Made by a program: the position numbers and the translations under genes | Part shown: piece by piece, positions 1 through 64,000 of the stretch | How the letters are laid out: every line of letters starts with the position of its first letter | How positions within the stretch are numbered: the stretch's first letter is position 1 | The notes under the pieces: model-generated | What the model was told of the DNA's origin: nothing | The model's input: only the letters and a program-made list of their open reading frames with translations | Databases searched by the model: none | From: a virus | Length of the DNA stretch: 64,000 bases | IMG/VR virus record: IMGVR_UViG_3300010354_000079 | Span: 1-64,000 of that record | Strand: one strand, 5' to 3'

Positions 1-211
1 ACCAAGTGCAGCGGACTACGGTGCTTTCTGGTGCCGCAACAATAACACAATTATTATATCGTTCAATTACTGTACCCATTGGAAGTGTTTTTCCAATGGG
101 TGCTGTTTTAATATTGAAAGATTCAGTTGCTTCAAGTTGCTCTTGAAGCTTCCGAAGTTGAGATTGAGTGACCTCAATTTCTTTTTGCAGTTGTTGTTCG
201 GGGTCAATCAT
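1..211 (-). CDS. hypothetical protein, partial (continues beyond window start)
   Basis: minus-strand ORF with ATG at 209-211 (MIDPEQQLQKEIEVTQSQLRKLQEQLEA..., coiled-coil-like); no stop before the window edge; not in ORF track because partial. Confidence 0.3.
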   Translation of the reverse strand, partial: MIDPEQQLQKEIEVTQSQLRKLQEQLEATESFNIKTAPIGKTLPMGTVIERYNNCVIVAAPESTVVRCTW

Positions 212-422
212 TCATCTACTCCAATAAGGTTTGCGCGGTTGTAATTTGGGGCAATAAAGAACGCGAACGTATTTGGTCTGGTCTGGAAGAACAAAGCGAA
301 CCAACTCGCATTCTCTGTAGGTTCCTGCAACTTTTGGGGATTGTGTGTTTTCTTTTACTGGACTCCAAAAGATTCCAGATACTATTACTATAGCCAGGAG
401 TCCGCTAATAAGTGTTAGGGGT

Positions 423-629
423 TCATTGTTCTTTAAATTTCCCTAAGGCGTCGATCACATTTTGGATACAGTCTTTGGGAATGTAAATAGACGTTGTTTT
501 GCCAGTCATTGCTTCTAACCCCTCAGTGCAACAGACTTCCACAGTTCCATATTCATCAGTGCCGAACGTAAAGGCCCAATCATCATCTTCGTGACGGATT
601 TCTATTTGTGTGGAGATTTTGTAAGTCAT
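423..629 (-). CDS. hypothetical small protein (68 aa)
   Basis: ORF track; same strand as neighbours. Confidence 0.4.
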   Translation of the reverse strand: MTYKISTQIEIRHEDDDWAFTFGTDEYGTVEVCCTEGLEAMTGKTTSIYIPKDCIQNVIDALGKFKEQ

Positions 630-950
630 TTTCTCTAAGGAATTTGATTCGAGTTCTTCATCAACGGTAGGGAGTTCTCCATGGAAGAAAATTGCATCTT
701 CAGCATAACCCCCCTAAACAAACTGTCCAGGAGAAACTTCTTCGGTTATTCCGTAGGTGGTGGCGGAAGGGTGCTAGGAATTACTAAAAAGCCGGGTTCA
801 TCGGTCTCGATATAGCCAATCCGGAATGAATCGCGCCACGGAGGGCGTCGCGGGCCAGGAGCCAGCGGCCGAAGGCGATGGCAAGCGGCTTGATGAGTGC
901 CTCGATAACCACCAGGGCGGCGAAGGCGTCGGTGGCCACGTGGAGGTCAT

Positions 951-1157
951 TTATCGATCTAACTTCTTGACAAGTTTCTTTAGGGCTTTGAATTGCCCCC
1001 AAGTCAGCCCAAAGCCTTGCTCTGCACAGCTAACATCAAACCCCTCGCCATTGTTCCACAAAACCACTTCTATGAAGTCGTCGTCTTTGGCAAGACAATC
1101 GAATTCTTTGAGTGCGGAAAATGCAGCGTCAAGCTTGTAGCGGGTTATCTCAGGCAT
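951..1157 (-). CDS. hypothetical protein (68 aa, start trimmed to MPEITRY)
   Basis: internal ATG at 1155-1157 overlaps stop of upstream gene (ATGcCTGA coupling); ORF track entry 951..1205 is over-extended. Confidence 0.45.
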   Translation of the reverse strand: MPEITRYKLDAAFSALKEFDCLAKDDDFIEVVLWNNGEGFDVSCAEQGFGLTWGQFKALKKLVKKLDR

Positions 1158-1395
1158 CGGAATGGCCCTCCAGTTCGGCGGCGATGGCAAGGATTTCTGA
1201 GGCAAGGCAGTAAGGAACGCTTTGCGCCATTGTTACACCAAAGGTTGTCATAACTTTATTCTTTTGTGTATGTTCAACAGCGGCCCGCAGGGCAGCGGCG
1301 ATTGCGTCTCCGCAATCTTCAAACACACCAACACGCTCCATTACCTCGTTGTAGGCAGACCAAACTGCTTCAGATTGGGGAGAGAGGCGATTCAT
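1150..1395 (-). CDS. hypothetical protein (81 aa)
   Basis: ORF track; ATGA overlap with next gene. Confidence 0.45.
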   Translation of the reverse strand: MNRLSPQSEAVWSAYNEVMERVGVFEDCGDAIAAALRAAVEHTQKNKVMTTFGVTMAQSVPYCLASEILAIAAELEGHSDA

Positions 1396-1583
1396 TCGTT
1401 TTCTCCATAGGTAAGGAAGTTGAAAAGTTTCTCAATACGGTTAACCTCGTGATCAAACTCCTCAGCGACTTCAAAAGGCTCTAGGTTTTGTTCAAAAGAA
1501 AAGTCGGTGAGTTCCTGACACGTTACCTCCCTAAGGCGATTAACGATGAAGGCTCTTAAGGCTTTTCTGGTTTTACGATCCAC
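1392..1583 (-). CDS. hypothetical protein (63 aa)
   Basis: ORF track; 4-nt overlap with downstream gene. Confidence 0.4.
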   Translation of the reverse strand: MDRKTRKALRAFIVNRLREVTCQELTDFSFEQNLEPFEVAEEFDHEVNRIEKLFNFLTYGENE

Positions 1584-1615
1584 GGATGTTCTCTAGTTCA
1601 TTGGCAAGGGAAAGA

Positions 1616-1849
1616 CTATCGGGGCAGGAGGGCTAGGGTGGCGACGGGAAGCACCAAGCCCGCGAACCCCAACCCTACCCACCACCATGCGCTTTCGGGC
1701 AGGCCGGGGCGAGCCTGGAGCAGGCCATCGGCGAAGCAGTGATTGATGGCGACCACGGTCAGGGCGAAGTAGAGCGCGACAAAGGCCATGCGGGCAAGCA
1801 TGACCAGGGCGACCATGCGAGCCAGAGCCTCCAAGGGACTAGGAACCAT
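1616..1849 (-). CDS. small hydrophobic membrane protein (78 aa); paralog of 55923..56153
   Basis: internal ATG 1847-1849 one nt after stop of 1851..2309; product MVPSPLEALARMVALVMLARMAFVALYFALTVVAINHCFADGLLQARPGLPESAWWW... aligns with MESLALIVSFIVLGRMAFVSLCVALAIVAIHHHFVDGVLQTRGLPTDPVWW...; ORF track 1616..2074 is over-extended. Confidence 0.5.
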   Translation of the reverse strand: MVPSPLEALARMVALVMLARMAFVALYFALTVVAINHCFADGLLQARPGLPESAWWWVGLGFAGLVLPVATLALLPR

Positions 1850-1850
1850 C

Positions 1851-2309
1851 TCAGTCAGGTTGCCGGGGGAAGGGTTGCGGGGTGGGGCGGCCGAAGCGGG
1901 TAATGGCTCGTTGCAGCAAGTCAAGAAGTTCGTCGTCCTCCGGACTCCTCCACATGGTTGGTGCAATGACAGTGCCCCAGGCTCTGTCTTGACGGAGCCA
2001 ATCCAAGACGTCTTCCTTCGTCGCCTTCGGCTCGATGGTGGGGCGGCCCCAGCGGGCGAGGGCTTCCTGAACAAGTTGAAGAAGTTGAAGACTTCCGCTC
2101 AGGTCACTGAGGCCCAGCTTATCGGCCAGTTGCATGATCTGGCGCCGCGTGGGCTCAGCCCCCAACGCCTCCGGCTGGGCCAGGGCGGCTTTCATTCGTT
2201 CGACAATAGGTCCCGCGTTCTCAGCAAAGTCTTCCGGGTTTGTAGTGCGACTCCAGCAAAAAGTCAGCTCAGCGCACAGAGCGCGGTAGTCGGTGGGGGT
2301 TCTTTCCAT
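1851..2309 (-). CDS. hypothetical protein (152 aa)
   Basis: ATG 6 nt after TATAGT of cassette E1 (gcgcTATAGTtacattATG). Confidence 0.55.
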   Translation of the reverse strand: MERTPTDYRALCAELTFCWSRTTNPEDFAENAGPIVERMKAALAQPEALGAEPTRRQIMQLADKLGLSDLSGSLQLLQLVQEALARWGRPTIEPKATKEDVLDWLRQDRAWGTVIAPTMWRSPEDDELLDLLQRAITRFGRPTPQPFPRQPD

Positions 2310-2390
2310 AATGTAACTATAGCGCTTTCAGCCCCCAGGGTAAAGGGGGGGGGGGTAAACCGCCCTTTAAGGGACGGTTAACCGCCTTGG
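2310..2390 (-). promoter_or_regulatory. cassette E1 (type B: two GGTWAACCGCC repeats + TTTACC -35 + TATAGT -10); contains 11-G tract
   Basis: minus strand: GGCGGTTAACC-N9-GGGCGGTTTACC(C)n-TTTACC-N17-TATAGT-N6-ATG. Confidence 0.55.
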
Positions 2391-3148
2391 GGCAGGTTAA
2401 AGTCCAGAGAGCAGAAGAGGATTTGCCGCCACCGTGAAATGAGCATCTCCGCGTAATCTCTTCGGGAAGGTGGATTGGATTGTGGATCTCGATTTTCATA
2501 GAGGCCGAGGGACCACCCATCATTGATCTCCACTAGCGAATACCCCCGTAAGTCTGACCTCCAACCGATGTCCACAGAGTAAGCACTCGGCCCAACCATT
2601 TCGTGCAAAAGTTTAGAAACTTCTCGAACCAAGAAATGGTCCGGTTCTGGATTATTAAAGTCCGTATCGTCATAGCGAGACCACCCAAGAACTTGAGGAC
2701 CGTTAACAAAGTCGTGTACGTAAAAGCGAAACTCGGACTCAAACCGCACAGGCTCACTGATCCAAACCAAAGTGTTTTCGGCAACAGAATCCGTTGAAGC
2801 CAAATCCTTTTTGATCGCTCCCGTAAATCGTTTGGTGCGCACAGGTTTCACAAACTCTTCATCCCCCGCTTCGGAAAGCATTCCACGCCGAATCTCGCGG
2901 GCCATGTAAGGCTCAAGGAAATCGTAGTGGAGTCCCTCTTCCGGAAGATTAATACCAATATGTTTGGCGTACTCCCGTGTGAACTCTACCGAGCCTACGG
3001 GAACATGCGAGAGCTTAAAGCATTTCGCATCGATTTCCGCAATTTCATCGAATGTTCTCGACACACAGGGATAGGGGGAGCAAACGCAAGCGAACTTTTC
3101 CGTATGCATAATGTCTCCTCTCTGAAGCAGAAAATGGAGTTCTTTCAC
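2378..3148 (-). CDS. ATP-grasp fold enzyme (putative)
   Basis: motifs FVKPVRTKRFTG (Lys in VKP), VWISEP, YSVDIGW...LVEINDGWSLG resemble ATP-grasp K / E-x-N signatures. Confidence 0.45.
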   Translation of the reverse strand: MKELHFLLQRGDIMHTEKFACVCSPYPCVSRTFDEIAEIDAKCFKLSHVPVGSVEFTREYAKHIGINLPEEGLHYDFLEPYMAREIRRGMLSEAGDEEFVKPVRTKRFTGAIKKDLASTDSVAENTLVWISEPVRFESEFRFYVHDFVNGPQVLGWSRYDDTDFNNPEPDHFLVREVSKLLHEMVGPSAYSVDIGWRSDLRGYSLVEINDGWSLGLYENRDPQSNPPSRRDYAEMLISRWRQILFCSLDFNLPQGG

Positions 3149-3149
3149 G

Positions 3150-3746
3150 TCACTCTGAGAGATTATGTTGAAGCATGTTACAGAAAATTACCCCTTGTTC
3201 AAGAGCATCTTGTTCAGCAATGTGGGAGTGCTTGACTTTTGCCGGAAACCAGTGTCTTGGGTAGTTTCTCTTTACCGACTCTCGATAACCCTTCTTTAGA
3301 AGGGCCATTGCATAGGTCTTTCCATCGAGAGCTGAAAAGCTGAATGGAGATTTACCCGTGAATCGAATGAGATACCAGTAAACAAAAAGGAAGTCAAATC
3401 CTGCAGGAAACCCTACGAAAACCGGATTTGCTTTCTTAGTCATTCCCTGGGGAGTGTACCGTGTCAAGACTTTTTCAGCCCACTCTGAAAACTGCTCCAT
3501 AGCTGCAGCTGGGTCAACTGGGTTTCTTCGGCACTGTTCGTAAGCGTCCCGATTCTCTTTTTGAGACCACCATTCCGAGGTTTTAGGATCGGGAGAGGAT
3601 TCGGGAAGAGGTTCTAAATTGACTGAAAAAGTTTCGAGAAGTGCCCCGTTTGATAGAAAGGCGGCACTTCCGAGAGAAAGCATACTGTTGGGACCGGGAA
3701 TGGGACCGTCGGTTTCAACATCCGTGCTAAAGTAGATTTCAGTCAT
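3150..3746 (-). CDS. DEDD-family 3'-5' exonuclease
   Basis: N-terminal [25 protein letters not shown] resembles the DnaQ/oligoribonuclease Exo I motif. Confidence 0.5.
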
Positions 3747-3827
3747 AGTCAGAAAAAGCTCCTAAGATAAACAGGGTTAGACCAAACAAAAGGAAAAACG
3801 CAGCGATCGTAAGCATAGGAAGACGGA

Positions 3828-4457
3828 TTAAACAATGAGAGAGTTAGGAATAAATTTCTGACTCCTCCAGTGCTTACCCGTCTGAACATGTCCCTCTCGA
3901 ACAAACTTCGCAACAGAGGTTCCGAAGTCGTCATAGTGGAAAGACTGGGCGTATCGAACTACATACCCTTCGACTTTTGTTGTGTCCAGGGAATTTGCGA
4001 TTTCCCGAATCTTCTTCTCGTTCCACTCTCCATTGTATAGGACAGGGACAGAGCAGATTCCCAGCATCGAGAAAAAGTCCTGGGTATCTTCCCAGGAAAG
4101 TGCACAGTTCCTTTCATCCCAAACGCTAAACCCGTAAAAATACGACTTCAGGTCTGAGTAGGAAATACTGTGACGAGCCCACAGATTCTCTCCGCAAATA
4201 CGCCAACCGACTGGAATCTCGTGACGAATCTGAGCCCAGAACTGTTTCACCCAGGCCCGGTCCTCTCCGCCTTTGCTATCGAGGCTGCGAGCATGGATGT
4301 GGTCGCTATACAAGGTTGTATTCTCTCCGTCCATTTTCTCGGTTACAACAACCGTGCGACCCACAAAACTTTGAACGCTCGAAAGGACTTTGTCGTCACT
4401 CGTGACTGCCTCCGACCAGGGCAGGTGGAAGGTTCGAGGGTATTTTACGTGAGCCAT
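3828..4457 (-). CDS. ATP-dependent RNA ligase (PF09414-like, small)
   Basis: KYPRTFHLPWS and EKMDGEN (KxDG nucleotidyltransferase motif I); start trimmed to MAHVKY because cassette E2 lies inside the ORF-track N-extension. Confidence 0.6.
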   Translation of the reverse strand: MAHVKYPRTFHLPWSEAVTSDDKVLSSVQSFVGRTVVVTEKMDGENTTLYSDHIHARSLDSKGGEDRAWVKQFWAQIRHEIPVGWRICGENLWARHSISYSDLKSYFYGFSVWDERNCALSWEDTQDFFSMLGICSVPVLYNGEWNEKKIREIANSLDTTKVEGYVVRYAQSFHYDDFGTSVAKFVREGHVQTGKHWRSQKFIPNSLIV

Positions 4458-4479
4458 CTCTCGAGCACCTGAACGTAAC

Positions 4480-4526
4480 CTACTATAGGGCCATCCCCGA
4501 AACGCGTAAAGGGCGGGTTCCCGCCC
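4480..4526 (-). promoter_or_regulatory. cassette E2 (type A palindrome GGGCGGGAACCCGCCC + TTTACG + TATAGT)
   Basis: TATAGT 24 nt upstream of RNA ligase ATG. Confidence 0.5.
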
Positions 4527-4608
4527 TCTCCAGGATCGCTCCAGGGGAGCCATCTGTTTTGGTAACCCATTGGGCCACCCCACCCGAGAGCCCGCCTTTC
4601 CGGACTCC

Positions 4609-6105
4609 CTAGGCCTGGCTGGGGAGGACCTCGAGAAACTCCCAACCGGCTCCCGGTGGGTCCCTAAACAGCTTTACCTCTTTCGTCGTAACGTTTCGAT
4701 ACGGGGAAGAAAGCTTCCAGTTTGAGTTGCTACAGTGCTCTAACCCTTTCCCTCTCTTGAACTCTCTCCACTCTGTTGAGACCCACATTTCCGGCCACAC
4801 ACCGCGCCATTCTTTGTGCCTCTTTCCCTTTTCCGGTAAATTCTCAATCGAGTACCGCATAAACTCCCGTCTACAATCTTCGCACTCAAGCTTTTCCAGA
4901 TATATCATGTTTTCTCGAGAGTAAAACACGAGCGAGATGCGTTCCGCATCCTCTGACATCTTAACCATTTCTGTGTTTCCATGAAGAAGAGTTTGAGTAT
5001 CGCCAGCGATGAAATCCCCATCCCGTAAATCAAAGGCGAGCCTTAACTCGGGAAAGACAAGGTAGTGTCCTTCGTAGTTACCTCTTGTCAAAGCTGTGAG
5101 AACGGCAAGAGCGCCTTTCAGGTTATTCTTGTCAACGTGGTAAGCAGTCCGAAAGTTAAAATTTAGGGTAATGCTTGTGAACGCAGTTCCGAACAAGTTG
5201 TAAGCGGGTTCCGAAACACGGGAAATAACGTCGCGAACGGATTGCCAGGTGAGTGGAAAAGTCTGACGAAAGCCTTCGCAAGCAGCAAAGTATATAGGCT
5301 GGTAAAGGGAGAAGCTATCGTAAAATTTCACGGTCGTCCCACTGAGTCGCCCGTAAGGAAATCTGCACCCTCGGTCTATGGCACCAAGAACATTGCTATA
5401 GCAATGGTTAAAGTTTAGCTGGATACTAATGAAGTTATCCATCGCGTCTTTCGTGGTTTGAACTTTGTTTTCCGATGGCAACCACTCGTTCTCAAGCCAG
5501 GGGTCAAACCATCCCCACAGAATCTTTCGCTTTCGAGAGATAAGATCTTTGCGATCTTCTTCCTGGAGGTCTTTCCTTTTAAGTTCTCGATCTACCTCTT
5601 TCAAAGTTTCTTTCACCTTAGGAAAAGCCTTCACAACTTGTTTCAGCTTTACCGTTTTGGTCGTGAGCTCGTCGGAACTATTTAGAACGTCTCTTGCTTG
5701 TTCCAGGGTTGTGAGTAACCCGGCACAAGACTGAGCAAAGAACGCAACCTGCCCCTTTGTCAGGCGAGCTTCAGGTCTTGTAGTAAACTCTGTTCCTGCG
5801 ACGACACCTCTCTGGGTTCCGTACACTTCACGAGAGGCTTTACGAAAGAACTCCCAAACGTCGGGTTGTTTCTCTCGTCCGTCTTTGAGTAAGGGAAACA
5901 AGGACTTTCGAAATGCCAGAACTTTTTTACCATCGACGAAAACGTCGCAATCCTCGCGAATGACCTCGTCGTAGTCTGACTCAGTGGGAAACTTGCCAAC
6001 ATATTCACTTTTAGAGCACAGTGCGAGTTCTTCTCGTGTTATCTTTCGTGGGTTGGTTCTTGAGCGCAAGTCTCTATCAATTTCTTCCCTAGTCTCTCTG
6101 TTCAT
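4609..6105 (-). CDS. TET/JBP-family 2OG-Fe(II) dioxygenase (nucleic-acid base hydroxylase)
   Basis: AYHVDKNN (HxD), LLHGNTE (distal His) and ERISLVFYSR; RISLVFY matches the 2OG-binding Arg segment I recall from human TET2 (HPTRISLVFYQHK). Confidence 0.6.
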   Translation of the reverse strand: MNRETREEIDRDLRSRTNPRKITREELALCSKSEYVGKFPTESDYDEVIREDCDVFVDGKKVLAFRKSLFPLLKDGREKQPDVWEFFRKASREVYGTQRGVVAGTEFTTRPEARLTKGQVAFFAQSCAGLLTTLEQARDVLNSSDELTTKTVKLKQVVKAFPKVKETLKEVDRELKRKDLQEEDRKDLISRKRKILWGWFDPWLENEWLPSENKVQTTKDAMDNFISIQLNFNHCYSNVLGAIDRGCRFPYGRLSGTTVKFYDSFSLYQPIYFAACEGFRQTFPLTWQSVRDVISRVSEPAYNLFGTAFTSITLNFNFRTAYHVDKNNLKGALAVLTALTRGNYEGHYLVFPELRLAFDLRDGDFIAGDTQTLLHGNTEMVKMSEDAERISLVFYSRENMIYLEKLECEDCRREFMRYSIENLPEKGKRHKEWRGVWPEMWVSTEWREFKRGKGLEHCSNSNWKLSSPYRNVTTKEVKLFRDPPGAGWEFLEVLPSQA

Positions 6106-6213
6106 ACAAGACTCTACAAACGAACGTATTATACAATTCCTGAAGAAAGTAAATCTAAATCTACAAAAAAAAAAGAGGCCGGATAAGCCCCTTTCCTACA
6201 GAATCTTCGAAAA

Positions 6214-6519
6214 CTATCGAACTCGCTTCACATGGTCCCAATGGGGGCTCTTCACAACGGAAGGTTTCACTTCAGGAGTCCGCTGAGCCGCTTTTCGAGC
6301 CCTAAGCATTTCCCACAAGGCTTGTTTCAGTTTCGGATCATCCGTTTTTTCGTACGCTTCCTGAAGCCGGGCAAATGCCTCGTCTCGGCGAGGAATGATA
6401 AGCCCATCCTTTTTTAGGGTAGTTGGAGAAATGTCAAGGGACTCACCTGCTTTCACTTTTGGACGACCAAAGTTTCCAGTGTGAACACCTTTTGTTCGAA
6501 GGCCATGATCATTAGCCAT
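6214..6519 (-). CDS. hypothetical protein (101 aa, basic)
   Basis: ORF track. Confidence 0.4.
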   Translation of the reverse strand: MANDHGLRTKGVHTGNFGRPKVKAGESLDISPTTLKKDGLIIPRRDEAFARLQEAYEKTDDPKLKQALWEMLRARKAAQRTPEVKPSVVKSPHWDHVKRVR

Positions 6520-6522
6520 TTT

Positions 6523-7116
6523 TCACTGCCGGTAGATGAACTTTTTGTCAAAGGCGGCTTTGGCAACCGTCTTCATCTTGAGCGCGATATCCAGATCCGG
6601 AACCAGGGTGATCGGATTATCCAGAAGCTGAGGGAGAATTGAAGGTGCTTTCTCCGTAACTTCTTGATCTTGAAAATGAACCCGGTATTCGGTGCCAATC
6701 TCTTCACAGATGGCGTTGATCGCCATGGCTTTTTCGATAAAGTTGGCGCCGTGGCCCTGAACTCCGTCATCAAGACCCTTGGTGTGAAGGTACTTGTGAA
6801 CCATCTCGTGAAGCAAAACGCTTCGGGTCGCGATCGGGTCGACCGCGATCTTTCGAGAAAGACGAATGGTCTTATCTTTGTAAGAGTAGACGCCGTAAGT
6901 CCTCTTACCAAGCCTTCCATCCCACTTCAGAGTTCCGTAAGAAGTTCGTACCTCACCGTTTTCGTCGGTAAAGGTGTGGGAAGGGAGGATAGGGAGTTCG
7001 CCGTTGAAAAAACGAGCGTTAAACTCTGCATACAGATCACCAAGGTCATACATCACCGTGGAATCCGGGCAGAAAGCTGTGAAAAAGGAATTCGAGAGTT
7101 GAGTTTTGAATTCCAC
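6523..7116 (-). CDS. SprT-like zinc metallopeptidase
   Basis: LLHEMVHKYLH (HExxH) and N-terminal FNARFFNGELP typical of the SprT family; GTG start. Confidence 0.55.
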   Translation of the reverse strand: MEFKTQLSNSFFTAFCPDSTVMYDLGDLYAEFNARFFNGELPILPSHTFTDENGEVRTSYGTLKWDGRLGKRTYGVYSYKDKTIRLSRKIAVDPIATRSVLLHEMVHKYLHTKGLDDGVQGHGANFIEKAMAINAICEEIGTEYRVHFQDQEVTEKAPSILPQLLDNPITLVPDLDIALKMKTVAKAAFDKKFIYRQ

Positions 7117-7151
7117 TTTTTCTAGGGGGGAAGCGGAGGTCGGTCACACCT

Positions 7152-7199
7152 TTACTATAGGTGTTACAGCGGAGTTCTGTAAAGGGCGGGTTCCCGCCC
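7152..7199 (-). promoter_or_regulatory. cassette E3 (type A)
   Basis: GGGCGGGAACCCGCCCTTTAC...TATAGT upstream of SprT-like gene. Confidence 0.5.
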
Positions 7200-7210
7200 T
7201 TCCCAAGAGG

Positions 7211-7393
7211 TCAGCCGAATTCGAAATAGACTTCCTCTACTCGATTCCAGCGAGTGATCGAAGGGCCAGAGTAGACGGTCACAGGCTCACGGAGAACTTC
7301 CGACAGTTCAAGAGCGGTGTCTCGAGCAACGTCCACCTGAGTGAAAGGACCCTCAGCGAAGGAGCATTCAGACGCGGTCCAGTAGAGAGACAT
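7211..7393 (-). CDS. hypothetical protein (60 aa)
   Basis: ATG 24 nt downstream of TATAGT of cassette E4; stop abuts cassette E3. Confidence 0.4.
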   Translation of the reverse strand: MSLYWTASECSFAEGPFTQVDVARDTALELSEVLREPVTVYSGPSITRWNRVEEVYFEFG

Positions 7394-7404
7394 GGCACCC
7401 GTTT

Positions 7405-7474
7405 CGAAGACCCCCTTACTATAGGGCTTATCGGAACGAAAACAAAGGGGGTAAACCGCCCTTTAAAAGTAGGG
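7405..7474 (-). promoter_or_regulatory. cassette E4 (type B)
   Basis: GGGCGGTTAACCC-N-GGGCGGTTTACCCCCTTTG...TATAGT. Confidence 0.5.
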
Positions 7475-8104
7475 TTAACCGCCCTGCTGGAGGGCGTTAA
7501 AGTTTTTCAGAATCTTTTGACACTCTTCTGCTATTTGTTCTTCCCTTTGGCAACCGTCCACTGAAACTCGATAAGAGGGTGCAGTTCGTTCGTACCCGTC
7601 GTATACCCTCTCAAGGAAAAACTTTCCTTCTGCCTCAAAACGGTCATAACTTTGAGATCTACTACGAGTTCTATGAATTGACTCGTCAACTGGAATGTCA
7701 AAAAAGAGCTCCAGGTCCGGGTCGGGAAAACTGAAGGAAGAGAGAAGGTCCCTTACCCGTTCGACTCCAATACCTCGAGCGTAGCCTTGGTAGGCTAAAG
7801 TGCTTGAGATATAACGGTCGCAAAGGACCCAGTATCCCTCACTTAGGAGAGGCTCAATATATTTAGATACGTGCTGTACGCGATCAGCCAAAAGGAGAAG
7901 AAGTTCTGCCTCAGGGTGCAAGGACTCTCTTGTACTCTTCAGAATGTCCCTCACAGTGGGGATAAACCCTGGCTCTCTTGTGCGAATAACTTGGGAGTTT
8001 TTAGAAACCAGCCCGCTCTCTGGGAGCCATTCTTTCAAGCGTTTCAGCTGCGTGCTCTTTCCACTTCCGTCTAAACCTTCGAAAGTGATAAACTTTCCTC
8101 TCAT
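7475..8104 (-). CDS. tmk: thymidylate kinase
   Basis: FITFEGLDGSGKSTQ P-loop and DRY..S lid region; ~209 aa. Confidence 0.85.
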   Translation of the reverse strand: MRGKFITFEGLDGSGKSTQLKRLKEWLPESGLVSKNSQVIRTREPGFIPTVRDILKSTRESLHPEAELLLLLADRVQHVSKYIEPLLSEGYWVLCDRYISSTLAYQGYARGIGVERVRDLLSSFSFPDPDLELFFDIPVDESIHRTRSRSQSYDRFEAEGKFFLERVYDGYERTAPSYRVSVDGCQREEQIAEECQKILKNFNALQQGG

Positions 8105-8223
8105 GGCGGCCTTCTCAGAATGACCGAATACAGTTCAGTATTCTGAAACACCTCTGAAGTTCGAGTTGAATACTTTGAGAATAATCAAAGAGTCCAGCCT
8201 CGTCGGCTCGGGAAATGTCCCTT

Positions 8224-8514
8224 TCAAGCGACATGGTCCGAATTTCTACCAGGTCCCGAATGAGAGACCAATCGGAGAGGCTCAGAAAGTTTTGCATCGT
8301 CGGTAGTTTCAGGTGGTTTAAGGGTAGTCTTTCCTTGAAGTTGTTCAACCATGAAAGATGCTACTCTTTCTTGGTGTTCTGGGCAAACATTTGGAAGGTG
8401 GTAACTCATTTCGGAGAGGATTGCCATTACCTCTTTTCTCTCCTCCCTTTCTCTTTCTTTAGGGGAATCCTCGTCGGGGAAAGGAACCATAATTGTAATG
8501 GGTTTCAGTTTCAT
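8224..8514 (-). CDS. hypothetical protein (96 aa)
   Basis: ATGA overlap with the HAD gene stop; the overlapping ORF 8115..8348 is less likely. Confidence 0.35.
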   Translation of the reverse strand: MKLKPITIMVPFPDEDSPKEREREERKEVMAILSEMSYHLPNVCPEHQERVASFMVEQLQGKTTLKPPETTDDAKLSEPLRLVSHSGPGRNSDHVA

Positions 8515-8900
8515 ACTCTAACACAGTAAATTCCAAAGCTTTGAACCAGCTGGCAATTTTCGGGTTTGTCGTCAAACCACATTAAGGGTTTTCCGTAGTC
8601 AGAACAAATGGTGTTTATATGGTCCAACTTCACTAGCCAATCTGGACGACCATCGTCATTCGGCCGCATATATACTTTCAACGGGTGGATACCCTTTTCT
8701 GCCAACCAAGAAACGGTGTCTTCTCGTAAGTATTCTGGACGAGCAGTGGAGATAATCAACGGGATCCCTGACTTACGAAAGCCGAGGGCCAGATTCACAA
8801 GTTCACGATTTTCTGTTAAGTTGGTAACAAAGTCGTCAACGTACTTCTGAGAAGTTAAGGTGAGGTCTACGTCAAAAACGATCGAAGGAATGGTTCTCAT
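8511..8900 (-). CDS. HAD-superfamily phosphatase (polynucleotide 3'-phosphatase-like or nucleotidase)
   Basis: FDVDLTLT (DxDxT motif I), IISTARPE (motif II), WFDDKPEN (motif IV). Confidence 0.5.
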   Translation of the reverse strand: MRTIPSIVFDVDLTLTSQKYVDDFVTNLTENRELVNLALGFRKSGIPLIISTARPEYLREDTVSWLAEKGIHPLKVYMRPNDDGRPDWLVKLDHINTICSDYGKPLMWFDDKPENCQLVQSFGIYCVRV

Positions 8901-8948
8901 TTTTTAAAGTGTGGGAATAGACCCTTGATACAGAGACCTATTATCGAA

Positions 8949-9131
8949 TCATGACTGGGGCCTTTGAGCCATAACCAACTGTGCTTGGTAGAGTTTCTGC
9001 TCTTTTTCGATGATCTTTCTAACCAAAGAGAGGGGGCTCAGCTTTAGGGCACTGTTACTGTTTGCTTGAGAATTCATGGTATTTTTGCAAAGGATATTTA
9101 TCGCGTTCCTTTGTCGCCTACTTCCGGTCAC
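8949..9131 (-). CDS. hypothetical protein (60 aa)
   Basis: ORF track; ATGA overlap. Confidence 0.3.
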   Translation of the reverse strand: MTGSRRQRNAINILCKNTMNSQANSNSALKLSPLSLVRKIIEKEQKLYQAQLVMAQRPQS

Positions 9132-9373
9132 TTTTCGTAACCTGAACGATTGTTGTGGAGTTTGTTGAGGAGGAGGAAACCTCCGTACTTAGAGAACACC
9201 TCCACAGGTGCCCACTCGCTCCAATACTTTGAGGAAAGAAACCAAAGATCTCCCCTCTTATACACTCTCCCTACATATTCCCCGCTGCGAGAGCAATGGT
9301 AAACAACGAGATTTGGAAAGTTTTGAGAAATTCGAAGTGGGGAGAGGTACGGCACAGGAATCGAGTGGTTCAT
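9128..9373 (-). CDS. hypothetical protein (81 aa)
   Basis: ORF track; ATG overlaps TAA of upstream small gene (TAATG). Confidence 0.4.
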   Translation of the reverse strand: MNHSIPVPYLSPLRISQNFPNLVVYHCSRSGEYVGRVYKRGDLWFLSSKYWSEWAPVEVFSKYGGFLLLNKLHNNRSGYEK

Positions 9374-9540
9374 TATACCCGTTTTTTAAGAAAGTAAACC
9401 CTATTGAGACTTTTTGTGCGAGAGACGAGGCAATCTCTGCGAGCTTTCGCTTGCTGGATAGCTCTCGGTTTGGATTTTCCTTTTTGCTTACGACCCTTCT
9501 CTCGAGGGCCGAGTTTGCAGCGAGTCGAGTCGTTTTCCAT
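9373..9540 (-). CDS. small highly basic protein (55 aa, MENDSTRCKLGPREKGRKQKGKSKPRAIQQAKARRDCLVSRTKSLNRVYFLKKRV)
   Basis: ATG 6 nt after TATGAT of cassette E5; stop overlaps next start by 1 nt; below the 60-aa ORF-track cutoff; replaces spurious 9258..9551. Confidence 0.45.
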   Translation of the reverse strand: MENDSTRCKLGPREKGRKQKGKSKPRAIQQAKARRDCLVSRTKSLNRVYFLKKRV

Positions 9541-9544
9541 GCAC

Positions 9545-9591
9545 CTATCATACCTGGTTACAGCAGGTGGGTAAAGGGCGGGTTACCGCCC
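9545..9591 (-). promoter_or_regulatory. cassette E5 (type A; -10 TATGAT, ATG +6)
   Basis: GGGCGGTAACCCGCCCTTTACccacctgctgtaaccaggTATGATaggtgcATG. Confidence 0.55.
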
Positions 9592-9597
9592 TAGGCT

Positions 9598-9864
9598 TTA
9601 GGGGCACGGACCAGAGAGAAACACACCGGATAGGTTGAGAGAGAAGCCAAGGGCAATCACTAGAACTACGTCCCACTGTTTTTGACGAATAAAGAATGGA
9701 AAGTTCAAAAGACTTCCGAAGAGAAGAATGATTAACCCTAGCTGGCGATTTCCGAACAGAACAAGGTACTGACCAGGAAACATACAAAAGTTTCCCAACA
9801 CACGAGCGTTGCTACTCAGAGTAGACATGTGTCTGAAGAATGACACCAACCTGTTTAAGTTCAT
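9598..9864 (-). CDS. hydrophobic membrane protein
   Basis: ORF track (TTG-ATG start); hydrophobic segments; stop overlaps cassette E5. Confidence 0.4.
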   Translation of the reverse strand: MNLNRLVSFFRHMSTLSSNARVLGNFCMFPGQYLVLFGNRQLGLIILLFGSLLNFPFFIRQKQWDVVLVIALGFSLNLSGVFLSGPCP

Positions 9865-9911
9865 CAAGATGTTTTTTGCCCCAGGGAATGTGGCACCAAA
9901 TTACCTTCTTG

Positions 9912-10829
9912 TCATTGGTTAGCAGTTGCACTGCTACTTTTTTCATGGTCGGATCGAGAGAGAGCCTGTAGAATTTTACCTAGCCTCTTCGGCTTCAGGA
10001 AGGACTTAAACTCGAGACCTTCAAACAAAGCAGTCACAACCTCGGTCTCAGGGTTCGAGGAAGCAAACCACGACAGATCAGGGATGTCGTTCTCGAGTGT
10101 CACTAGACGGTAATTACCCGTGAATGTTTCAGAGTGGTTCGAGACTTTGGAATGAAAAAGGATCCGGTCGTAAAGGGTCATCAGAGGGTCAAAAGTTTTA
10201 GCCTTCGACTCGTTTACAATCTTGGCTGCCGTCTTTGGCCCTATCCCAGGAATACCTTTCACATTGTCAGAAGCGTCTCCTGCCAAAGACTTGATAAAGC
10301 GGATCTCGTCCGGTTCCACTCCGTAATCCTCTCGCACCATGTTTTGGTCAAACAGGACCATTTTCTTAGCGGAGTTAAAGAGTAGAACCTTGACTCGGGG
10401 CGTGACCAACTGTAAGAGGTCTCGATCACATGTGAGTATGTGAACTTCCGTAAATGCCCGAGAATTTCTGGAAATATGCGCGATAATGTCGTCGGCTTCG
10501 AAACCCTCTTTACCAACCGGAGTGAACCCGAGAGCCGGAAGAACGTCCTCAACAAGAAGGCTCATGTCCGCAATATGCTCCATGCTCAGCTTGTTTCGGT
10601 TCGCCTTATACTCTGAGCCTTCCCTTTTACGGAAATTTCCCCCTTTATCGCAGCAAGGGACAATGCAGTCATATTTATACTTATCTGTCACAGAGAAAAG
10701 TGCATTGCAGAAACCATAGGTTCCTGTCACAGGTACTCCAAAACTCGTTGTCATTTCTCCCATAGCTCGTGTGAGGGCGGAGCGAGAGCGGTGAAAAAGA
10801 GCGGAAGTATCGACTAGGAGGAGTTTCAT
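9912..10829 (-). CDS. 5'-3' exonuclease / flap endonuclease (RNase H/FEN family)
   Basis: LLVDTSALFHR (PIN-like), GFEADDIIA, TCDRDLLQLV, SDNVKGIPGIGPKTAAKIV (H3TH). Confidence 0.8.
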   Translation of the reverse strand: MKLLLVDTSALFHRSRSALTRAMGEMTTSFGVPVTGTYGFCNALFSVTDKYKYDCIVPCCDKGGNFRKREGSEYKANRNKLSMEHIADMSLLVEDVLPALGFTPVGKEGFEADDIIAHISRNSRAFTEVHILTCDRDLLQLVTPRVKVLLFNSAKKMVLFDQNMVREDYGVEPDEIRFIKSLAGDASDNVKGIPGIGPKTAAKIVNESKAKTFDPLMTLYDRILFHSKVSNHSETFTGNYRLVTLENDIPDLSWFASSNPETEVVTALFEGLEFKSFLKPKRLGKILQALSRSDHEKSSSATANQ

Positions 10830-11545
10830 GGTTTGTGAAAAAATTGCTTAAAGGTGTTCTGAGTGACGTTGTAGGCTGTTAGGCAGCCGTCCCTTTTACT
10901 GTAAGCTCCGGTATCAATGTTGACCCTATCTTCTTTAACAACTGGCTGCCTCTTCACTCCTCCGTCTTCAAAAAGGGTTGGAGTATGACCATGAACAACT
11001 TTTTTCAAGTTCGGGCTCCACTTATGGAACTCTGGCCCATGCTTCAGGAACGGCTCTCGCATCCATAGAAAAGATTCGGCACGATTTTCATCAATGGTCT
11101 TTTGAGGATCGTGTCCCGGGAAGATCCCCCCGTGAACGAATAGAACATCCCCAATCGTCATATAGATTGGGAGTTCCCGAATCCACTCGGTATGGAGACG
11201 CTTTATTTCCTCCATTTGATCGAAGTTTGCCCCGTTTTGAAGCCACTCCCCCATTCCCCAGTTAGGAGCCGTGACGTAGTCCAAGAACATCCTTTCATGG
11301 TTTCCCATGAGCGCATAAAATGCCTGAAGCCCCCAACCCTCGGAGTCTTCGAGGAGGTTACGAGTTTTCTCTAGGACGTTAAGGTCTTCTCCTCCTCGAT
11401 CTATCATATCCCCCAAAAGAACGACTGTGCAACCAGTGTCCTTCACCCACGCAAGAAACTTATCGTAAAGGGTTGCGGTTGCGTGAATATCCCCGAGGGC
11501 AATCACGTCCCCAGGGATTATGTCGTCATTAAATTTCACAGTCAT
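10826..11545 (-). CDS. calcineurin-like metallophosphatase (lambda PPase/ApaH-like)
   Basis: GDIHA, GDMIDRG, GNHE, VHGHT motifs. Confidence 0.7.
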   Translation of the reverse strand: MTVKFNDDIIPGDVIALGDIHATATLYDKFLAWVKDTGCTVVLLGDMIDRGGEDLNVLEKTRNLLEDSEGWGLQAFYALMGNHERMFLDYVTAPNWGMGEWLQNGANFDQMEEIKRLHTEWIRELPIYMTIGDVLFVHGGIFPGHDPQKTIDENRAESFLWMREPFLKHGPEFHKWSPNLKKVVHGHTPTLFEDGGVKRQPVVKEDRVNIDTGAYSKRDGCLTAYNVTQNTFKQFFHKP

Positions 11546-11548
11546 GTC

Positions 11549-12022
11549 TTAGTGCACAAAGCGAACTTTGGAAAAACCCTCGTTGTAGATGTTCTTTATG
11601 GACGCCTCAAGGCTGGCGTGCATCTTTTCAATCACGTATTCGGGAACAAACCGAGGACGGGATGCGTTCTGATTAAGGCAGACCTTCAAAGGCTTGTAAA
11701 CGACGACTGCCACAACTTCGTCGTAACCATAAGAAAGAAGCATCTGAAGAGCGTCCTTACGGTAACGAGACTTGTAGTGAGTGTTATCCAGAATGATCGT
11801 CTTACCGACGTTGTCCTCCAGGATCTCGATCATACGATCGTGAATTTCGGAGTAGTTGCCCTGGATGTTTGGGTCGCCGTACAGCTCCTCGCGAATCGTG
11901 TCGCCGTTGATGATCACGGATCCCGGGATTTCCTTGTGGAGCTGGTTTGCCCAGGTGGACTTTCCGGAACCAGGGGCACCGACCATCATGTAGGCTTTCA
12001 TTGGAGAGGTTTTCTCGTTCAT
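11549..12022 (-). CDS. P-loop kinase, polynucleotide-kinase-like (possible 5'-OH kinase or hmU-DNA kinase)
   Basis: MMVGAPGSGKSTWA Walker A; start trimmed to MNEKTS, 6 nt after TATAAT of cassette E6. Confidence 0.55.
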   Translation of the reverse strand: MNEKTSPMKAYMMVGAPGSGKSTWANQLHKEIPGSVIINGDTIREELYGDPNIQGNYSEIHDRMIEILEDNVGKTIILDNTHYKSRYRKDALQMLLSYGYDEVVAVVVYKPLKVCLNQNASRPRFVPEYVIEKMHASLEASIKNIYNEGFSKVRFVH

Positions 12023-12026
12023 ACCC

Positions 12027-12094
12027 TTATTATAGCGCCAGCGCCTCCCTGAACAGGGCGGCAAACCGGCCACCCAAAGGGTGGGTTACCGCCC
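12027..12094 (-). promoter_or_regulatory. cassette E6 (type B variant; -10 TATAAT, ATG +6)
   Basis: GGGCGGTAACCCACCC...GGCCGGTTTGCCGCCC...TATAATaagggtATG. Confidence 0.5.
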
Positions 12095-12310
12095 TCAGCT
12101 GTTGCAGAAGAAGTGGTATTCCTCCAACCATTCTTGCAGAGGGTCGTCATTTATGACTTCCCCACTGTTTTCGACGTAGTCGCGAACCACCCACGCTTTC
12201 TCAGAGAACTCTCTCTCACTCCATGGGGGTTGTTGATCACCAATGGATAGACCTGATTTTCCGCGAGTTAAACGGAAAAGTTTTTTCTGAATGCGTAGAG
12301 GGTCTTTCAT
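12095..12310 (-). CDS. hypothetical protein (71 aa)
   Basis: ORF track; stop abuts cassette E6. Confidence 0.4.
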   Translation of the reverse strand: MKDPLRIQKKLFRLTRGKSGLSIGDQQPPWSEREFSEKAWVVRDYVENSGEVINDDPLQEWLEEYHFFCNS

Positions 12311-12316
12311 TTGGGG

Positions 12317-12586
12317 TTAGCCTTTATCCGGAACAGGAAAAAATTCTTCGGGAGTCGTGTACTTCTCGATCAAGTCGGTGTACCCCGCGTTTAGGACCGA
12401 TTGGAGAAGGTCTTGATCCTCTAAGTTTTCCAGAAAGTCTTTCAAATGAAGGGAATATACACGTAGTAGTTCACTAACGGGAGTGTTGTTAATGACTCTG
12501 GAAACTACTTCGTTCTCAAACTCTTTGCGATTTTCCATAGACATGTTCTTAGTTTCAGTTTGGTTCTTAGTTGTTGGGATCAGCAT
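12317..12586 (-). CDS. hypothetical protein (89 aa)
   Basis: ORF track. Confidence 0.4.
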   Translation of the reverse strand: MLIPTTKNQTETKNMSMENRKEFENEVVSRVINNTPVSELLRVYSLHLKDFLENLEDQDLLQSVLNAGYTDLIEKYTTPEEFFPVPDKG

Positions 12587-12604
12587 CTGGGAAGTTACCT
12601 GCTA

Positions 12605-13516
12605 TTACTTCGATTTCTTTCCTTTCTCGCATTTGTTAAACTTAAATCTAGGAAAGAACTTCTTACGTAAGCGATACTTACATTTTCTTCTCAGCAGAAG
12701 AGAGAGAATGTCCCAGCACCAGCGTCTTTTCGTATTCTTTCTGATTACTAAAACTTTTTCTCCTTCGAGGCCAAACTTGGGTGTGGTTCGTCCTTTCCAG
12801 TTCAAGCCGATTCCGGGCTTACTTTCTAGGTGAATGACCGGAACTTCCGGCAAAAGCTCTCTTTTGTCCCTCGGCCACTTTTTAGCGTGAAGGACATCGG
12901 TTCGATCCGCGAAACCGTGTTGATCTGGGTATTCGTAGACCCCTGACCCCTTTGGGTTCCATAGCTGAAAATAACCGATCGGTTCATACCCGCCATGGTA
13001 GTTTTTGTACTCAGCCAACCGCACCCCTACCGGGAAACTATCTAAGTGAATAAATATCCAGGAATCTTGTAACGGAGGAGTAGTGTCCAGAAAGTTCAAC
13101 CACTCTCTGTACCCAGGGCACATTAACCTATCTGCCCCATAGAGTTTTTGCGGGTCTAACGGAAGATTTTCAAGGATGTCTCGAGTTAAAGGGGGCAGGT
13201 ATATATCTGAGTCTAGGTGAAGAACCCACCCATCGAGACTCAATCTTTTCAAACCTTCGTTGATACCTTTTCCTTTGTTAAAGGCATCTCCCCCTTCGTA
13301 GAAAACGTCTGTCTGAACACATTCTACGTTATAAAAATCGCAGCACTTTTTGGTTTCTGCGTCTTTCGTGTCAGTCACTACGACTAACTTGTTGAACTGG
13401 TTTCTTACGCTTGGTAAAGTGTGCCTTAGGAAGTCTGAGTAGTTCACGCACACGATAACGGCTTCAAGCTTCATCTTCAAGGTGAGGGGTCGTTTAACTA
13501 AGTTTACCCTCATCAC
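12605..13516 (-). CDS. GT-A fold glycosyltransferase (putative)
   Basis: N-terminal AVIVCVNYSDFL...LVVVTDTKD and HLDSDIY (DxD-like) resemble family-2-type GTs; basic C-tail. Confidence 0.4.
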   Translation of the reverse strand: MMRVNLVKRPLTLKMKLEAVIVCVNYSDFLRHTLPSVRNQFNKLVVVTDTKDAETKKCCDFYNVECVQTDVFYEGGDAFNKGKGINEGLKRLSLDGWVLHLDSDIYLPPLTRDILENLPLDPQKLYGADRLMCPGYREWLNFLDTTPPLQDSWIFIHLDSFPVGVRLAEYKNYHGGYEPIGYFQLWNPKGSGVYEYPDQHGFADRTDVLHAKKWPRDKRELLPEVPVIHLESKPGIGLNWKGRTTPKFGLEGEKVLVIRKNTKRRWCWDILSLLLRRKCKYRLRKKFFPRFKFNKCEKGKKSK

Positions 13517-13520
13517 TTGT

Positions 13521-13682
13521 TTAGCTTTTTAGACGAAGCCAGCTTCGAAGAGTCGCAAATTGACGAATCTTCTCTCGAACTTCTGCTGAATCTTCCAGCT
13601 CACAAGAATCCTGAAGTTGTTGAAGATAGTTGTCAATGGCTTCAAGGGCCATGTCGTGATCTTGTCGCGAGAGCAGGCTCAT
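13521..13682 (-). CDS. hypothetical small protein (53 aa)
   Basis: ATG overlaps stop of 13679..14974 (ATGA); not in ORF track (<60 aa). Confidence 0.35.
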   Translation of the reverse strand: MSLLSRQDHDMALEAIDNYLQQLQDSCELEDSAEVREKIRQFATLRSWLRLKS

Positions 13683-14974
13683 TGGTAGCCCCTCGGGGTA
13701 TTAAACTTTCTCACTCGAACCTCGTTCAATCCCGCCATCGGCCTCTCTTGGCTTGGAAGTCCTGAAGTGAAGACGTCTGTGATCTGCCAAAGAAAGTGCT
13801 CATCCATCTCCTTCAAAGATTGAGAAACGGGTCGAATCGAAACTCCCTGATTCTTATCAACTTCCTTTAAAAGGTCTGACACAAATTCTTCAAGTGAAGT
13901 GTCGGTTCCGGTTTTAGGGAGCCCTACAATCAAGCTGCGGGAATCTCCTTTTCGCTCTAGAAGTTCTTCCAAGAGGGATTTGGAGCCTCTCTTCAAGTCT
14001 TCAACAGAAACTTTAACTTCAGGCTCGATTCGGGTGGAATAAACTCCTCTGTTGCTAGCTTTTCTTCGGACAAGATCTACGGACCCTCTCACCCCTTTGC
14101 GGAAACTTCGGAAAAGAATCTCTGACTCTGTGAATAGGCTCTTGAAGGGGTTGTAGCCAAGGGACTTACAGAAGTATAAATCGGAAAAAGAGTCCGAGGG
14201 GCTCAAAGTTTGAATTTCCCAAGTCACTTGGGCGAGAATGTTCTTAACCTCGTGAAAGCCTATCGAAGAGAAACCATTTGAAATGGTAAAATCCCATGAG
14301 GCCATCCAGCTTAGAAAGCCGGGGGAGTAGGATCCATCTTCTTTTTGAAGACCGTTATAGGCCCTCAAGTGGCTGTGTTCTCCACTGGCCAGTTCTTGAA
14401 TCGAACTCGGTTTGGTCTCTTTTCCGAAAGCGTCCTTGTAGTAGTAAAGGTCCGCGGTGATTACATCGATTGCTTCCACCTTTTCCCGAAGTTTGTCTTC
14501 GAGAACCTTTCGTTCCTTGGGAAATCGGCCGTAGTTTGTGTAGTCTCGAAGCAAGATAAGCCTGGACTTAAGTTCCTGGGGAGTTAAAGAGTCAACCCAC
14601 CTCCAGAACTGAAGGACTTTTCTCCAGTTGGCACCGAGAACGAGCCAGGGTTCTTTGAGCACTATTCCCGGATTTTCACTTGAAAAGTCATTGAATCTTC
14701 GAAGAAGGATGGCGTGAATGGTACTTGTCCCGAGTGTCTTCGCTGCGAAAGTGTCTAGAGACTCAGGGTAAGCATCCCCCGTTTCAAAAACCCTTCCGGA
14801 GAAGAGCCCTGAAGAAAAAGCCTTAAAGTCGAATTTCCCCATACTCAAAGCGTCCATTACTACGACACTCTGAGCACAGGGATTGCAGTCTCGGTCAAGA
14901 GCGGCGCCCTTTGAAGGTCTTTTCTCAACCGATTCCCACTTTTGGTATAGCTTATTGATTAGCTTTTTGTTCAT
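13679..14974 (-). CDS. hypothetical protein (431 aa)
   Basis: ORF track; contains GLPKTGT P-loop-like segment; no confident family. Confidence 0.45.
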   Translation of the reverse strand: MNKKLINKLYQKWESVEKRPSKGAALDRDCNPCAQSVVVMDALSMGKFDFKAFSSGLFSGRVFETGDAYPESLDTFAAKTLGTSTIHAILLRRFNDFSSENPGIVLKEPWLVLGANWRKVLQFWRWVDSLTPQELKSRLILLRDYTNYGRFPKERKVLEDKLREKVEAIDVITADLYYYKDAFGKETKPSSIQELASGEHSHLRAYNGLQKEDGSYSPGFLSWMASWDFTISNGFSSIGFHEVKNILAQVTWEIQTLSPSDSFSDLYFCKSLGYNPFKSLFTESEILFRSFRKGVRGSVDLVRRKASNRGVYSTRIEPEVKVSVEDLKRGSKSLLEELLERKGDSRSLIVGLPKTGTDTSLEEFVSDLLKEVDKNQGVSIRPVSQSLKEMDEHFLWQITDVFTSGLPSQERPMAGLNEVRVRKFNTPRGYQ

Positions 14975-14992
14975 ACCTTCTTAATTAGTTTA

Positions 14993-15082
14993 TAGGCGCC
15001 TAGGGAATCGAACCCTAACTAGCCGGTAATCTGCCGGAGCGGTCCTTATAGGGGACCCTGTGCTACCTTACACCAGACGCCC
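14993..15082 (-). tRNA. atypical type-II tRNA-like gene (anticodon loop CCUAUAA)
   Basis: 7-bp acceptor stem GGGCGUC/GGCGCCU (2 G-U), D-arm GUGU-AAGGUA-GCAC, anticodon stem GGUCC/GGACC, long variable hairpin CCGG-CAGAUUA-CCGG, T-arm UAGGG-UUCGAUU-CCCUA; two nt between D and anticodon stems and C at position 33 are non-canonical. Confidence 0.45.
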
Positions 15083-15108
15083 AAATCAAAGGGCCAAAAG
15101 GCCCTCAA

Positions 15109-15261
15109 ATATCAACCTTGAATCAAGTCCCAGTCCCTTTTGCAATCTTCGAGAACAGTTAGAATTTCGCTGGCTGTTTCTGCCAGGTCAAGACGGAGGA
15201 AGGCACTCTTACGGAATTCCAGGTGTTCCGCAATTTTCAAGGTTTGCTTTTGAAAAGTCAT
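15109..15261 (-). CDS. hypothetical small protein (50 aa)
   Basis: minus-strand ORF MTFQKQTLKIAEHLEFRKSAFLRLDLAETASEILTVLEDCKRDWDLIQG; antisense to plus-strand track ORF 15060..15302. Confidence 0.25.
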
Positions 15262-15328
15262 TTCGGGTAGTAGTTGGTTTGGTAGTGTTGACCCAGACGT
15301 AGTATAGCCGGGTCTCGTCGTGGTAAAC

Positions 15329-15616
15329 CTAGTTACGCATCGACGTAATAAGGCGAGCGGTCCCTGGAGATCGGTTCTCCATCATTTTTCCTACTTTAGC
15401 TAGCTCATCTTGTTTTAGAACCATTTGGTTAAAGTCTTCGGCGGATCTCCAAAAGTTTGTGATAGTGACTTGACCATTTGCCGTATAGGTTGTGTCCTTC
15501 TTTAGAAATCCCGGCTGCCGTTGAAGCCAGGGATTCCAAACTTCGCTATCCGCTTTCAAATAGTCCTTCGAGAACTCAGGTGGCTGGACCTGAAAAATCA
15601 GTCGTTGAATCAGCAT
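15329..15616 (-). CDS. hypothetical protein (95 aa)
   Basis: ORF track. Confidence 0.35.
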   Translation of the reverse strand: MLIQRLIFQVQPPEFSKDYLKADSEVWNPWLQRQPGFLKKDTTYTANGQVTITNFWRSAEDFNQMVLKQDELAKVGKMMENRSPGTARLITSMRN

Positions 15617-15950
15617 CGGTTTCTCGTTTCCAGATTCCCCACTTTCCGATAGGGCACTCCATGTTTGCTGCGGCAGTCTTCAAGGGCATGAAACATTGGC
15701 AAATGTCGCACTTTTGAGAGTCAGAGATAAACCTATCGCAATTTCTGCAGATTTCTAATCTTTCCGCAGCAGTTTTACGAGGGGCCACTGTAGGATCCGC
15801 CAAAAAACGTGCGGCGGAATCTTTGAGAGAGGCAGCGAAACTTCTTCTACAGCATTCTGTGGGTTGTTCTTGTGTCATATCTGAACCTCCTGGTAGTTTT
15901 ACCCTTCTGAACAAGTCTTCAGTCGTCTCGTTCTTTCGCAAAGACATCAA
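15576..15950 (-). CDS. Cys-rich (zinc-binding?) hypothetical protein
   Basis: CRNCDRF...CDICQC...MECPIGKWG cysteine clusters; real start may be internal MTQEQ. Confidence 0.4.
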   Translation of the reverse strand: MMSLRKNETTEDLFRRVKLPGGSDMTQEQPTECCRRSFAASLKDSAARFLADPTVAPRKTAAERLEICRNCDRFISDSQKCDICQCFMPLKTAAANMECPIGKWGIWKRETDADSTTDFSGPAT

Positions 15951-16125
15951 TGAAGGTGGACAGGTCTATACCTACCAAGTCAGCGAGGTCGGTCATCTCA
16001 GAGTCCGACAGAGTGTCTTCTGGAACAAAAGTTTTGTGAATCAAACGGCAAGTGGAAGCAGGAATCACAGTCCCTGAAGAGTCGATTACCAGCATTTCTT
16101 GAAGGATTTCTTGGGCAGTATTCAT
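15919..16125 (-). CDS. hypothetical protein (68 aa)
   Basis: ORF track. Confidence 0.35.
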   Translation of the reverse strand: MNTAQEILQEMLVIDSSGTVIPASTCRLIHKTFVPEDTLSDSEMTDLADLVGIDLSTFIDVFAKERDD

Positions 16126-16229
16126 GTCTGTGTATGGAAATGGGAGGGGGGACGAAACAACGCCAGCCTCTCTGAGCGATCCGCAAGGGAGCTTGGCGGC
16201 CGAGGCTCAGGGGCCTGGGTCGGGTCGGG

Positions 16230-16640
16230 TCAGCGGTCCTTCTGGGGCTCGCCAAGGACAGGCTGAAGGCCAGGGATACCCAGCTGCCCGTTACCGGATT
16301 CGATACGTGCCAGGCGTATACGGTCCATACGTTTAGGCGTGAGCAAAGTGAGAAACACTTCTGGATGGACCTTAACAGGGACCCCTGTACTTCCAGGGGC
16401 TGGCATTACCAGTCTGACGTAGGGGTTCTTTATTCGAAAGGGAAGATATTCGTCGAGCGGCTCAGGGCGACTTCGAGCCACTATACCTAACGATGTCGCG
16501 TCGTAAAAGTCGGGCTCGACTTGTTCTTCGGCCCACTTTTCTGCAGTGTCTTCGTCCGGCGCCCATACCAAGACTTCCTCCTCAGCAACCCATTCCTCAG
16601 AGAGAGTAACTCGAAATAGGTTTAGGTCTTCGGCGTCCAT
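16230..16640 (-). CDS. hypothetical acidic protein (136 aa)
   Basis: ORF track. Confidence 0.4.
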   Translation of the reverse strand: MDAEDLNLFRVTLSEEWVAEEEVLVWAPDEDTAEKWAEEQVEPDFYDATSLGIVARSRPEPLDEYLPFRIKNPYVRLVMPAPGSTGVPVKVHPEVFLTLLTPKRMDRIRLARIESGNGQLGIPGLQPVLGEPQKDR

Positions 16641-16655
16641 TCTAATTCTCTCTGC

Positions 16656-17327
16656 TTACGAAGGAGGCGTGGCACAGTTTTGCAGAGGCCCAATAAACTT
16701 CTCAAAGATTGGGACAAAGACAGGGTTCGTCACCATTCCTTTCAGCTCTCCGGTTGCGTGGTGAATGCAGCTCAACCCGACATAGCCTGTACTGTTTTGG
16801 GAAGGGGTCATCGAGGTATTAACCGACTGGGGGAGAATACTTGGAGCCTTTTCACGAAGACGATTCACCTTGTTGGAAACATTGGCAGATACTTTCCCTA
16901 CCAATAGGATATCGATATGGTTGAACTCCCTTTCAATATTCTCCCAATCTTCTTCTTGAAGATTATCCAACCTTTTCCAAAAGTCGAGTACGGTCTCATA
17001 GTTTGGGCCGAGGTACTTTTCCGGATTGGTTAGAACGTCGGACGGGGCTCCCTCCGTGGTGTCATTAATTACTCTGAGCAAAACCGAGTGGGATACCGAT
17101 ATGCCGAGAAGCTCTGCGACTTCCTTATCGGCATCGATCTGCTCCATTTGAAGAAGGTCTTCCTCGGAAAGTCCTGCCGCGATATGTAGGACTTGCCCCT
17201 GGGCGCACATGCAAGTTGTTGGCGGCTGGCCTTCTGCAGGGGGCTCACTCGAAATCAGATGCCCCTTGAAAGGGATGTTTCGCGGGTCTTTCCAGAAGGA
17301 AAGAATTTTCTCTGTGGCTGTGTTCAT
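16656..17327 (-). CDS. hypothetical protein (223 aa)
   Basis: ORF track. Confidence 0.45.
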   Translation of the reverse strand: MNTATEKILSFWKDPRNIPFKGHLISSEPPAEGQPPTTCMCAQGQVLHIAAGLSEEDLLQMEQIDADKEVAELLGISVSHSVLLRVINDTTEGAPSDVLTNPEKYLGPNYETVLDFWKRLDNLQEEDWENIEREFNHIDILLVGKVSANVSNKVNRLREKAPSILPQSVNTSMTPSQNSTGYVGLSCIHHATGELKGMVTNPVFVPIFEKFIGPLQNCATPPS

Positions 17328-17337
17328 TTAAATAGAG

Positions 17338-17754
17338 TCAGGAGTTACGGGAAATTACTTCTTGGAGAAAAGTCAGGGCATCTTCGGAGTCGTCGTAGAA
17401 GTGACTGTAAGCCTCCAAACCCAACAAGACTCGGCCAACGCCTGCTGGATAATAGTCGAATGTAAGAGGGCCAGCCATTACTTGGGCGAAACCGGCGATG
17501 CAGTGAACGGTTCCACAATTATGGTAAGTGACGTATGGTACACTAACCGAATGCCACTTTTCCATGTTCAAGTTATGCCGATCCCTTTCTACAATCCAAA
17601 GGGCAACATGGAGAAGATTCTCCTCCTGTTGCTGCGGGCTGAGGTCAGGATTCAACCAGTCGCTAGGAATGTGGGGTAACCTGGGCAACCCCGGAGTCAT
17701 GTCCTGTGAGGCCAGTTCGAGCTTCTGTCGAGTCTGTTGGGTCAGAGTGGTCAT
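17338..17754 (-). CDS. hypothetical protein (139 aa, start trimmed to MTTLTQQ)
   Basis: ATG 2 nt after TATTTA of hairpin-promoter element E7; ORF-track N-extension overlaps E7. Confidence 0.45.
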   Translation of the reverse strand: MTTLTQQTRQKLELASQDMTPGLPRLPHIPSDWLNPDLSPQQQEENLLHVALWIVERDRHNLNMEKWHSVSVPYVTYHNCGTVHCIAGFAQVMAGPLTFDYYPAGVGRVLLGLEAYSHFYDDSEDALTFLQEVISRNS

Positions 17755-17815
17755 TTTAAATAGCGTTGTTTCGATATGGACTATCAAAGGGTGGCGATTA
17801 AGCCACCCCCAGGAT
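17755..17815 (-). promoter_or_regulatory. hairpin + promoter-like element E7
   Basis: GGGTGGC-TTAAT-CGCCACCC hairpin then TTTGAT...TATTTAaaATG. Confidence 0.4.
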
Positions 17816-18643
17816 TCAGACCGCAGCCATTTCGAGAGCCACTTGCATTGCGCGAGTGTTGATTCCCCGACCGGAACCAAAGTTGGCGTAGTTGATACGA
17901 CCAGCCTCGGTCTTCTTGCTCCGATTAGAGCTGAAATCCGTTACGGCATTGAAGGCGTCGTAGAAGGTCCGCCCTTCGTTGCCGGCACCGTTGTAGAACA
18001 GATCGTTGAGCACTTCGATGTTTCGCATCTTCTCAGCGTCCTTTCGGTACGTCGTCTCAAGGAACGAGCGAAACTGCGAGGAAGTGCACGTGGATTTTGC
18101 GATGGTCTCCACACTCTCGGAGTACTTTTTCATCGCCGTATTCACAAAGTCGACCACCGCCGAGCTTTCCAGAATACGCTCGTTCACACCTTCCGAGTGG
18201 CGAAACTTTTCACCGATGTCGCTGTAAGCCATTGCGAATGTGTTACCGCAGATGACGCGAGTTGCGGTAGGACCGATTGCCACGGAAGCGTTTCCAACGT
18301 GTCCGTTGAGCAGAGTGATCATCGCACGATAATCCTCACCAACAACACGGAATTCCTCGTTCAGCGATGCTTGGATGAAAACGCGAGCACCATTCTGAAG
18401 GTACCCTTGATTGGCAATTGAAAGAACACCTTCAGAGACCATCGGTGAGATCAGGTTGTGAAGGCTTTCGTTCTGAACCGTCTCGTAATTGGCCGAAACG
18501 TAACCGAGGCGAGCGTCGGTGTCATCACGGTGCACGGCGACGAGTTTGGGGTCCGGAACCCATTCCCCTTTGAAGTTCATGCTGGCAACAGCTCGATTGC
18601 TGACGGTCCAGTTGAGGTCGTTGGTGATTGCGAAAGCAGGCAT
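17816..18643 (-). CDS. hypothetical protein (276 aa; phage/plasmid-type)
   Basis: start trimmed to MPAFAITNDL because cassette E8 lies inside the ORF-track N-extension. Confidence 0.5.
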   Translation of the reverse strand: MPAFAITNDLNWTVSNRAVASMNFKGEWVPDPKLVAVHRDDTDARLGYVSANYETVQNESLHNLISPMVSEGVLSIANQGYLQNGARVFIQASLNEEFRVVGEDYRAMITLLNGHVGNASVAIGPTATRVICGNTFAMAYSDIGEKFRHSEGVNERILESSAVVDFVNTAMKKYSESVETIAKSTCTSSQFRSFLETTYRKDAEKMRNIEVLNDLFYNGAGNEGRTFYDAFNAVTDFSSNRSKKTEAGRINYANFGSGRGINTRAMQVALEMAAV

Positions 18644-18667
18644 CGGTTTCTTGAGCTTGTTACCTAA

Positions 18668-18735
18668 GTAGTTTAGCGGGAATCGAGGCGAAGGCAAAGG
18701 GGGTAAACCGCCCTCCTGAGGGGCGGCTTTCACCC
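18668..18735 (-). promoter_or_regulatory. cassette E8 (type B; -35 TTTGCC, -10 TAAACT)
   Basis: GGGTGAAAGCCGCCCC-N-GGGCGGTTTACCCCCTTTGCC-N17-TAAACT. Confidence 0.45.
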
Positions 18736-18933
18736 TTGGGCAGCTAGGCAGCTATCGTACACTTCGAGAAGGTGGGCCATTGCATCCTCTGCTTCCTCCA
18801 GTGTGGAGAAGACAGGGGAAATGTTTTCACAAGAGTACGAAAATTCGCCGAGTTTTACGGTTTCCTGCAGAAACCAATTCCCGGAGACCGGATCAAAGCG
18901 AATGGAGACCTGGATTGTGGGATTGACTTTCAT
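18730..18933 (-). CDS. hypothetical protein (67 aa)
   Basis: ATG immediately after TATACTtatagt of element E9. Confidence 0.4.
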   Translation of the reverse strand: MKVNPTIQVSIRFDPVSGNWFLQETVKLGEFSYSCENISPVFSTLEEAEDAMAHLLEVYDSCLAAQG

Positions 18934-19002
18934 ACTATAAGTATAGCCCCATCCCCCGAAAAAGTATAGGACGGGAAACCGTACCCGAGGTACGGGAAAC
19001 CC
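18934..19002 (-). promoter_or_regulatory. cassette E9 (variant repeats GGGTTTCCCGTACC / GTACGGTTTCCCGTCC; TATACT)
   Basis: TATACTtatagtATG. Confidence 0.45.
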
Positions 19003-19005
19003 TAC

Positions 19006-19314
19006 TCAGCCAGCTTGCTCTCTCTTTTTTCTGGCTCGCTCTCGAAGTTCACGCGCGAGTCTTTGAATTGACCTATTATGTTTTCTTCCGCCTGCCATTA
19101 AGCGAGCGGCGTGTTGTTCGTCTTCTGAAGCTTCAGTCTTAAGCTTTGTAGGGTTCACCGGAATGTTCGGGGGAAGGCATTTTCCTGCCGTTCCGAAGCT
19201 GGACCCATCTGGGCGAACGCAGCGTGTGAAATCGTAGTTTTCAGCTTCGCTGAAGTTTTCGGACGCCAAGTGATGGAAAATTTGTAGGCTCTCTTCTGAG
19301 AAAGATCCTTGCAT
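19006..19314 (-). CDS. N-module family protein (short, basic C-terminus)
   Basis: MQGSFSEESLQIF...YDFTRCVRPDGSSFGTAGKC shared with five other loci. Confidence 0.5.
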   Translation of the reverse strand: MQGSFSEESLQIFHHLASENFSEAENYDFTRCVRPDGSSFGTAGKCLPPNIPVNPTKLKTEASEDEQHAARLMAGGRKHNRSIQRLARELRERARKKREQAG

Positions 19315-19352
19315 TTTAAGAGGGTGATCTATTAGATTTTACCCTTTCGCAA

Positions 19353-19544
19353 TCACTCTCGAGCCCACCACTGGGTGCATCTTTGAGAGCACTTTAGCTC
19401 TGAGACGGGATAATCCATACCTTTTCGGAAAGCATTCTTTTGAACTTCCGGCGGGTCGTCCCCGGATATCAACGATCTGGTCTCGGCTTTCGCTGAGCTT
19501 AAAAAGAGAAAAGCTGTAACAAGAATAACGAAGAAAGTCCTCAT
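19353..19544 (-). CDS. small secreted protein (signal peptide)
   Basis: MRTFFVILVTAFLFLSSAKA signal-like N-terminus. Confidence 0.4.
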   Translation of the reverse strand: MRTFFVILVTAFLFLSSAKAETRSLISGDDPPEVQKNAFRKGMDYPVSELKCSQRCTQWWARE

Positions 19545-20110
19545 GACAAACCGAGATTGCGTAAAAAGCTTAGAATCCTTTGAAAAAGATTCTGTGGTTT
19601 CTTCCAGAGGGTTAAGGATTCGAGTTCGTCGACGGAGGCTTCGTCAGCCCAAAGCTGGAAAGATACTGTGTCTAGTGCTAAGATTTCTTCAATCTTGCTT
19701 ATAGGGGGAGTGGGAGCTATTAGAACTGGTTTGGTGGAGGCTAATCGTCCAAAGTCTTTCTTGTTTTCGCCAGCTGAGGAGTGAACTTGCTTCACCTTCC
19801 GAATTGCGTCGAGGCGAATACCATAGTGAGAGATTTTGTTTTCTCGCCTCATTCGGTCTTCTTCTGAGAGCCCCCTCTCGTCAAACTCGGCCCACTCCTT
19901 CCGTATAAAGCTAATAAACTCCACCTCCTCGTCGGTCCAGATTTCACTCTCCCCACTGTAGAAAACAAGAGTAGTGGATTCGGTCCGTGGGTCGTAAAAA
20001 GAGGATTTAACTTTTTTCTTGGCTAGATCCTGAGTTTGTTCGTTGAACCCTCCAGGAACGTTCACAATCCGAGGCACCGGAGATCCTGGAACATCTGTGA
20101 AGTAGTCCAT
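19541..20110 (-). CDS. hypothetical protein (189 aa)
   Basis: ORF track; ATGA overlap. Confidence 0.45.
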   Translation of the reverse strand: MDYFTDVPGSPVPRIVNVPGGFNEQTQDLAKKKVKSSFYDPRTESTTLVFYSGESEIWTDEEVEFISFIRKEWAEFDERGLSEEDRMRRENKISHYGIRLDAIRKVKQVHSSAGENKKDFGRLASTKPVLIAPTPPISKIEEILALDTVSFQLWADEASVDELESLTLWKKPQNLFQRILSFLRNLGLS

Positions 20111-20159
20111 TCTGCAGTCTAGGGCACTGACCTAAGCTTAGGGTTAAGCTGATATGAAC

Positions 20160-20272
20160 GGAACCGGCAGGACTCGAACCTGCAACCTCTCCTTTAACCT
20201 AGGGATTTGTACTGCTGATGTATCTTTGACAAGATAGCTTTATAGCGCTCTATCCAGTTGAGCTACGGTTCC
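20160..20272 (-). ncRNA. elongated tRNA-like gene f (~113 nt)
   Basis: acceptor GGAACCG/CGGUUCC, D-arm GCUC-AACUGGAUA-GAGC, T-arm GCAGG-UUCGAGU-CCUGC, with ~45-nt insert containing hairpin UAUCUU-GUCA-AAGAUA and CAGCAG. Confidence 0.5.
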
Positions 20273-20303
20273 AATTGTGATCTGATCTTTCGCTAAGCGA
20301 AAA

Positions 20304-20430
20304 GTCGAAGGGGCAAGATTCGAACTTGCGTATGGCGGTCCCTTTAGCGTATAGTTAATTGCTGAATCATCACTTAACTCGATGATCTTTTTTGCATTAC
20401 CGCTGCCTAACCACTTGGCTACCCTTCGTC
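20304..20430 (-). ncRNA. elongated tRNA-like gene e (~127 nt); anticodon-stem GCGGU/ACCGC brackets a 59-nt segment beginning AAUGCAA
   Basis: acceptor CGAAGGG/CCCUUCG, D-arm GCC-AAGUGGUUA-GGC, T-arm GCAAG-UUCGAAU-CUUGC; insert contains hairpin GAUCAUC...GAUGAUU and CAGCAA. Confidence 0.5.
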
Positions 20431-20435
20431 GGTTT

Positions 20436-20527
20436 TCAAGATGAGTTTTATGCTGGACTTGAACCAGCTAGCACCGGGTGTTTAACACCCGTGCATTATC
20501 CGTTTGTTGGCGGCTGCCTCATCTTTT
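20436..20527 (-). ncRNA. stem-closed structured RNA module d
   Basis: terminal stem AAGAUGAG/CUCAUCUU enclosing CAGCC, hairpin GCACGGGUG-UUAAA-CACCCGGUGC and T-arm-like GCUGG-UUCAAGU-CCAGC. Confidence 0.4.
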
Positions 20528-20546
20528 TCTTTGTTTTGCAAAGAAC

Positions 20547-20663
20547 GCCAAAATCAGGAATCGAACCTGAGCTACCTCCTGAACATGGATTATTGGAGAT
20601 TGCTGTCCGGACCTTATACAAGGTCACCGATTTTTAAGCGTGCTACCACTACACTATTTTGGC
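20547..20663 (-). ncRNA. elongated tRNA-like gene c (~117 nt)
   Basis: perfect acceptor GCCAAAA/UUUUGGC, U8A9, D-arm GUGU-AGUGGUA-GCAC, T-arm UCAGG-UUCGAUU-CCUGA; insert has hairpin GACCUU-GUAU-AAGGUC then GGUCCGGACAGCAA. Confidence 0.5.
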
Positions 20664-20681
20664 TTTAACTTGAGTTAAACA

Positions 20682-20766
20682 AGATGAGTTTGTTATTTTT
20701 GCAAGCGCAAAAGGTTGGAATCGAACCAACAGTATCCAGTTTAGGATGTTGCTGCCTCATCTTTGA
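20682..20766 (-). ncRNA. stem-closed structured RNA module b
   Basis: terminal stem CAAAGAUGAG/CUCAUCUUG enclosing CAGCAA, AUCC-UAAACU-GGAU hairpin and T-arm-like GUUGG-UUCGAUU-CCAAC. Confidence 0.4.
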
Positions 20767-20789
20767 TGAAATTTCCGTCTAACGGAAAT

Positions 20790-20904
20790 TGGGGAAGAAG
20801 GAATCGAACCTCCATCACGTCCGCATGAATGGAATTTGTGTAATTGCTGTCTGTATCTTACCAAGATAACTGAATTACGTGTGCTACCATTGCACCATTC
20901 CCCG
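20790..20904 (-). ncRNA. elongated tRNA-like gene a (~115 nt; C1-A72 mismatch)
   Basis: acceptor CGGGGAA/UUCCCC(A), U8G9, D-arm GUGC-AAUGGUA-GCAC, T-arm GGAGG-UUCGAUU-CCUUC; insert has hairpin UAUCUU-GGUA-AGAUA then CAGACAGCAA. Confidence 0.45.
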
Positions 20905-20932
20905 TTGTTTCCAGATTTGGCTCTGGAGATGA

Positions 20933-21028
20933 AACTAGATGGGAGGCAGACAGAACTGCCTTCTCTCGCACGCGGGAGTTTGGACCACCAAAAAGGAATC
21001 AAACCTAAACTTGCTGTCCCATCTTATC
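20933..21028 (-). ncRNA. stem-closed structured RNA module g
   Basis: terminal stem AGAUGGGA/UCCCAUCU enclosing CAGCAA and T-arm-like GGCAG-UUCUGUC-UGCC. Confidence 0.35.
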
Positions 21029-21039
21029 ATGGTTTAGCT

Positions 21040-21088
21040 AGATGATTTTGTTTTCTACACCAGAAAATAAGAATTGCTGAATCATCTA
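21040..21088 (-). ncRNA. small stem-closed RNA module h
   Basis: stem UAGAUGAUU/AAUCAUCUA enclosing CAGCAAUUC and hairpin UUUUC-UGGUGUA-GAAAA. Confidence 0.3.
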
Positions 21089-21131
21089 AGGTAATGATAG
21101 TGGGGCCTCTAAAGAGTAAACCCCACTACAA

Positions 21132-22595
21132 TCAGTTTGAGAAGACGGAGCCGATGGCGTCGTAACGCTCGGTGTAAACTGTATCCTTCATAGTATCGAT
21201 CGGTGTAACAACCTTGCCGGTGAGCAGAGACTTCAGGGTAGAAGGGCTGCAACCGGAGACTAGGCAGGTTCCCGTGTCGTGCATCTTCATCGGAACGTTC
21301 TCGTAGGAATTCACATTCCAGAACACAAGCTCAGGCATCGAGTATCCCGCTTGGGCGTACTTGATACGGATAGCTTCGAAGTTCGTAACGGAAGCTCCAG
21401 AGCAGCACCGGTCAAACTGCATGTCAGAGACAATAATCAGCTTGCGAGGCATGTCACTCTCGGGAACACTGTTCTTGACCGCTGTGTTCAGCACAAGGTT
21501 GAATACCGCTTGCAAGTCCGTATTCATCTGCCAAGCGGCCTGCGACAGATTCCGAATGCGAGAAGCAATCGTAGCTCCGGTCACGGTCTGCAACTCAGGG
21601 CAAGACGAGAAGGTCAGAAACTTATCCTTCCAGATTCCTGTGTTTCTCTCAGAGATGTACATCGCCAGAGAGATGGAAACTGCCATCGGCGTTCCCCTCA
21701 TGGAACCTGAAACGTCCGCAACAACCAGTCCATTAAACTCTTGACCATCCATGTAGTTCGGCAGAGCCTCCCACATCAGGTTGAGAGTTTGATCGTTGGT
21801 CTCACGTCCAGTTAAATACTTGTCTACGATTTCATAGGGGTACAACGTTCCTGCGTTAATCTTGGCCTCGCCCTTCTCAACCGAGTTGAGGTAGGCTTGG
21901 TAGCGATCTCCGTCACGTTTGGCGAAAGCCTTACGGTACATGAAGCCAGCCCGTGAAGGAAGCTTGCTGTAATCAATTCTTTCCCACTCACGAGCGCACA
22001 TCGCTTGTTCAACGATGCGAATCCTCGTTCGCAGGGCAGCCAGAGCTTTACGGTACTCCCTCGCATTCCAACCCATGGTTGCGGCAATCTTTCGGCCAAG
22101 CCTCCTGGAGTTCTTGCTGGAAGCGTTCACTGAGGGTAGCCACTTGGCTACCAGAGAAACAGGGTTTTCAACTTCGGTGTTCAAGTCAGCCGTAAGCTGA
22201 GCCTTGATCATGTTCAGAGCCGTGTCCCAAACAAGGGTGTTCTCCAGGGAGAGAAGGTCGTCCCAGCGACCGTATTCGGGAATGAGGGAAACCAGCTTGG
22301 CTCCGATGGTAGCATCGCTGCGGACCAGTTCTTGGAACAATTCTCGGAAGATCTTACGCTCTCCTTGACCACCACGAATGTCACGAGCCCAAAAGAGAAT
22401 GCGCGTTGCCGTTTCGGGATCTTCGGCAAACGCTAAGCTGAACAGCTTCATGGCTTGGGCAACGTCATTGCGGCAAGCGGCAATTTTTCCAAACAAGTCC
22501 AGGCACCGAGAACCGGTGGACTTGTAAGCTTTTGCCCCATTGACAGTTGTGGTAGTATTCAATTCGTTTTCGAGTGCGTTCAAAAAAGTTGTCAT
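21132..22595 (-). CDS. Ro60-like RNA-binding protein (TROVE/DUF2828-like module + vWA with MIDAS)
   Basis: C-terminal GLVVADVSGSMRG (DxSxS MIDAS, cf. my recollection of Ro60 DVSASM); N-module PEYGRWDDLLSLEN resembles Ro60 GWSHKDLLRLSH; start trimmed to MTTFLNALENEL. Confidence 0.55.
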   Translation of the reverse strand: MTTFLNALENELNTTTTVNGAKAYKSTGSRCLDLFGKIAACRNDVAQAMKLFSLAFAEDPETATRILFWARDIRGGQGERKIFRELFQELVRSDATIGAKLVSLIPEYGRWDDLLSLENTLVWDTALNMIKAQLTADLNTEVENPVSLVAKWLPSVNASSKNSRRLGRKIAATMGWNAREYRKALAALRTRIRIVEQAMCAREWERIDYSKLPSRAGFMYRKAFAKRDGDRYQAYLNSVEKGEAKINAGTLYPYEIVDKYLTGRETNDQTLNLMWEALPNYMDGQEFNGLVVADVSGSMRGTPMAVSISLAMYISERNTGIWKDKFLTFSSCPELQTVTGATIASRIRNLSQAAWQMNTDLQAVFNLVLNTAVKNSVPESDMPRKLIIVSDMQFDRCCSGASVTNFEAIRIKYAQAGYSMPELVFWNVNSYENVPMKMHDTGTCLVSGCSPSTLKSLLTGKVVTPIDTMKDTVYTERYDAIGSVFSN

Positions 22596-22762
22596 TTTCT
22601 TTCGTCCAAGTTGATTGTTCTTTTTCAAATACAAGGCTGGATCAACTTTGTATAACGGTAGTTTTGTCGGTACAGTGACGTTTGTATTTGGAGTACAATG
22701 TTCTACTGAACCACCGTTCAAAGACAGCATAGTGCGGCTACCCTGGCAGTAAACTCTGCCTC

Positions 22763-23236
22763 TTACCAAGAGGCCTGGTATACAAAGCCCCAGTTCCAGT
22801 TATCTTTGAAATCCTCGTGCGCAAGAATCTTCTCGAGTTTCGCCGAAGTGTATTCGAGTTGGTAGTAATAGTATTCGTCGTAGTCTGTGGAGCCAAAGAA
22901 AAAGCCGGATTTGGTAGGTAGAATGGCTTCTGGCCCCTCGCCAGGTTTATTTTGGGTTTCAAGCGCTAACCTACAGCGAGTCAGGAGATTCTCCAGATCT
23001 TCTCGAGAAACGTGGATATCCTCGCAGTTGTCCTCACCGTCGCCTAAACTGACAAAGTAATTGTGAATCTGATTGGCTTTGCGCCAGTAAACGATTTCCA
23101 CTCGCGTACGAGCAGTTGGGGCGTTATGATGGATAAGACCCGTAAGGCCGAGGCTTTCAGTGATTTTTTCGAACTCCTCTCTATTATCTGAAAGAGATAG
23201 AAATTTTTCTGCAAAAAGGTAAGAGTCAAGTCCCAT
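22763..23236 (-). CDS. hypothetical protein (157 aa)
   Basis: ORF track. Confidence 0.4.
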   Translation of the reverse strand: MGLDSYLFAEKFLSLSDNREEFEKITESLGLTGLIHHNAPTARTRVEIVYWRKANQIHNYFVSLGDGEDNCEDIHVSREDLENLLTRCRLALETQNKPGEGPEAILPTKSGFFFGSTDYDEYYYYQLEYTSAKLEKILAHEDFKDNWNWGFVYQASW

Positions 23237-23259
23237 GTTTGTTTTAGTTTATTGTGTGA

Positions 23260-23460
23260 TTAGCGGAGGTTTTCCACCCCTGCAATTTCTTCCTGAAGAC
23301 GTTCGACAGCTTGTCGGGCCATACCTTCCCAGAATGACGGGTCGAGGGTCAGATTAATTCCCTTTTCTAGCCAATCTTTAAATTGAGCGTTGTGAATAGC
23401 ATCTCGCCCGACTTTCGTGAAGCGGCCACGGGACTCGTTCCAAATTTGTTCAAAGCTCAT
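23260..23460 (-). CDS. hypothetical protein (66 aa)
   Basis: ORF track. Confidence 0.35.
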   Translation of the reverse strand: MSFEQIWNESRGRFTKVGRDAIHNAQFKDWLEKGINLTLDPSFWEGMARQAVERLQEEIAGVENLR

Positions 23461-23499
23461 AGTTGGTTTGTTGTTCAGTACTCTTTTAAATTGAGCGAG

Positions 23500-23925
23500 T
23501 TAATACGTTCCTGGCGACGGTTTTTCAGTTGTATAGCAGTCGCCCTTCTTGAAGAACAAGAGAGGAATCTGACTCTCTTCATACCGTTTGTACCCGATAA
23601 AGTCTCCATCCCAACAATCGACGTGCGGGGAAATCCATTCGAAAAACGCTTCAATCTCTCCTCCGTAGTTCTTAATGTCCCCTTTACCTAGTAGGGACCA
23701 CTGTTTTGAAATTCTATCCCATTCCAAATACTTGCAATGGGTTCTTGGAGTATAGTAGCTGCAGTTACTAAAGAGCATGAACCACCTGTCCGGGTAGCCT
23801 TTCAGAGCTTCTTCCTCAGCCTCAGGATCGAGTTTTCCACACATTGCCTTAAGAACGTGAATCACCTCCTCAGGTGTTTCCCGTTTCAGGTCTACATTCA
23901 CGTAAATCTCAGTGTACATTCCCAT
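23500..23925 (-). CDS. hypothetical protein (141 aa)
   Basis: ORF track. Confidence 0.4.
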   Translation of the reverse strand: MGMYTEIYVNVDLKRETPEEVIHVLKAMCGKLDPEAEEEALKGYPDRWFMLFSNCSYYTPRTHCKYLEWDRISKQWSLLGKGDIKNYGGEIEAFFEWISPHVDCWDGDFIGYKRYEESQIPLLFFKKGDCYTTEKPSPGTY

Positions 23926-23984
23926 TTTATCATCCTCAAGTGGTTAAGTGGCGCACCACTTGCGTAATGCGCCCGACCCTTAAA

Positions 23985-24839
23985 TCACTTATCCGTCAAA
24001 CCTCCGGGGAGAAAGTCCATCTTGGCACCATTGATGATAACCATCTTTTGAATGGAACCATTCGCAAAGGCAGCTTTGAGAATCTCATTTCGCTGATACT
24101 CAAGCGATTGACTCGTTACAGTAGAAGCAAGAGCTTTATTCTCTTCTGCTTTCAATTGTGCGGTTTCGGTTTTCACTTGTTGCTCTTTGAGAGCGGATTG
24201 TGCGGCAACCACACGATTGACCGAAGCAACAAGGTCGTCTGGGAGGTCGGCCTTTCCGACGATAATGGAGTCTACAGTAATTTTACCTTCGAGTCCATTT
24301 TTCTTGAGGGCTTCACCAAGATTGCTCTTGATCGTGTCCTGAATTTGCTCAAGGCTGCTATTCACAGAAAGAGCGGGAAACTCGTCTACAGACTGATTCA
24401 CTGCGGACGTAATCAGTCGGGAGATATAGCTAGCCATCAACTGAACCTGACCGTTTTCACCGATTCCGTGATTGGTCATGTCGTAGCTGGTGTAGAACTC
24501 GTAGATAGAGTTCGGGTTGATGCTGTATGTGACGGTAACATCCATCTCTTTCATGATGGTGTTATCCTTCGTTTTCGGTCGCAGATCGTTAGCGGTCACG
24601 GTGATCTTACGAGTGTTGAACACCTTGATCGACCCAAAACCGTCGTACTTGATACCGGGAGTCAGAACTTCGTTCTTAACTTGCCCGTCGAAACCGACGT
24701 AGAGACCGTTCTCACCAGTGCTAATGGTTGTAAACTGGCCTGCAGTGAGAGTGATACCGAGGACGATTGCCCCAACGCCAACGGCGACTTTTGTGAGTGA
24801 CATGTTTTTGTTTGTTTTGACTGAAGGTTTAGCTTTCAT
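23985..24839 (-). CDS. SPFH/band-7 (prohibitin/HflC-like) membrane protein
   Basis: N-terminal TM (VAVGVGAIVLGITL) followed by SPFH-like domain and coiled-coil tail. Confidence 0.55.
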   Translation of the reverse strand: MKAKPSVKTNKNMSLTKVAVGVGAIVLGITLTAGQFTTISTGENGLYVGFDGQVKNEVLTPGIKYDGFGSIKVFNTRKITVTANDLRPKTKDNTIMKEMDVTVTYSINPNSIYEFYTSYDMTNHGIGENGQVQLMASYISRLITSAVNQSVDEFPALSVNSSLEQIQDTIKSNLGEALKKNGLEGKITVDSIIVGKADLPDDLVASVNRVVAAQSALKEQQVKTETAQLKAEENKALASTVTSQSLEYQRNEILKAAFANGSIQKMVIINGAKMDFLPGGLTDK

Positions 24840-24848
24840 AATCGTTTC

Positions 24849-25013
24849 GGCTTAGTTTCGGGAGAGGGATGCCATAAGAAAAAGCGTACCGAGCAACAAA
24901 AGAAGGAAAGCCGGAATTAGCTTTAAAAAGAACATCACAGGAAGACCTCTCAAAAGAAGGACTACCAAAACCAGAGCGACCCCGAAGAGTCCTTCGACAA
25001 TTCTTCCCACCAT
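24849..25013 (-). CDS. small membrane protein (54 aa), possible NfeD-like partner of the SPFH protein
   Basis: MVGRIVEGLFGVALVLVVLLLRGLPVMFFLKLIPAFLLLLLGTLFLMASLSRN; TGATG overlap with upstream stop; replaces track ORF 24829..25065 (other frame). Confidence 0.4.
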
Positions 25014-25339
25014 CAGGCCGCCTTCCACTCAATGTTTTCCCGGATTTCGACGCTTTCGAAACCATCGTACTCGGTCACTCGAAAGAGTGACCCTTCGGGA
25101 ATCCACTTCACGCAAAGCTGGTCCGCTGCCCCCGTGTAAGCGTCAGGGTAGACCGATTCTACGTATTGAGGAATTCTTTCGTTCTCATTATGCAAGACCA
25201 TCTCAACGAGAGTAGGGTCAAATAGCATAAAGTGTTCCATTTCATCGCCCGAAATTCCGTTCCAGGTACTCCACCCTGCGCCCCATCCAGGGGCATATAC
25301 GACAGCGACTTTTTCGTCTCGAATTACCTTGTTTTTCAT
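25013..25339 (-). CDS. hypothetical protein (108 aa)
   Basis: ORF track. Confidence 0.4.
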   Translation of the reverse strand: MKNKVIRDEKVAVVYAPGWGAGWSTWNGISGDEMEHFMLFDPTLVEMVLHNENERIPQYVESVYPDAYTGAADQLCVKWIPEGSLFRVTEYDGFESVEIRENIEWKAA

Positions 25340-25539
25340 TAGGCTGTCAGAAGAATGAACATTTCTTTTTGATCGTAAGACTGGGAAAGATGAAGACCCT
25401 CTTTTCGGAGAATTTCGAGGGCTTGAAGGTCACCACGAGCCATTAGTTTCTCGCACTGGTTGGCGATGTCCCAGAGCCGAATTCCAACGGCTTCTTCAAG
25501 GGAGAAGCCTGTCACTCGCTGATACTCATCTTCATTCAT
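25339..25539 (-). CDS. hypothetical protein (66 aa)
   Basis: ORF track. Confidence 0.3.
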   Translation of the reverse strand: MNEDEYQRVTGFSLEEAVGIRLWDIANQCEKLMARGDLQALEILRKEGLHLSQSYDQKEMFILLTA

Positions 25540-26266
25540 GTCTAATCTTCACAAGTGACTTTTCTTCAACATCCCAGAGGCACAGGTGTGCTTCTTCCGG
25601 GTTAGAGTCTTCAAGGCATGAACCGCCCATACCACCGTCCAGGACGAGGCTCTTCTCGCTGACGTGGACGTGATGGTAGTGACCGGCAACGCGAACCCAG
25701 TCTCGGTCGGATTCTTCTTCCCACCAAAATACACGAGTCTCGTCTTGCGGCCAAACCGATCCCGGTCGGCGAGGGCCAAAGAGCATATAGTCGGCAGCTT
25801 TCCGAGTAACTTGCTCTACGTAGTAAACACCTTCGTAAGGGGGGACGAGAAGCCAACGAGGAAACATTGCGTGAGCGCAACGGTATTCGGTTTCCCTGGA
25901 ATCCTGAAAAACAACGCCATAGGGGAACGAGTTGAGCCACTCGCCGACTTCTTCTAAGGGAATTCCAGCCTCCTTAAAGTCGGAAAGAGTCTTGTTAATG
26001 GAGGTATCCAGGTGGACATTGTTTCCGCGAATGTACCTCTCGAGCTTGTTTTGGTGATTGCTACGTAGAATTACTGCTCCCCTTTCTGTAGCTGCGCGGG
26101 CTTCGCGGTAAACTTCTGCGCTGTAGCTTTCCTCGACTCGGGAGTCGAAGAGGTCGCCAAGGAGGAGTGGAACTTTGCCATTTTCCTCACAGTAGGTCAG
26201 AGCCTGCAGGAGGGGCTCGATTTGAGAGTGTATGTCGCCGATGATGGCGAAGTTCGGTCCGTTCAT
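25532..26266 (-). CDS. calcineurin-like metallophosphoesterase (paralog of 33488..34213)
   Basis: GDIHS, GDLFDS, SNHQ motifs; downstream of cassette E10. Confidence 0.6.
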   Translation of the reverse strand: MNGPNFAIIGDIHSQIEPLLQALTYCEENGKVPLLLGDLFDSRVEESYSAEVYREARAATERGAVILRSNHQNKLERYIRGNNVHLDTSINKTLSDFKEAGIPLEEVGEWLNSFPYGVVFQDSRETEYRCAHAMFPRWLLVPPYEGVYYVEQVTRKAADYMLFGPRRPGSVWPQDETRVFWWEEESDRDWVRVAGHYHHVHVSEKSLVLDGGMGGSCLEDSNPEEAHLCLWDVEEKSLVKIRHE

Positions 26267-26270
26267 AAAC

Positions 26271-26316
26271 CTACTATAGCCGCCTGGGCCAAGGAAGTAA
26301 AGGGCGGGTTACCGCC
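26271..26316 (-). promoter_or_regulatory. cassette E10 (type A)
   Basis: GGGCGGTAACCCGCCCTTTAC...TATAGT upstream of phosphoesterase gene. Confidence 0.5.
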
Positions 26317-26317
26317 C

Positions 26318-26632
26318 TCACCCACGGCGTCTCCGTTGGCGCTTCTGGGGAGGTTTTGCCGGCTCGGCGGGGAAGGCCTGCGACTCAGGCTGGAAGGACC
26401 TTGGTGGCTCGTCCAGGACGCTCAGGGACCATCGCAGAGCGGGCAGCAAGAGAGCCCTCAGCGTTTCCAGCAACTGGGTTACAACAGCGGCTGTTAGAAC
26501 CAAAAAGACAGCGGTTGTTGACACCAGATTCACTGTCTGGTCGGCGAGACCTTTTGCGTTAAAGTTTTTCACGTTGGTTTGATCAAGAGTTAATGTTCTG
26601 TTCCACCTCTCGGTTTTTGGTGCGCAGGGCAA
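26318..26632 (-). CDS. hypothetical protein (104 aa)
   Basis: ORF track. Confidence 0.35.
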   Translation of the reverse strand: MPCAPKTERWNRTLTLDQTNVKNFNAKGLADQTVNLVSTTAVFLVLTAAVVTQLLETLRALLLPALRWSLSVLDEPPRSFQPESQAFPAEPAKPPQKRQRRRRG

Positions 26633-26736
26633 GCTGAGCAGCCATTCGAAGCGTACTCTGCTCTCCTTTCAGCGGGAGACCTTCTCCCCGAAGGGTGTTG
26701 ATTCTAGAGGCTGAACATTTTGCTACGTTAAGCCAT

Positions 26737-27123
26737 TCAATTGCTTTCATTCTTCTCCTTAACTTTTGCAAACTTTTTGCTCAACCTTTCAAATTCTTTG
26801 CGGTCCCTCTCCTCTTGACGGAGCTTTTGTTTTTTAGCATATTCCTTATCCCGTTGTCTCTGTTCCTTCCACTTGGTAACCCTGGCGTTAAACTCTTCGT
26901 CTGTCTCGTCTTCGTACTTTGAAGCCCTCCAAACGATTTCATCTAAATAACCCTCGTACCCTCTTACTACAGCCTCGAAGTAAAGGCTTTCGTACCCCTC
27001 CTCTTTCGCTTGTTGCAGAGGAATTAGCAAGTCGTCAATCGGTATAGAAGAACAATCGCTCAGCAAGTGTCCTAGATCTTTTGTTTTGTGCAACTTCTTG
27101 AGTTTTTCCGTGGGTTTTTTCAT
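26737..27123 (-). CDS. hypothetical protein, charged/coiled-coil C-terminus
   Basis: ORF track. Confidence 0.4.
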   Translation of the reverse strand: MKKPTEKLKKLHKTKDLGHLLSDCSSIPIDDLLIPLQQAKEEGYESLYFEAVVRGYEGYLDEIVWRASKYEDETDEEFNARVTKWKEQRQRDKEYAKKQKLRQEERDRKEFERLSKKFAKVKEKNESN

Positions 27124-27173
27124 ACTTTGAGTTTAGCGTCTGAAACTTGAAAGATGGATGTACGAAGTTGTCC

Positions 27174-27539
27174 CTAAGGTTTGTCACCAAAAAGGTCTTT
27201 AAACCTTGAGTTAATAACTTTCCTGAGAGCCTCAGGGTCTACTCGAATTTTTCGCAGGTGATCCCATGCGTGATCATCGTCAAGGAGGGCCTTAACAACC
27301 TCTCTCTCTTTTTCAACCATCAGCTTCCACCTAGAGTCGGCAGTCTTGGAGAGAGACTCTGCGATATCTTTGTTGTGTTTATCTGTTTCAGGGTCTGCCC
27401 CAACTGAAGGAAATCTTACTTCCCCGTCTGCTCTCTCCCACAAGTCCCATGTTTTAAGGTAAGTTGCCACCTTGTCTAGGTTGATTTCACTATCTGGAGC
27501 TAAATTGTCGTTTGTCATTTTCCAGTTTTCAGCAACCAT
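27174..27539 (-). CDS. hypothetical protein (121 aa)
   Basis: ORF track. Confidence 0.4.
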   Translation of the reverse strand: MVAENWKMTNDNLAPDSEINLDKVATYLKTWDLWERADGEVRFPSVGADPETDKHNKDIAESLSKTADSRWKLMVEKEREVVKALLDDDHAWDHLRKIRVDPEALRKVINSRFKDLFGDKP

Positions 27540-28600
27540 TGATTACTAATTGCCTTGAAGGTGAAGTCAGAGTCGCAAGACTTGAAGACTACTCCTTCGC
27601 GCTTCACCTCAGGGTTAAGGGAAGGACCATCTGCGAAAGATAGCAGGCTTTCCACATTGGCAAAGGACTGCCTTAGGCCATAGCAATGCTCAAGGATGGG
27701 AACGTGAGTTACGTCCGCCCCAAGAGGAACCAGTTCATTCTCAAGCAGGTCGAAACGGGGACTCGGCTTCAGGTGGGATTGAGCGTCGATGTCGAAAACA
27801 TCAAACAGAAAGAACCTTTGACCCTTGACCCTTTCCTGGTTTCCCTGGATTCCTTCGCCAATCAACTCACCCTGAAGGGCAATGTTGCGACCCGTTTTTT
27901 CGTAGAAGGTAATCAGAGCGTCAAGAATGCCTTGATCCCGCGCAGCTTTCCAAAAGCTGTTGGTATCGGATTCCTTCAGGTCAAGATTGCGGCTGCAAAC
28001 GCCTACAACCCCATCCTTCACATAGATCGTGCAAGAGGAACCATCCAGCTTGATGGTAATCTCATAGCCTTCATCCACGTGATCCTGGAAGATTTCCTTT
28101 GCCAGATTTTGGCAACGTTCCTGATCCGTCTTCGGAATCCAGCTTGGGAAGTTTCCGCGAACTTGACCTGCCAGACATGCGGGGATCGGGGCCTCCCACT
28201 TTTGGACTCCAAGAAATTCAGTCAGGTCGTCGCCTTCCTGAAGACCCCTCTCAAAAGCGGTAACATGGTAGCTGAAGTCCAGGTTAAGCTTGAGGGAGAT
28301 AGGCAACAGCAAGCCCTGGCTAACTTGGCCGCGAAGCTTGACGGTCTTGAGGCGTTCGCCCTTCACCCCGTTGTACTCGCGCGGCTCCTTGCCCTTACTC
28401 AAAAACGGAGCGAGCTCGTGGGGGACCCAGCTATCAATTTCAAGGTAGAGTGCCAGGTTGCCCACGGTAAATTCACCCTTCTTCACAACCACGGGCCAGC
28501 CACCTCCAACAATAGCGCATTCAATGGCATCAGCGTCCGGAATGGGGCGAATTTCGGTGATTTGCTTGATGGAAGCAAGTTTTCGAGTTGTTTCAGTCAT
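27515..28600 (-). CDS. ATP-dependent RNA ligase (PF09414-like, large form)
   Basis: ITIKLDGSS (KxDG motif I) with downstream nucleotidyltransferase-like motifs; 361 aa. Confidence 0.55.
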   Translation of the reverse strand: MTETTRKLASIKQITEIRPIPDADAIECAIVGGGWPVVVKKGEFTVGNLALYLEIDSWVPHELAPFLSKGKEPREYNGVKGERLKTVKLRGQVSQGLLLPISLKLNLDFSYHVTAFERGLQEGDDLTEFLGVQKWEAPIPACLAGQVRGNFPSWIPKTDQERCQNLAKEIFQDHVDEGYEITIKLDGSSCTIYVKDGVVGVCSRNLDLKESDTNSFWKAARDQGILDALITFYEKTGRNIALQGELIGEGIQGNQERVKGQRFFLFDVFDIDAQSHLKPSPRFDLLENELVPLGADVTHVPILEHCYGLRQSFANVESLLSFADGPSLNPEVKREGVVFKSCDSDFTFKAISNQWLLKTGK

Positions 28601-28644
28601 TTCCCTTATGTGGAGATTTACGGGTCAGATTAACGAGGAAATTA

Positions 28645-28986
28645 TTACGAATCAGTCCACTGGGTCACAGCCTTCGGTTTAACAACCCATTTAGTCGGAT
28701 TACATTCTGAAGAGGCTGCAAAGTCGATATCCAGGGTTTGATTATCCCGGTCAATCCGAGGGACACCAAACTGGATCTCAGTTTCCCCATAGAAAGGGGA
28801 GTAATCATCGCGGACCCATCGCCAAAATTCAGCAAGGTCAATTTTAATGGTTCCTTCAGTGTTGAATGACATTTTGTTGTTTGCTTCAGGGTCAGGAGTA
28901 CCACTTGGGTGAGACTTCGTTATACAAGTCGACCACATCCTGGAAGCCGAGGGCAACGAGCAAATTGCAAAGGGACTCATCGGCAT
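28645..28986 (-). CDS. hypothetical protein (113 aa)
   Basis: ORF track. Confidence 0.35.
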   Translation of the reverse strand: MPMSPFAICSLPSASRMWSTCITKSHPSGTPDPEANNKMSFNTEGTIKIDLAEFWRWVRDDYSPFYGETEIQFGVPRIDRDNQTLDIDFAASSECNPTKWVVKPKAVTQWTDS

Positions 28987-29125
28987 TCATGTGACCGCAC
29001 TCTTCTCCTTTGTTTTGAGCCAGGTCCAGTTTGGTTTCATCCAGGAGGTCCTTTATCCTGGGATCGCTTTCTGCCAGTGTTCGGATCGGAGTCACAGTTG
29101 CAGCCAAGGTGTCAGGTGAGTTCAT
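28892..29125 (-). CDS. hypothetical protein (77 aa)
   Basis: ATG 6 nt after TATAGT of cassette E11. Confidence 0.4.
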   Translation of the reverse strand: MNSPDTLAATVTPIRTLAESDPRIKDLLDETKLDLAQNKGEECGHMNADESLCNLLVALGFQDVVDLYNEVSPKWYS

Positions 29126-29197
29126 AATATAACTATAGCGCTTTCACCATCGAAAGCAAAGGGGGTAAACCGGCCTCGAAGGTGAGGTTAACCGTCC
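29126..29197 (-). promoter_or_regulatory. cassette E11 (type B; TATAGT, ATG +6)
   Basis: GGACGGTTAACC...GGCCGGTTTACCCCCTTTGC...TATAGTtatattATG. Confidence 0.55.
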
Positions 29198-29203
29198 AGC
29201 AAA

Positions 29204-29389
29204 TCAGGTTTTGAAGGTCTTCATCTTACCGCATCTTGAGCATCTTAACACGTACATTGTGCCTTCGGTTTTACTACTTTCCCCTTCACTTTTCCCAACA
29301 CCCGTCCATACACTCACATAGGGATTTTGTTGAGAAACCTCCCATTTATGGAAGCAACCTTCCTTCAGAAATTCAATCAGACGTTCCAT
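29204..29389 (-). CDS. small Cys/His protein (zinc-ribbon-like)
   Basis: C..H...CSRCGK pattern. Confidence 0.35.
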   Translation of the reverse strand: MERLIEFLKEGCFHKWEVSQQNPYVSVWTGVGKSEGESSKTEGTMYVLRCSRCGKMKTFKT

Positions 29390-29488
29390 TTTCGTTCTCT
29401 TTTAAATTAGCTTTTGTCTCAGCAGCTCTCCAGATGGAGAGATTCACAGCCAATGTAGCTGCCACCAGGAGAAAAGAGAGTAGAATTG

Positions 29489-30070
29489 TCATTTTCGTAA
29501 GATAGTTAAAGTTTGTTCCGGACTCTCCAAAAAGTCCCGAAAGAAAAGTTCGATCTCGGGGTCCCCAAGGTTAAGAACAGGGATTCTGAAAGCCCTTGCC
29601 ATCCGAATTGCTTGGGATGTGCCGCCAACATCCTTTCCACCTCTTGTCCAGCAGATTACAACGTGAGTTCGGGTCTTGCAGTCCCTTCCGCTAATCTGCA
29701 TCGCGTTTCTTGCCATCAGCTTGCGTCCCGCGTTAGAGAGCGCGTTTGGCGCCGGGTGAAACGAATCGACGCTGGCTTTCGCTATGGACCACCCTGGGCA
29801 CTGTAGGTAGTCAAAGTAGGACTTCCCATCGTGCCAACGCCCATTGAACCCGTCCCACGGTAAGTAAATCTCCTTCTTCGTCGAAAACTTCTCAAAAGCA
29901 GAGTCAGCACCGTCAGCACCTCCGGAACGTAGCGTGAACCCCAATTTGTCCATTTTACGAGAGATCTGGTGAATCAAATCGACAACGGTTTCTGGAACTG
30001 ATCTGCTTCCAATACCTGTGTAGATTTTCATCGATTTGACGCTTTGCTCTTCCATTTCAGATTTCCCCAC
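29489..30070 (-). CDS. SLOG/DprA-like Rossmann-fold protein
   Basis: YTGIGSR...LRSGGADGADSAFE resembles the DprA/LOG-type glycine-rich nucleotide-binding motif. Confidence 0.35.
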   Translation of the reverse strand: MGKSEMEEQSVKSMKIYTGIGSRSVPETVVDLIHQISRKMDKLGFTLRSGGADGADSAFEKFSTKKEIYLPWDGFNGRWHDGKSYFDYLQCPGWSIAKASVDSFHPAPNALSNAGRKLMARNAMQISGRDCKTRTHVVICWTRGGKDVGGTSQAIRMARAFRIPVLNLGDPEIELFFRDFLESPEQTLTILRK

Positions 30071-30698
30071 GACGAAACAAATCCCTTAGGTCTTCGACCC
30101 ACCCTGTGTCGTTCGGGTTGCCCAAGTCGATGTCGCTTTCAATGTACCCATTTTCTCCGTCCGGGTCAATACTGTGAAACCACCCAACCTTGTGGTTAGC
30201 ATCAATGTCCAGCGAGGGAGAAAACCGTGGAAGAATCCACTCTAGAACCAAGCCGCCTTCGGACTCAGGGAAGATATAAGGGTGGGGGATTCCAGACATA
30301 AGTCCTTCGCTCAATTCAAAGTACCACTCTTCGAACCAATCCATCAACTCTTTCGAAGGAGCGATTCCGTCTCCGTCGAACCACCCGTCTTGAAGAGCCC
30401 GTATCTCAAAGATACGTTTTCGAAAACTTTCATCACTGTGCATTTTGTTTAGTCTTTTTAGGAGGTCTTTTAGTCTTTCCGGGGTGTCAGCCGAGTTCTC
30501 AATCAGAACTTTAACGATACCTGACAGGGATTCGCAGGATGAAAGAGATCTAGCTACACTATCTTCGTAAACTCCAACTAGACCTTTTACAAGCTCGGTT
30601 TCTCTCTCGAGCTTCCTTTTCTCAAAGTATTCGTCAACCGTTGCCATAAAAGCCTTGAACTCTTCTACCTCCGCGGGAGTTTGCCCATAGTATAACAT
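30057..30698 (-). CDS. hypothetical protein (start trimmed to MLYYGQ)
   Basis: ORF track 30057..30863, trimmed to avoid overlap with 30704..31051. Confidence 0.4.
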   Translation of the reverse strand: MLYYGQTPAEVEEFKAFMATVDEYFEKRKLERETELVKGLVGVYEDSVARSLSSCESLSGIVKVLIENSADTPERLKDLLKRLNKMHSDESFRKRIFEIRALQDGWFDGDGIAPSKELMDWFEEWYFELSEGLMSGIPHPYIFPESEGGLVLEWILPRFSPSLDIDANHKVGWFHSIDPDGENGYIESDIDLGNPNDTGWVEDLRDLFRRGEI

Positions 30699-30703
30699 GG
30701 AAC

Positions 30704-31051
30704 CTAAACTTTTACTTCGGAGGCGTCGAGGATGCCGATCAGTGTGTCGGCGAGGCGTTTGCGTTCGATCGTCGTGCATTTCTGTGAGAAAACTTCGAAT
30801 ATTCGACGAATTTCCGCAGCCTGCACGGAGAAGCACTCTCCTTGCGACTCTTCGAGAAACCACCGAACTCGGTCTTCGACTTCTTTGGCCGTTCCCCCCA
30901 TTTCCTCGTACATTCCTCCGCGTTCAATCCACCGAAAGTATTCACGTAGGGAGGACTCTGCCTCTGCCTTGTATGGAGAACCCGGATAGTTTCCTACAAA
31001 CTTCGACAGAGATGCGGCGAGGTTCTCGGCGTGAGTTTCAAGTCTTTTCAT
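30704..31051 (-). CDS. hypothetical protein (start trimmed to MKRLETH)
   Basis: 1-nt overlap with stop of 31051..31281. Confidence 0.4.
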   Translation of the reverse strand: MKRLETHAENLAASLSKFVGNYPGSPYKAEAESSLREYFRWIERGGMYEEMGGTAKEVEDRVRWFLEESQGECFSVQAAEIRRIFEVFSQKCTTIERKRLADTLIGILDASEVKV

Positions 31052-31281
31052 TAGCGAATGGGAAAGTCTTTGAAAAGAAAAATTACGGCGATGATAACCA
31101 GGATAATTATCAGGATTAGAACGGGAATCCACAAAGGGGACAGGACCCACACCCATGGCCAGGTGATGTGACCTGTGAGTTTCAACCCTATGAAGAGAAC
31201 AGTTAGCAACCCAGGAAATCCGATCCCTGATGAAGAGGGTGATGACATGGTTGTTGAATTGCGTCGGGAACGGTAAGACAT
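31051..31281 (-). CDS. small membrane protein
   Basis: two hydrophobic helices (LLTVLFIGL..., LILIIILVIIAVIFLF). Confidence 0.4.
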   Translation of the reverse strand: MSYRSRRNSTTMSSPSSSGIGFPGLLTVLFIGLKLTGHITWPWVWVLSPLWIPVLILIIILVIIAVIFLFKDFPIR

Positions 31282-31321
31282 TTTCGATGAGAAAGTTAAG
31301 GGTCTGACTTTGTGTTATTAT

Positions 31322-31594
31322 TTACCCCGTACCGGGGCTTTTGAGAACTGCTCTCCATTTCTTAGTCTTTAGGATACCCGTTATGTCTAACCTTGAGTAA
31401 CCAGAGGAGTGAAGATAAACTCTGTGGTGCTCCCCTTCATTAACACAATGTAGAGTGGACTCACCGGTCTTGAGCCAGTGAACAGTGTCTTTCCACCATA
31501 CGACGACTCTTAGGGGTCTCTTTCCGAGGTACCCCTCAGTCCAGCTTACCCTAAACAACGATTTGCTAATCTTTTTAAGATCTCTTCTCACCAT
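31322..31594 (-). CDS. hypothetical protein (90 aa)
   Basis: ORF track. Confidence 0.35.
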   Translation of the reverse strand: MVRRDLKKISKSLFRVSWTEGYLGKRPLRVVVWWKDTVHWLKTGESTLHCVNEGEHHRVYLHSSGYSRLDITGILKTKKWRAVLKSPGTG

Positions 31595-31613
31595 TTCTCG
31601 TGCTCTGAGGGCT

Positions 31614-31862
31614 CTATTTAGTTTGTTTTGACAAGACAGAGTTCACTTCAGAAATAAATGCGTCCTTACACTTTTGAGCGTCAGAGATCCTATTGAAGTC
31701 CTGTCTAAGGGTTTGGCCGTTAATCAAAGTGACTTCTACATAGGTGAGGGCCGAATCTGAGATCATTTCTTTCCGAGTCAACCAAGAAGAGGTTACGCGG
31801 CGGTGTGCTACCGAAGCCACTGAGTTTGCGGAGACTGCGTTCCCCCCAAATTTAACTAGCAT
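31614..31862 (-). CDS. hypothetical protein (82 aa)
   Basis: ORF track. Confidence 0.35.
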   Translation of the reverse strand: MLVKFGGNAVSANSVASVAHRRVTSSWLTRKEMISDSALTYVEVTLINGQTLRQDFNRISDAQKCKDAFISEVNSVLSKQTK

Positions 31863-31868
31863 TACTTT

Positions 31869-32240
31869 TCACTCTGCACTTTTAAAGAAAGCCTTGAGAA
31901 CCTCTTGCTCTTCAGTGGTAAACTTTTCTAGAGCGTTCTTTCGAACCTCCTCAAGTCGTCTTTCATTACGTTTTCTGTGACTGAGCCACCACTCAAAGGG
32001 TTCTTTAGGAAGCTTCCAAACGTAAGTCTGCTTGCAAACTTCTTCAACGAAAGTGGTGACCCGTTCCAGCTCTTTAAATGCCTGACATGCGATTTCCATC
32101 AGCCTGCTAGGGAGTTCTTCGTCGGTAGCTTCAACGCCGTAAAGGTTGAGATTGTTCTTCCTTTGCTGAGGGTGGGACACTTGGAATCTATGCTCCCTTG
32201 GCTCGGGTAGGTCATAAGGGAAAGGATCGCGGCAAGGCAT
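31869..32240 (-). CDS. hypothetical protein (123 aa)
   Basis: ORF track. Confidence 0.35.
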   Translation of the reverse strand: MPCRDPFPYDLPEPREHRFQVSHPQQRKNNLNLYGVEATDEELPSRLMEIACQAFKELERVTTFVEEVCKQTYVWKLPKEPFEWWLSHRKRNERRLEEVRKNALEKFTTEEQEVLKAFFKSAE

Positions 32241-32249
32241 TGTTTTCTC

Positions 32250-32567
32250 TTAGTTGGTTTGGCTTTCGATTATTTGACTCACCGCATCTTGGGCGAGTCT
32301 TCGGCAGTTGCTACGGTGATAGAGATGAGTTACGGCCCAATGCGGATAGCCGTATGCCCCACCAGTATAGCTGTTGTCCCCTGTTTGGTAATCCCAAATG
32401 AAGCATCCGTCTTCATCCACCTCAGCCCCAATTGTTACTAACATGCCGGGGAGAGTTTCCTCTTCGTGAGCCCGGCAGTCGCTCTGGATTTTCCCTTTCA
32501 GGGACTTCAAAAGAGTTTCGACCTCCAGTTGAAAGATCTTGGTATATCGTTTTTTCACTTGGTTCAC
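32250..32567 (-). CDS. hypothetical protein (105 aa, GTG start)
   Basis: GTGA overlap with upstream small gene. Confidence 0.35.
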   Translation of the reverse strand: MNQVKKRYTKIFQLEVETLLKSLKGKIQSDCRAHEEETLPGMLVTIGAEVDEDGCFIWDYQTGDNSYTGGAYGYPHWAVTHLYHRSNCRRLAQDAVSQIIESQTN

Positions 32568-32734
32568 CAGCCTCCGTTCATTCGGTCGTGAATCGCTTCC
32601 TGGTATTCCTCCCAGGTTGGGTAGCGATCCTTAGCCCAGGCGGGCACCTCCTTGAGCAGGGTCTGTGGGGAGGGGCCAGGCAGGTTTCGAGCCTTTTCCC
32701 GATAGTAGGCGTGGTAGGGGGAGTCGTTTTTCAT
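32564..32734 (-). CDS. hypothetical small protein (56 aa)
   Basis: ATG 6 nt after TATAAT of cassette E12; below ORF-track cutoff; antisense to spurious plus ORF 32432..32893. Confidence 0.4.
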   Translation of the reverse strand: MKNDSPYHAYYREKARNLPGPSPQTLLKEVPAWAKDRYPTWEEYQEAIHDRMNGGW

Positions 32735-32740
32735 ACCTTT

Positions 32741-32807
32741 ATTATAGGTCCTTTTCCCTCGGGAGCAAAGGGGGGTAAACCGGTCTCGCAGGTAGGGTTA
32801 ACCGCCC
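32741..32807 (-). promoter_or_regulatory. cassette E12 (type B; TATAAT, ATG +6)
   Basis: GGGCGGTTAACCC...CCGGTTTACCCCCCTTTGCT-N17-TATAATaaaggtATG. Confidence 0.55.
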
Positions 32808-32829
32808 ATTGCCTGAAAGGCGTAGCTAG

Positions 32830-33456
32830 TCACTTGGTCTCTTCATTGCGCAGAATGCGAGCGAGTTTCACCAGATACTCGTCGCTCCCGTAAATCTCTC
32901 TCAGCTTACCAAAGTCCCCTTTATCGATAAGTCCTCGCATCATCGTCGAACTTTCGGAACCTTCGGGTCTCGGAATCAACTGCCCACCGATGCCAAGCTT
33001 TTTGGTCAATCCTTCGAGGTGGTTCTTGCGATCTTCACCAAGGGCGAGAAGAACGTTTTTGGCTCCTTGTTCATCAACAACTTTCTTCAGGGCTTCATAC
33101 GTGTTAGAGGCGTGGATGAATCTCACTCGGGAGACATCCACACCTTGCTGTTTCAGCACGCGACGAAACATCAAATTTCGAAGGTTCCAGTCGACATTGG
33201 TCTTCGCCCCGCTCATGATTACGTTAACCACCTGGGATTTTTCCAGTAGATTCTGAATCACACGAGCGTGTCCAGGAGTCGGGATATTGTACTTCCCCCA
33301 GGTCACCCCGACTTTGAACGGCTTCTCTTTCGCCCCAGTCTCAGTCCCTTTTCGGCACTTTCCTTTCGTACCATAGTATGTTCCGTCAGAGCGGACACAG
33401 CGAGTGAAGTCGAAAACCAGATCTGTCACTTCTTTGCGAATAAATCCGGAATACAT
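32830..33456 (-). CDS. NMNAT-like nucleotidyltransferase fused to the N-module
   Basis: GKYNIPTPGHARVIQ ((H/T)xGH motif) and ESSTMMRGLI (ISSTxxR-like) after N-terminal FDFTRCVRSDGTYYGTKGKCRKGTE. Confidence 0.5.
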   Translation of the reverse strand: MYSGFIRKEVTDLVFDFTRCVRSDGTYYGTKGKCRKGTETGAKEKPFKVGVTWGKYNIPTPGHARVIQNLLEKSQVVNVIMSGAKTNVDWNLRNLMFRRVLKQQGVDVSRVRFIHASNTYEALKKVVDEQGAKNVLLALGEDRKNHLEGLTKKLGIGGQLIPRPEGSESSTMMRGLIDKGDFGKLREIYGSDEYLVKLARILRNEETK

Positions 33457-33487
33457 TACGAAAGCACCATCTAACGGATTTTACCCG

Positions 33488-34213
33488 CTAGTCAAACACT
33501 TCAAAGGGGACAACCTCCCTCTGCTCAACATCGTAAAGTAAAAGTTGGGGTAACCGTTTGTCAAACCAAGACCGGGTCTTCCCTCCACATCCGGCGTCGA
33601 GAACGAGGCTGCGGCCATCGTTAACAACCTTGTGGTAATGGCCCGCTACCAAAATCCAGTCTCGAGGTTCCTTTCTGCGCCACCAGAAACGCTTCCAGTC
33701 AGGTAAAGAGTAGTCCGCCCCCCACAAAAGTTTTCGAGCTTCTTCCGGAGTGGGGTCAAAGTACTTCCAGGTCCCTTCGTAGTCCGGAACCCGTATAGAA
33801 GCCGGAATTTCCGCGTGGGCCACTCGGTATTCTACTCCTCTGGAGTCGCGAAAGGCTACTATGTACGGAAAGGTTTCTAGCCAGCTAGCCACTTCTTGAA
33901 TGCAGATACCGGCCCTTCTAAATTCCTCTACAGTGCGGGCGAGGTCCTTCTTCAAAGGGATCTCTTTCTTGTTCGCCAAACACTCAAGCAGGTGCTGGTG
34001 ATTCGAACGGAGAACGATGGACCCTAGCTCCTTTTGTGAGCTACGGACCGCCATGTAAACAGCTGGCGCGTCCGAAATATTGCATTGGGAATCAAAGAGG
34101 TCTCCGAGAAACAAAGGAGACAGCCCTTTCTCCTTACAGTACAAAAGAGCCTTCTCCAAAGGTCTCGGTTGGGAATGAACGTCCCCGATAATTGCGTATC
34201 TACTTTGCGTCAC
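33488..34213 (-). CDS. calcineurin-like metallophosphoesterase (paralog of 25532..26266)
   Basis: GDVHS, GDLFDS, SNHQ motifs. Confidence 0.6.
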   Translation of the reverse strand: MTQSRYAIIGDVHSQPRPLEKALLYCKEKGLSPLFLGDLFDSQCNISDAPAVYMAVRSSQKELGSIVLRSNHQHLLECLANKKEIPLKKDLARTVEEFRRAGICIQEVASWLETFPYIVAFRDSRGVEYRVAHAEIPASIRVPDYEGTWKYFDPTPEEARKLLWGADYSLPDWKRFWWRRKEPRDWILVAGHYHKVVNDGRSLVLDAGCGGKTRSWFDKRLPQLLLYDVEQREVVPFEVFD

Positions 34214-34431
34214 TTCGGGAGTTTACCACAAACTTTGTCCAGGGTTGTTGGGTCAATTTCTTTGCTTGACGCAAAAGATCTGCAGCTCAGAATTTCGGTC
34301 TTAATTCGGACGTGCTTATCAACAACTGCCATTAAAGGGACAGATAGAAGAAAGGCCACCCCTCCAGTTATCACAATTAAAAAAGCGAGATCGGCAGGGT
34401 CAACTTCTTTATCGAAAAACGGGAATTTCAT
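34210..34431 (-). CDS. small membrane protein
   Basis: hydrophobic core LAFLIVITGGVAFLLSVPLMAVV. Confidence 0.4.
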   Translation of the reverse strand: MKFPFFDKEVDPADLAFLIVITGGVAFLLSVPLMAVVDKHVRIKTEILSCRSFASSKEIDPTTLDKVCGKLPK

Positions 34432-34779
34432 TTACAGCCTCTGCTCTAGTAGACGTTTGATTGTGTCACCGTGGCAACGCTTGGGTGCGCAACAGCACAC
34501 CAACTCCAGCGTTTCGCAGTCCGGTTCCTTTGCGATAGCCAGCAACGTATTGAATTGCTTCAGTTGAGAACCTTCCTCCAGGATCTTAGCTCCCAGCCAC
34601 TCTTCGTAAGCGTCACAGACTCGGTTCCTCTCGCTCTGACTCGCATCTTTCATCACAAAAGGGTTTCCCAAAGGAGTCCCCCTCATAATTGTGACGCGGC
34701 GAACTCCTTCTGGAGGTTGCGTTGGTCGGTTGCCAAGATGGTACTTGTTAACGACTCGGATATCAGACATCTTCTTCAA
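34432..34779 (-). CDS. hypothetical protein, DUF4326-like (C..CxCxP..CHGD)
   Basis: VVNKYH...RGTPLGNPF...CCCAPKRCHGD pattern. Confidence 0.3.
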   Translation of the reverse strand: MKKMSDIRVVNKYHLGNRPTQPPEGVRRVTIMRGTPLGNPFVMKDASQSERNRVCDAYEEWLGAKILEEGSQLKQFNTLLAIAKEPDCETLELVCCCAPKRCHGDTIKRLLEQRL

Positions 34780-34984
34780 GATAAAGGGGATCGAGTCCGA
34801 TCGATACTTCCACAGTATTCATTGGACTTTCCGGGCTAGTGTTAATGTTCCATAGAGCCCCCTTCACCATGTACATCTTACCGTTAAGGGACAAAGCGCT
34901 CCCTAGCTGAGGGATGGCTGGCAATCTAACGGGAACCTTCGTGAGAACGACATCCCACTTGTCGACGAATTTGACTGAGATCAT
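34763..34984 (-). CDS. hypothetical protein (73 aa)
   Basis: ORF track. Confidence 0.3.
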   Translation of the reverse strand: MISVKFVDKWDVVLTKVPVRLPAIPQLGSALSLNGKMYMVKGALWNINTSPESPMNTVEVSIGLDPLYLEEDV

Positions 34985-35340
34985 TTTGTTATGCGCTTTT
35001 GAGATTTAGTTGAACTTCGGGGGAGGTGCCCACGGCGAGCCAGTTCTTCTCTCATCGGTTTTAACCGTTTTTCAGCTTCGTTGAGCTGTCTGCGAATGTC
35101 GACACAGCCAGAACAATCGCAGCTCCAAACCCAGTCCTCCAAGTAGAAGTGGGTTCTTTTTCTCTCTGAGCGATACGCAGATAGCAAACGAGGGGTTGGT
35201 AAAGAGAGGATCGTTTCGAGTGAGTTACGGTTGGGGTCCATTTGTTGAGTGGCAGTATTTCGTCGGCAGTTTGAACAGTTAGACGAGGAGGTCAGTCGTT
35301 TTCGTTTAGGGTGTGAAGTTCTCCAAGATTTAGCGGGCAA
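34981..35340 (-). CDS. hypothetical protein (paralog of 35330..35635; LPTPRLL motif)
   Basis: ILSLPTPRLLSAY vs LLKLPTPRLLKVF in the neighbouring gene. Confidence 0.35.
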   Translation of the reverse strand: MPAKSWRTSHPKRKRLTSSSNCSNCRRNTATQQMDPNRNSLETILSLPTPRLLSAYRSERKRTHFYLEDWVWSCDCSGCVDIRRQLNEAEKRLKPMREELARRGHLPRSSTKSQKRITK

Positions 35341-35635
35341 CGTGTTCCCTCTTATCGAGTTCTGCTTTAAGTTTCTCCTTTAGATTCACTAAATCCCTAA
35401 TCTGCAAAGCCTTGTACAATGGGTTAGACTTAGGGCGACCGTGTTCATCTCTGACCCACCTTGAAATGTCAGCATTTTCAGGAAGGCAGTTAAGCTCCTC
35501 TTCTCGAAGTTTGTAATTGTCCCAGTCCCACTCATTTACCACGCTCAACTGGCCCCGCACTTTTTGAAACACCTTAAGCAACCTAGGTGTAGGTAGTTTC
35601 AGTAGGTAGTTCAGATTGTTGTTGTTTGGGTTCAT
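35330..35635 (-). CDS. hypothetical protein (paralog of 34981..35340)
   Basis: shared LPTPRLL segment. Confidence 0.35.
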   Translation of the reverse strand: MNPNNNNLNYLLKLPTPRLLKVFQKVRGQLSVVNEWDWDNYKLREEELNCLPENADISRWVRDEHGRPKSNPLYKALQIRDLVNLKEKLKAELDKREHVAR

Positions 35636-35674
35636 AGTTTCGTTGGGTGCATGGGAAATAAAAGAGGGAAGCCC

Positions 35675-36772
35675 TCAGGCAATCCCCAGGAGGGCATCCA
35701 GCTTCTTCGGAGACAAGCCTTCCAGCCATTCACCAAAGGTGCCAACCTTGCCAGCGCGAAGCGTGAAGCAAGCGTTTGACAACCCCTTGGACTCAGCCAG
35801 AACAGCCTGAGCGAACTCCTTTTGGTTCAGATGGTTGTGGGCTTCCATCATCGAATCCACAGCAGCTTCCATCATATCAATGGAACGCAGGTGGACATCA
35901 AACCGCTCACGGTACTCAGGGAAGTGAAGCAGAAACTCTTCCAGGTCGTCGTTGAGAAACAACTCGGAGAAGTCCGGATCGCCATTACCGCGAACGCGGT
36001 GGAGCTGGCAATATACATCACTCTTGACCTTTGCGCGTCCGCGACCGTCCGACAGAATGAAACCTTCGTGATCAGCGCCACGACCATTCACGGCAGATTC
36101 GACAGCGGCGAGGTCGCCGAAATCGTAAGACCGAGCCAGGTTGAAGTCCGGTGCGAAAAACTCCAGATTCAGCTCTTCGAAGTCGATCTTCCGATCGCGA
36201 ACCGCCAACAGCGGCAGCTGGGGCTCTTCGTACTCCACGACGATTCGGTTGTCCTTGTGGCACAGTTCAAAGACGTAGCACAAGTTTGGATCCAGAACGT
36301 TACGTGAGTAACCAACTTCGTCGAAGACAGCCCAGAACAGATCCGCGAAAGAGCGACCGGTGGTACCTACTTCCGAAGCCCCAGCGACGGAGCCGGAAGT
36401 AGAGACAATCCAATCATTCTTGTAGTGGAATAACTTGATCAAGGACCCGTCGTACTTCTCGTAGACCTTGGTACGCGACCAATCCAACTCGTGGCAGTAA
36501 CCCTCGCCAACGTTGAAAAAACGATCGAACGCATACGCAACCAAGCGGTAGTACGGCGAGTGGTCACCATCGTTATCTACACGCTCGACAACGGCACCAC
36601 GGCAAGCCCGAACCAAGGGGTCGGCCTTGTCAGTCATGACGGATCCGTACTTCAGATTAAACAGATTCGGGTAGCGCTCGTCGCGAGCCACGCGAATGTC
36701 GCGCTCAGCTAAAGCACCAAAGTCATACCGGTCGTTCAACCAGTCGATCAGGTAGTGGCGGAGGTTTTCCAT
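35675..36772 (-). CDS. RNA ligase 2 (Rnl2)-family ATP-dependent RNA ligase
   Basis: VYEKYDGSLIKLF (KxDGS motif I); start trimmed to MENLRHY, 6 nt after TATAGT-like element of cassette E13. Confidence 0.65.
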   Translation of the reverse strand: MENLRHYLIDWLNDRYDFGALAERDIRVARDERYPNLFNLKYGSVMTDKADPLVRACRGAVVERVDNDGDHSPYYRLVAYAFDRFFNVGEGYCHELDWSRTKVYEKYDGSLIKLFHYKNDWIVSTSGSVAGASEVGTTGRSFADLFWAVFDEVGYSRNVLDPNLCYVFELCHKDNRIVVEYEEPQLPLLAVRDRKIDFEELNLEFFAPDFNLARSYDFGDLAAVESAVNGRGADHEGFILSDGRGRAKVKSDVYCQLHRVRGNGDPDFSELFLNDDLEEFLLHFPEYRERFDVHLRSIDMMEAAVDSMMEAHNHLNQKEFAQAVLAESKGLSNACFTLRAGKVGTFGEWLEGLSPKKLDALLGIA

Positions 36773-36846
36773 ATATATAACTATAGCGCTTTCGCGAGCG
36801 GAAGCAAAGGGGGGTAAACCGGCTTTCAAGGTACGGTTAACCGCCC
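36773..36846 (-). promoter_or_regulatory. cassette E13 (type B; TATAGT, ATG +6-7)
   Basis: GGGCGGTTAACCG...CCGGTTTACCCCCCTTTGC...TATAGTtatatatATG. Confidence 0.55.
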
Positions 36847-36863
36847 TCGCCTTCCGGGTCTGC

Positions 36864-37037
36864 TCACCTTGTGAGTAGATGGTATGTGATCATTTGGTCG
36901 AACACATGGTCTACCAATTGCTTAACTGTGGTATCAACGTTTGTGGAACTCAAGCTGTCAAGTTTGAATGAGAGAACTTGAATGGCATCAATGAGTTGTT
37001 GAACTTGTTGTGGGTCGAGAGTTGTATGTGGGTCCAT
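36864..37037 (-). CDS. hypothetical small protein (57 aa)
   Basis: minus ORF MDPHTTLDPQQVQQLIDAIQ...; not in ORF track. Confidence 0.3.
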   Translation of the reverse strand: MDPHTTLDPQQVQQLIDAIQVLSFKLDSLSSTNVDTTVKQLVDHVFDQMITYHLLTR

Positions 37038-37105
37038 TCTCTTTTCGTATCAAGACTGCGAGATTTCTTTCCTTCGGTCAGGAAACCTGTCCCCAGTTTC
37101 TGTCA

Positions 37106-37468
37106 TCACTTGTCGCGGGCTCGTCTTCGAGCGTTATGGAAAGCTGGATCAAGACGGTTCAAAACTTTTCCAAGGAGAGAAGCTTCACGACGCGCAATCT
37201 GCTCTGCAATCGGCCAGCTTACATTTGCGAGTGTGATGCCATTCTTCCCTTCCACTGGCAGACTCAAGGTGTTCCTGTAGCCTTTTTCGTTCAGGACTAT
37301 GTCGAAACTAAAAGGTAAACCAGACCCCCTGATAAAATCCTCACACACGATCTGCTCGGTGAGGACAGCAAGCTGACGACCAGTTTTGGAATCGGTGAAG
37401 AGAGTGCGACGGGTGGTTGTGTCACCGATTCGGTGAAACGATACGTCGCGGTAGGAAACTTTTCTCAT
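37106..37468 (-). CDS. hypothetical protein (120 aa)
   Basis: ORF track. Confidence 0.4.
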   Translation of the reverse strand: MRKVSYRDVSFHRIGDTTTRRTLFTDSKTGRQLAVLTEQIVCEDFIRGSGLPFSFDIVLNEKGYRNTLSLPVEGKNGITLANVSWPIAEQIARREASLLGKVLNRLDPAFHNARRRARDK

Positions 37469-37474
37469 TTTCGC

Positions 37475-37642
37475 TCAGCGGAGAAGACTCAGAGGGCGAG
37501 CTAGCTCGCTATGGAAGAAGTCCAGTCCGAGCAGCCCATCAAGCCACCCACCATAGGCGTAACGAATGTTTCCCTGCTCGGCGAGGCCAAGAAGGGAGTA
37601 AGCGTAGCTGTATAGAGCGTAAACGTAATCGGGGGTGATCAT
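37475..37642 (-). CDS. hypothetical small protein (55 aa, start MITPDY)
   Basis: ATG 22 nt after TATATT of cassette E14 with AAGAAAGGA SD-like sequence. Confidence 0.4.
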   Translation of the reverse strand: MITPDYVYALYSYAYSLLGLAEQGNIRYAYGGWLDGLLGLDFFHSELARPLSLLR

Positions 37643-37662
37643 GGGTCCTTTCTTGTATGTAT

Positions 37663-37732
37663 ACAATATAGCGCCCTTCACCCGACGAGTAAAGGGGGGT
37701 AAACCGCCCTCGAGGGGGGTGGGTAACCGGCC
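37663..37732 (-). promoter_or_regulatory. cassette E14 (type B; TATATT)
   Basis: GGCCGGTTACCCACC...GGGCGGTTTACCCCCCTTTACT...TATATT + 22-nt leader with SD. Confidence 0.5.
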
Positions 37733-37896
37733 ACAAAAAGCTTCGGTAATCCACGGAAAACTTACGCTGCCAGACTACTCCAGGCAGTAATTTAAATAAA
37801 TCACAGGAAACTAAAAAAGTCGCTTTTTCACCGGGCTGAAGCCAAACGGGGTTACTAGCGGGCTCCCTGACTAGGGAAGAAGTTAGAAGCTTGGCG

Positions 37897-38285
37897 TTAA
37901 TTCTTTATTGCCTCCCGAATAGACTTTTTAGGAACGAGATATGTATTTCCAACTCTCTCTTCGGGTTTTCCGACTTTTGCCCTAATTCGACCCGCAACTA
38001 GAATCAAGTTGTTCTGTGTTCCGTCAAACCCTAATCTCTCCATTTCTCGGCGTATCGACACATCGCTTCGAAACTTAGAGTTGACCAAAAGTTGGGCCAA
38101 AGCCTTTTCTTCTTTAGTGAATTTGACAGTGGGCTTCTTTTCTTTCTCTTCTCTTTTTCCCTTAGACTCAACCTTTTATTCTACCCCTTTCTTGCACTTC
38201 CCTCTAGAACCATAAACTGTTCCGTCCTGGCGAACGCAGCGAGCGAAATCGTAGTGAAAATCTTTCAACAGACCGTGAAAAACTT
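37897..38285 (-). pseudogene. N-module fragment in frame with downstream 67-aa ORF across a single TAA (pseudogene or readthrough candidate)
   Basis: ...DFHYDFARCVRQDGTVYGSRGKCKKGVE-TAA-KVESKGKREEKEKKPTVKF...(TTG)AQLLVNSKFRS... all one frame; no ATG for the module-bearing part. Confidence 0.35.
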
Positions 38286-38344
38286 CGAGAGACTTATCTG
38301 AAAAGTTCCGAGCATTTTGATGCTTTTGCTATACGAGTTTACCC

Positions 38345-38548
38345 TTAGGGAAAACTTCTGCGAATCGGGAAGAAGAGAAATGACTCAAGATCATTTGCTC
38401 TCTCGCAAAGATCGAGAGCTTCACTCTCAAGCAGAAACGCCAGATCCCTGTTCCCTTTCTTACGGTGTTTTTCGTATTGATCGGTTAGGTCTGTGAGTCG
38501 CCGGTCAATAAGTTCGTCGAGGTCGTTCATTTTGTTTTCAAGAGCCAA
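38345..38548 (-). CDS. hypothetical protein (67 aa)
   Basis: ORF track. Confidence 0.3.
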   Translation of the reverse strand: MALENKMNDLDELIDRRLTDLTDQYEKHRKKGNRDLAFLLESEALDLCERANDLESFLFFPIRRSFP

Positions 38549-38831
38549 ATTGGTGGTCTATTAATCCAGCCTTTCGCGTGGTTCTCACTGTATTTTCTAG
38601 AGGAGTCTATCGGCAAGGAGTAGTGGTGGGTCATGCAGGACTTTGAGGGCCATACTTTTCGCGCCCATCTTGCTGCTTCTTCCTGCGTGCGACCCCTGCA
38701 GAGAATTATATCCTTTGAGTCGCCAAACGACCAAAGTAGAAACATCCCGTAACTATCCATGAAAACCCTCAACATATCTTAGTAACAATAGTTACCTAAA
38801 GCATACCCGCCGAAGGTTCTCAGAGAGAGAG

Positions 38832-39323
38832 TCACTCTCGAAGAACAAGAGTCACACGGGCCCAACCTTCGACATCTTTCGAAAAAGTTTCGAGCATCGG
38901 AAGAATACGTTCCGGGTCTCCTCCTGCGAGACCGCACCCTATTTTCGGAAAGCCAACTCGAACAACTTCTTGAAGCTGTTCGCTTTGATAAAAAAGAAAT
39001 TGAGAGAGACGATTTAGAAGGGTGTCGAAGAAGTCGTATTCAAAAACATCCTCTTTATTGCTCCATCGATACTGGGTGTATGCGTTCACAACAGTAAAAG
39101 TGGAGCCATCCACCCGTTCAACTTCTGCAGTCGAGAATCTTGAAAGTTTCTTTCGGTCACCATAGGGGGTTCTTAAGTCTGCTAACTTCACTTCGGGGTA
39201 ACGAAAGGCGATTTCTTTCGCTATTCCGTTTCGCATTGCGTGAAAACAGTTGCAGCCATGAACAATGGTATCAAAGTCTCCCTGTTCAGCGAGGTCGATC
39301 AGGTTTCCGAAAATTTGTTTCAT
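38832..39323 (-). CDS. macro domain protein (ADP-ribose binding/processing)
   Basis: GDFDTIVHGCNCFHAMRNGIAKEI resembles the macro-domain Gly-rich ADP-ribose pocket. Confidence 0.45.
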   Translation of the reverse strand: MKQIFGNLIDLAEQGDFDTIVHGCNCFHAMRNGIAKEIAFRYPEVKLADLRTPYGDRKKLSRFSTAEVERVDGSTFTVVNAYTQYRWSNKEDVFEYDFFDTLLNRLSQFLFYQSEQLQEVVRVGFPKIGCGLAGGDPERILPMLETFSKDVEGWARVTLVLRE

Positions 39324-39556
39324 CGAACGTAGAAGTTCAGAGGTTGAAGGTAAGGTTCTTTTTCACTTGTATGGGACGATCTTTTGTTATTCATTGCCAA
39401 CCACTCAGAGTTGAGAAGAAACCAGAAGTTTCCCCAATAGCCCCCTTGGTATGAGAGACCATCCCCCAGATCTGCCTTGTTGAACCACGAAATTGTACCA
39501 TTTGAAAGGAGAACCCAGTATCTCCAAGCTCGCAGAAGTCGAAAAGTTAATCTCAT
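39320..39556 (-). CDS. hypothetical protein (78 aa)
   Basis: ORF track; ATGA overlap. Confidence 0.3.
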   Translation of the reverse strand: MRLTFRLLRAWRYWVLLSNGTISWFNKADLGDGLSYQGGYWGNFWFLLNSEWLAMNNKRSSHTSEKEPYLQPLNFYVR

Positions 39557-39565
39557 AGTGACGGT

Positions 39566-39919
39566 TCAAATGGCTCGCTCGAAGGCGAGTTTAGCGAAGC
39601 GCATCGGGTCATTCTTGTAGTCTACAAGGAGCCTCCCAATTTGATCAAGCTCTTTATCCGTGGAGGTAGCAGATTCCTCTTCTCTTCCCCTCTCCAGTTC
39701 TTCAGCTCTAGCCACCATTTTGAAACCATCGATTATATCCTTGTCAGAACAAAAGAGACTTTCAAGGACATCTTTCTGGTTTAGTTCCAGAAAAGTATCG
39801 ACTGTCCCCGGAGAAAGCGCTGAGGGGACACTTTGAAGGAAGCCGTAAGAACACAGACGCTCTGTAGCGCCAACGATCCAGATTAGCTGTAGAGTCAAAG
39901 TTCTTTCAACGTCTTGCAT
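39566..39919 (-). CDS. hypothetical protein (117 aa)
   Basis: ORF track. Confidence 0.3.
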   Translation of the reverse strand: MQDVERTLTLQLIWIVGATERLCSYGFLQSVPSALSPGTVDTFLELNQKDVLESLFCSDKDIIDGFKMVARAEELERGREEESATSTDKELDQIGRLLVDYKNDPMRFAKLAFERAI

Positions 39920-40094
39920 CTGTCGGTTTCGTTAAAGGGTTTACAATTGTTGGAAAACAATAAGAAGGGATTTGGTCCCTTCCGGTTCTTTGCTCTCGAA
40001 GAGTTTGGCACCACTTTTGTTCCAGGGTAGGCTGTGGCTTGACCTGGATATGCTCGATGGTAAACTTGAGTAGATGGAAAAGTTCAAACATGGT

Positions 40095-40685
40095 TTAGCA
40101 ATAGAGGTAGTTCTTCCACTCTTCTACTTCTGACGTGCTGATTGAAACAGCAATCTTGTTGTAAGGAGCTTTCGGTTTGGAGGACAGTACGGTACCGCGA
40201 GAGTTGATTCGGCTCTCGAGCATTCCAATTTGAAAACTATTCCAGGAGAAGGGCAAGCAAGAAACGTTGGTCGTCTCTTTGTTGAAGACGCGCTTCAGGT
40301 CTTTTGCCCACTCTTCAGGTGTGCGATTGTCCTTACAGTTGTTACACTCAAGGCAGCTCGTGACCAGATTTTGCCATGTGTCCTCTCCACCTCGAGACTT
40401 GGGAATCACGTGGTCGATCGTCAGTTTGGGACCCTTGTATTCGCAGTACTGACAAACGTGCTCATCCCTTTTCAGGATTAGAGCTCGAGTCGGTCTCGTT
40501 ACCGCGCCTGGCCTCACTGGAACCTTTACGTACTTCTTCAGACGAATGGTTCGGCTGGATTCTACGTGGGCCTTTCCCTTCAGAACGAGAATCCGAGCCC
40601 TTTTCCACGTTGTGTGGTTGAGAGGTTCGTACGTGGCATTTAGGACTAGGATGGTCTTTTGGAATGCGATTTTCTTGTAGTCCAT
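40095..40685 (-). CDS. HNH endonuclease
   Basis: HVCQYCEY...LTIDHVIPKSRGGEDTWQNLVTSCLECNNCK. Confidence 0.7.
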   Translation of the reverse strand: MDYKKIAFQKTILVLNATYEPLNHTTWKRARILVLKGKAHVESSRTIRLKKYVKVPVRPGAVTRPTRALILKRDEHVCQYCEYKGPKLTIDHVIPKSRGGEDTWQNLVTSCLECNNCKDNRTPEEWAKDLKRVFNKETTNVSCLPFSWNSFQIGMLESRINSRGTVLSSKPKAPYNKIAVSISTSEVEEWKNYLYC

Positions 40686-40806
40686 TTTGTCTCCATAGAC
40701 CCCTTCTATCGCACAGAAGGTAGTTTTCTGTAAATAAGTCTTACCCTAGTCACTCTTATGAGCAACTATTATGCCCAAAATAGGAATCGTGACGAGGAGA
40801 AAGCAC

Positions 40807-40829
40807 AGAACCCCAAAACTAATGGGGTT
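40807..40829 (-). terminator. intrinsic terminator-like hairpin downstream of nadV
   Basis: minus-strand GAACCCC-AUUAGUUUU-GGGGUUC followed by UGUGCUUUCUCC. Confidence 0.45.
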
Positions 40830-40855
40830 CTCGAGGATAGTTGAAACCAGCTTTG

Positions 40856-42349
40856 TCACTGAAGAATTCGCTTGCGAATCAATGAGACGGTATCGGAGTA
40901 GTGATAAAGAACCACACTATTCATGAAAATAGTACGCAGTTGCCCTCGGCTCTCTTCATTCCTGGTCTGCCGTTCGTAAAGAACAAAGTCTGAACCTTCC
41001 TTCTCAACTCGCAGAAGCCCTTGTGCCGACTTCTTGGTTCCCCGGTCAGTGATAGGGTCCTTCATGACCTCAACCGGTTTCCCGTTGATTTGAGCCCAAG
41101 TTGTCTTGAAAGCGATTCCAAATGTGTCCCGTGTATGGTACTGGTAGGTGTAGGAACCGACTCCGAAGACGACGTTTCCGCTCGCCCAACCATGTCGAGC
41201 CATATTCTCGAGAATCGACAAAGCCCTTGAGAGAGTTATCGAGTCTCCGTAGATCAAGCCAACTCTAGGATTAAGGCAACGGAAACCTTTCTCGTTAATC
41301 GTTCCACCAAACAAATCCCACAGAAGCTGAAGGGACCCTTTGTGGGCAGGGCTCCCAGGCTCAGCCTCAGGGTCTCCGCAGAGGATCTTCTCAGGGTCAC
41401 CGCTATCGGGCCGGAAGACCACCTTGGCGAGGCCCAGGGCGTCCGGCTGGCGATCCAGAATGGCCCCCTTGAGCTGGGCCGCAATGTTGGTCAGGACGTT
41501 CCAGTAATCCCAAGTGTCGCTCACGATACTTACGATTCCGCTAGGGTAAGTCTCGGAAATCAGGCGCCGATAGGTCTCAATTTCCGTGTCTTTTCCGCCT
41601 GTGCACATCACACTGTGTTCAGTGGCTGGAACGCCTCCTGCAATGAATTCTCCTTCAGTGTCGTAGTAGTCGTCAAGGAAGTCGATCGCGGGAATGTTGT
41701 CAGTCCCCTTGAAGCAGAACAAGTGCCCGATTCCGTGGGCAGCCGAGTCATAAACGCCTCCCACACCTCGAAGCGAGAAGTCATGTGCCTGAAAGTCTAC
41801 GAAAGACTTATCAGTTCCCGTAAGTTCTGCGAACTTATCCAACAAGCGTCGGAACTCGTAAGCGATAGTCGCATTGTTAACAACCTTCCAGATCTCCGCA
41901 GAAAGAGCACTCTCGACGTAGTTTGTCACCCAGTAGAAATCTGGATGCGTGTTTTCCAGAGTGAGGAAAGGTACTCGAAGATTTACTCGACTTCCTTCAG
42001 GAAGAGCCTTTAGCCGAATTGGAAGGTAACCAAGGTCGTGAAGAGCGCCAAGATGCTCAAGTCCGACTGCCCCTTCTCCGAGGGCTGTATCCATTCTCCT
42101 CTTGTACTTTGCGAGAACTCTTTCTTTCGGTTTCCGAAAGAACGTCTCGTTCCAGAGATCTCGGAGATACCAAGTTGCTGTCCCAAGAACTCCTGCAACC
42201 ACGATTTTGTGGTCAAAGTCGGGAAGCATTTTAGCAAGGCGGTCAGAACGAGCTGTCGCATTGGTGTAAATGTACTCCGTTCCTTCGGGGTACTGGCGAT
42301 AGTGACCCGTTTTGTAAAAGTCGGTAGTGTCGGGGGCGAAAAGTTTCAT
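40856..42349 (-). CDS. nadV: nicotinamide phosphoribosyltransferase
   Basis: full-length (~497 aa) similarity pattern to NAMPT (YKTGHYRQYP..., GxGSYTYQY...). Confidence 0.8.
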   Translation of the reverse strand: MKLFAPDTTDFYKTGHYRQYPEGTEYIYTNATARSDRLAKMLPDFDHKIVVAGVLGTATWYLRDLWNETFFRKPKERVLAKYKRRMDTALGEGAVGLEHLGALHDLGYLPIRLKALPEGSRVNLRVPFLTLENTHPDFYWVTNYVESALSAEIWKVVNNATIAYEFRRLLDKFAELTGTDKSFVDFQAHDFSLRGVGGVYDSAAHGIGHLFCFKGTDNIPAIDFLDDYYDTEGEFIAGGVPATEHSVMCTGGKDTEIETYRRLISETYPSGIVSIVSDTWDYWNVLTNIAAQLKGAILDRQPDALGLAKVVFRPDSGDPEKILCGDPEAEPGSPAHKGSLQLLWDLFGGTINEKGFRCLNPRVGLIYGDSITLSRALSILENMARHGWASGNVVFGVGSYTYQYHTRDTFGIAFKTTWAQINGKPVEVMKDPITDRGTKKSAQGLLRVEKEGSDFVLYERQTRNEESRGQLRTIFMNSVVLYHYSDTVSLIRKRILQ

Positions 42350-42352
42350 TGT

Positions 42353-43270
42353 CTAAGCGGCACTGCGAAGGTAGGAAACGTTCTGAGGAATGGCGTCGTA
42401 GAATGAATTGTTGGGAAGAAGATTTGCAACGTAGAAGGTGTCGATCAGATTGTCGAAAACCTCAAAACTCTTTGAGAAAATCCCGTGAGTGACATAAAGG
42501 TCGATTCGAGAAGGATTGTGTTTACGAAGAACTTTTGCCAGCTCAACAAAGGTTCTACCACCATCGCAGATATCATCCACAATCAAAAGGGGCTTTCCTG
42601 CGTAGGATACTTCAGTGGGAACATCGGTTCTCAGGATTTGCCCATTCTCAGGGTTTCTGACTTTGGTCGCATAAACCACTGAGCTGAGACCGAGTTCTTT
42701 CTGAGCCAAGGTAGCACGCTCAACGGCACCTTTGTCAGGGGCAATCACGATTGTGTCGGAGGGAAACCTCGCTCCCCCTCGGCAAAAGTCTCGAAGAAGG
42801 GAGTCTGGCTTGACGTTGAACAACGTGCAACCTTCCTCTCGGAAAAGACTGGAAGCGACTGGGCTATGCGCATCCCAAGTTATGACTTTATCGCTTACAC
42901 TGAGGTATGGCGCCAAAGCCTTCACAAAGACAGACAGGGAGAAAGCTTCCCCTTCGACACAAGCTCGGTCTTGCCTACTATACGGGAGATACGGGAGTAT
43001 AAGCTCTATTTCACACGTAATGGGTAGGCGACAGAGGGCGTCAAGGGTGAGCAGAAGTTCGACAAATGATCCGCTATCATGAATGTCTGCGTTGACAATC
43101 ACTTTCTCGAGCTTGGGGATAGTGTTCAATCGGACTTGAGTCTCCCCCGCACTAAAATGAAAAGAGGAATTTTTAAGGATTCCGATTCCGTCAGGGGTAA
43201 TTCCCATGATTTCAATCGGCTTCCTCTTTCGAAGGCTGATCATTTCGTCGCTCTTAATCAAGACTTTCAC
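42353..43270 (-). CDS. prs: ribose-phosphate pyrophosphokinase (PRPP synthetase)
   Basis: LLIVDDICDGGRT PRPP-binding motif; FSAGETQVRL N-domain; directly downstream of nadV; GTG start. Confidence 0.75.
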   Translation of the reverse strand: MKVLIKSDEMISLRKRKPIEIMGITPDGIGILKNSSFHFSAGETQVRLNTIPKLEKVIVNADIHDSGSFVELLLTLDALCRLPITCEIELILPYLPYSRQDRACVEGEAFSLSVFVKALAPYLSVSDKVITWDAHSPVASSLFREEGCTLFNVKPDSLLRDFCRGGARFPSDTIVIAPDKGAVERATLAQKELGLSSVVYATKVRNPENGQILRTDVPTEVSYAGKPLLIVDDICDGGRTFVELAKVLRKHNPSRIDLYVTHGIFSKSFEVFDNLIDTFYVANLLPNNSFYDAIPQNVSYLRSAA

Positions 43271-43299
43271 TTTTCTGCACTCAGCTTAGGTCGTTTTTC

Positions 43300-43350
43300 G
43301 GTGTTCGGATAGCGGGCAAACCGTCCTCCTTGGGGCGGGTTCCCGTCAAC
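43300..43350 (-). promoter_or_regulatory. cassette-like element E15 between small membrane gene and prs
   Basis: GACGGGAACCCGCCCC-AAGGAG-GACGGTTTGCCCGC. Confidence 0.4.
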
Positions 43351-43567
43351 TGTCTTTCTCTTCAGGGGCCGGTGTGACTTTTGCCCCCGCTTTACGAAGA
43401 AAGTTCACAACAAGACCGCGAAGGGGTTCCTTCACCTCTGGAAACTGCGTAACCAGGTAAGCAAGAATGCACAGAAGGGATATTAGAAAACTGGGTGAGA
43501 GGGCGGCGACAATGAAGAGGGAGGAAATCTTGATTTGATTTGTAATTGAGCTTTTGTCTTCGTTCAT
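43346..43567 (-). CDS. small membrane protein
   Basis: hydrophobic SSLFIVAALSPSFLISLLCILAYLV. Confidence 0.4.
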   Translation of the reverse strand: MNEDKSSITNQIKISSLFIVAALSPSFLISLLCILAYLVTQFPEVKEPLRGLVVNFLRKAGAKVTPAPEEKDS

Positions 43568-43629
43568 CGATTGTAATATGGATACAGAAAAGGAGGGTTC
43601 CCCCTCCTCCTTCAGTCAAGTTGAAAGGG

Positions 43630-44478
43630 TCAGAACTTAAAGCCGAGACCGATATTTCCGACCGGACTGTAACCGGTTCCGGAAACACCGTTACTTTGAG
43701 TTGGGAACTTCAGGTCAGCGAAACCTACTAGGGAAGGGGTGAGGGAACGTTCTACACCTGCGACAAACAGAAACTGGGAACCTTGGCCAATGCTGGTCTG
43801 AAAGTTTGCCAATCCGTTGTTAGTGAGTGCCCACTGTCCACCTGCACCAAGGTACAAGTTGGTGCTGCTGACGTAAGCGTCACCGATTTTACGCCCAGCA
43901 AGGGAAACGTCAACCGTCCCGAGAACGCCACCGGCAGAGCCGATTTGGCTATCCGGGCCAGCCGAAAAGTTCACATAGGGGCGAACGGAGACGTTGGCTC
44001 CGAAGGCTTTACCCAAGGGAAGGCGACTTTGAACTGTTGCACCGGCAACAGTGCGATTTGCATCGTAGCCACCACCGTTCACTCCTTGGCGGTTGAGAGT
44101 AACTCCAACGCCGAGGTAGGAACCGACCCCTACAGCGCGAGTTGCAGCTGCGTTTTCCAGACGAGTGATTCGAGCGCTTTCAGTTGCGAGCGCAATGCGA
44201 ACTCGGTCAGCAAGAACTCGATCTTCATTGCTCAAAGTGTTGTAAACTTCGTCAAGGCACGCACTCATAAGCGCAATCGACTCGTAGCGAGTCGCTGAGT
44301 TCTTTCCGCGCAGAGTTCCGTCCGAGTATCCGGCAACGCAACCATATCGTTGAACGAGGTTTTGCAACGCTGGGTAAGCCCAATCGGTCGGAGAAACGTC
44401 AGGGAACTGTGCTCCAGCAAAACCTGGGCTTGCGACAGAGGCTGCGATTGCAGCGACAGCAAGATTACGAATTTTCAT
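43630..44478 (-). CDS. SLH-domain outer-membrane porin-like protein
   Basis: signal peptide, then FPDVSPTDWAYPALQNL...GYSDGTLRG (SLH motif) and Gly/aromatic-rich beta-barrel ending in F. Confidence 0.55.
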   Translation of the reverse strand: MKIRNLAVAAIAASVASPGFAGAQFPDVSPTDWAYPALQNLVQRYGCVAGYSDGTLRGKNSATRYESIALMSACLDEVYNTLSNEDRVLADRVRIALATESARITRLENAAATRAVGVGSYLGVGVTLNRQGVNGGGYDANRTVAGATVQSRLPLGKAFGANVSVRPYVNFSAGPDSQIGSAGGVLGTVDVSLAGRKIGDAYVSSTNLYLGAGGQWALTNNGLANFQTSIGQGSQFLFVAGVERSLTPSLVGFADLKFPTQSNGVSGTGYSPVGNIGLGFKF

Positions 44479-44720
44479 GTATTTTTTCGTGAGAGTGAGT
44501 AAGCAAAGAACAACTGCTTACAAGGTAAGCATACAGGTTTCAGAGGGGAGTAAAGTGGGGCCTCTTAAGAAAGCGGCCTCAATCGTCGTTACCGATCTGA
44601 AAAATTTCAATCCACGCCAATGTAGAAAGAGTGATGATCACACAATCAACGAAAAGCGTTTTGAAGTCAGGAATGATTTCCATTGAAAGAAAAGGGTGAG
44701 ATTTCTCTCACCCGGTAGCC

Positions 44721-45200
44721 TCAAAGGCGGGACACACACACGTTAGCAAGACCGCTTTCGGTAACACCCAGTTGACTGGCGGCTCCGTGGCCGAGGTCAA
44801 TTATTCTACCACCGACATATGGCCCACGGTCGTTGATTCGGACGTCGGCTACACGGCCATTGTCCTTGTTTCGAACTCGAACCCATGTCCCCATGGGAAG
44901 TGTGGGATGCGCTGCGGTCATAGTTCCACGGCGATAGACCTCTCCGTTTGCAGTCAGGTTTCCGTAGAATCCTGGACCGTACCAACTGGCTTGCCCGCAT
45001 TGTGCAGCATTTGCTGGAGTTGCAAGAGGCAAACAAAGAGCGGAAGCAAGGGCCAGTTTGGATAAAATTCGCATTGAAAAAGAAGAACTCAACATTCGTG
45101 TTTGTTGCTTTTGGCAACCACGACTCTCAGCCTGTCTTTCCAGGCATGAAACCATGATAGCTGGTTCGAGAGAGTCTGTAAAGGACGGGAAACCGGCCAT
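44721..45200 (-). CDS. RlpA-like DPBB lipoprotein
   Basis: ASWYGPGFYGNLTANGEVY...AAHPTLPMGTWVRVRN...VRINDRGPY; likely start at internal MRILSKLALASALCLPLA signal peptide. Confidence 0.55.
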   Translation of the reverse strand: MAGFPSFTDSLEPAIMVSCLERQAESRGCQKQQTRMLSSSFSMRILSKLALASALCLPLATPANAAQCGQASWYGPGFYGNLTANGEVYRRGTMTAAHPTLPMGTWVRVRNKDNGRVADVRINDRGPYVGGRIIDLGHGAASQLGVTESGLANVCVSRL

Positions 45201-45874
45201 CAGACCCCCTCACCGAGAAGTTCAGCTAGATTTCGCTCATAGAAGCGGACAAGATCGGAAAACCTTTTCACAGGTTGTCCGTAGTAACTATTTCCAGAAA
45301 GAGTTGGAAAAGATGCCCACTCTGGAGCAAGACGTGCGGCAAGTTCCGGCGTCATTCGCCCGGAATCTGCTAAGGTGAGAGCACCTCTTTTCTCGATCAA
45401 GTAGAGAGCGGCCTGGTCTTGGTTTGCCGGCTCAAAACTTTTGAGGTTTAACTTTGAAGCAGCCTCCCTCCAGGTCCCCGGCATGAACTGGTAAGCTCCA
45501 GCGGCGGCGCTTGCGTAACCACCGGAGTACTGGACACGGTCGGGATGCTCCTCGAGAGAAGAAATTGTTCGTCCACCAAATAGAATTCTGTAGCCAGTTT
45601 CCTGTCCATCGGACCAGGTACCTTCGGCGTAACGAATGGTGTTTAGAAGGGCTCTGCGCTCAGGTGTGAGATTGTAAGTGGGAGCCGGAAAGAATTTTTC
45701 AGAATCGCAGCCTGTGCAAATGGGGCTCGAATCCAAATTGAAGTCTGGAGCAAAATCTCTGATTGCGACTTGTTGAGTAATCGAAGGTTGAAGCGATTTC
45801 TCAGGAAGGGCAATCAAGGGATTCACGGCAGTTCCAACAAGGGAAACGGCCACAAGTGTAGTGAGGTTAAGCAT
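45200..45874 (-). CDS. GH104-type muramidase / lytic transglycosylase (secreted)
   Basis: signal peptide; RALLNTIRYAEGT...YRILFGG...SSLEEHP...SAAAGAYQFMPGTW. Confidence 0.55.
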   Translation of the reverse strand: MLNLTTLVAVSLVGTAVNPLIALPEKSLQPSITQQVAIRDFAPDFNLDSSPICTGCDSEKFFPAPTYNLTPERRALLNTIRYAEGTWSDGQETGYRILFGGRTISSLEEHPDRVQYSGGYASAAAGAYQFMPGTWREAASKLNLKSFEPANQDQAALYLIEKRGALTLADSGRMTPELAARLAPEWASFPTLSGNSYYGQPVKRFSDLVRFYERNLAELLGEGV

Positions 45875-46113
45875 TCATAAGAACAGAAATCAGCATCCGT
45901 ATAGGGAACGGTCACTCGCCTGTTTCAGGGCGCATTTCCCCACGGCACAAGAGATTTAGGAGCACAATATCAGGCTCTGAGTCCCGCTCCACCGTTTTGG
46001 CAGAGAGCCTCCTCATAAAAGGCGACTCTGAAAGTCCCAGGACAAAACCAGTATAGCGCGGACCCTATTAAGTAAACCACATGCTTTACCAACCCCTGTA
46101 AAGGGACCTGCGG

Positions 46114-46308
46114 TCATCTCTCTTTTTTATCCGGTACCACAAAATGCACAGGAGGGTATGTGCGACAGTATTCTCGAAATTCTTCTTTCAACCGCTCCCA
46201 CTCCACTGAGTTTGCCTCTCTATCCATTTGAAGTGCGGCGGTTGGTATATTCCATCGGGCAGAAAATAACATGGAAAAGGCTTTCTGCTCTTTTGATTCT
46301 TCTTCCAT
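46114..46308 (-). CDS. hypothetical protein (64 aa)
   Basis: ORF track. Confidence 0.3.
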   Translation of the reverse strand: MEEESKEQKAFSMLFSARWNIPTAALQMDREANSVEWERLKEEFREYCRTYPPVHFVVPDKKER

Positions 46309-46332
46309 GTTCCTTCTCTGTCTTTAGCTAGC

Positions 46333-46689
46333 TTACCCTCGGCCCCACCGTATTAATCTTGAGAGTGTGCCTTGTTTCGAGGTTCTCCATAAGGGAAACT
46401 CGGAGAGTAGATAGCGATTTTCCTCTCGTAGAAGGCAAGCGATTGCGCTCGGGTCGTACCCAGGGTAATCGGGGTCATGAAACTCCACCACAGTGATTCC
46501 GTGGGACTCTAGGACTGCGGAAATCTGCAGAAGTTCCCATCTATCCTTAGCAGTCAGCCATACAAAAGGAGGATGTTCTTCTGAAAGAGAACTCGGGTAG
46601 ATTCGGGACAGCTCAAGCTGGGCGTGCGCTGCTTGAATAGCTTGTTGATGGATGGGGAGATCCCGTCGGGAAATTGCGTAGAAGTGCAT
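46333..46689 (-). CDS. hypothetical protein (118 aa)
   Basis: ORF track. Confidence 0.35.
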   Translation of the reverse strand: MHFYAISRRDLPIHQQAIQAAHAQLELSRIYPSSLSEEHPPFVWLTAKDRWELLQISAVLESHGITVVEFHDPDYPGYDPSAIACLLREENRYLLSEFPLWRTSKQGTLSRLIRWGRG

Positions 46690-46955
46690 TTGGGTGGTTT
46701 TACTGGTGGTGGCAATTTGCGTATCGCTCGAAAAGTCGCTGCTCAGATTTCATCGAGTTTTCCAGAAATTTTCGATAACTTTTGATCACACTCGTCAGTG
46801 CAGAAATTTCACCGTCTTGTACTGGTTTAGCCCTCGCATAAAGGTTTCCATGTCTGGAGCTTCTTCGGCGTCGGAGCGAAACTGCTCTCGAGACTCAGGA
46901 GCGATTTGTTGTATCATGGCCGCGAGGGTGCGGCATGTTTCCGGATTGTTCAGGT

Positions 46956-48332
46956 TCATTGTAAGTCTTTTGGTAGTTCAGGGTCTTCTGCAACTATGAT
47001 AGCGCCACGGTTGAGAACGACCCAGTAATCTTGCCCGATTTGGGGTATTCTGTAAGCGTGAATACCAAGTGCGGCGGCGGCGGCTCCAGCGTCGATAAAA
47101 ACACGTCCGGTTGTTCTTTCCGCTTTCCCGATGATTTCTCTTTCCCACTGTGGAAAGGTCTTACCGTCTTCGTCAGTCTGTGCCAAGTTTGCGTCGGAAC
47201 GAAAGGCGAATGCCGTTACTCGAGATGCCGCACCTCCTTCTCCTCCGGAGTAAGAGATTGCAGTCTCTTGTGCCCACCTATCATGTTTTGTGTTTCCTTT
47301 TATGGTGGAGGAAGCAGCATAACTTCCGTCCCCGTAAATCCCCTGCCCCGGGAAATGGGCCTCGCCGTTCGGCCCGCCACCTTTGAACTGAAGAGAGTAT
47401 TCCTCAGTTGTGACCCCACGATAGGCAATGATCGGCCTTCCGTCGGGGTTTCTGGCTATGTCGCTTCTTGCTTCTAAATCGGACCTTTTCGCAACAACCT
47501 CTGGTTTTGCATTAAACCCCTGTTTTGCGTAGATCGTTGCGAGACGCGGAGGACTCACTGAGGACAAGTCGCCCTTTTCTGCGTATTGTATATCTAGCTC
47601 AAGCGAAAAAATTCGTCTCTTAATGTACCTAGCGTCAGAGGGGAGAGCCTCACTCAATTCCTTTTTCTGTGCCTCCAGCTCTTCTTTCAACTCCCTTAAA
47701 ACAAGTGCCTTTGTTACTTTAGGGAGCGGCTTGAGACTACCTGGAGTTTGAGTGTATTTCGGGGACTGTTTTAAGAGCTCACTTTCTCCTTGCTTAGAAC
47801 TTGCGGGAACTTTCGACTGCGTCTCGGTCTCAACCTGAGCTTTTTTGGAGTCCAGGTGAGCCTTCATTCTCAATGCTCTTAGAGCTATGAGAGTGTTTAC
47901 TGTGAGCGGTGTCCTAAATCCAGGATTGCTCTTTATAAGTCTGGCCAGTGTCTGGATATTTTTTTCTATGTCCTCGGGCTTAGTGTTCTCGTGTGCTTTC
48001 AGCTCTTTTAAGATCTTAACCCTGCGCTCAGACTTGCTTTCTTTTTTGGGCTCGGGTGCCCCTTCCATGCGACTTGCAGCTGCGGCCATGCGAGCTCTTG
48101 TTTCAGCCTGCCTTGCCTTCTTTTCTGCAGGCGTCAGCTTAACCTTTTTGGAACGGGACTTAGGTGGCGATGCAACCTTGGCTTCTTCGGTACCCTTTCG
48201 ACACTTCCCTGATGTACCGTACACTGTTCCATTGGGCCTCACGCACCGTGTGAAGTCAAAGGAATCTTCCGAGTATCGGTAAATGAGATCAGAGCACAAG
48301 TCTAAAGCTTCTTCGGAAATTCTTCCTTGCAT
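46956..48332 (-). CDS. N-module protein with C-terminal R-S-ExE mono-ADP-ribosyltransferase-like domain
   Basis: N-term SFDFTRCVRPNGTVYGTSGKCRKGTE; C-term IIAYRGV (Arg), SYAASST (STS-like), FPQWEREII (Q/ExE). Confidence 0.45.
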   Translation of the reverse strand: MQGRISEEALDLCSDLIYRYSEDSFDFTRCVRPNGTVYGTSGKCRKGTEEAKVASPPKSRSKKVKLTPAEKKARQAETRARMAAAASRMEGAPEPKKESKSERRVKILKELKAHENTKPEDIEKNIQTLARLIKSNPGFRTPLTVNTLIALRALRMKAHLDSKKAQVETETQSKVPASSKQGESELLKQSPKYTQTPGSLKPLPKVTKALVLRELKEELEAQKKELSEALPSDARYIKRRIFSLELDIQYAEKGDLSSVSPPRLATIYAKQGFNAKPEVVAKRSDLEARSDIARNPDGRPIIAYRGVTTEEYSLQFKGGGPNGEAHFPGQGIYGDGSYAASSTIKGNTKHDRWAQETAISYSGGEGGAASRVTAFAFRSDANLAQTDEDGKTFPQWEREIIGKAERTTGRVFIDAGAAAAALGIHAYRIPQIGQDYWVVLNRGAIIVAEDPELPKDLQ

Positions 48333-48334
48333 CT

Positions 48335-49909
48335 TCAGTCCACTACAGGGGTTTTTCTGAGTCTCTTTATCTCGTCTTGTAAGGATTCGTATCTTTCCTT
48401 CAAAGCCTTGAATCTTAAAACGAGCTCTCGGGCCTGCCTATCTTGTTTTACCCCTTCTGCTCCTAATCTCTCTTTCGCAGACAAGAAGCGCTCTTGTACC
48501 ACTTTCATATCCCCTTTGATATCGTCAAGGTCTTCCTCAAGATTTTTGATTCGACGAGCTTTTCCCTTGGTAGTTAAGCCTCCTTGGGCAATCGCACGAG
48601 CATTCCCTCCTTTCTTTTCCTCGCCTAGCAGCTGCCGAGCTTTAGCTTTTGCGGCGGCGAGAGTCGGAATACGCTGAATCTGATGCCTCTTTCCATCGGG
48701 AGTCCTTAGATCCAGGTCGTAGGAGGCTTGCCCTTTTATTCCTCCTCCCCCTTTTAATGCTCCGGGAGCGGATATTCTACCAACTCGTTCCCCTTTATGG
48801 TCGATGGCGAACAGTCCCGTCTCGAGACGAGTAATTTCAACCTCGACACCTTTGCGGCACTTTCCTGCAGTGCCGTAGGCGGATCCATCCGGTCTGACAC
48901 AACGTGTGAAGTCATAGTACTCTGATTTCCCTTCAAAAAAGTCGGATCTATCTGGGACTTTCGCCTTACCCGAAAGGAAATCCTCACCGGTCAAGATTTG
49001 GAGCCAAACTTTCACTTCTTCGATTTCAGAAGAGTTTTCCGAGAAATACAGGGAAGTGGGATCTTTTTCTTGGTTCAAGAATGTTTCCCTATCCCTCGTG
49101 GGTACCATAGCCCCATCCTTCTTTTGCGAATACATGTTCTCGTCCCTCTCGTCCCTCTTGCTGAACCCAACTCGCATGTACGCTCTTTGTCTCTCCTCCC
49201 CTTTTCCGTCTGCTTCCCATGCCGAAGTTTTAACTATAGTTCCTTCAGGTAGAGATCGAATTAAGGAGTCCCAGCATTTCTTAGCCATAAAGGCAATTTC
49301 GATTTGCTCTCGTCTATCTTTCACCTCCCCCGCCGAAAATCTTCCATTGACTGTAAAGTTGAATCCATCATTGGGAGAGTATGTTATAGTGAGATTGTTT
49401 CCTCCTTTTGACTTTGACAACATAACAACACCAGAGGTGCCGGTAACTCTCAGCTCAACACCCTTTGGCACACTTTTTTCTAAACGGGAAAGGAACTTTC
49501 GGTTATTTTCGGCTTGCTTAAGAGCAATTTTTGCAGAGGCTAAATTGTTCTTTAACGTTTCTTTCTTTTTGTTTTTGGTCTCCAGGGGTAGGTCTTCACT
49601 GTCTAGATCTTTCAGCTTGCCCGGAAGACTTTCCTTCAGTGTTTCATAATCTTCTCTAGCTGATTCCACATCAAACGCAGAGTATTTGATCTGGTTTTGA
49701 TCTATGTTAACTAACCCCCTACCGCTTAATTTTTTAGGTTTATACGCCTCCTCCCCTCCCCGTTCCGGTTTAGCTTGCTCAGTTCCTTTCCTGCACTTTC
49801 CTCGACTCCCGTAAGCCGAGCCGTCCGGTCGAACGCATCTTGCAAAGTCATGAACCAAATCTCTCAAGAACTTGGGATTTTGTCGAGTAGGTCTTGCCAA
49901 AGCCAGCAT
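48335..49909 (-). CDS. N-module family protein carrying two copies of the module
   Basis: HDFARCVRPDGSAYGSRGKCRKGTE near N-terminus and YYDFTRCVRPDGSAYGTAGKCRKGVE at ~aa 330; coiled-coil C-terminus. Confidence 0.5.
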   Translation of the reverse strand: MLALARPTRQNPKFLRDLVHDFARCVRPDGSAYGSRGKCRKGTEQAKPERGGEEAYKPKKLSGRGLVNIDQNQIKYSAFDVESAREDYETLKESLPGKLKDLDSEDLPLETKNKKKETLKNNLASAKIALKQAENNRKFLSRLEKSVPKGVELRVTGTSGVVMLSKSKGGNNLTITYSPNDGFNFTVNGRFSAGEVKDRREQIEIAFMAKKCWDSLIRSLPEGTIVKTSAWEADGKGEERQRAYMRVGFSKRDERDENMYSQKKDGAMVPTRDRETFLNQEKDPTSLYFSENSSEIEEVKVWLQILTGEDFLSGKAKVPDRSDFFEGKSEYYDFTRCVRPDGSAYGTAGKCRKGVEVEITRLETGLFAIDHKGERVGRISAPGALKGGGGIKGQASYDLDLRTPDGKRHQIQRIPTLAAAKAKARQLLGEEKKGGNARAIAQGGLTTKGKARRIKNLEEDLDDIKGDMKVVQERFLSAKERLGAEGVKQDRQARELVLRFKALKERYESLQDEIKRLRKTPVVD

Positions 49910-49941
49910 TCAAATCTCTGAAAGTAGTTTACCCCTTAAAC

Positions 49942-50208
49942 TCAGTCGTAGCAAATCCAAAAGTCCCCTACTTGACCTTCTTCCTCGTAGGACTTAGTCT
50001 CAGCTAAGGTCTTGAAAGTCAAGTCCAACTCCTGAGGAGAGTAGTAAACGTTTCCGTCCCAGTGCCTGAACGGTAACCTTTCGCTCCACCACTGTGATTC
50101 AAAATGCAAAGATGTTGAAAATCTTTTGACCTTCCAAGAGCCGCCCTGAACCGAAGTGGCCGTATATCTTTTGTCATCGGGACCCTGAAGTAGCAGCACT
50201 CTGGTCAT
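49942..50208 (-). CDS. hypothetical protein (88 aa)
   Basis: ORF track. Confidence 0.35.
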   Translation of the reverse strand: MTRVLLLQGPDDKRYTATSVQGGSWKVKRFSTSLHFESQWWSERLPFRHWDGNVYYSPQELDLTFKTLAETKSYEEEGQVGDFWICYD

Positions 50209-50453
50209 TTCTCCTCCCTGGCCAGTGTGAATTTGTCCAGCAATCGGACTTTAGCTTCCTTCAGGTCTGAATAGGTGATCACCCCTCCGAAACCTCCGGC
50301 TCTCTCATTAGCTTCTTTCAGGAGGCCCCCCAGAACAGAGTCTGAGAAGCGAAAAGCATAACGAGCTGTCTTTTCGTTCTCGTAGCAACCAGACATCCAA
50401 ACTTGGTGGCTGCTAAGGGAGTATGTACCGTCTTCGTGCTTATAGAGCGCCAT
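50205..50453 (-). CDS. hypothetical protein (82 aa)
   Basis: ORF track; ATGA overlap. Confidence 0.35.
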   Translation of the reverse strand: MALYKHEDGTYSLSSHQVWMSGCYENEKTARYAFRFSDSVLGGLLKEANERAGGFGGVITYSDLKEAKVRLLDKFTLAREEK

Positions 50454-50467
50454 TCAGGTTCTCCGGT

Positions 50468-50767
50468 TCAGGGTAGATCGTCCTGAACAATAACAGTGGT
50501 GGTCCGAAGCCTACGCTTCTCTTCCCTACACTTGATCCACTCCACCAGAATTCTTACATTATCCGCCATCCGAAGAGAATCTTTTTCATGAGCGAGGTTT
50601 ATAATCATGTTTTCCAAGGCTCGGTTGGTCTCTTCCTGAATAAGTTCACTAAACTCCCTGGATAGCCTCTCGTGAACAGTTCTACTGATCTCTTCTTTGA
50701 CTTGAGCAACGATGGCTTTTTCTGCGACGTCAAGGACGGAAAAAGCGGATTCGAAGTTGATTGACAT
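50468..50767 (-). CDS. hypothetical protein (99 aa)
   Basis: ORF track. Confidence 0.35.
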   Translation of the reverse strand: MSINFESAFSVLDVAEKAIVAQVKEEISRTVHERLSREFSELIQEETNRALENMIINLAHEKDSLRMADNVRILVEWIKCREEKRRLRTTTVIVQDDLP

Positions 50768-50779
50768 TTGTTTTCTACT

Positions 50780-51175
50780 TTAAGCGGAGGATAAGGGGGA
50801 GAAGATTTCCTGTTTCGCAAGCTCGGGGTCAACATTCGGAACAAACCCTTCAGCGCACATTCGAAGGTAAGCGACTCCCCAAGGTACCCCGTCTTTCTTA
50901 GAGAGAAGAGAAGCGTAAAGAATGTATCCAGGGACGAGCAAAGATGCGAACCTTTGACACCACTCGTCACCAGCATATTGCTTCTGCCTTTCCATTGCTA
51001 AGCCCTCTGTAAACTCCCTGTAATCGGAATCGCTCTCGATTACAACATTGTTCAAATCAGGGGAGACTACTCCGTACTTGCTAATCAAGGCTTTTAAATC
51101 TTGTATGCTTGTGCAAGAATCAAGTTCCTTCTTGTAATCAGAGTCCAAATCTGAATCGTACGTGACCCGCAACAT
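50780..51175 (-). CDS. hypothetical protein (131 aa)
   Basis: ORF track; start right after GC hairpin + TTTCAA. Confidence 0.35.
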   Translation of the reverse strand: MLRVTYDSDLDSDYKKELDSCTSIQDLKALISKYGVVSPDLNNVVIESDSDYREFTEGLAMERQKQYAGDEWCQRFASLLVPGYILYASLLSKKDGVPWGVAYLRMCAEGFVPNVDPELAKQEIFSPLSSA

Positions 51176-51195
51176 TTTGTTTTTGAGTGGTTGAA

Positions 51196-51216
51196 AGGGG
51201 GGCCGAAGCCCCCCGA
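51196..51216 (-). terminator. GC hairpin + U tract at the 3' end of the tmRNA coding piece
   Basis: CGGGGGGCUUCGGCCCCCC-UUUC. Confidence 0.45.
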
Positions 51217-51445
51217 GTGAGTCAGAGTGCGTTGCTCAAACGGCAACCGCAGTCCTCTCAAATTTGACGATTTTGTTAGCGTCTATTTTGTGCTTATGCA
51301 AGCGGCTTTCACTTAGGTGACAATTTCGCCCCGTCGAAACCTTTGCAGCCCCGTGAGAGCCCCGAAGGGCGGAGGCAAAAGTGGAACTGAACGGACTCGA
51401 ACCGTTGTCCGAAGCGGCGTCCTCCCAAGCTACACCTAGTTTAGA
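51205..51445 (-). ncRNA. ssrA: two-piece (circularly permuted) tmRNA gene
   Basis: acceptor piece ...CUUCGGACAACGGUUCGAGUCCGUU-CAGUUCC-A (T-arm + 3' acceptor strand) lies upstream of coding piece GGGGCUGCAAAGGUUUCGACGGGG... (5' acceptor strand pairs with CAGUUCC via 2 G-U); resume context AAAAUAGAC-GCU AAC AAA AUC GUC AAA UUU GAG AGG ACU GCG GUU GCC GUU UGA gives tag ANKIVKFERTAVAV; ends with GC hairpin GGGGGGCUUCGGCCCCCC-UUUC. Confidence 0.6.
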
Positions 51446-51467
51446 GTCTTACGGTAGGACTGTAAAA

Positions 51468-51674
51468 TCAGATTGTTTCGAAACTAAGACCACTTGATTC
51501 TGTGGACCAGACACTGACTCTAAGCTTCACGCCTGAAGGAAATTCAAGAAGAACATTTTCTGAAAAGCCGCAAACATCTTTGTAGGAGTAAGAGATAATG
51601 TCTCCGGACTCTACCAGCTTGTCCAGGTCTTCATCAGAGAGGTTTTCCACGTTGTTTGTGAGAGAAGGTGTCAT
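51468..51674 (-). CDS. hypothetical protein (68 aa)
   Basis: ORF track. Confidence 0.3.
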   Translation of the reverse strand: MTPSLTNNVENLSDEDLDKLVESGDIISYSYKDVCGFSENVLLEFPSGVKLRVSVWSTESSGLSFETI

Positions 51675-51688
51675 GACTAAGGGTTGGT

Positions 51689-51937
51689 TCAGGCAACGAG
51701 TGCAGGACGACGAAAGGCAACCCAGCCCCTATCACGAAAGTACTCAAACTCCGCTACCAAAGTGTATGAGCGGTCCAGATTCTGCTCTTCCAGGGCAGCC
51801 CTTTCCAAGAAGATAAAGTCCCCGGATTTCAAAAGATCGAGGGCGTGGGAAACGATGTAGAGGAAAGGCTCAGGGGAGTCGAAACCAACGATCTTGGTTA
51901 CCACGTTGCCTGAGACGGAGAGCCTGTAGTGTTTCAT
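51689..51937 (-). CDS. hypothetical protein (82 aa)
   Basis: ATG 6 nt after TATGAT of cassette E16. Confidence 0.4.
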   Translation of the reverse strand: MKHYRLSVSGNVVTKIVGFDSPEPFLYIVSHALDLLKSGDFIFLERAALEEQNLDRSYTLVAEFEYFRDRGWVAFRRPALVA

Positions 51938-51941
51938 GCCT

Positions 51942-51988
51942 TAATCATAGCCGCTCGCACCACGAGCGTAAAGGGCGGGAAACCGCCC
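51942..51988 (-). promoter_or_regulatory. cassette E16 (type A; TATGAT, ATG +6)
   Basis: GGGCGGTTTCCCGCCCTTTACG-N17-TATGATtaaggcATG. Confidence 0.55.
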
Positions 51989-52267
51989 TCAGAGTCCAAG
52001 GTTTTCGAGTTCCTCTTGGGAGAGCCTTTTGTTTTCAGCCCTCCTTCGCTTCGGGTGAAGAACCTTATCACTATGGCAAACTTTACATCTTGGGTTGCCG
52101 CAGTCTAAGGGGTCACTGGACATTGCCCTACCGAAGCAATACATCTCAATATAGGAGGGACTAAAGTCGAGACTCCCTAAAAGTTTTTTCCAGTTTTTGT
52201 GGAGTCTTTCGGTGTGGTGCCTTCGAATTGCTGCTTTTGCCATATCAGGAAAACTGTCCGGAGTCAA
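51989..52267 (-). CDS. hypothetical Cys-containing protein (92 aa)
   Basis: ORF track. Confidence 0.35.
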   Translation of the reverse strand: MTPDSFPDMAKAAIRRHHTERLHKNWKKLLGSLDFSPSYIEMYCFGRAMSSDPLDCGNPRCKVCHSDKVLHPKRRRAENKRLSQEELENLGL

Positions 52268-53144
52268 CCCACTCAGCTTTAATTAAAGACCACCAGTCGG
52301 AAGTTAGCCCAGAGAGAACGTACTGGTAAGGGAGCCAACCGTAACCACTTTGCCCCCAAGAGGTCCCCCAAGAGTTTCGAATCAGTAATGCCCCGGTAGT
52401 CTGGGTTCCCCCGATGATTGAGTTGGTAATCTTTTTGTTATCGTCGTATCCCATCACAGAAACTGCGTGACCGCCAAGACTAGACTCGTTTCTGGTTGGA
52501 AAAGGGAGGTGTCCCCCATTTGATCCAGCCTGCAAATATGAACTAAAAACTGTAAACCCGAACATTACAGGGAGGCCCTTTGAGAGGTTGGTCTTGATTT
52601 GGGTCAGAAGGACACTGTTGGAAATCCCCGGAGTATCAAGGCGATAGTATGATAGGGTTTGAAAATTTTGAGCAAAAGAGTATAGAAAAGCCGATGGCTC
52701 TTCGTCAAAAAGAGTAATGTCATAGGGGTAGTAGGACTCTGGGGGAACACCAAACAAAGTCAAAGCACCCATTACGCTTCTCAGGTACGCTCCAGTATCC
52801 CCGGTAACCTGCATTAGGTTTCGTGTCGTCTTGTATAGGAATAAACGAGAGCCATCGATGTGTTTTCCGAAAGCCTTTCGCTCAAAGTACTCAAGAATTC
52901 CGATTGCTGCGTGAGCGGTGCAAGAGCCGATTTCCCCTTGGTCTTCTATCGGAGAGCAAAACTGACGCAAGTCTGTTGTTGCCGGTAGGGTAACTCTGGA
53001 TGCTGCCCCTATAGGAGAAACAGCTCCCAATTTCAAAAGCATTGAGTTTATCGATGGTTTCTTAGCCGAAGCTGCTTCAGTGGATACTCCGTAATCACGA
53101 AAGTCGGGGAGATCCCTAACCCACCCGAAACATCTTTTTGTCAT
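52245..53144 (-). CDS. papain-family (C1) cysteine peptidase
   Basis: QGEIGSCTAHA (Q...CxAxx), GGHAVSVMGYDD (His), NSWGTSWGQSGYGW (Asn-Ser-Trp). Confidence 0.65.
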   Translation of the reverse strand: MTKRCFGWVRDLPDFRDYGVSTEAASAKKPSINSMLLKLGAVSPIGAASRVTLPATTDLRQFCSPIEDQGEIGSCTAHAAIGILEYFERKAFGKHIDGSRLFLYKTTRNLMQVTGDTGAYLRSVMGALTLFGVPPESYYPYDITLFDEEPSAFLYSFAQNFQTLSYYRLDTPGISNSVLLTQIKTNLSKGLPVMFGFTVFSSYLQAGSNGGHLPFPTRNESSLGGHAVSVMGYDDNKKITNSIIGGTQTTGALLIRNSWGTSWGQSGYGWLPYQYVLSGLTSDWWSLIKAEWVDSGQFS

Positions 53145-53472
53145 GATAGTGAAACTTCTATAACGGTTTTACCCGCTACCAACTCAGTTAACTACGGCTG
53201 GTAGTGTTCCGGATAAGGCTCAACTTCTCGAGCGTATACCCAAACTTCCGACAGAGTCGAGGAAATGCAAGTTTGGCACTCTAAAGAAGGAAACCAGTAT
53301 CCGGGGGAAGCGTAGCAGACCCACTGATCAACCTCCTTCTCGAGATAGGAGATTCCTGGAAGAGCGAGAATCCTTTCCGCGAGTTTCGGCATAGTTACTT
53401 CTTTACCTGACTATTGCTCTCGTCAGAGGGTTCAAATACTATACCCCAGGAATTTTGGTTTTGTGTTTGGCC

Positions 53473-53940
53473 TTAGGTGAAAGAGGGTTCAAGCAGAAGT
53501 CGAAGCATTTCTTGAATCGTCGCGTAGACCTGGTCGTCTTTCGAGAACGAGAACTTTTCCATTGCTTTTCCGTCAATCCACTCTCGAATTCCCGTTCCGA
53601 ATTCCGTAGAGCGAGCGTACCAGTCACACACCATTTCGGCTACGTATACCTTGGGCATGTCATGGATACTCCCCCAGTACTCGGGGTGGTGGGGATTGAC
53701 GGTCTGATGATGCTTCACTACTTCTGGTAGGAGAGGGTCAGAGTAGAAAAGGTGGTCAAACTCAATCCCCTTGAACTTTGAGTTATCATGAATCTGCCCA
53801 TTGGCAATCAAATTGCGACCCAACTCAATGTCTCCTCGCTTCATTAGTTTGAGACCGAGTTTGTAACAACTTCTTTGAACGTTTTGAATGTGATTGAAGA
53901 CAAGTTCAATCTTGTCTATAGCTTCGGACTCAAGACTCAT
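53473..53940 (-). CDS. hypothetical His-rich protein (start MSLESE)
   Basis: ATG 32 nt after TATAAT of cassette E17. Confidence 0.4.
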   Translation of the reverse strand: MSLESEAIDKIELVFNHIQNVQRSCYKLGLKLMKRGDIELGRNLIANGQIHDNSKFKGIEFDHLFYSDPLLPEVVKHHQTVNPHHPEYWGSIHDMPKVYVAEMVCDWYARSTEFGTGIREWIDGKAMEKFSFSKDDQVYATIQEMLRLLLEPSFT

Positions 53941-53970
53941 GACTGGACCCAAGAGGCGGGACTCAACCCT

Positions 53971-54039
53971 TTATTATACCTCTTTTCTCGGCAAGGGTGG
54001 GTCGGTAAACCGGCTTCTCCTTGGGCGGGTTCCCGCCCT
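53971..54039 (-). promoter_or_regulatory. cassette E17 (type A + GGTTTACC repeat; TATAAT)
   Basis: GGGCGGGAACCCGCCC...CCGGTTTACCGACCCACCCTTGCC...TATAAT. Confidence 0.5.
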
Positions 54040-54041
54040 TC

Positions 54042-54368
54042 TCAGCTCCGTTCCAGCAGCTTGCTTTCCAGTTCAACGTCTACGATCTCGTACCAGTCAC
54101 ATTTCCTTCCGTTTATACTGGTAATTTCACGAGTTTCCTTCACTTGTCCTCTTCGAGGACCCGATTTAAATAGTTCCTCCACGGTTTCAGTATGTATCTG
54201 AGATTTTGCTTCCTGTTGGGTTTCGAAAAAGCCCACCCAATCACCCGTACCTGCTGAGGGGTAGTAAGCATCTCCTGCGATCAATAAATAAGGTTTTTCC
54301 ATTTTCAGGCGGTTAATCATAAAAGTCTCGGGGTTCTTCATAAGGCGCTGAGCACCCTGTGAACGCAT
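54042..54368 (-). CDS. hypothetical protein
   Basis: ORF track; stop overlaps cassette E17. Confidence 0.35.
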   Translation of the reverse strand: MRSQGAQRLMKNPETFMINRLKMEKPYLLIAGDAYYPSAGTGDWVGFFETQQEAKSQIHTETVEELFKSGPRRGQVKETREITSINGRKCDWYEIVDVELESKLLERS

Positions 54369-54656
54369 ATTGTTTGTTGTTCATGCGATACCAGTCATGG
54401 TTGAGAGCGTATCAGAAATTCATCCCCCAGCCGTCGTAGTACACTAGCCCTTCGGTGTGTCCAGACAAACACCATTTTATGGTTGAATCAGGCACAGTCA
54501 TCCAGATCTTCCACAAGTTCAAGATTATGAGGGTTATTCTCATGAGTAGTACTTTTCGATGTAGTCGGGGTCAAAGTCCCTAAGTTCTTCGTAGCTCTAT
54601 TTCGGAGACTTCTCCGCCGAGATTGGCCAGAGCTCCCTCAGGGAGAGCGTAATGGA

Positions 54657-55256
54657 CTAGGCGGAGCCGAGAACGAAACGGACAAAGCGCTTAACAACGA
54701 TGTTTTCACCAACGGTTGCAGCAAAGTTTTTCACATAGGTCTCGACTGAGATTGTCCCGTCTTTGAGGTAAGGGTAGTCCATAAGGCACAACTCTTGAAG
54801 ACGCTTTGCGACGCGACCTTCAACAATCTTGTTTCGAATCTCCGGAGGCTTCCTTTCGAGGTCGCCCCTTCCCATTTCGATGCGAGTTTCGGAAAGAAGA
54901 ATCTCTTCCGGAATTTCTGAAGCGGACACAAACTGGATCAGCGGATAAGCAGCGACTTGCATCGCCAGGTTGTGAACAAGGTCTTGAAACGGTTTTGATT
55001 TTGCTACGAAATCCGTTTCACAGTTGACTTCGATCAAAACGCCCAGCTTTCCGCCAGTGTGGATGTAGCTTGCTACAACCCCCTCAAGCGTCTTTCGACC
55101 TACCTTACCATCCGCAATTGAAATTCCTTTTTGCCGGAGCCATGTGATTGCCCCTGCCTCATCCCCCTCAGAGTGAATAAGAGCTTCTTTGCAGAGCATC
55201 ATTCCTGCCCCGGTCTTCTCTCGCAGAGCCTTGATTTGTGAAAGCGAAATGGTCAT
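54657..55256 (-). CDS. tsf: translation elongation factor Ts (short form)
   Basis: IKALREKTGAGMMLCKEAL...LRQKG...GVLIEVNCETDFVAKS. Confidence 0.8.
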   Translation of the reverse strand: MTISLSQIKALREKTGAGMMLCKEALIHSEGDEAGAITWLRQKGISIADGKVGRKTLEGVVASYIHTGGKLGVLIEVNCETDFVAKSKPFQDLVHNLAMQVAAYPLIQFVSASEIPEEILLSETRIEMGRGDLERKPPEIRNKIVEGRVAKRLQELCLMDYPYLKDGTISVETYVKNFAATVGENIVVKRFVRFVLGSA

Positions 55257-55276
55257 TGTTTGTTGGTTTTGAAGAG

Positions 55277-55597
55277 TTATGCTGGTTCGTAGGAAACTAC
55301 GGTAACTTCTCGCATGGGAAAGAATTTGTACTCATGTTCAACGTCTGAAAAACCCATGGTCTCAGAATAGACTCGAGAGACTTGCGTGATCCCGAGAAGG
55401 CCACCGCAGACGCTGATTACTTCGGTTGAAGTCTCATACCAGCGCCTTTTGTCTGGGTTCAAGTCCGAAGCTAAAGTCTCGTAACCGTCCGAAAAGTACT
55501 CATCCTGGATGTCATCGGGAATGTCGTCTATCCAGGTACTGGATTGTTTTAACTTTAATTCTTGTAACCTTTCTAGGAGATTCTGAAACTTGTCCAC
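55277..55597 (-). CDS. hypothetical acidic protein (106 aa)
   Basis: ORF track. Confidence 0.35.
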   Translation of the reverse strand: MDKFQNLLERLQELKLKQSSTWIDDIPDDIQDEYFSDGYETLASDLNPDKRRWYETSTEVISVCGGLLGITQVSRVYSETMGFSDVEHEYKFFPMREVTVVSYEPA

Positions 55598-55922
55598 TCG
55601 CTTGTTTTCTGCGGCTGCAACAGGATTATAGCACCCTGGCCCGAAAGGAAACCCAGGCTAGCAGCTGGCCAAGATCACAAGTCCGGACAGAGAGAAAGAG
55701 CGGCGGCCTGGGCTTCAAGAATGTCGTATCTCCAGTCTTGTCCGTAAAACTCAAAAGTTTCCGCCTTCCCTATGTAAATAGAAGAAAGCGTGGCTTTTCG
55801 AACGGCTTCGTATTCCCCTTCTCCTGCTCTTCTTAGGGAGCAGTAAGTCTCAGCGTAGACACTGGAGGATATCATTAAGGCCACTAAGGGAATCATAACC
55901 TTTTCACTGAGCACATGGAAAG

Positions 55923-56153
55923 TTACCGAGGAAGGATTCGAAGGACTGACAGGGCTAACAGAATAACTATTACAAAAACGAATCCTATCCACCAAACAGG
56001 ATCCGTAGGAAGACCGCGAGTTTGAAGAACTCCGTCTACAAAGTGATGGTGGATTGCGACGATAGCTAGAGCCACACAAAGTGACACAAAAGCCATACGA
56101 CCGAGAACAATGAACGACACTATGAGAGCTAAGGATTCCATAAAATTACTCAA
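55923..56153 (-). CDS. small membrane protein (paralog of 1616..1849)
   Basis: see 1616..1849. Confidence 0.45.
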   Translation of the reverse strand: MSNFMESLALIVSFIVLGRMAFVSLCVALAIVAIHHHFVDGVLQTRGLPTDPVWWIGFVFVIVILLALSVLRILPR

Positions 56154-58089
56154 AGATTACCCAAGCGGGTGTGTTAGAAGGGGAAAAGTGCAGGGGCCCA
56201 AGTCTAACTCCTCGAAAGACTGCCACCCTTTCAGGAACTCCGCTTTTCCAAGATAAGAAAGTAGTGTTACCAAAAACAGTAGTCTGATAGTTTCCGGGGA
56301 CGAGACGAACCTTGTCTTGAGCGGGATTGAAGTCGGTTATCATTGCGTAATCTGATATACCCGACGTTCTATTGGAGCCATCGTTATAGAAAACGTACGG
56401 GACACCATTTCTCCTCTGACCAAGACGAAATACGTCGTTCCCTGAACCACCCGTAAGGGTGTCAATCTTTCCTTTTCCGAGGGTTAATAGACTTGTTCCC
56501 GTTGCGGGAATCCCTGCAATGTAATCGACTCCACTTGTCCCAGTAATAGAGTCGTTCGAGCTGGTCCCCCATATCACGGATATACCGGGACCGGGATAAT
56601 TGTCCCCGAGTTGGGAAAGCATCGCGGTTATGTTTAGTCTCCCCCTGGAAGAGACTTTTCCGACAAGTGAAGTCGTAGGGGATGAAGTAGATAGGGCCAC
56701 TTGGGAAACCTCTCTTTTTCCAGCGGCAGGGAATGAAGACTTCGCCAAAGCAAGAGCGCCCATCACATGGGGTGTCGCCATCGAAGTTCCACTTAGGCTG
56801 GTGTAGGTATTTCCGGGTGCCGTAGACTGGATTCCCCCTCCGGGAGCTCCAATCTTAACAACAGGGGAGCCAAAGTTGGAGAACCAAGACAGATTCCCGT
56901 TCGGGTCAATCGAGGCCACAGGGAGAACAGCTTCCCAACCCGCGGAGCTCAGGGTGGAATAACTCGCAGGGTAGAACGGAATTGAGACTATATTTGTCGA
57001 GGAATTTCCAGCGGCTGCGACAAAATGGATATTCTTAAGAGCAGCGTTATTGATCGCAGTCTCAAGCATCGAGAGGGCTCCCCCTCCTCCCCAGGAGTTA
57101 TTTGTTCCAAGGTAAGTGGCGGGGGAAGTGGGGGAAAACTCTTTATCGTTCAGGAAAGCAACACCTGTGAAGTAGTCGACAGCGAGTGCCCCATCCGAAC
57201 TCCATCCAGACCCCTCAAAGCTCAGAAATTTTAACGGAACTATCAAAACGTTCCAATTCACCCCTGCTACTCCCACCCCATTACCACCGATTCCACCGAT
57301 CGTCCCGGCAACGTGAGTCCCGTGGTAGTGATCATCCATGGGGTCGTTGTCCCCATTCACCCAGTCCCAACCGATTAGGTCATCGACGTATCCGTTTCCG
57401 TCATTGTCAAGCCCGTCCTCCCATCGAGAATCTGAAAGCAGATCGGCAGCATCAATCCTCCCATTTTCATTGAAGTCCGTGACGTACGTGGAGTTCGCGG
57501 GCTGGTTCAAGTCACGAAAAGTGATAAGACCGTCAGCGTCAGTGTCTGCGAGAGAAGAATAAAAACTCAGTGTCTTGATCTCCCCAGGGTTCAGCCAAAT
57601 GTTTAAGTACAGGTCGGGGTGTGTGTGATCCACTCCTGTGTCGATAACCCCTACAACAACTTTTGTACTCCCAACGTAGCCTTGGGACCAGGCCCGCTCC
57701 GCTTGCGATCCATAAACATTTGTTGTGTTTGGTGGCCCAGAGTTTGGAGAGTCGTTTGAGTACATACCCCAGAGATTTCCCTGGGTGTAAATGGTATCAT
57801 TACTAACTTCCTCTATGGAAACTCTTGAGTCTTGCTCTACATTGAGAATGTTCGGATCTCGCTTCAGGGTCTCGATCGTCTTGTTTAGGTCCGTTCCCGT
57901 TGGCAAAACAAAACGTCGAAAGGTAGAGTTTCCGATACGAAAATCGTTCTTTCCAAGTTTCAAAGGGGAAGAACGAGAAGGGGGTTTTGTTGTGATGATT
58001 ATACGCTTCTCTTCAACAGCCCCAGCCGTTGTCCCAAAAAGAAATACGGACGCGAGAAAAGCTAAGGAGAGGCTGGAAAAACGAGTCAC
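56146..58089 (-). CDS. subtilisin-like (S8) serine peptidase with C-terminal RTX-like Ca-binding repeats; secreted
   Basis: signal peptide; VGVIDTGVDHTHPDL (Asp), HGTHVAGTIGG (His), GTSMATPHVMG (Ser); GGSGNDVF repeats. Confidence 0.75.
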   Translation of the reverse strand: MTRFSSLSLAFLASVFLFGTTAGAVEEKRIIITTKPPSRSSPLKLGKNDFRIGNSTFRRFVLPTGTDLNKTIETLKRDPNILNVEQDSRVSIEEVSNDTIYTQGNLWGMYSNDSPNSGPPNTTNVYGSQAERAWSQGYVGSTKVVVGVIDTGVDHTHPDLYLNIWLNPGEIKTLSFYSSLADTDADGLITFRDLNQPANSTYVTDFNENGRIDAADLLSDSRWEDGLDNDGNGYVDDLIGWDWVNGDNDPMDDHYHGTHVAGTIGGIGGNGVGVAGVNWNVLIVPLKFLSFEGSGWSSDGALAVDYFTGVAFLNDKEFSPTSPATYLGTNNSWGGGGALSMLETAINNAALKNIHFVAAAGNSSTNIVSIPFYPASYSTLSSAGWEAVLPVASIDPNGNLSWFSNFGSPVVKIGAPGGGIQSTAPGNTYTSLSGTSMATPHVMGALALAKSSFPAAGKREVSQVALSTSSPTTSLVGKVSSRGRLNITAMLSQLGDNYPGPGISVIWGTSSNDSITGTSGVDYIAGIPATGTSLLTLGKGKIDTLTGGSGNDVFRLGQRRNGVPYVFYNDGSNRTSGISDYAMITDFNPAQDKVRLVPGNYQTTVFGNTTFLSWKSGVPERVAVFRGVRLGPLHFSPSNTPAWVIFE

Positions 58090-58127
58090 AAAACTAAAGG
58101 TAGCTACGAGACTTTACCCGTTTCGCT

Positions 58128-59219
58128 TTAGGTCATAAAGCCGATTGTTTTTGAGTCTTTTTTCTGAGTGTACGATTGCTTGTTAAACAGCTCAGCTAGA
58201 GAGATACTCTGCTCAGGAAGATCAAGCTGGAATCCGCGCTTCTCAGCCACCACTTCAGCCTGCTTTCGTGAGAGAGGCTTAAAGTCCAGAACGTCGAAGC
58301 AGCGGCCTGGTCGAACCAGAGCTTCATCAATTTTATCAAGGCTCAGATTCGTGGTGAGAATAATCTTCTTTTCTGGCTTTGACACGATTCCGTCCCCAAG
58401 ACTAAGAAACTTGTTAACTACAGTGTTTCCCTCGTCGCGCCTTGTAAGAAACGCGTCCGCATCTTCAAGAATAAAGTAGTCGGAAGTCCCCTGAAGGAAA
58501 CTTACGAAAAAAGAGTCCTCCTTGATCAAATCGGAGTCAAAGGTCATTAGGGCTTTCACGTCTAAGTGAAGAAGCATTCCTCGAATGAACGAAGATTTTC
58601 CCGTTCCGTGAGGGCCACGTAGAAGAAGGAGAGAGGAAGAAGAGTTGTGAAAACGCTCGTAATATTCGTGAAGAGTTTCCCCGTTTAGGAAGGGGTACAT
58701 CTCCGTGAAAGGGCGATTCTCTGGTCGGATCTCTACTGATTGGCCTCGCGCCGTCGCTGTACTCTTGTTATAGAAGTAGAGTTCGAGAGTCTTCTTCGAA
58801 AAGTCATTCTTTTTGATTTTGAAAAACTTGCTTATAACTTCCTCAAGTTTATCAAATAAAGTTTCGTCTCCATAAAGAGTAACAACGCTGCGTGTTATTG
58901 AAAGACTTAAAAAGAGGCGATCGCAATACAGTTGTAGATACCTTCCAAAACAATGTGCTAAAGACTCACAAAGAGTGAGTTTTTGAATTTCTTCCCGCAG
59001 GGTGTCTAAAACTCGATTCAGGTCTATTGTGTAATCATTCTCGAAGTACAGAATACGGCTGTGAATGGCCTCTTTCCTGGAGTCAAAATCGGCAACCAAA
59101 CAGTTGAGGTAATGAACGGAAAAAGTTCTATCGTCGTCTGTCCTGGTGGCTTCTACATAAGTTATTAAAGAACCAAAAGGGCCTACTGGATGTGAGTCTT
59201 GAGTCATCAGTCGTGGCAA
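58128..59219 (-). CDS. AAA+ ATPase (BCS1-like)
   Basis: LLLRGPHGTGKSSF Walker A, ILEDADAF Walker B, RPGR sensor. Confidence 0.65.
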   Translation of the reverse strand: MPRLMTQDSHPVGPFGSLITYVEATRTDDDRTFSVHYLNCLVADFDSRKEAIHSRILYFENDYTIDLNRVLDTLREEIQKLTLCESLAHCFGRYLQLYCDRLFLSLSITRSVVTLYGDETLFDKLEEVISKFFKIKKNDFSKKTLELYFYNKSTATARGQSVEIRPENRPFTEMYPFLNGETLHEYYERFHNSSSSLLLLRGPHGTGKSSFIRGMLLHLDVKALMTFDSDLIKEDSFFVSFLQGTSDYFILEDADAFLTRRDEGNTVVNKFLSLGDGIVSKPEKKIILTTNLSLDKIDEALVRPGRCFDVLDFKPLSRKQAEVVAEKRGFQLDLPEQSISLAELFNKQSYTQKKDSKTIGFMT

Positions 59220-59707
59220 CCTCCAAAATCGTCCACATTGAAACCTTCCCGAGTGGCAATGACTTTGGAGTCTTCGCTGAACATACTCTTAAGCACAGGC
59301 TCGAGAACAAGGGAATGAACTAATCTTGTAAGCGCATTCGTCCATTCTTCACTCACTCCCTCTGGTGCGGGTGACCCCCATTTCCCTCCGAAGTAACAAT
59401 CAGACCAGACTTCCTCATTCTCCCCTTCATACTCACAATGTCGAAAGTCTTCCAGGTCAGGCCCTTTGGCGTTTGTGAACGACATTTCCTGAACAGAAAA
59501 CTCGCAAGGGTCTCCGTCGTTGAAGTAAGGTGCGTACTGAGTCCAGATAACTGCCTCGACTCCAGGATTCTTCTCCCAGAACTTTGCAAAGAACGCCAGA
59601 AACTCCGCTTCCGCGTTTTTCTGAAGCTCGTCATACGCCTGCCTCAGACGTTCGAGCGCGAAAAGTTCGTTGTCTATTTGGTTTGCGAGTTCTTTTTGGT
59701 CAGTCAT
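59207..59707 (-). CDS. hypothetical protein, tandem paralog A (start MTDQKE)
   Basis: QYAPYFNDGDPCEFSVQE...ATREGFNVDDFGGCHD shared with the neighbouring gene. Confidence 0.45.
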   Translation of the reverse strand: MTDQKELANQIDNELFALERLRQAYDELQKNAEAEFLAFFAKFWEKNPGVEAVIWTQYAPYFNDGDPCEFSVQEMSFTNAKGPDLEDFRHCEYEGENEEVWSDCYFGGKWGSPAPEGVSEEWTNALTRLVHSLVLEPVLKSMFSEDSKVIATREGFNVDDFGGCHD

Positions 59708-60218
59708 GGTCGCAAGTCTGGATTGAGAAGCCCTCTCGAGTAGCAACAACAGTGCAATCTTCCCCAAAAAGACTTTTCAAAAGGTTCTCTGTGGGTGGGG
59801 AGGTGATAAAGTTCTCAAGAGCTTTCAAGTTATCCGGGTCAACATACTTTTTGGTTTCAGGGTCATCATAAAGTTCCCACCATGTCCCTTCAATTTCCCC
59901 TCCCTTCCCTTCAGGGTCTCGAACTAGGCCTAGAACCTCGATCTCCCTGTCAGTTAGACGACTGAGAATCGCTTTACGCTCAGAGTCTTTAGGTGTCTCA
60001 GAGGTGATTGTGAAATTTGGCTCATATACGCTAAACGTGCAGGCATCCCCATCGTTAAAGTATGGAGCGTACTGATCCCATTTAACTTCTTTCACTCGGG
60101 GATTCGCTTCCCAGAAGAGCTCAAAAAGGCCTTTGAACCTGGCTCGCATCTCCGTTTGAAACCTGGCTTGTTCGTTTTGAAAGTCCTCAACGAAATTGCT
60201 GAACTGTGTAGTTTCCAT
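59700..60218 (-). CDS. hypothetical protein, tandem paralog B
   Basis: QYAPYFNDGDACTFSVYE...ATREGFSIQTCDHD. Confidence 0.45.
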   Translation of the reverse strand: METTQFSNFVEDFQNEQARFQTEMRARFKGLFELFWEANPRVKEVKWDQYAPYFNDGDACTFSVYEPNFTITSETPKDSERKAILSRLTDREIEVLGLVRDPEGKGGEIEGTWWELYDDPETKKYVDPDNLKALENFITSPPTENLLKSLFGEDCTVVATREGFSIQTCDHD

Positions 60219-60222
60219 TTTG

Positions 60223-60585
60223 TCAATCTGAAAGTGGAATGAATCGAGTTGTTTTTTCGGAACCTCTTTTGGTACCGGACATCCAGGGTTGAGGAGTCAT
60301 GTTGTCGAGATAGCGCTCGACAGTGGGAATGAATCCGAGATCCTGAATAATGTGGTCCTCAGCTACATCTCGCGGGGAGTAAGTGATTCCGGACGAGTTT
60401 TCCCGAGTGCGACCGAAAACGCGCTCGACCAAAAAGCAGCCGAATGAGTTGTGGAGAATTGCACGATGGCGAAAGTCAGGAAAAGCCGACTTGGGACTGT
60501 CAATAAAATCGTCGATGTCGGCATAATCCTCTGGACTCCCGCCGTACTTTTTGGCATGCATGCGGCCATGCAAGAATGGTTTCAT
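60223..60585 (-). CDS. hypothetical protein (120 aa)
   Basis: ORF track. Confidence 0.35.
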   Translation of the reverse strand: MKPFLHGRMHAKKYGGSPEDYADIDDFIDSPKSAFPDFRHRAILHNSFGCFLVERVFGRTRENSSGITYSPRDVAEDHIIQDLGFIPTVERYLDNMTPQPWMSGTKRGSEKTTRFIPLSD

Positions 60586-60784
60586 CGTGGTTTCCGGTGG
60601 GTCAATTCTGGTAAAGAACCTCTGCTTGAACCTGCTTGTAGAGACTTCTACGATTCCGATCAGTCTCTTTCACTTCCGGGAGACTTTCGGGAAGCTCACT
60701 CAACAGGCGGACTTGAAGGTCCTTGGACTTGATCTCGGGAATGCGACTCATTTGGTAGTTCTTCCGAAAAGTTAATGGATCTTC

Positions 60785-61036
60785 TTAAAACTGGAGGGCG
60801 TACTTTCCGATCGCCTTCGTTGAAACGCTTGCGGTAAATGCTAGAGGGAAGTACACTTGGCCGTTTTGAAAGTGGAGACGGAAGTATTCCTTGATCAAAG
60901 TTCTTTCAAAGCCATCTTCCGAAAGGTTCTCGATCTTTCGAAGAAGACTCTGGAAGGTAGAGGAACTTCGGAGAAGTTCGCACTCTCGCTCTAAGCGTTC
61001 AGCGCGATTGTGAAGATCGCCTTTAGATCGTCGCAT
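60785..61036 (-). CDS. hypothetical protein (83 aa)
   Basis: ORF track. Confidence 0.35.
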   Translation of the reverse strand: MRRSKGDLHNRAERLERECELLRSSSTFQSLLRKIENLSEDGFERTLIKEYFRLHFQNGQVYFPLAFTASVSTKAIGKYALQF

Positions 61037-61053
61037 CTTAATTAAGGGAAAAC

Positions 61054-61126
61054 GCCTTGGGCAGGACTAGAACCTGCGACCCTCGCTTTAGGAAAGCGAT
61101 GCTCTATCCTGCTGAGCTACCAAGGC
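61054..61126 (-). tRNA. tRNA-Arg (anticodon CCU)
   Basis: acceptor GCCUUGG/CCAAGGC, D-arm GCUC-AGCAGGAUA-GAGC, anticodon arm UCGCU-UUCCUAA-AGCGA, T-arm GCAGG-UUCUAGU-CCUGC; 73 nt. Confidence 0.75.
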
Positions 61127-61173
61127 TTCAGAAGTTTTGTTCGAGGCTAGTTTACACAGTTTGAAAAATAGAT

Positions 61174-61866
61174 TCACTCACCCCTGCCTCTGGAGAGCTT
61201 TATTAATCTTTCTAGATCTCCTTGGTACTTAGTAATGGTATCCCACATTCTTAAGTTATTTCTATCTTGTGCTTGCTCAAGCAAATCCCCAGTGAATAAC
61301 CTTGCCAAGACATTCCTTCCCCTCTGTCTTTGTTGTAACTGGTCCTTAGCATCTTCTATCGCGACTCTAAATGTCTCTATCGCTTTGTCTCTTTCGTCCT
61401 TAGAAGAGTCTTTCTTCCGTTCAACGATACTCCGGGCTTTATCGAAAGACTCCTTCATTTTTCGTTCGGACTTAGCGGGGGCTGAAGCAACCACATTTCT
61501 AACTTTGGATCTCTTGGGGGCTCTTATTCGCATTTCGGATATAGCATTTTTGAGCCTTCCATACCTTTCGATCTCTTTGTCGGTGGGAGTGTATTCTGGA
61601 TTATTAATACTCTTCTCCATAATCCTTAATGCGTTTTCAGCCTTCTCCAAGGGAGTGTACCCCCTTCCAAGGGGGTTCTTTAAGTCGTGTAAAGGAACTT
61701 CTGTACCTTTCCTACAATTTCCGGAAGTTCCGTAAAATGTACCATTCGGCCTCACGCAGCGTGTGAAGTCATAAGAACCCTTTGTTTCGTTAAAATTTGA
61801 CTGCATGATTTCTGATGCCAGTTGGTTAAACTTTATAAGGGACTCTTCGGAGAATGAACCAGTCAT
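61174..61866 (-). CDS. N-module family protein (230 aa, coiled-coil C-terminus)
   Basis: MTGSFSEESLIKF...YDFTRCVRPNGTFYGTSGNCRKGTE. Confidence 0.5.
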   Translation of the reverse strand: MTGSFSEESLIKFNQLASEIMQSNFNETKGSYDFTRCVRPNGTFYGTSGNCRKGTEVPLHDLKNPLGRGYTPLEKAENALRIMEKSINNPEYTPTDKEIERYGRLKNAISEMRIRAPKRSKVRNVVASAPAKSERKMKESFDKARSIVERKKDSSKDERDKAIETFRVAIEDAKDQLQQRQRGRNVLARLFTGDLLEQAQDRNNLRMWDTITKYQGDLERLIKLSRGRGE

Positions 61867-62130
61867 AACATTGAGTTAGTTACCTAATAGTTTACCCTAT
61901 ATAGTCCTCAGGGTCGTCATTCGTTGGCCATCTCAAGCCATCCGAAGTTCAGCTCGTGCCAGAAGATTGATAGTAAGTCGGAAGGAGAGTTTTCTTAGAC
62001 TTAATAGAAATTTCTAATTCGGTCATCGACGAGACCGAAAATCACCCAGGCCCAAAAAACAGTGGGGCTGTGAATAGCTTGCAGAGGCTTCTTCATTTTT
62101 CGCTTTCTGGCAGGGTTTCTGTAGACGCAG

Positions 62131-62520
62131 TCATAGGAGGGGCTCTATCTCGTCGAGCCTATCGAGCTCTTTTCGAAGATTTTCCGGAATTTCGATATTA
62201 TCGAGAGACTCTCGAAGACTCATCAGCCGAAGAAGCTTATCTCGAAATACATCCTCAAGAGACAATTCAGACACTTCGGGCTGAGCATTCCCAAAGGTGA
62301 GAGTATTGAGAAACCACTCTCGGGATATATTTCGAAAGTTTTCCTGAGAAGGATTCGCGTTGTTGGAAGAACACCATTTCAGATAGTCTTTGGGGGAGAA
62401 GACCACCGTATGTGTAACTTTAACAGGGTTTAGGTCGGTCATTAAAGGGTTCAAGAGATTTAAACTAGCGGGGTCACTGCAGGTTAACGGGGTGAAACCC
62501 ATGTTTGCTCCGGCTTTCAT
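62131..62520 (-). CDS. hypothetical protein (129 aa)
   Basis: ORF track. Confidence 0.35.
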   Translation of the reverse strand: MKAGANMGFTPLTCSDPASLNLLNPLMTDLNPVKVTHTVVFSPKDYLKWCSSNNANPSQENFRNISREWFLNTLTFGNAQPEVSELSLEDVFRDKLLRLMSLRESLDNIEIPENLRKELDRLDEIEPLL

Positions 62521-62630
62521 AGCCCCCAGGACACCAGGACGAGGGAAAAGATCCGACTAGGGTGACGATCGAAATGCTGGCTAGCGTAAGGGAAAAGTTG
62601 GTCATTTTGATGTAGTTTTAACCTGACCCT

Positions 62631-62858
62631 TCAAAATTCCTTTATTGAGCCCTTGGAGGGTTCTTCTCTTCGGGAACAAAGACTCGGGAGCTCTACACAA
62701 GTTTTGTACGTGTTCCAGATCGCCTTTCTCACCTCCGCATCCCTCCGAATGTCGGAAAAGTGAGATGAGATAATTGCCCCTGTTGTACCCGCCACCAAAA
62801 GACCAAGAAGGTAAGTGGGATAGGAAACATCGGGGAGTTTCAGGGTTGGTTTGGTCAT
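62631..62858 (-). CDS. hypothetical small membrane protein
   Basis: ORF track; hydrophobic stretch. Confidence 0.35.
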   Translation of the reverse strand: MTKPTLKLPDVSYPTYLLGLLVAGTTGAIISSHFSDIRRDAEVRKAIWNTYKTCVELPSLCSRREEPSKGSIKEF

Positions 62859-62871
62859 TCTCAGGTGGGTT

Positions 62872-63177
62872 TCAGTAAACGTAGACGCTTTTACGTTCCC
62901 TCTCGCGAAGGTAGCTGGAATACCAAGTGTGAGCGCTCCCCGAACTTACTTCGCTCACCATGTTTCGGAGAATCCACTCCCGTTTCGAGGGCTCCGAGGA
63001 ATTTCGAAACTGAACGTAACAGAAGCCAGCCCAATAATCCAGAAAGGTGGAATCCTCACTAGGAAAAAGGGATTGAAGTAAGGACCCAAGCTCGGTTCTT
63101 GCCTCGTATCCCGCCCTCACTCTTAAAACGGCTTTTTGGACAAGGCTCTCTTGGTTTTGAGACAGACAGGTTTCCAT
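62872..63177 (-). CDS. hypothetical protein (101 aa)
   Basis: ATG 6 nt after CATAAT of cassette E18. Confidence 0.4.
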   Translation of the reverse strand: METCLSQNQESLVQKAVLRVRAGYEARTELGSLLQSLFPSEDSTFLDYWAGFCYVQFRNSSEPSKREWILRNMVSEVSSGSAHTWYSSYLRERERKSVYVY

Positions 63178-63181
63178 ATCC

Positions 63182-63228
63182 CTATTATGGGGCTAAGGGG
63201 CGTAAAAGTAAAGGGCGGATAACCGCTC
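63182..63228 (-). promoter_or_regulatory. cassette E18 (type A variant; CATAAT, ATG +6)
   Basis: GAGCGGTTATCCGCCCTTTACT-N17-CATAATagggatATG. Confidence 0.5.
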
Positions 63229-63473
63229 TATCCAAACTCGCAAATGTTTGGAGGCGCTCCCTCCTTGTGGAGGCGAATTAGTTCAGCTTCTAGCTCTGGA
63301 GTCCAGCGAGACTGTGAGCGAAGATACCAAACGTCGGTCGCACAGCCTTTTGAGCAATCCAGCTCTTTCGCCAAGTCATCAAAGTATGAATTCATACTTT
63401 CGTAATACTCATTATAAGTTTTATCCTCCTCTGGGTCAGGAACACGAGTCTGGGACAGGGAAGATAGACCCAT
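63228..63473 (-). CDS. hypothetical protein (81 aa)
   Basis: ORF track. Confidence 0.35.
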   Translation of the reverse strand: MGLSSLSQTRVPDPEEDKTYNEYYESMNSYFDDLAKELDCSKGCATDVWYLRSQSRWTPELEAELIRLHKEGAPPNICEFG

Positions 63474-63498
63474 AGTCTTTGTTTCAGAAAGATGAAAA

Positions 63499-63588
63499 CG
63501 GAAAGTCAGGGATTCGAACCCTGGGGGCCGCTTACGCGACCCAACGGTTTAGCAAACCGTCGCCTTAAACCACTCGGCCAACTTTCCA
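63499..63588 (-). tRNA. tRNA-Ser (anticodon GCU), type II
   Basis: acceptor GGAAAGU/ACUUUCC, anticodon arm ACGGU-UUGCUAA-ACCGU, long variable arm, T-arm CAGGG-UUCGAAU-CCCUG. Confidence 0.7.
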
Positions 63589-63595
63589 AGTTAAA

Positions 63596-63678
63596 CGGAA
63601 GGCACAGGGATCGAACCCGTGAGGCTTTTACACCCGACTGTTTTCAAGACAGCTCCCTCGACCAACCGGACGCCTTCC
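63596..63678 (-). tRNA. tRNA-Ser (anticodon UGA), type II
   Basis: acceptor GGAAGGC/GCCUUCC, anticodon arm GCUGU-CUUGAAA-ACAGU, 16-nt variable arm, T-arm ACGGG-UUCGAUC-CCUGU. Confidence 0.65.
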
Positions 63679-63712
63679 AATCGTTCGATGAAAGTTTACC
63701 CCCCGAAAGGGG

Positions 63713-63904
63713 TTAATTCACCTCCACTTCTTTCATCACGTACGAATCGTATTTCAACACATCACCGTCATCATCCACGTATTCACCCTTAACTAACGAC
63801 TCTCCGTACTTAATTCCGTCTTCATAGTTGAAGAACACTTTACCCGAGAATTCCACGTAATCTCCTTCGTAATCCATCGATCCCACAACCATCCACACTT
63901 TCAT
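63713..63904 (-). CDS. hypothetical protein (63 aa)
   Basis: AAGGAAGG SD 4 nt upstream; preceded by 6-codon leaderless mini-ORF from cassette E19. Confidence 0.45.
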   Translation of the reverse strand: MKVWMVVGSMDYEGDYVEFSGKVFFNYEDGIKYGESLVKGEYVDDDGDVLKYDSYVMKEVEVN

Positions 63905-63921
63905 TTTCCTTCCTTTTCCAT

Positions 63922-63995
63922 GCTATAACTATAGCGCTTTTCGCGACTGAGGTAAAGGGGGTAAACCGCCCCTGGAGGTAGGGTTAACCGCCCCT
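63922..63995 (-). promoter_or_regulatory. cassette E19 (type B; TATAGT, leaderless mini-ORF)
   Basis: GGGGCGGTTAACCC...GGGGCGGTTTACCCCCTTTACC...TATAGTtatagcATG. Confidence 0.55.
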
Positions 63996-64000
63996 TGCTA

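What the first reader, a model, noticed from the sequence alone, without database searches (positions are those of the whole stretch)
20160..22595. Array of eight non-canonical tRNA-like / stem-closed RNA modules directly downstream of a Ro60-like (TROVE+vWA) gene: candidate phage Y-RNA (YrlA-type) locus
Within ~1 kb (20160-21090, minus strand) there are four tRNA-shaped genes with textbook acceptor stems, U8A9, D-arms and GGUUCGAnUCC T-arms. Each is 113-127 nt long because a 45-60-nt segment sits where the anticodon arm belongs. In unit e the anticodon-stem strands GCGGU/ACCGC bracket a 59-nt segment that begins AAUGCAA. Interleaved are four smaller modules whose ends pair (AAGAUGAG/CUCAUCUU, AGAUGGGA/UCCCAUCU, UAGAUGAUU/AAUCAUCUA) and enclose a conserved CAGCAA plus a T-arm-like hairpin. 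The inserts in the tRNA-like units share the same hairpin + GAUNNNCAGCAA motif. The adjacent upstream gene has a MIDAS vWA domain (ADVSGSM) and an N-terminal module resembling Ro60/TROVE. In bacteria Ro60 is encoded next to Y RNAs that carry tRNA-like domains. The arrangement therefore looks like a Ro60-Y RNA system of unusual size, or alternatively intron-bearing tRNAs that would need a splicing/ligation pathway.
Basis: partly seen in the sequence, partly recalled or inferred. Interest (0 to 1): 0.9.

Follow-up and report, generated by a model that had tools for sequence, protein, structure and literature searches.

The report
Phage Ro60-like protein with tRNA-shaped partner RNAs
A phage gene for a ring-shaped, Ro60-like RNA-binding protein is followed by eight small RNA genes, four of them tRNA look-alikes whose anticodon arm is replaced by a conserved helix-plus-CAGCAA module, and the same gene-RNA pairing recurs in very different phages and prophages, pointing to an apparently undescribed relative of the Ro60/Y-RNA particle.

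Summary
On the minus strand of 20159-21089 lie four stand-alone modules, each an 8-10 bp closing helix followed by CAGCAA/CAGCCG. Between them lie four tRNA-shaped units of 114-125 nt with a hairpin plus CAGCA(A/G) where the anticodon arm should be.

The module recurs beside homologous genes, always on the gene strand. A covariance model gave 220 hits in 85 phage loci and 53 in 80 bacterial-genome loci. The helix covaries. The 16-nt motif with a closing helix predicts the gene (22 of 30 matches, against 1 of 58 without a helix).

The hairpin in the tRNA-like units is a circular permutation of the stand-alone module. E. coli phage HY02 has a YrlA-layout RNA and mycobacteriophage Archie appears to, both with this module. 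Rfam has no matching family, YrlA scores 20.8 bits (cut-off 69), and the GNCGAA motif is absent.

Best reading: partner RNAs of a divergent Ro60 family, working like Y RNAs but not members of YrlA. Binding and function are inferred. The intron reading is not supported.

The parts
21132..22595 (-). Gene for a 487-aa Ro60-fold protein (Pfam DUF2828 + DUF7788/vWA, MIDAS DVSGSM; phrog_850 'RNA-binding protein')
21098..21129 (-). Hairpin directly after the stop codon (UAGUGGGG/CCCCACUA, 15-nt loop, no U-tract); role unknown
   Evidence: Read from the sequence. Not called as a terminator.
21038..21089 (-). Module a: minimal stand-alone module, UUAGAUGAUU-CAGCAAUU-hairpin-ACAA-AAUCAUCUAG
   Evidence: CM R1 55 bits, E=1e-9, the best hit in the window. 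MFE fold.
20937..21024 (-). Module b: stand-alone module, AGAUGGGA-CAGCAAG...UCCCAUCU, with internal hairpins and a degenerate T-arm-like GGUUUGAUUCC
   Evidence: 8-bp closing helix. MFE fold.
20789..20904 (-). Unit c: tRNA-shaped RNA with hairpin UAUCUU-GGU-AAGAUA + CAGACAGCAA in place of the anticodon arm
   Evidence: Rfam tRNA 41.9 bits with a 56-nt insert. Hairpin. Orthologs in L007, L013, L034 and L068.
20772..20788 (-). Small AU-rich hairpin after unit c (UUUCCGU-uag-ACGGAAA); possible processing or termination signal
   Evidence: Read from the sequence.
20681..20763 (-). Module d: AAGAUGAG-G-CAGCAAC + D-like hairpin + T-arm (GUUGGUUCGAUUCCAAC) + third hairpin + CUCAUCUU (cloverleaf-like; closing helix in the acceptor position)
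   Evidence: MFE fold, z=-2.9. R1 17 bits. Orthologs with compensatory changes in L016, L026 and L032.
20546..20663 (-). Unit e: tRNA-shaped RNA with hairpin GACCUU-GUAU-AAGGUC + CGGACAGCAA insert
   Evidence: Rfam tRNA 44.8 bits with a 58-nt insert. Hairpin. MFE z=-3.5.
20527..20545 (-). Small hairpin after unit e (UUCUUUG-caaaa-CAAAGAA)
   Evidence: Read from the sequence.
20438..20525 (-). Module f: AAGAUGAG-G-CAGCCG + small hairpin + long anticodon-arm-like hairpin + T-arm (GCUGGUUCAAGUCCAGC) + CUCAUCUU
   Evidence: MFE fold, z=-5.0, 0 of 200 shuffles as stable. 8-bp closing helix.
20304..20428 (-). Unit g: tRNA-shaped RNA; stem GCGGU/ACCGC brackets AAUGCAA..., hairpin GAUCAUCG-loop-UGAUGAUU + CAGCAAUU
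   Evidence: Found by ARAGORN only with introns allowed. Hairpin. Orthologs in L007, L008, L013, L043 and L068 receive inconsistent 'anticodons'.
20288..20302 (-). Small hairpin after unit g (UUUCGC-uua-GCGAAA)
   Evidence: Read from the sequence.
20159..20272 (-). Unit h: tRNA-shaped RNA with hairpin UAUCUU-GUCA-AAGAUA + CAUCAGCAG insert
   Evidence: Rfam tRNA 46.2 bits with a 53-nt insert. Hairpin. Orthologs in L008 and L068.

Best explanation
The locus encodes a Ro60-like ribonucleoprotein system. The protein belongs to a large, divergent branch of the Ro60 fold (DUF2828/DUF7788). The eight downstream genes make small non-coding RNAs that share one constant element: a 7-10 bp helix with a conserved AGA/UCU base and a 3' G, followed on its 5' strand by single-stranded (A/U)CAGCAA.

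I infer that this element is the protein's docking site, analogous to the Ro-binding stem of Y RNAs. The rest of each RNA is a variable, mostly tRNA-derived body:
- a single hairpin;
- a T-arm or cloverleaf with the module in the acceptor position;
- in four units, a complete tRNA body with free acceptor ends and the module, closed by a loop, in place of the anticodon arm.

These tRNA bodies cannot decode. They keep the acceptor, D and T features that tRNA-handling enzymes recognise. The likely job, by analogy with Ro60/Y RNA/PNPase particles, is to tether or gate the Ro-like ring towards host or phage RNA-processing, repair or decay enzymes acting on tRNA-like substrates during infection.

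Shown here: the anatomy, covariation, gene linkage and protein fold. Inferred: binding, the particle itself and the physiological role.
For: Protein fold:
- AF2 model pLDDT 90.7.
- The Foldseek top 10 are all Ro60/TROVE.

Module is real RNA structure:
- Candidates chosen by sequence alone (AG[AG]N6-8CAGCA[AG]) have an exact 7-mer complement downstream in 70 of 237 cases. A reversed control gives 1. There are 28 different helix sequences.
- 6 of 7 helix pairs show compensatory changes.
- In 120 distinct hits, 98.6% of cells are paired and 185 cells carry double changes, against 42.6 in shuffles (0 of 500 shuffles reach the observed value). Slid registers pair at 28-38%.
- G.U outnumbers A.C at the helix flanks: U.G in 60 of 120 at the outer pair against A.C in 0, and 9 against 2 at the first inner pair.

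Linkage to the gene:
- CM R1 gives only 2 hits in the 64-kb window, both in the array.
- It gives 220 hits in 85 phage loci, all on the gene strand. Of the best 150, 58 lie upstream, 86 downstream and none inside the gene.
- It gives 53 hits in 80 bacterial-genome loci, all on the gene strand and all upstream.
- Reciprocal test: of viral 16-mer matches with a closing helix, 22 of 30 have the gene in the fetched stretch, all on the same strand. Without a helix the figure is 1 of 58.

Same module on different scaffolds in unrelated phages:
- Synechococcus phage B3.
- E. coli phage HY02, including a closing-helix+V+T+AS+D (YrlA-layout) RNA.
- Mycobacteriophage Archie, whose locus has no tRNA genes.

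tRNA-like units are under structural selection:
- 14 of 15 acceptor/D/T pairs show compensatory changes in 59 units.
- A stem of at least 6 bp sits directly before C[AU]GCA in 97% of units, against 5% of shuffled controls.
- The hairpin reads ...AUCU(A/U)-G-loop-(U/A)AGAU..., which is the two ends of a stand-alone module joined by a loop.

Precedent: canonical phage and bacterial Ro60 proteins bind adjacent Y RNAs with tRNA-like domains and recruit PNPase (PMC4201824, PMC12135203).
Against: - No binding, expression or RNA-end data exist for any member.
- The protein is not detectably TROVE by sequence: Pfam shows no hit at E<=1, and a profile search of PDB sequences finds only a vWA match.
- The RNA lacks the Ro-binding motif of known Y RNAs and fails the Rfam YrlA model.
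- In most bacterial-genome loci and many phage loci the module sits just upstream of the gene. That position would also fit a cis-regulatory operator.
- R1 scores the window's long modules b, d and f poorly. Their assignment rests on direct inspection, and for d also on a small ortholog alignment.
- No promoter or terminator was found by the simple scans.
- The A5 alignment was fitted to the model, so its pairing counts lean towards the structure.
Confidence: 0.68

Rival explanations
1. The four long units are genuine tRNA genes interrupted by 45-60-nt intervening sequences. These would be cut out and resealed, for example by the nearby phosphoesterase and RNA ligase, with the helix+CAGCAA element as the splicing signal.
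For: - The tRNA bodies are intact and covary.
- A DraRnl-type RNA ligase (TIGR02306, 4e-62) and a metallophosphoesterase lie 4-7 kb upstream on the same strand.
- ARAGORN can force intron models onto all four units.
Against: - The forced intron positions range from 30 to 39, and the resulting anticodon stems contain mismatches.
- Orthologous units receive different anticodons, and rare ones (Asn-att, Tyr-ata, Phe-aaa) are common.
- No conserved 7-nt loop with U33 can be restored at a constant splice point in the 59-unit alignment.
- The same element occurs in stand-alone RNAs with no tRNA exons, and in the Archie locus, where no tRNA gene was found.
- The inserts are far too small for group I introns, and no intron family was hit in Rfam.
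Confidence: 0.05
2. The modules are cis-acting signals with no role as trans-acting partner RNAs. They would be processing or termination punctuation for the phage tRNA cluster, or an operator through which the protein controls its own mRNA.
For: - The modules are interleaved with real tRNAs in HY02.
- 423 standard tRNAs lie in 45 of 85 loci.
- Many loci carry one or two modules ending within ~10-150 nt of the start codon.
- In the bacterial-genome loci all hits are upstream of the gene.
Against: - 40 of 85 phage loci carry modules but no tRNAs.
- The module is embedded inside tRNA-shaped and YrlA-layout RNAs, where it cannot serve as inter-gene punctuation.
- The window has no upstream copy but eight downstream ones.
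- An autoregulatory operator still requires the protein-RNA recognition proposed in the main explanation, so this rival overlaps with it in part.
Confidence: 0.12
3. The anticodon-less tRNA bodies are decoys or sponges for host tRNA-targeting nucleases or tRNA enzymes. They would act independently of the Ro-like protein, and the gene linkage would be only co-inheritance within a tRNA/RNA-repair island.
For: - The tRNA-shaped bodies come from several tRNA types.
- They are adjacent to phage tRNA clusters and to RNA-repair genes.
Against: - The constant element across all scaffolds is the helix+CAGCAA module, not the tRNA body. Minimal modules have no tRNA features at all.
- Linkage and orientation relative to the gene hold across phages of cyanobacteria, enterobacteria and actinobacteria, and across Clostridia genome loci (probably prophages).
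- Decoys for anticodon nucleases would be expected to keep an anticodon loop.
Confidence: 0.1
4. The elements are DNA-level repeats (inverted repeats of a mobile element, or protein-binding palindromes), not RNAs.
For: Several copies per locus share nearly identical arms.
Against: - Orientation relative to the gene is constant in all 273 CM hits.
- G.U is tolerated while A.C is avoided on the expressed strand.
- The modules are embedded in covarying tRNA folds.
- The helix sequence changes by compensatory substitutions between lineages.
Confidence: 0.03

Closest known systems
Bacterial/phage Ro60 (Rsr, TROVE) with YrlA-type Y RNAs (Rfam RF02553; Chen et al. 2014, PMC4201824)
   Same: - A ring-shaped HEAT-repeat plus vWA protein encoded next to one or more small RNAs.
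- The RNAs have a terminal stem with a conserved purine-rich motif on the 5' strand, joined to a tRNA-like domain with T- and D-arms.
- Relatives of this locus contain RNAs in the YrlA order V-T-AS-D: HY02 by fold, Archie by reading the sequence.
   Different: - The protein hits Pfam DUF2828/DUF7788, not TROVE.
- The conserved motif is (A/U)CAGCAA beside an AGA/UCU helix, not GNCGAAN0-1G.
- Rfam YrlA does not detect any of these RNAs.
- In the window the tRNA-like bodies are unpermuted, with free acceptor ends and the module replacing the anticodon arm.
- The window carries eight RNAs in 930 nt.
Thermus phage phiLo Ro60 with Yrl1/Yrl2 and host PNPase (Hu et al. 2025, PMC12135203; PDB 9KOP, 9L5Y)
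   Same: - Partner RNAs are encoded beside the gene.
- The proposed role is recruiting or modulating a host RNA-decay enzyme.
   Different: - phiLo's protein is a TROVE-domain protein, and its RNAs carry the CGAA motif in a stem-bulge-stem.
- In the text passages retrieved, that paper reports no tRNA-shaped RNAs with replaced anticodon arms and no CAGCAA module.
- Sequence identity to the window's protein is only 13-18%.
Ordinary and intron-bearing tRNA genes (Rfam RF00005)
   Same: The acceptor, D and T arms, U8, the G18/G19-type D-loops and the GUUCGA T-loops are present and covary.
   Different: There is no anticodon stem-loop. The default tRNA finder rejects the units. Forced intron models are inconsistent between orthologs.

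Membership tests
Ro60 / TROVE protein family | Match to the Pfam TROVE domain (sequence level) | tested here: not met
   Pfam scan at E<=1 lists DUF7788, DUF2828 and weak VWA_2, but no TROVE. A profile search against PDB sequences finds no Ro60.
Ro60 / TROVE protein family | N-terminal alpha-helical HEAT-repeat domain (ring in Ro60) followed by a C-terminal vWA domain (fold level) | tested here: met
   [not shown]
Ro60 / TROVE protein family | MIDAS motif DxSxS in the vWA domain | tested here: met
   DVSGSM is present. D294, S296 and S298 are invariant in 84 homologs.
Ro60 / TROVE protein family | Binds Y RNA and misfolded RNA | not testable with these tools
   Needs EMSA, CLIP or a solved structure.
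YrlA Y RNA (Rfam RF02553) | Score at or above the gathering cut-off of 69 bits | tested here: not met
   The best hit is 20.8 bits, E=0.19. It joins the T-arm of unit g to the D-arm of unit h. There are no hits at E<=1 in the B3, HY02 or Archie loci.
YrlA Y RNA (Rfam RF02553) | GNCGAAN0-1G motif near the 5' end, in the Ro-binding region | tested here: not met
   The only match in the array is the acceptor stem of unit g (GACGAAGG). The modules carry CAGCAA instead.
YrlA Y RNA (Rfam RF02553) | 5'/3' terminal stem enclosing a permuted tRNA-like domain (V, T, acceptor-like hairpin, D) | tested here: not met
   The window units are either unpermuted tRNA bodies or have the helix in the acceptor position. 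The layout is met in HY02 by folding. In Archie it rests on reading the sequence; the fold there did not reproduce the hairpins.
YrlA Y RNA (Rfam RF02553) | Encoded next to a Ro60 homolog | tested here: met
   The array starts 43 nt after the stop codon.
tRNA (Rfam RF00005) | Acceptor, D and T arms with conserved tertiary nucleotides | tested here: met
   Three units score 42-46 bits against a cut-off of 29. 14 of 15 pairs covary in 59 units.
tRNA (Rfam RF00005) | 5-bp anticodon stem with a 7-nt loop and a conserved anticodon | tested here: not met
   Replaced by 53-59 nt. Default ARAGORN gives no call. 'Anticodons' are inconsistent between orthologs.
Intron-containing tRNA (group I or protein-spliced) | Constant intron position that restores a canonical anticodon arm; a recognisable intron family | tested here: not met
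   Forced intron positions range from 30 to 39. There are no Rfam intron or ribozyme hits at E<=10. The inserts are only 45-60 nt.

The most novel reading that the evidence does not exclude
DUF2828/DUF7788 proteins form a second, very large Ro60-like clade. It has its own RNA code (AGA-helix + CAGCAA) that can be grafted onto any position of a tRNA scaffold. Phages would use anticodon-less but otherwise authentic tRNA bodies, possibly matured by RNase P and the CCA-adding enzyme, as handles. These would deliver the ring to tRNA-handling or tRNA-cleaving host enzymes, making this a programmable anti-defence or tRNA quality-control particle. The upstream copies would act as an autoregulatory operator.
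Probability: 0.25. Interest if true: 0.85.

Novelty: new variant of a known kind. Interest (0 to 1): 0.72.

Why it matters
- It would give a testable function to a large domain-of-unknown-function family. The family has 7042 clusters at 50% identity with E<=0.001. Members occur in Felix O1-type coliphages, mycobacteriophages, cyanophages, vibriophages and Clostridia genome loci (probably prophages). Pfam DUF2828 is also reported in plants (papers listed).
- It would extend the Ro60/Y-RNA principle to a new recognition module.
- It would explain the 'pseudo-tRNA' annotation in phage B3, and probably similar ones elsewhere (for example tRNA-Pseudo-GCA in Synechococcus phage B3).
- It offers genetically tractable systems (E. 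coli, M. smegmatis) for asking what tRNA-like domains of Y RNAs are for, a question still open for canonical YrlA.

Tried and rejected
- Rfam at gathering and at E<=10 on the array, and at E<=1 on the B3, HY02 and Archie loci. Only tRNA appeared, plus a spurious weak YrlA hit. No ribozyme, intron or other family matched.
- Default ARAGORN finds none of the four units. With introns allowed it forces inconsistent models, so the intron reading was rejected.
- A sequence-profile search of PDB finds no Ro60, so fold comparison was needed.
- The search for related loci with the single protein gave only 3 loci. The alignment query gave 80.
- My first helix detector (at least 7 bp within 200 nt) had many false positives in coding DNA. 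I replaced it with a sequence-only selection test and a covariance model.
- CM R1, built from short modules, does not score the long modules b, d and f or the permuted hairpins well, even with filters off.
- RNAalifold on the 59 tRNA-like units did not recover the insert hairpin because of alignment shifts. I measured it per sequence instead.
- Promoter and terminator consensus scans found nothing useful.
- Band-7, phosphoesterase and ligase neighbours are conserved only in close relatives within the 3-kb flanks, so they are not claimed as part of the system.
- Mechanical ORFs overlapping the array have no PHROG hits.
- Literature searches for DUF2828, YrlA+phage, TROVE+vWA+phage, Ro-like and Y RNA+cyanophage found no description of these RNAs. 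Subscription-only papers were not searchable.


Full report
**1. What is in the window**

Reading the minus strand from the stop codon at 21132, there is first a hairpin at 21098-21129. Eight units then follow in one orientation:

| Unit | Coordinates | Kind |
|---|---|---|
| a | 21038-21089 | stand-alone module |
| b | 20937-21024 | stand-alone module |
| c | 20789-20904 | tRNA-shaped |
| d | 20681-20763 | stand-alone module |
| e | 20546-20663 | tRNA-shaped |
| f | 20438-20525 | stand-alone module |
| g | 20304-20428 | tRNA-shaped |
| h | 20159-20272 | tRNA-shaped |

- Rfam's tRNA model hits h, e and c at 46.2, 44.8 and 41.9 bits (cut-off 29). Each has 53-58 nt where 11-13 nt of anticodon arm are expected.
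- Default ARAGORN calls none of the four tRNA-shaped units. Unit g appears only when introns are allowed.
- Modules a, b, d and f are closed by helices of 8-10 bp, followed at once by CAGCAA (CAGCCG in f).
- The motif GATNNNNCAGCAR occurs five times in 64 kb, all within the array, against 0.81 expected.
- Mechanical ORFs overlapping the array have no family hits.

**2. The protein**

- ORF 21132-22595 matches Pfam DUF7788 (5.6e-50; vWA-like) and DUF2828 (1e-36), but not TROVE. It also matches phrog_850 'RNA-binding protein'.
- Homologs are annotated 'Ro-like RNA binding protein' in mycobacteriophages and 'RNA-binding protein' in Felix O1-type phages.
- A profile of the family finds no Ro60 among PDB sequences.
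- An AlphaFold2 model built on 84 diverse homologs is confident (pLDDT 90.7, pTM 0.91).
- Foldseek's ten best PDB hits are all Ro60/TROVE structures aligned over the full length.
- The MIDAS residues D294/S296/S298 are invariant.
- The family is large: 7042 clusters at 50% identity with E<=0.001, and 2878 with E<=1e-30.

This is a Ro60-fold protein that sequence methods do not place in TROVE.

**3. The constant RNA element**

Downstream of the homologous gene in three unrelated phages I found the same design by eye:

- Synechococcus phage B3: UAGAUGAUUCAGCCA...AUCAUCUAG and UAGGUGGUUCAGCAA...AACCACCUAG.
- E. coli phage HY02: AGACCnnUUACAGCAA...nnGGUCU.
- Mycobacteriophage Archie: GGACGCUAACAGCAA...GCGUCC.

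The design is a helix whose sequence differs between lineages, a conserved AGA/UCU or GAC/GUC base, and (A/U)CAGCAA on the 5' side.

To avoid circularity I selected candidates by sequence only (AG[AG]N6-8CAGCA[AG]) in the window plus 85 loci.

- 70 of 237 candidates had an exact Watson-Crick 7-mer complement 15-170 nt downstream. A reversed-7-mer control gave 1. There were 28 different helix sequences.
- An alignment of 54 short modules gives a 7-bp consensus helix with compensatory changes at 6 of 7 pairs.
- On 120 distinct covariance-model hits, 98.6% of cells pair. 185 cells carry double changes, against 42.6 in shuffles (0 of 500 shuffles reach the observed value). Slid registers pair at 28-38%. 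That alignment was fitted to the model.
- G.U is frequent and A.C rare at the helix flanks on this strand. This argues for RNA-level rather than DNA-level pairing.

**4. Linkage to the gene**

- Model R1 finds two hits in the 64-kb window on both strands, both in the array.
- In 85 phage loci (598 kb) it finds 220 hits at E<=1. Every one is on the strand of the DUF2828 gene.
- Of the best 150 hits, 58 lie upstream (median 82 nt from the gene), 86 lie downstream (median 266 nt), and none lies inside the gene.
- In 80 bacterial-genome loci, mostly Clostridia MAGs and probably prophages, it finds 53 hits at E<=0.1. All are on the gene strand and all are upstream.
- Reciprocal test: scanning IMG/VR for TAGATGRTTCAGCAAT returned 88 matches in the 80 loci listed. 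Of the 30 with a closing helix, 22 had a DUF2828 gene in the fetched stretch, all on the same strand. At least three of the other eight lie on contigs already known to carry the gene. Of the 58 without a helix, about the number expected by chance for a 16-mer, only one had the gene.

**5. The tRNA-shaped units**

- ARAGORN with introns allowed finds 63 unique such units in the loci and window. There are 79 occurrences in 36 of 85 phage loci and 9 in 7 genome loci.
- In an alignment of 59 units, the acceptor, D and T stems show compensatory changes at 14 of 15 pairs. These are selected tRNA folds, not decaying pseudogenes.
- Directly 5' of C[AU]GCA, 97% of units have a hairpin of at least 6 bp, against 5% of shuffled controls. 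The stems covary: UAUCUU/AAGAUA, GACCUU/AAGGUC, ACAUCGA/UUGAUGU, AGUCAU/GUGACU and others.
- The hairpin reads ...AUCU(A/U)-G-loop-(U/A)AGAUnn-CAGCAA. That is the 3' end (AUCUAG) and the 5' end (UAGAU...) of a stand-alone module joined by a loop.
- The inserted element is therefore a circular permutation of the free-standing one. It sits in place of the anticodon arm.
- The intron reading fails. Forced splice positions range from 30 to 39. The resulting stems have mismatches. Orthologs of the same unit receive different, often rare, anticodons.

**6. Other scaffolds**

- Modules d and f fold as a closing helix plus three hairpins, including a canonical T-arm. This is a cloverleaf with the module in the acceptor position. 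The d type is conserved, with compensatory changes, in other phages.
- In HY02, one module encloses a V-like hairpin, a T-arm, a closed acceptor-like hairpin and a D-arm. This is exactly the YrlA order, with the module in the anticodon position and open ends. In Archie the same order is read from the sequence, but the fold there did not reproduce the acceptor-like hairpin or the D-arm and was no better than shuffles (z=-0.45).
- The module is thus the invariant part, and the tRNA-derived body is interchangeable. That is what one expects of a protein-docking element on an adaptor RNA.

**7. Mechanism and rivals**

I conclude, by inference, that the helix+CAGCAA element is the docking site of the Ro-like protein. 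The locus would then make a family of Y-RNA-like adaptors.

By analogy with Rsr/Y RNA/PNPase (PMC4201824) and phage phiLo Ro60/Yrl/PNPase (PMC12135203), the tRNA-like bodies probably connect the ring to enzymes that recognise the tRNA shape.

Context is suggestive but not conserved beyond close relatives:

- A DraRnl-type RNA ligase, a Pnkp-like metallophosphoesterase and a Band-7 protein lie upstream.
- Real tRNA clusters flank the gene in 45 of 85 loci.

Upstream copies in relatives could also serve autoregulation.

Rivals are listed with their evidence. They are intron-bearing tRNAs, pure cis-acting punctuation or operator elements, protein-independent decoys, and DNA repeats. None explains the combination of an invariant module, variable scaffolds, strict orientation and reciprocal gene linkage.

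**8. Comparison with known systems and novelty**

- The system works like a Ro60/Y-RNA system. It is not a member of the defined families.
- Pfam TROVE is not met, the Rfam YrlA cut-off is not met, and the GNCGAA motif is absent.
- Rfam 15 has no family for the module. Literature searches found no description. Only open-access papers and preprints could be searched.
- I rate it a new variant of a known kind: a second Ro60-like clade with its own RNA recognition element, and a new architecture (unpermuted tRNA bodies with the anticodon arm replaced) arranged in arrays of up to eight.

**9. Limits**

- Nothing here shows transcription, RNA ends, binding or phenotype.
- R1 under-detects long and permuted forms, so the counts are lower bounds.
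- Locus sets were chosen through the protein, except for the reciprocal scan.
- E-values from the quickly calibrated model are rough.

Noticed in passing
window 51145-51471 (-): A permuted (two-piece, cyanobacterial-type) tmRNA gene with tag peptide ANKIVKFERTAVAV sits in what is otherwise a phage-like window. Rfam tmRNA_permuted scores 82 bits and cyano_tmRNA 76 bits.
   Followed up: no
window 14992-15083 (-): A 92-nt tRNA-Ile(UAU) with a long variable arm (CCGG-cagauua-CCGG), unusual for a class I tRNA. ARAGORN calls it, but Rfam tRNA does not report it at the gathering threshold.
   Followed up: partly
window 23985-24839, 25532-26266, 27515-28600 (all -): A Band-7/SPFH protein, a metallophosphoesterase (weak Pnkp-phosphatase similarity) and a DraRnl-type ATP RNA ligase (TIGR02306, 4e-62) lie upstream on the same strand. 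This looks like an RNA-repair neighbourhood. The Archie locus also has a metallophosphoesterase and a 'lipoprotein' gene (the name PHROGs gives to the window's Band-7 family) upstream. Within 3-kb flanks, Band-7 is conserved only in close relatives.
   Followed up: partly
L014 2867-2993, L027 2875-2993, L025 2865-2993, L001 5203-5322 (-), and many others: In relatives, one or two modules sit directly upstream of the DUF2828 gene, the second ending ~8 nt before the start. The first often encloses an anticodon-arm-like hairpin (CUAGAC-NUUUAA-UCUAAC, or loop CUCUUAA). This may be an autoregulatory operator. The window itself lacks an upstream copy.
   Followed up: partly
L086-L165 (bacterial genome contigs, mostly Clostridia MAGs; also complete chromosomes NZ_CP167068.1 and AP018533.1): DUF2828 homologs in bacterial genomes carry the module only upstream of the gene (53 of 53 hits). 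Whether these loci are prophages was not checked.
   Followed up: no
window 20772-20788, 20527-20545, 20288-20302 (-): Each of tRNA-like units c, e and g is followed within a few nt by a short AU-rich hairpin (6-7 bp). These may be processing or weak termination signals. Unit h lacks one.
   Followed up: no
L002 (E. coli phage HY02, NC_028872) 400-3150 (-): The RefSeq record annotates no tRNA features in this stretch, although ARAGORN finds 18 tRNAs in the locus. Four CAGCAA modules are interleaved with them, and a small + strand 'hypothetical protein' CDS (2856-3071) overlaps tRNA genes.
   Followed up: no
L002 2754-2813 (-) and L003 3415-3472 (-): Short modules of an E. coli phage and a Mycobacterium phage share the internal hairpin loop UGCGGAUAA. 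The window's modules d and f have CUGGAUA and ACGGAUAA. This is a D-loop-like GG motif that might contact a T-loop in trans or in cis.
   Followed up: no
protein residues 71-80 (window 22358-22385, -): The motif RDxRGGxGER in the N-terminal helical domain is invariant across 84 homologs, including enterobacterial, vibrio and cyanophage members. It is a candidate RNA-contact site, but I did not map it on the model.
   Followed up: no

What the first reader, a model, noticed from the sequence alone, without database searches (positions are those of the whole stretch)
32830..48332. NAD+-centred gene set: adjacent nadV-prs, a module-tagged NMNAT-like enzyme, an ADP-ribosyltransferase and a macro domain protein
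NadV (40856..42349) and PRPP synthetase (42353..43270) are adjacent and could be co-transcribed. An NMNAT-like HxGH nucleotidyltransferase (32830..33456) completes a nicotinamide-to-NAD+ salvage route of the kind phages use to counter NAD+-depleting defence systems. An R-S-ExE ART (46956..48332) and a macro domain protein (38832..39323) add ADP-ribosyl writing and erasing/reading functions. The NMNAT-like enzyme and the ART carry the shared N-module, so both may be delivered together into the host.
Basis: partly seen in the sequence, partly recalled or inferred. Interest (0 to 1): 0.65.

Follow-up and report, generated by a model that had tools for sequence, protein, structure and literature searches.

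The report
Cyanophage NAD+ rebuilding and ADP-ribose genes
This stretch of an uncultured cyanophage-like genome carries a known phage counter-defence pathway that rebuilds NAD+ from its breakdown products, plus several accessory NAD+/ADP-ribose enzymes, two of which carry a short, undescribed N-terminal tag.

Summary
All five ORFs exist at the stated coordinates, and the shared N-terminal module is real (7 copies in the window). The interpretation needs correcting.

- **nadV-prs pair.** It is the NARP1 operon, Adps then Namat. Gene order matches, the spacer is 3 nt and a hairpin follows. The NadV-like protein has the Namat-specific adenine-clamp motif (GSYTYQYHTRD). The Prs-like protein has the phage Adps-type PP loop (DDICDGGRTF). 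NAD+ would be rebuilt from ADP-ribose plus nicotinamide, with no need for PRPP or an NMNAT.
- **Macro protein.** It is Poa1p-like and 33% identical to the macro gene inside a Vibrio-phage Adps-macro-Namat operon. It is therefore a candidate ADPR-1''-phosphate phosphatase, but it lies outside the operon.
- **NMNAT-like protein.** It is a HIGH-fold nucleotidyltransferase (TPGH, SSTxxR) closest to NadM/NadR/archaeal NMNATs, below curated thresholds. Its conserved neighbours are a metallophosphoesterase, DUF4326 and an RNA ligase. Phage S-CBWM1 has it without any Namat or Adps.
- **Delivery into the host.** This remains an inference.

Overall this is a new variant of known systems, of moderate interest.

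The parts
42353..43270 (-). Adps-type Prs-like gene (ADP-ribose pyrophosphokinase candidate), first gene of NARP1
   Evidence: Family hits: Pfam Pribosyltran and Pribosyltran_N; PHROG 619 1.9e-67. NCBIfam gives only 129 bits on the subfamily model TIGR01251, and every Prs equivalog model scores far below its cut-off, for example 113 against 296. PP loop: VDDICDGGRTF (aa 231-241, window 42548-42580), like phage Adps of GRLPWR (VDDISDGGASF) and Vp_R1 (CDDICDGGGTF) and unlike E. coli Prs (VDDMIDTGGTL). Published Adps residues are D212-D213-I214-C215-D216...F221. The hairpin Lys is in TKVRNPENGQI.
40856..42349 (-). Namat-type NadV-like gene (nicotinamide ADP-ribose transferase candidate), second gene of NARP1
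   Evidence: Family hits: NAPRTase 1.5e-36; PHROG 448 5.6e-175. The Namat-specific SCH motif GSX-phi-X-phi-X-phi-TRD is present as GSYTYQYHTRD (aa 398-408, window 41126-41158). The same position reads GGGLLQQSDRD in a KVP40-like NadV. Catalytic F191, D217 and R313 are conserved. Identity is 35-59% to NARP1-type phage proteins against 27-30% to T4-like/KVP40-like NadV.
40807..40831 (-). Terminator-like hairpin closing the Adps-Namat unit
   Evidence: 9-bp stem with 5 GC pairs, 25 nt after the Namat stop codon. It is the strongest minus-strand site in 32.5-50.2 kb. This is a consensus scan only.
40095..40685 (-). HNH homing endonuclease inserted just downstream of Namat (not part of the pathway)
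   Evidence: PHROG 16726 7.1e-41. It occupies the same position after Namat in the relative L008.
38832..39323 (-). Poa1p-like macro domain protein; candidate ADPR-1''-phosphate phosphatase (Adpp-like)
   Evidence: PHROG 335 'phosphatase' 7.5e-41. PDB sequence hits: macrodomain 5e3b 3.9e-4 and yeast Poa1p 6lfu 4e-3. Pfam Macro reaches only E 0.029. It is 33% identical (E 4e-20) to GRLPWR gp179, which sits between Adps and Namat. That architecture was shown for Vibrio phage Gary to be NARP1-AP.
34432..34779 (-). DUF4326 protein (rhodanese-phosphatase clade predicted to act on phosphates of ADP-ribose derivatives)
   Evidence: Pfam DUF4326 1.7e-15. The functional prediction comes from PMC9503650. 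The gene lies directly upstream of the NMNAT-like gene in L002, L003 and L008.
33488..34213 (-). Metallophosphoesterase, conserved neighbour of the NMNAT-like gene
   Evidence: Pfam Metallophos 9.4e-6. PHROG 8238 (Pnkp/RNA-ligase-type) 1.2e-8. It is adjacent to the NMNAT-like gene in S-CBWM1, L006 and L008.
32830..33456 (-). N-module-tagged HIGH-superfamily nucleotidyltransferase, most likely an NMN/NaMN adenylyltransferase
   Evidence: N-module at aa 16-37 (window 33346-33411). Motifs: TPGH at aa 60-63 and SESSTMMR at aa 167-174, with G62, H63, S169, S170, T171 and R174 invariant in 19 homologues. The AlphaFold model has pLDDT 84.5. The Foldseek top hit is NadM 2qjo at 5.5e-6, but PPATs score comparably. 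Among family members, 14/19 hit NadM, 13/19 NadR-NMNAT and 8/19 archaeal NMNAT (best 3.5e-5), against 3/19 for PPAT. All these scores are below curated cut-offs.
46956..48332 (-). N-module-tagged protein with a C-terminal ART-fold domain (aa 250-458, window 46959-47585)
46795..46959 (-). Conserved 54-aa ORF translationally coupled (ATGA overlap) to the ART-fold gene; candidate partner or immunity protein
   Evidence: The overlap is seen. ORFs of the same position and size follow the ART-fold gene in L014 and L015. They are 75% and 44% identical to the window ORF.
48335..49909 (-). 524-aa protein with two N-module copies (aa 21-42 and 333-354), immediately upstream of the ART-fold gene
   Evidence: Seen. 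There is no Pfam or PHROG hit.
35675..36829 (-). T4 Rnl1-like RNA ligase, conserved upstream neighbour of the DUF4326/Metallophos/NMNAT-like group
   Evidence: Pfam RNA_lig_T4_1 3.2e-18. PHROG 562 8.9e-42. It is syntenic in L006, L008 and the P0011 contig.

Best explanation
The region belongs to an uncultured cyanophage-like virus and holds a set of NAD+/ADP-ribose counter-defence genes.

**Core: NARP1.** The core is a two-gene NARP1 operon.
- The Prs-like protein (42353-43270) would act as Adps, transferring pyrophosphate from ATP onto ADP-ribose.
- The NadV-like protein (40856-42349) would act as Namat, replacing that pyrophosphate with nicotinamide.
- NAD+ cleaved by SIR2, TIR or SEFIR-type defence effectors would thus be rebuilt directly from its two products.

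**Accessory genes.**
- The Poa1p-like macro protein (38832-39323) most likely dephosphorylates ADPR-1''-phosphate. That is the product of RES-type NAD+ phosphorolysis. Its removal would feed ADPR into NARP1, giving a dispersed version of NARP1-AP.
- DUF4326 (34432-34779) probably trims other phosphorylated ADPR derivatives.
- The N-module-tagged nucleotidyltransferase (32830-33456) most likely adenylylates NMN to NAD+. It would use host-derived NMN, or NMN made by the residual PRPP-dependent activity of Namat. This would give a second, ADPR-independent route.
- The N-module-tagged ART-fold protein (46956-48332), with its coupled 54-aa partner, is a separate NAD+-using effector of the diphtheria-toxin/PARP/RES structural class. 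Its target is unknown.

**What is shown and what is inferred.** Gene identities, motifs, folds and synteny are shown here. All enzymatic activities and any packaging into virions are inferred.
For: **NARP1.**
- Gene order is Prs-like then Nampt-like with a 3-nt spacer, as in Bas63 genes 79-80.
- 97% of Adps-clade genes have a Namat neighbour, whereas bacterial prs genes rarely do.
- The Namat-specific motif GSX-phi-X-phi-X-phi-TRD with aromatic X is present as GSYTYQYHTRD. In-operon Vibrio phage proteins read GSFTYQYVTRD and GSYTYQYVTRD, whereas a KVP40-like NadV reads GGGLLQQSDRD.
- Catalytic F191, D217 and R313 are conserved.
- Identity is 35-59% to NARP1-type phage proteins and 27-30% to T4-like/KVP40-like NadV.
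- The Adps-type PP loop DDICDGG..F contrasts with E. coli DDMIDTGGTL.
- Every Prs equivalog model scores far below its cut-off.
- A hairpin follows Namat.

**Macro.** PHROG 335 scores 7.5e-41; PDB hits include Poa1p and other macrodomains; and it is 33% identical to the in-operon macro of GRLPWR. The published work showing that this macro type is an ADPR-1P phosphatase completing NARP1-AP was read.

**DUF4326.**

**NMNAT-like.** Invariant (T/H)xGH and SSTxxR motifs, a HIGH fold, and a predominance of NadM/NadR/archaeal NMNAT profile hits.

**Synteny.** The arrangement ART-like...SLH...Prs-like is conserved in L014. Namat-HNH...Rnl1-DUF4326-Metallophos-NMNAT-like...macro is conserved in L008.
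Against: - No activity was measured for any of these proteins.
- Position phi-3 of the Namat motif is His here, rather than the usual Asn or Val.
- The macro gene is not in the Adps-Namat operon. It lies 1.5 kb downstream, beyond a hairpin, an HNH gene and three small ORFs.
- Its family occurs in about 2,400 phage records, including T4-like phages. In the relatives L002 and L003 it sits with the NMNAT-like gene and no NARP1 within 10 kb.
- All NMNAT-like profile hits are below curated cut-offs, and PPAT structures match about as well as NMNATs.
- S-CBWM1 encodes the NMNAT-like gene but no Namat, Adps or macro. This departs from the reported rule that phage NadM always co-occurs with NadV.
- Osterman et al. 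found no phage with both NARP1 and NARP2.
Confidence: 0.7

Rival explanations
1. The proteins would form a canonical three-step salvage route of the NARP2 type. Prs makes PRPP, NadV makes NMN from nicotinamide and PRPP, and the NMNAT-like enzyme makes NAD+.
For: - Pfam and NCBIfam name the two proteins as the Prs and NAPRTase/NadV families.
- Namat enzymes retain NMN-forming activity with PRPP.
- An NMNAT-like gene lies 7.4 kb away, and the relative L008 shows a syntenic arrangement.
Against: - The Namat aromatic clamp motif is present, and the KVP40-type sequence at that position is absent.
- The PP loop is Adps-type, and scores against all Prs equivalog models are poor.
- NARP2 phages lack an adjacent Prs-like gene, and their Nmnat is a NadM-type fusion with Nudix. 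Here the enzyme is a 208-aa single domain.
- The NMNAT-like gene occurs without any NadV or Prs homologue in S-CBWM1.
Confidence: 0.1
2. The NMNAT-like protein is not an NMN adenylyltransferase. It would be a HIGH-fold nucleotidyltransferase with a different phospho-acceptor, for example a ribose-phosphate or ADPR-related compound, or 4'-phosphopantetheine. It would work with its conserved neighbours (metallophosphoesterase, DUF4326, RNA ligase, macro) in an RNA-repair or ADPR-processing cassette.
For: - The conserved neighbourhood Rnl1 / DUF4326 / Metallophos / nucleotidyltransferase / macro appears in L002, L003, L006, L008 and the P0011 contig.
- Adjacency to the Metallophos gene is kept even in S-CBWM1 at 38% identity, in a genome without Namat or Adps.
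- PPAT structures match as well as NMNATs in Foldseek.
- All NMNAT HMM hits are sub-threshold.
Against: - Among specific families, NMNAT models dominate: 14/19, 13/19 and 8/19 members, against 3/19 for PPAT.
- PHROG 3462 (NMNAT) is hit by 18/19 members.
- NadM and archaeal NMNAT structures align over more columns (171-190) than PPATs (about 145).
- No known RNA-repair system uses a HIGH nucleotidyltransferase (own knowledge).
Confidence: 0.3
3. The macro protein is an eraser of macromolecular ADP-ribosylation rather than an ADPR-1''-P phosphatase feeding NARP1. It would reverse host ART or DarT-type modification, or protect against the phage's own ART-fold effector.
For: - The best PDB sequence hit is macrodomain entry 5e3b, which I recall to be the Streptomyces protein-de-ADP-ribosylating macrodomain SCO6735 (own knowledge).
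- There is a weak DarG hit.
- The family is widespread in phages that lack NARP1.
- The gene lies outside the Adps-Namat unit.
- In L002 and L003 it occurs without NARP1 nearby.
Against: - Similarity to the in-operon macro of GRLPWR is clear: E 4e-20 over 148 residues.
- Yeast Poa1p is also hit.
- The published Adpp was described as Poa1p-like by HHpred and is a stand-alone macro protein. The GRLPWR protein in the same operon position is 158 aa against 163 aa here.
Confidence: 0.3
4. The ART-fold domain is not a transferase that modifies host macromolecules. It would be an NAD+ glycohydrolase or phosphorylase (RES-like), or a non-catalytic structural or ejection-protein domain.
For: - There is no invariant Glu, and the ExE is not conserved.
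- RES toxins (ParT, MbcT, Xre-RES) are among the best structural matches.
Against: - A dense set of invariant polar residues (R305, H326, Y338, Y361, R378, D380, H425, D435, N441, R442) argues for an active site.
- The conserved coupled small ORF resembles toxin-immunity pairs.
- The domain is fused to MuF together with a Zeta-toxin domain in PSS2 gp030, as are other enzymatic effectors.
Confidence: 0.35

Closest known systems
NARP1 (Adps + Namat; Bas63 genes 79-80, SPbetaL1, Fado; Osterman et al.)
   Same: It is a two-gene unit in the order Prs-like then Nampt-like. It has the Namat aromatic SCH motif, the conserved catalytic F/D/R residues and an Adps-type PP loop, and it is phage-borne.
   Different: It sits in a cyanophage-like metagenomic genome; no paper in the searched library links Namat to cyanophages. 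Motif position phi-3 is His. An HNH endonuclease is inserted just downstream. Activity is untested.
NARP1-AP (Adps-Adpp-Namat operon of Vibrio phage Gary)
   Same: A Poa1p-like stand-alone macro protein accompanies NARP1. It is 33% identical to the macro gene in the equivalent GRLPWR operon.
   Different: The macro gene is not inside the operon. It lies five genes downstream, beyond a hairpin. In relatives it travels with the NMNAT-like/DUF4326 group rather than with NARP1.
NARP2 (KVP40 Nampt + NadM-type Nmnat)
   Same: A NAPRTase-family enzyme and an NMNAT-like HIGH nucleotidyltransferase occur in one phage genome. Namat can also make NMN from PRPP.
   Different: The NAPRTase-family enzyme here is Namat-type, not KVP40-type. 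The nucleotidyltransferase is a 208-aa single domain with no Nudix domain, and it carries an N-terminal module. NARP1 and NARP2 were not found together in about 20,000 phages.
NadM / NadR / archaeal NMN adenylyltransferases
   Same: It shares the HIGH fold and the (T/H)xGH and SxTxxR motifs. The best Foldseek hit is NadM 2qjo, and the best specific HMM hits are to these families.
   Different: Scores are below all curated cut-offs. There is no Nudix or kinase partner domain. The first His of the motif is Thr. An N-terminal 22-aa Cys-containing module is present in essentially all members of this protein family.
MuF-anchored polyvalent or polymorphic head effectors (e.g. PSS2 gp030) and T4 Alt
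   Same: The ART-fold domain is homologous to the C-terminal domain of MuF proteins (PSS2 gp030, which has MuF plus Zeta toxin; P0082). In metagenomes the N-module is fused to bona fide PF03496 ARTs and to kinases, the same type of cargo that MuF carries.
   Different: There is no MuF domain here, and the N-module takes its place. No head genes are nearby. The domain is not of the Alt/VIP2 R-S-E family. Packaging has not been shown.
Diphtheria-toxin / PARP (H-Y-[EDQ]) and RES clades of the ART superfamily
   Different: Arg stands in place of the first His (YRG). There is no invariant Glu, and R378-x-D380 is the only candidate acidic motif. Sequence similarity is not detectable.

Membership tests
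NARP1 | A Prs-like (Adps) gene immediately next to a Nampt-like (Namat) gene on a phage genome, Adps first | tested here: met
   Genes 43270->42353 then 42349->40856 with a 3-nt spacer.
NARP1 | Namat selectivity-clamp helix motif GSX-phi-X-phi-X-phi-TRD with aromatic X at positions 3 and 7 | tested here: met
   GSYTYQYHTRD at aa 398-408. The KVP40-like D485 NadV has GGGLLQQSDRD at this position.
NARP1 | Conserved Nampt-like catalytic core (F189, D215, R306 of SPbetaL1 Namat) | tested here: met
   F191 in HDF, D217 in KGTD and R313 in FRPDSGDP.
NARP1 | Adps clade membership: remodelled PP loop and hairpin Lys, distinct from canonical Prs | tested here: met
   PP loop DDICDGGRTF, compared with GRLPWR DDISDGGASF, Vp_R1 DDICDGGGTF and E. 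coli DDMIDTGGTL. Prs equivalog models score far below their cut-offs. No formal phylogeny was run.
NARP1 | ADPR + ATP -> ADPR-PP, then ADPR-PP + nicotinamide -> NAD+ | not testable with these tools
   A biochemical assay is needed.
NARP1-AP | A Poa1p-like macro phosphatase (Adpp) homologue is present | tested here: met
   PHROG 335 7.5e-41; Poa1p 6lfu 4e-3; 33% identity (E 4e-20) to the in-operon macro of GRLPWR.
NARP1-AP | The macro gene is part of the NARP1 operon | tested here: not met
   It lies 1.5 kb downstream, separated by a hairpin, an HNH gene and three small ORFs.
NARP2 | KVP40-type Nampt (PRPP-preferring clade, no Adps neighbour) | tested here: not met
   The protein has the Namat motif and an Adps neighbour. 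Identity to T4-like/KVP40-like NadV is only 27-30%.
NARP2 | Nmnat homologue (NadM-type, NMNAT + Nudix) | tested here: inconclusive
   Sub-threshold NadM/NadR/archaeal NMNAT hits in 8-14 of 19 family members. No Nudix domain: the protein is 208 aa.
NARP3 | PnuC-like transporter plus bifunctional NadR-like enzyme (NMNAT + ribosylnicotinamide kinase) | tested here: not met
   No PnuC family appears among the window ORFs scanned with Pfam. The nucleotidyltransferase has no kinase domain.
HIGH-superfamily nucleotidyltransferase | (H/T)xGH and SxTxxR motifs on a Rossmann-like fold | tested here: met
   TPGH (HSGH in S-CBWM1) and SESSTMMR, with the key residues invariant. The model has pLDDT 84.5, and 93 PDB matches have E<=1e-3; all 50 listed are members of this superfamily.
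R-S-ExE ADP-ribosyltransferases (Alt/VIP2/C3; PF03496, PF01129) | Conserved catalytic ExE (or QxE) on the ARTT loop, and detectable family similarity | tested here: not met
ART superfamily (fold level) | Split beta-sheet ART fold with an Arg/His-Gly strand and an aromatic NAD+-binding segment | tested here: met
Macro domain | Match to macro-domain profiles or structures | tested here: met
   Pfam Macro reaches only E 0.029, below its cut-off. PHROG 335 scores 7.5e-41, and PDB macrodomains 5e3b, 6lfu and 5m3i are hit.
Capsid-packaged or injected effector (MuF- or CTS-type) | Physical presence in virions, or fusion to or adjacency with head morphogenesis proteins | tested here: not met
   There is no MuF domain and no head gene in the window. 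Only the cargo domain is shared with MuF proteins. Virion proteomics cannot be done with these tools.

The most novel reading that the evidence does not exclude
The 22-residue N-module (DFTRCVRPDGxxYGTxGKCRKG) may be a previously undescribed virion-loading or ejection tag, a functional analogue of MuF fusions or the T4 capsid-targeting sequence. On this reading, this cyanophage lineage pre-loads NAD+-related enzymes into the capsid together with kinases. These would include the NMNAT-like enzyme and the ART-fold effector, and bona fide ARTs in relatives. NAD+-centred counter-defence and host takeover would then begin at DNA entry, before any phage gene is expressed.

The evidence does not exclude this. 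The module occurs in 893 protein clusters. Its cargo is of the effector type. The same ART-fold cargo is fused to MuF in other phages. There is also a structural match to a cyanophage ejection protein.
Probability: 0.2. Interest if true: 0.8.

Novelty: new variant of a known kind. Interest (0 to 1): 0.5.

Why it matters
- NARP1 and its macro-phosphatase extension were described in coliphages, Bacillus phages and vibriophages. Finding the signature motifs in a cyanophage-like genome extends the NAD+ arms race to cyanobacteria.
- The arrangement is unusual. NARP1 is combined with a Poa1p-like macro, DUF4326 and a divergent NMNAT-like enzyme, although NARP1 and NARP2 were reported never to co-occur.
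- If the NMNAT-like enzyme is active, this phage would have both an ADPR-dependent and an ADPR-independent way to restore NAD+. The second would matter against RES-type defences.
- The N-terminal module links the NMNAT-like enzyme, an ART-fold effector and, in relatives, true ARTs and kinases. That makes it a concrete, testable candidate for a new effector-targeting signal.
- The case also shows that 'prs + nadV' annotations in phages should be read as Adps + Namat unless shown otherwise.

Tried and rejected
- **Megablast.** A search of the nadV-prs DNA against 50,697 phage records found nothing.
- **Pfam.** At its thresholds it gave no hit for the NMNAT-like, macro or ART proteins.
- **PDB sequence searches.** The single-sequence NMNAT-like search gave no nucleotidyltransferase hit. 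The ART protein and its family profile gave only low-complexity or coiled-coil noise.
- **Foldseek, NMNAT-like model.** It could not separate NMNAT from PPAT. The subfamily call rests on HMM tallies.
- **R-S-ExE reading.** Rejected after the conservation analysis and hhalign.
- **Related viral loci.** The search for related loci on viral contigs returned only two loci. Co-occurrence statistics are therefore anecdotal.
- **Bas63 accession.** My guess (MZ501111) turned out to be Bas51. The in-operon GRLPWR and Vp_R1 proteins were used as NARP1 references instead.
- **Literature.** The original S-CBWM1 paper, with possible virion proteomics, is not in the searchable library. No paper contains the module sequence, and no paper links Namat with cyanophages.
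- **RNA-repair role for the nucleotidyltransferase.** Considered because of its conserved neighbours. It is kept only as a rival because no such chemistry is known.
- **NARP3.** Considered and rejected: there is no PnuC and no kinase domain.

Full report
**Setting.** The window is a gene-dense stretch transcribed almost entirely on the minus strand, with GC about 48%. It has no close DNA match among deposited phages.
- The nearest isolate by protein similarity is Synechococcus phage S-CBWM1.
- The exact NMNAT-like protein is found only on metagenomic contigs.
- Relatives carry psbA, and the window carries a cyanobacterial-type permuted tmRNA. A cyanobacterial host is therefore likely.
- None of the ten largest remaining ORFs is a structural gene. 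The window is an accessory or early-type region rich in RNA ligases, kinases, phosphoesterases and nucleases.

**Observation check.**
- The NadV-like and Prs-like assignments are solid at family level.
- The two genes are separated by 3 nt (TAG-ACA-ATG). A 9-bp-stem hairpin follows 25 nt after the NadV-like stop codon.
- The shared N-module is real. The core DFTRCVRxxGxxYGxxGKCRKG occurs seven times in the window, always on the minus strand. One copy is in the NMNAT-like protein, one in the ART-like protein and two in the 524-aa protein immediately upstream of the latter.

**The nadV-prs pair is NARP1.** Osterman et al. showed that phage operons annotated 'Prs + Nampt' do not make PRPP and NMN. 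The Prs-like enzyme (Adps) pyrophosphorylates ADP-ribose. The Nampt-like enzyme (Namat) joins ADPR-PP to nicotinamide, giving NAD+. In their data 97% of Adps-clade genes have a Namat neighbour, whereas bacterial prs genes rarely do. The window pair meets every sequence-level criterion I could test.
1. Gene order and spacing match.
2. Structural work defined a Namat-specific selectivity-clamp helix, GSX-phi-X-phi-X-phi-TRD, with aromatic X residues stacking on the adenine; it is absent from Nampt.
   - The window protein has GSYTYQYHTRD.
   - In my alignment the in-operon proteins of Vibrio phages GRLPWR and Vp_R1 read GSFTYQYVTRD and GSYTYQYVTRD.
   - A 254-kb KVP40-like vibriophage NadV without a Prs-like neighbour reads GGGLLQQSDRD.
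3. The catalytic residues equivalent to F189, D215 and R306 are present.
4. Across about 2,000 phage records, identity is 35-59% to proteins of NARP1-type phages (mycobacteriophages with an adjacent Prs-like gene, Felixounaviruses, Pakpunaviruses, ICP1). It then drops to 27-30% for T4-like/KVP40-like NadV.
5. The Prs-like protein has the PP loop VDDICDGGRTF. This resembles GRLPWR and Vp_R1 and the published Adps residues D212-D213-I214-C215-D216...F221, and it differs from E. coli Prs VDDMIDTGGTL.
6. The Prs-like protein scores far below the cut-off of every Prs equivalog model.

I rate NARP1 identity at about 0.85. The step from sequence to activity is inferred.

**Macro protein.** Pfam only grazes it (E 0.029).
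- It belongs to PHROG 335 ('phosphatase', 7.5e-41).
- It hits PDB macrodomains, including yeast Poa1p, the ADP-ribose 1''-phosphate phosphatase.
- A 2026 preprint shows that RES-domain defences cleave NAD+ to ADPR-1''-P, which NARP1 cannot use. It also shows that 15% of NARP1 phages add a Poa1p-like macro protein (Adpp) that restores ADPR (NARP1-AP).
- The window protein is 33% identical (E 4e-20) to the gene lying between Adps and Namat in GRLPWR.

There are caveats. The window gene lies outside the Adps-Namat unit. The family is very large, with 2,408 phage records including T4-like phages. In relatives it travels with the NMNAT-like group rather than with NARP1. An Adpp-like role is the best single guess (about 0.5). 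An eraser role remains a live rival.

**NMNAT-like protein.** Nineteen homologues, all carrying the N-module where complete, share invariant G62-H63 and S169-S170-T171-R174. The motif is TPGH in the window and HSGH in S-CBWM1.
- The AlphaFold model (pLDDT 84.5) has a HIGH nucleotidyltransferase fold. The best Foldseek hit is NadM, but PPATs score comparably.
- Profile tallies favour NMNATs. NadM models are hit by 14/19 members, NadR-NMNAT by 13/19, archaeal NMNAT by 8/19 (best 3.5e-5) and PHROG NMNAT by 18/19, against 3/19 for PPAT.
- All these scores are below curated thresholds.

- The gene's conserved neighbours are an Rnl1-type RNA ligase, DUF4326 and a metallophosphoesterase.
- Namat is seen near it only in L008.
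- The complete S-CBWM1 genome has the NMNAT-like/metallophosphoesterase pair but no Namat, Adps, macro or DUF4326.
- NARP1 does not need an NMNAT.
- Osterman et al. found no phage combining NARP1 and NARP2.

My reading is that this is probably an NMN adenylyltransferase (about 0.55-0.6) acting on host-derived NMN or on NMN from Namat's side activity. That would give an ADPR-independent route alongside NARP1. This would be a new combination if it is confirmed.

**DUF4326.** Iyer et al. assign DUF4326 to a rhodanese-phosphatase clade that is often fused to Macro, NADAR and SLOG domains. They predict that it removes terminal phosphates from ADP-ribose derivatives. It adds to the NAD+/ADPR theme.

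**ART-like protein.** There is no Pfam or PDB sequence hit.
- The C-terminal 209 residues model confidently (pLDDT 92.2).
- The E397-R-E399 triplet that prompted 'R-S-ExE' is present in only 9/42 and 15/42 homologues and lies in a helix.
- The invariant residues are R305-G306, H326, the G-x-G-x-Y-G-x-G-[ST]-Y338-A-A segment, Y361, R378-x-D380, H425, D435 and N441-R442-G443.
- hhalign against a module-bearing PF03496 ART aligns only the N-module.

So the fold is ART, but the family is not Alt/VIP2, and the catalytic residues are atypical because there is no invariant Glu.
- The same domain forms the C-terminus of MuF proteins: PSS2 gp030, which carries MuF plus Zeta toxin, and P0082.
- A 51-54-aa ORF overlapping the stop codon (ATGA) is conserved downstream in three loci, with 75% and 44% identity. 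This is reminiscent of effector-immunity pairs.
- In L014 the order ART-like...SLH protein...Prs-like is syntenic with the window.

**The N-module and the 'delivered together' idea.**
- A profile of the seven window copies finds 893 cluster representatives (E<=1e-3), of which 409 have E<=1e-10, among 1.84 billion proteins. The module usually starts near residue 25 or 61 and is sometimes duplicated.
- Among the top 140, the recognisable cargo domains are PF03496/PF01129 ARTs (7 and 6 members), protein kinases (4), ABC1 and APH kinases (2 each), DUF6496 (3), a cytidylyltransferase-like domain (1) and DUF3626 (1). The rest are unknown.
- Only S-CBWM1 among 50,697 deposited phage records carries the module, with two copies.
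- No paper in the library contains the motif.

The cargo spectrum is that of host-takeover effectors. The ART-fold cargo is alternatively fused to MuF, a known head-internal anchor. This makes a packaging or ejection tag a reasonable hypothesis. Against it, no head gene is nearby, the module models poorly (pLDDT about 50-60), and no virion data are available. I give it a probability of about 0.2.

**Verdict.** The theme of NAD+-centred counter-defence is supported, but the mechanism is different from the one proposed. The core is a new member of NARP1. The ensemble is a new variant of known systems: NARP1, an unlinked Adpp-like macro, DUF4326, a module-tagged NMNAT-like enzyme and a module-tagged non-canonical ART-fold effector with a coupled small ORF. 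Interest is moderate (0.5). The upside lies in the module and in the possible dual NAD+ reconstitution routes.

Noticed in passing
window 51198-51462 (-): Phage-borne permuted, cyanobacterial-type tmRNA. Rfam cyano_tmRNA scores 76 bits (gathering 70) and tmRNA_permuted 82 bits (gathering 47). ARAGORN gives the tag peptide ANKIVKFERTAVAV.
   Followed up: partly
window 20159-20904 (-): Three unusually long (114-118 nt) matches to the Rfam tRNA model that ARAGORN does not call. They may be intron-containing or otherwise interrupted tRNA genes.
   Followed up: no
window 46795-46959 (-); L014:9103-9258; L015:9377-9541: A conserved 51-54-aa ORF overlaps the stop codon of the ART-fold gene (ATGA). 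It is 75% and 44% identical across loci and is a candidate immunity or partner protein.
   Followed up: partly
window 19168-19233, 38185-38250, 48848-48913, 49784-49849, 61705-61770 (all -): Five further copies of the N-module lie outside the two proteins named in the finding. One forms the C-terminus of a small ORF that ends just after ...GKCKKGVE. The module family has 893 cluster representatives in metagenomes and is absent from Pfam.
   Followed up: partly
window 27515-28600, 33488-34213, 35675-36829 (-) and an unlocated ORF: An RNA-repair-like gene set: an Rnl1-like ligase, a second ligase (PHROG 968), a Pnkp-type metallophosphoesterase and, somewhere in the window, a T4 Pnkp-like protein (AAA_33 + HAD_PNKP). 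A Ro-like RNA-binding protein lies at 21132-22769.
   Followed up: partly
window 40095-40685 (-); L008:330-914: An HNH homing endonuclease sits directly after the Namat terminator. It is in the same place in a 201-kb relative (75% identity), so the insertion predates their divergence.
   Followed up: partly
L008:4708-5043 and 6491-7261: The Rnl1-like ligase of the relative L008 matches in two pieces 1.4 kb apart. This suggests an intervening element (intron, intein or endonuclease) that the window gene lacks.
   Followed up: no
L003:6378-6822: A freshwater relative carries Tad2-like and Acb2/Tad1-hairpin genes (sponges for Thoeris/CBASS signals) 3.5 kb upstream of its NMNAT-like gene. L002, which is otherwise identical, lacks them.
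   Followed up: no
window 43630-44478, 44721-45200, 45200-45874 (-): Between the ART-fold gene and Adps lie an SLH-domain protein, a 'lipoprotein precursor'-like protein and an endolysin/peptidase-like protein. The SLH gene keeps its position next to the Prs-like gene in L014.
   Followed up: no
window, unlocated ORFs among 71 scanned: Pfam also finds an EF-Ts homologue, two R2K-type ATP-grasp hits (R2K_2 and R2K_3, one member each), a thymidylate kinase, SprT-like, DUF6915 and a weak DNA_processg_A hit, a DprA-type domain that I recall is related to SLOG domains (own knowledge). The scan mode used did not report which ORF carries which family.
   Followed up: no
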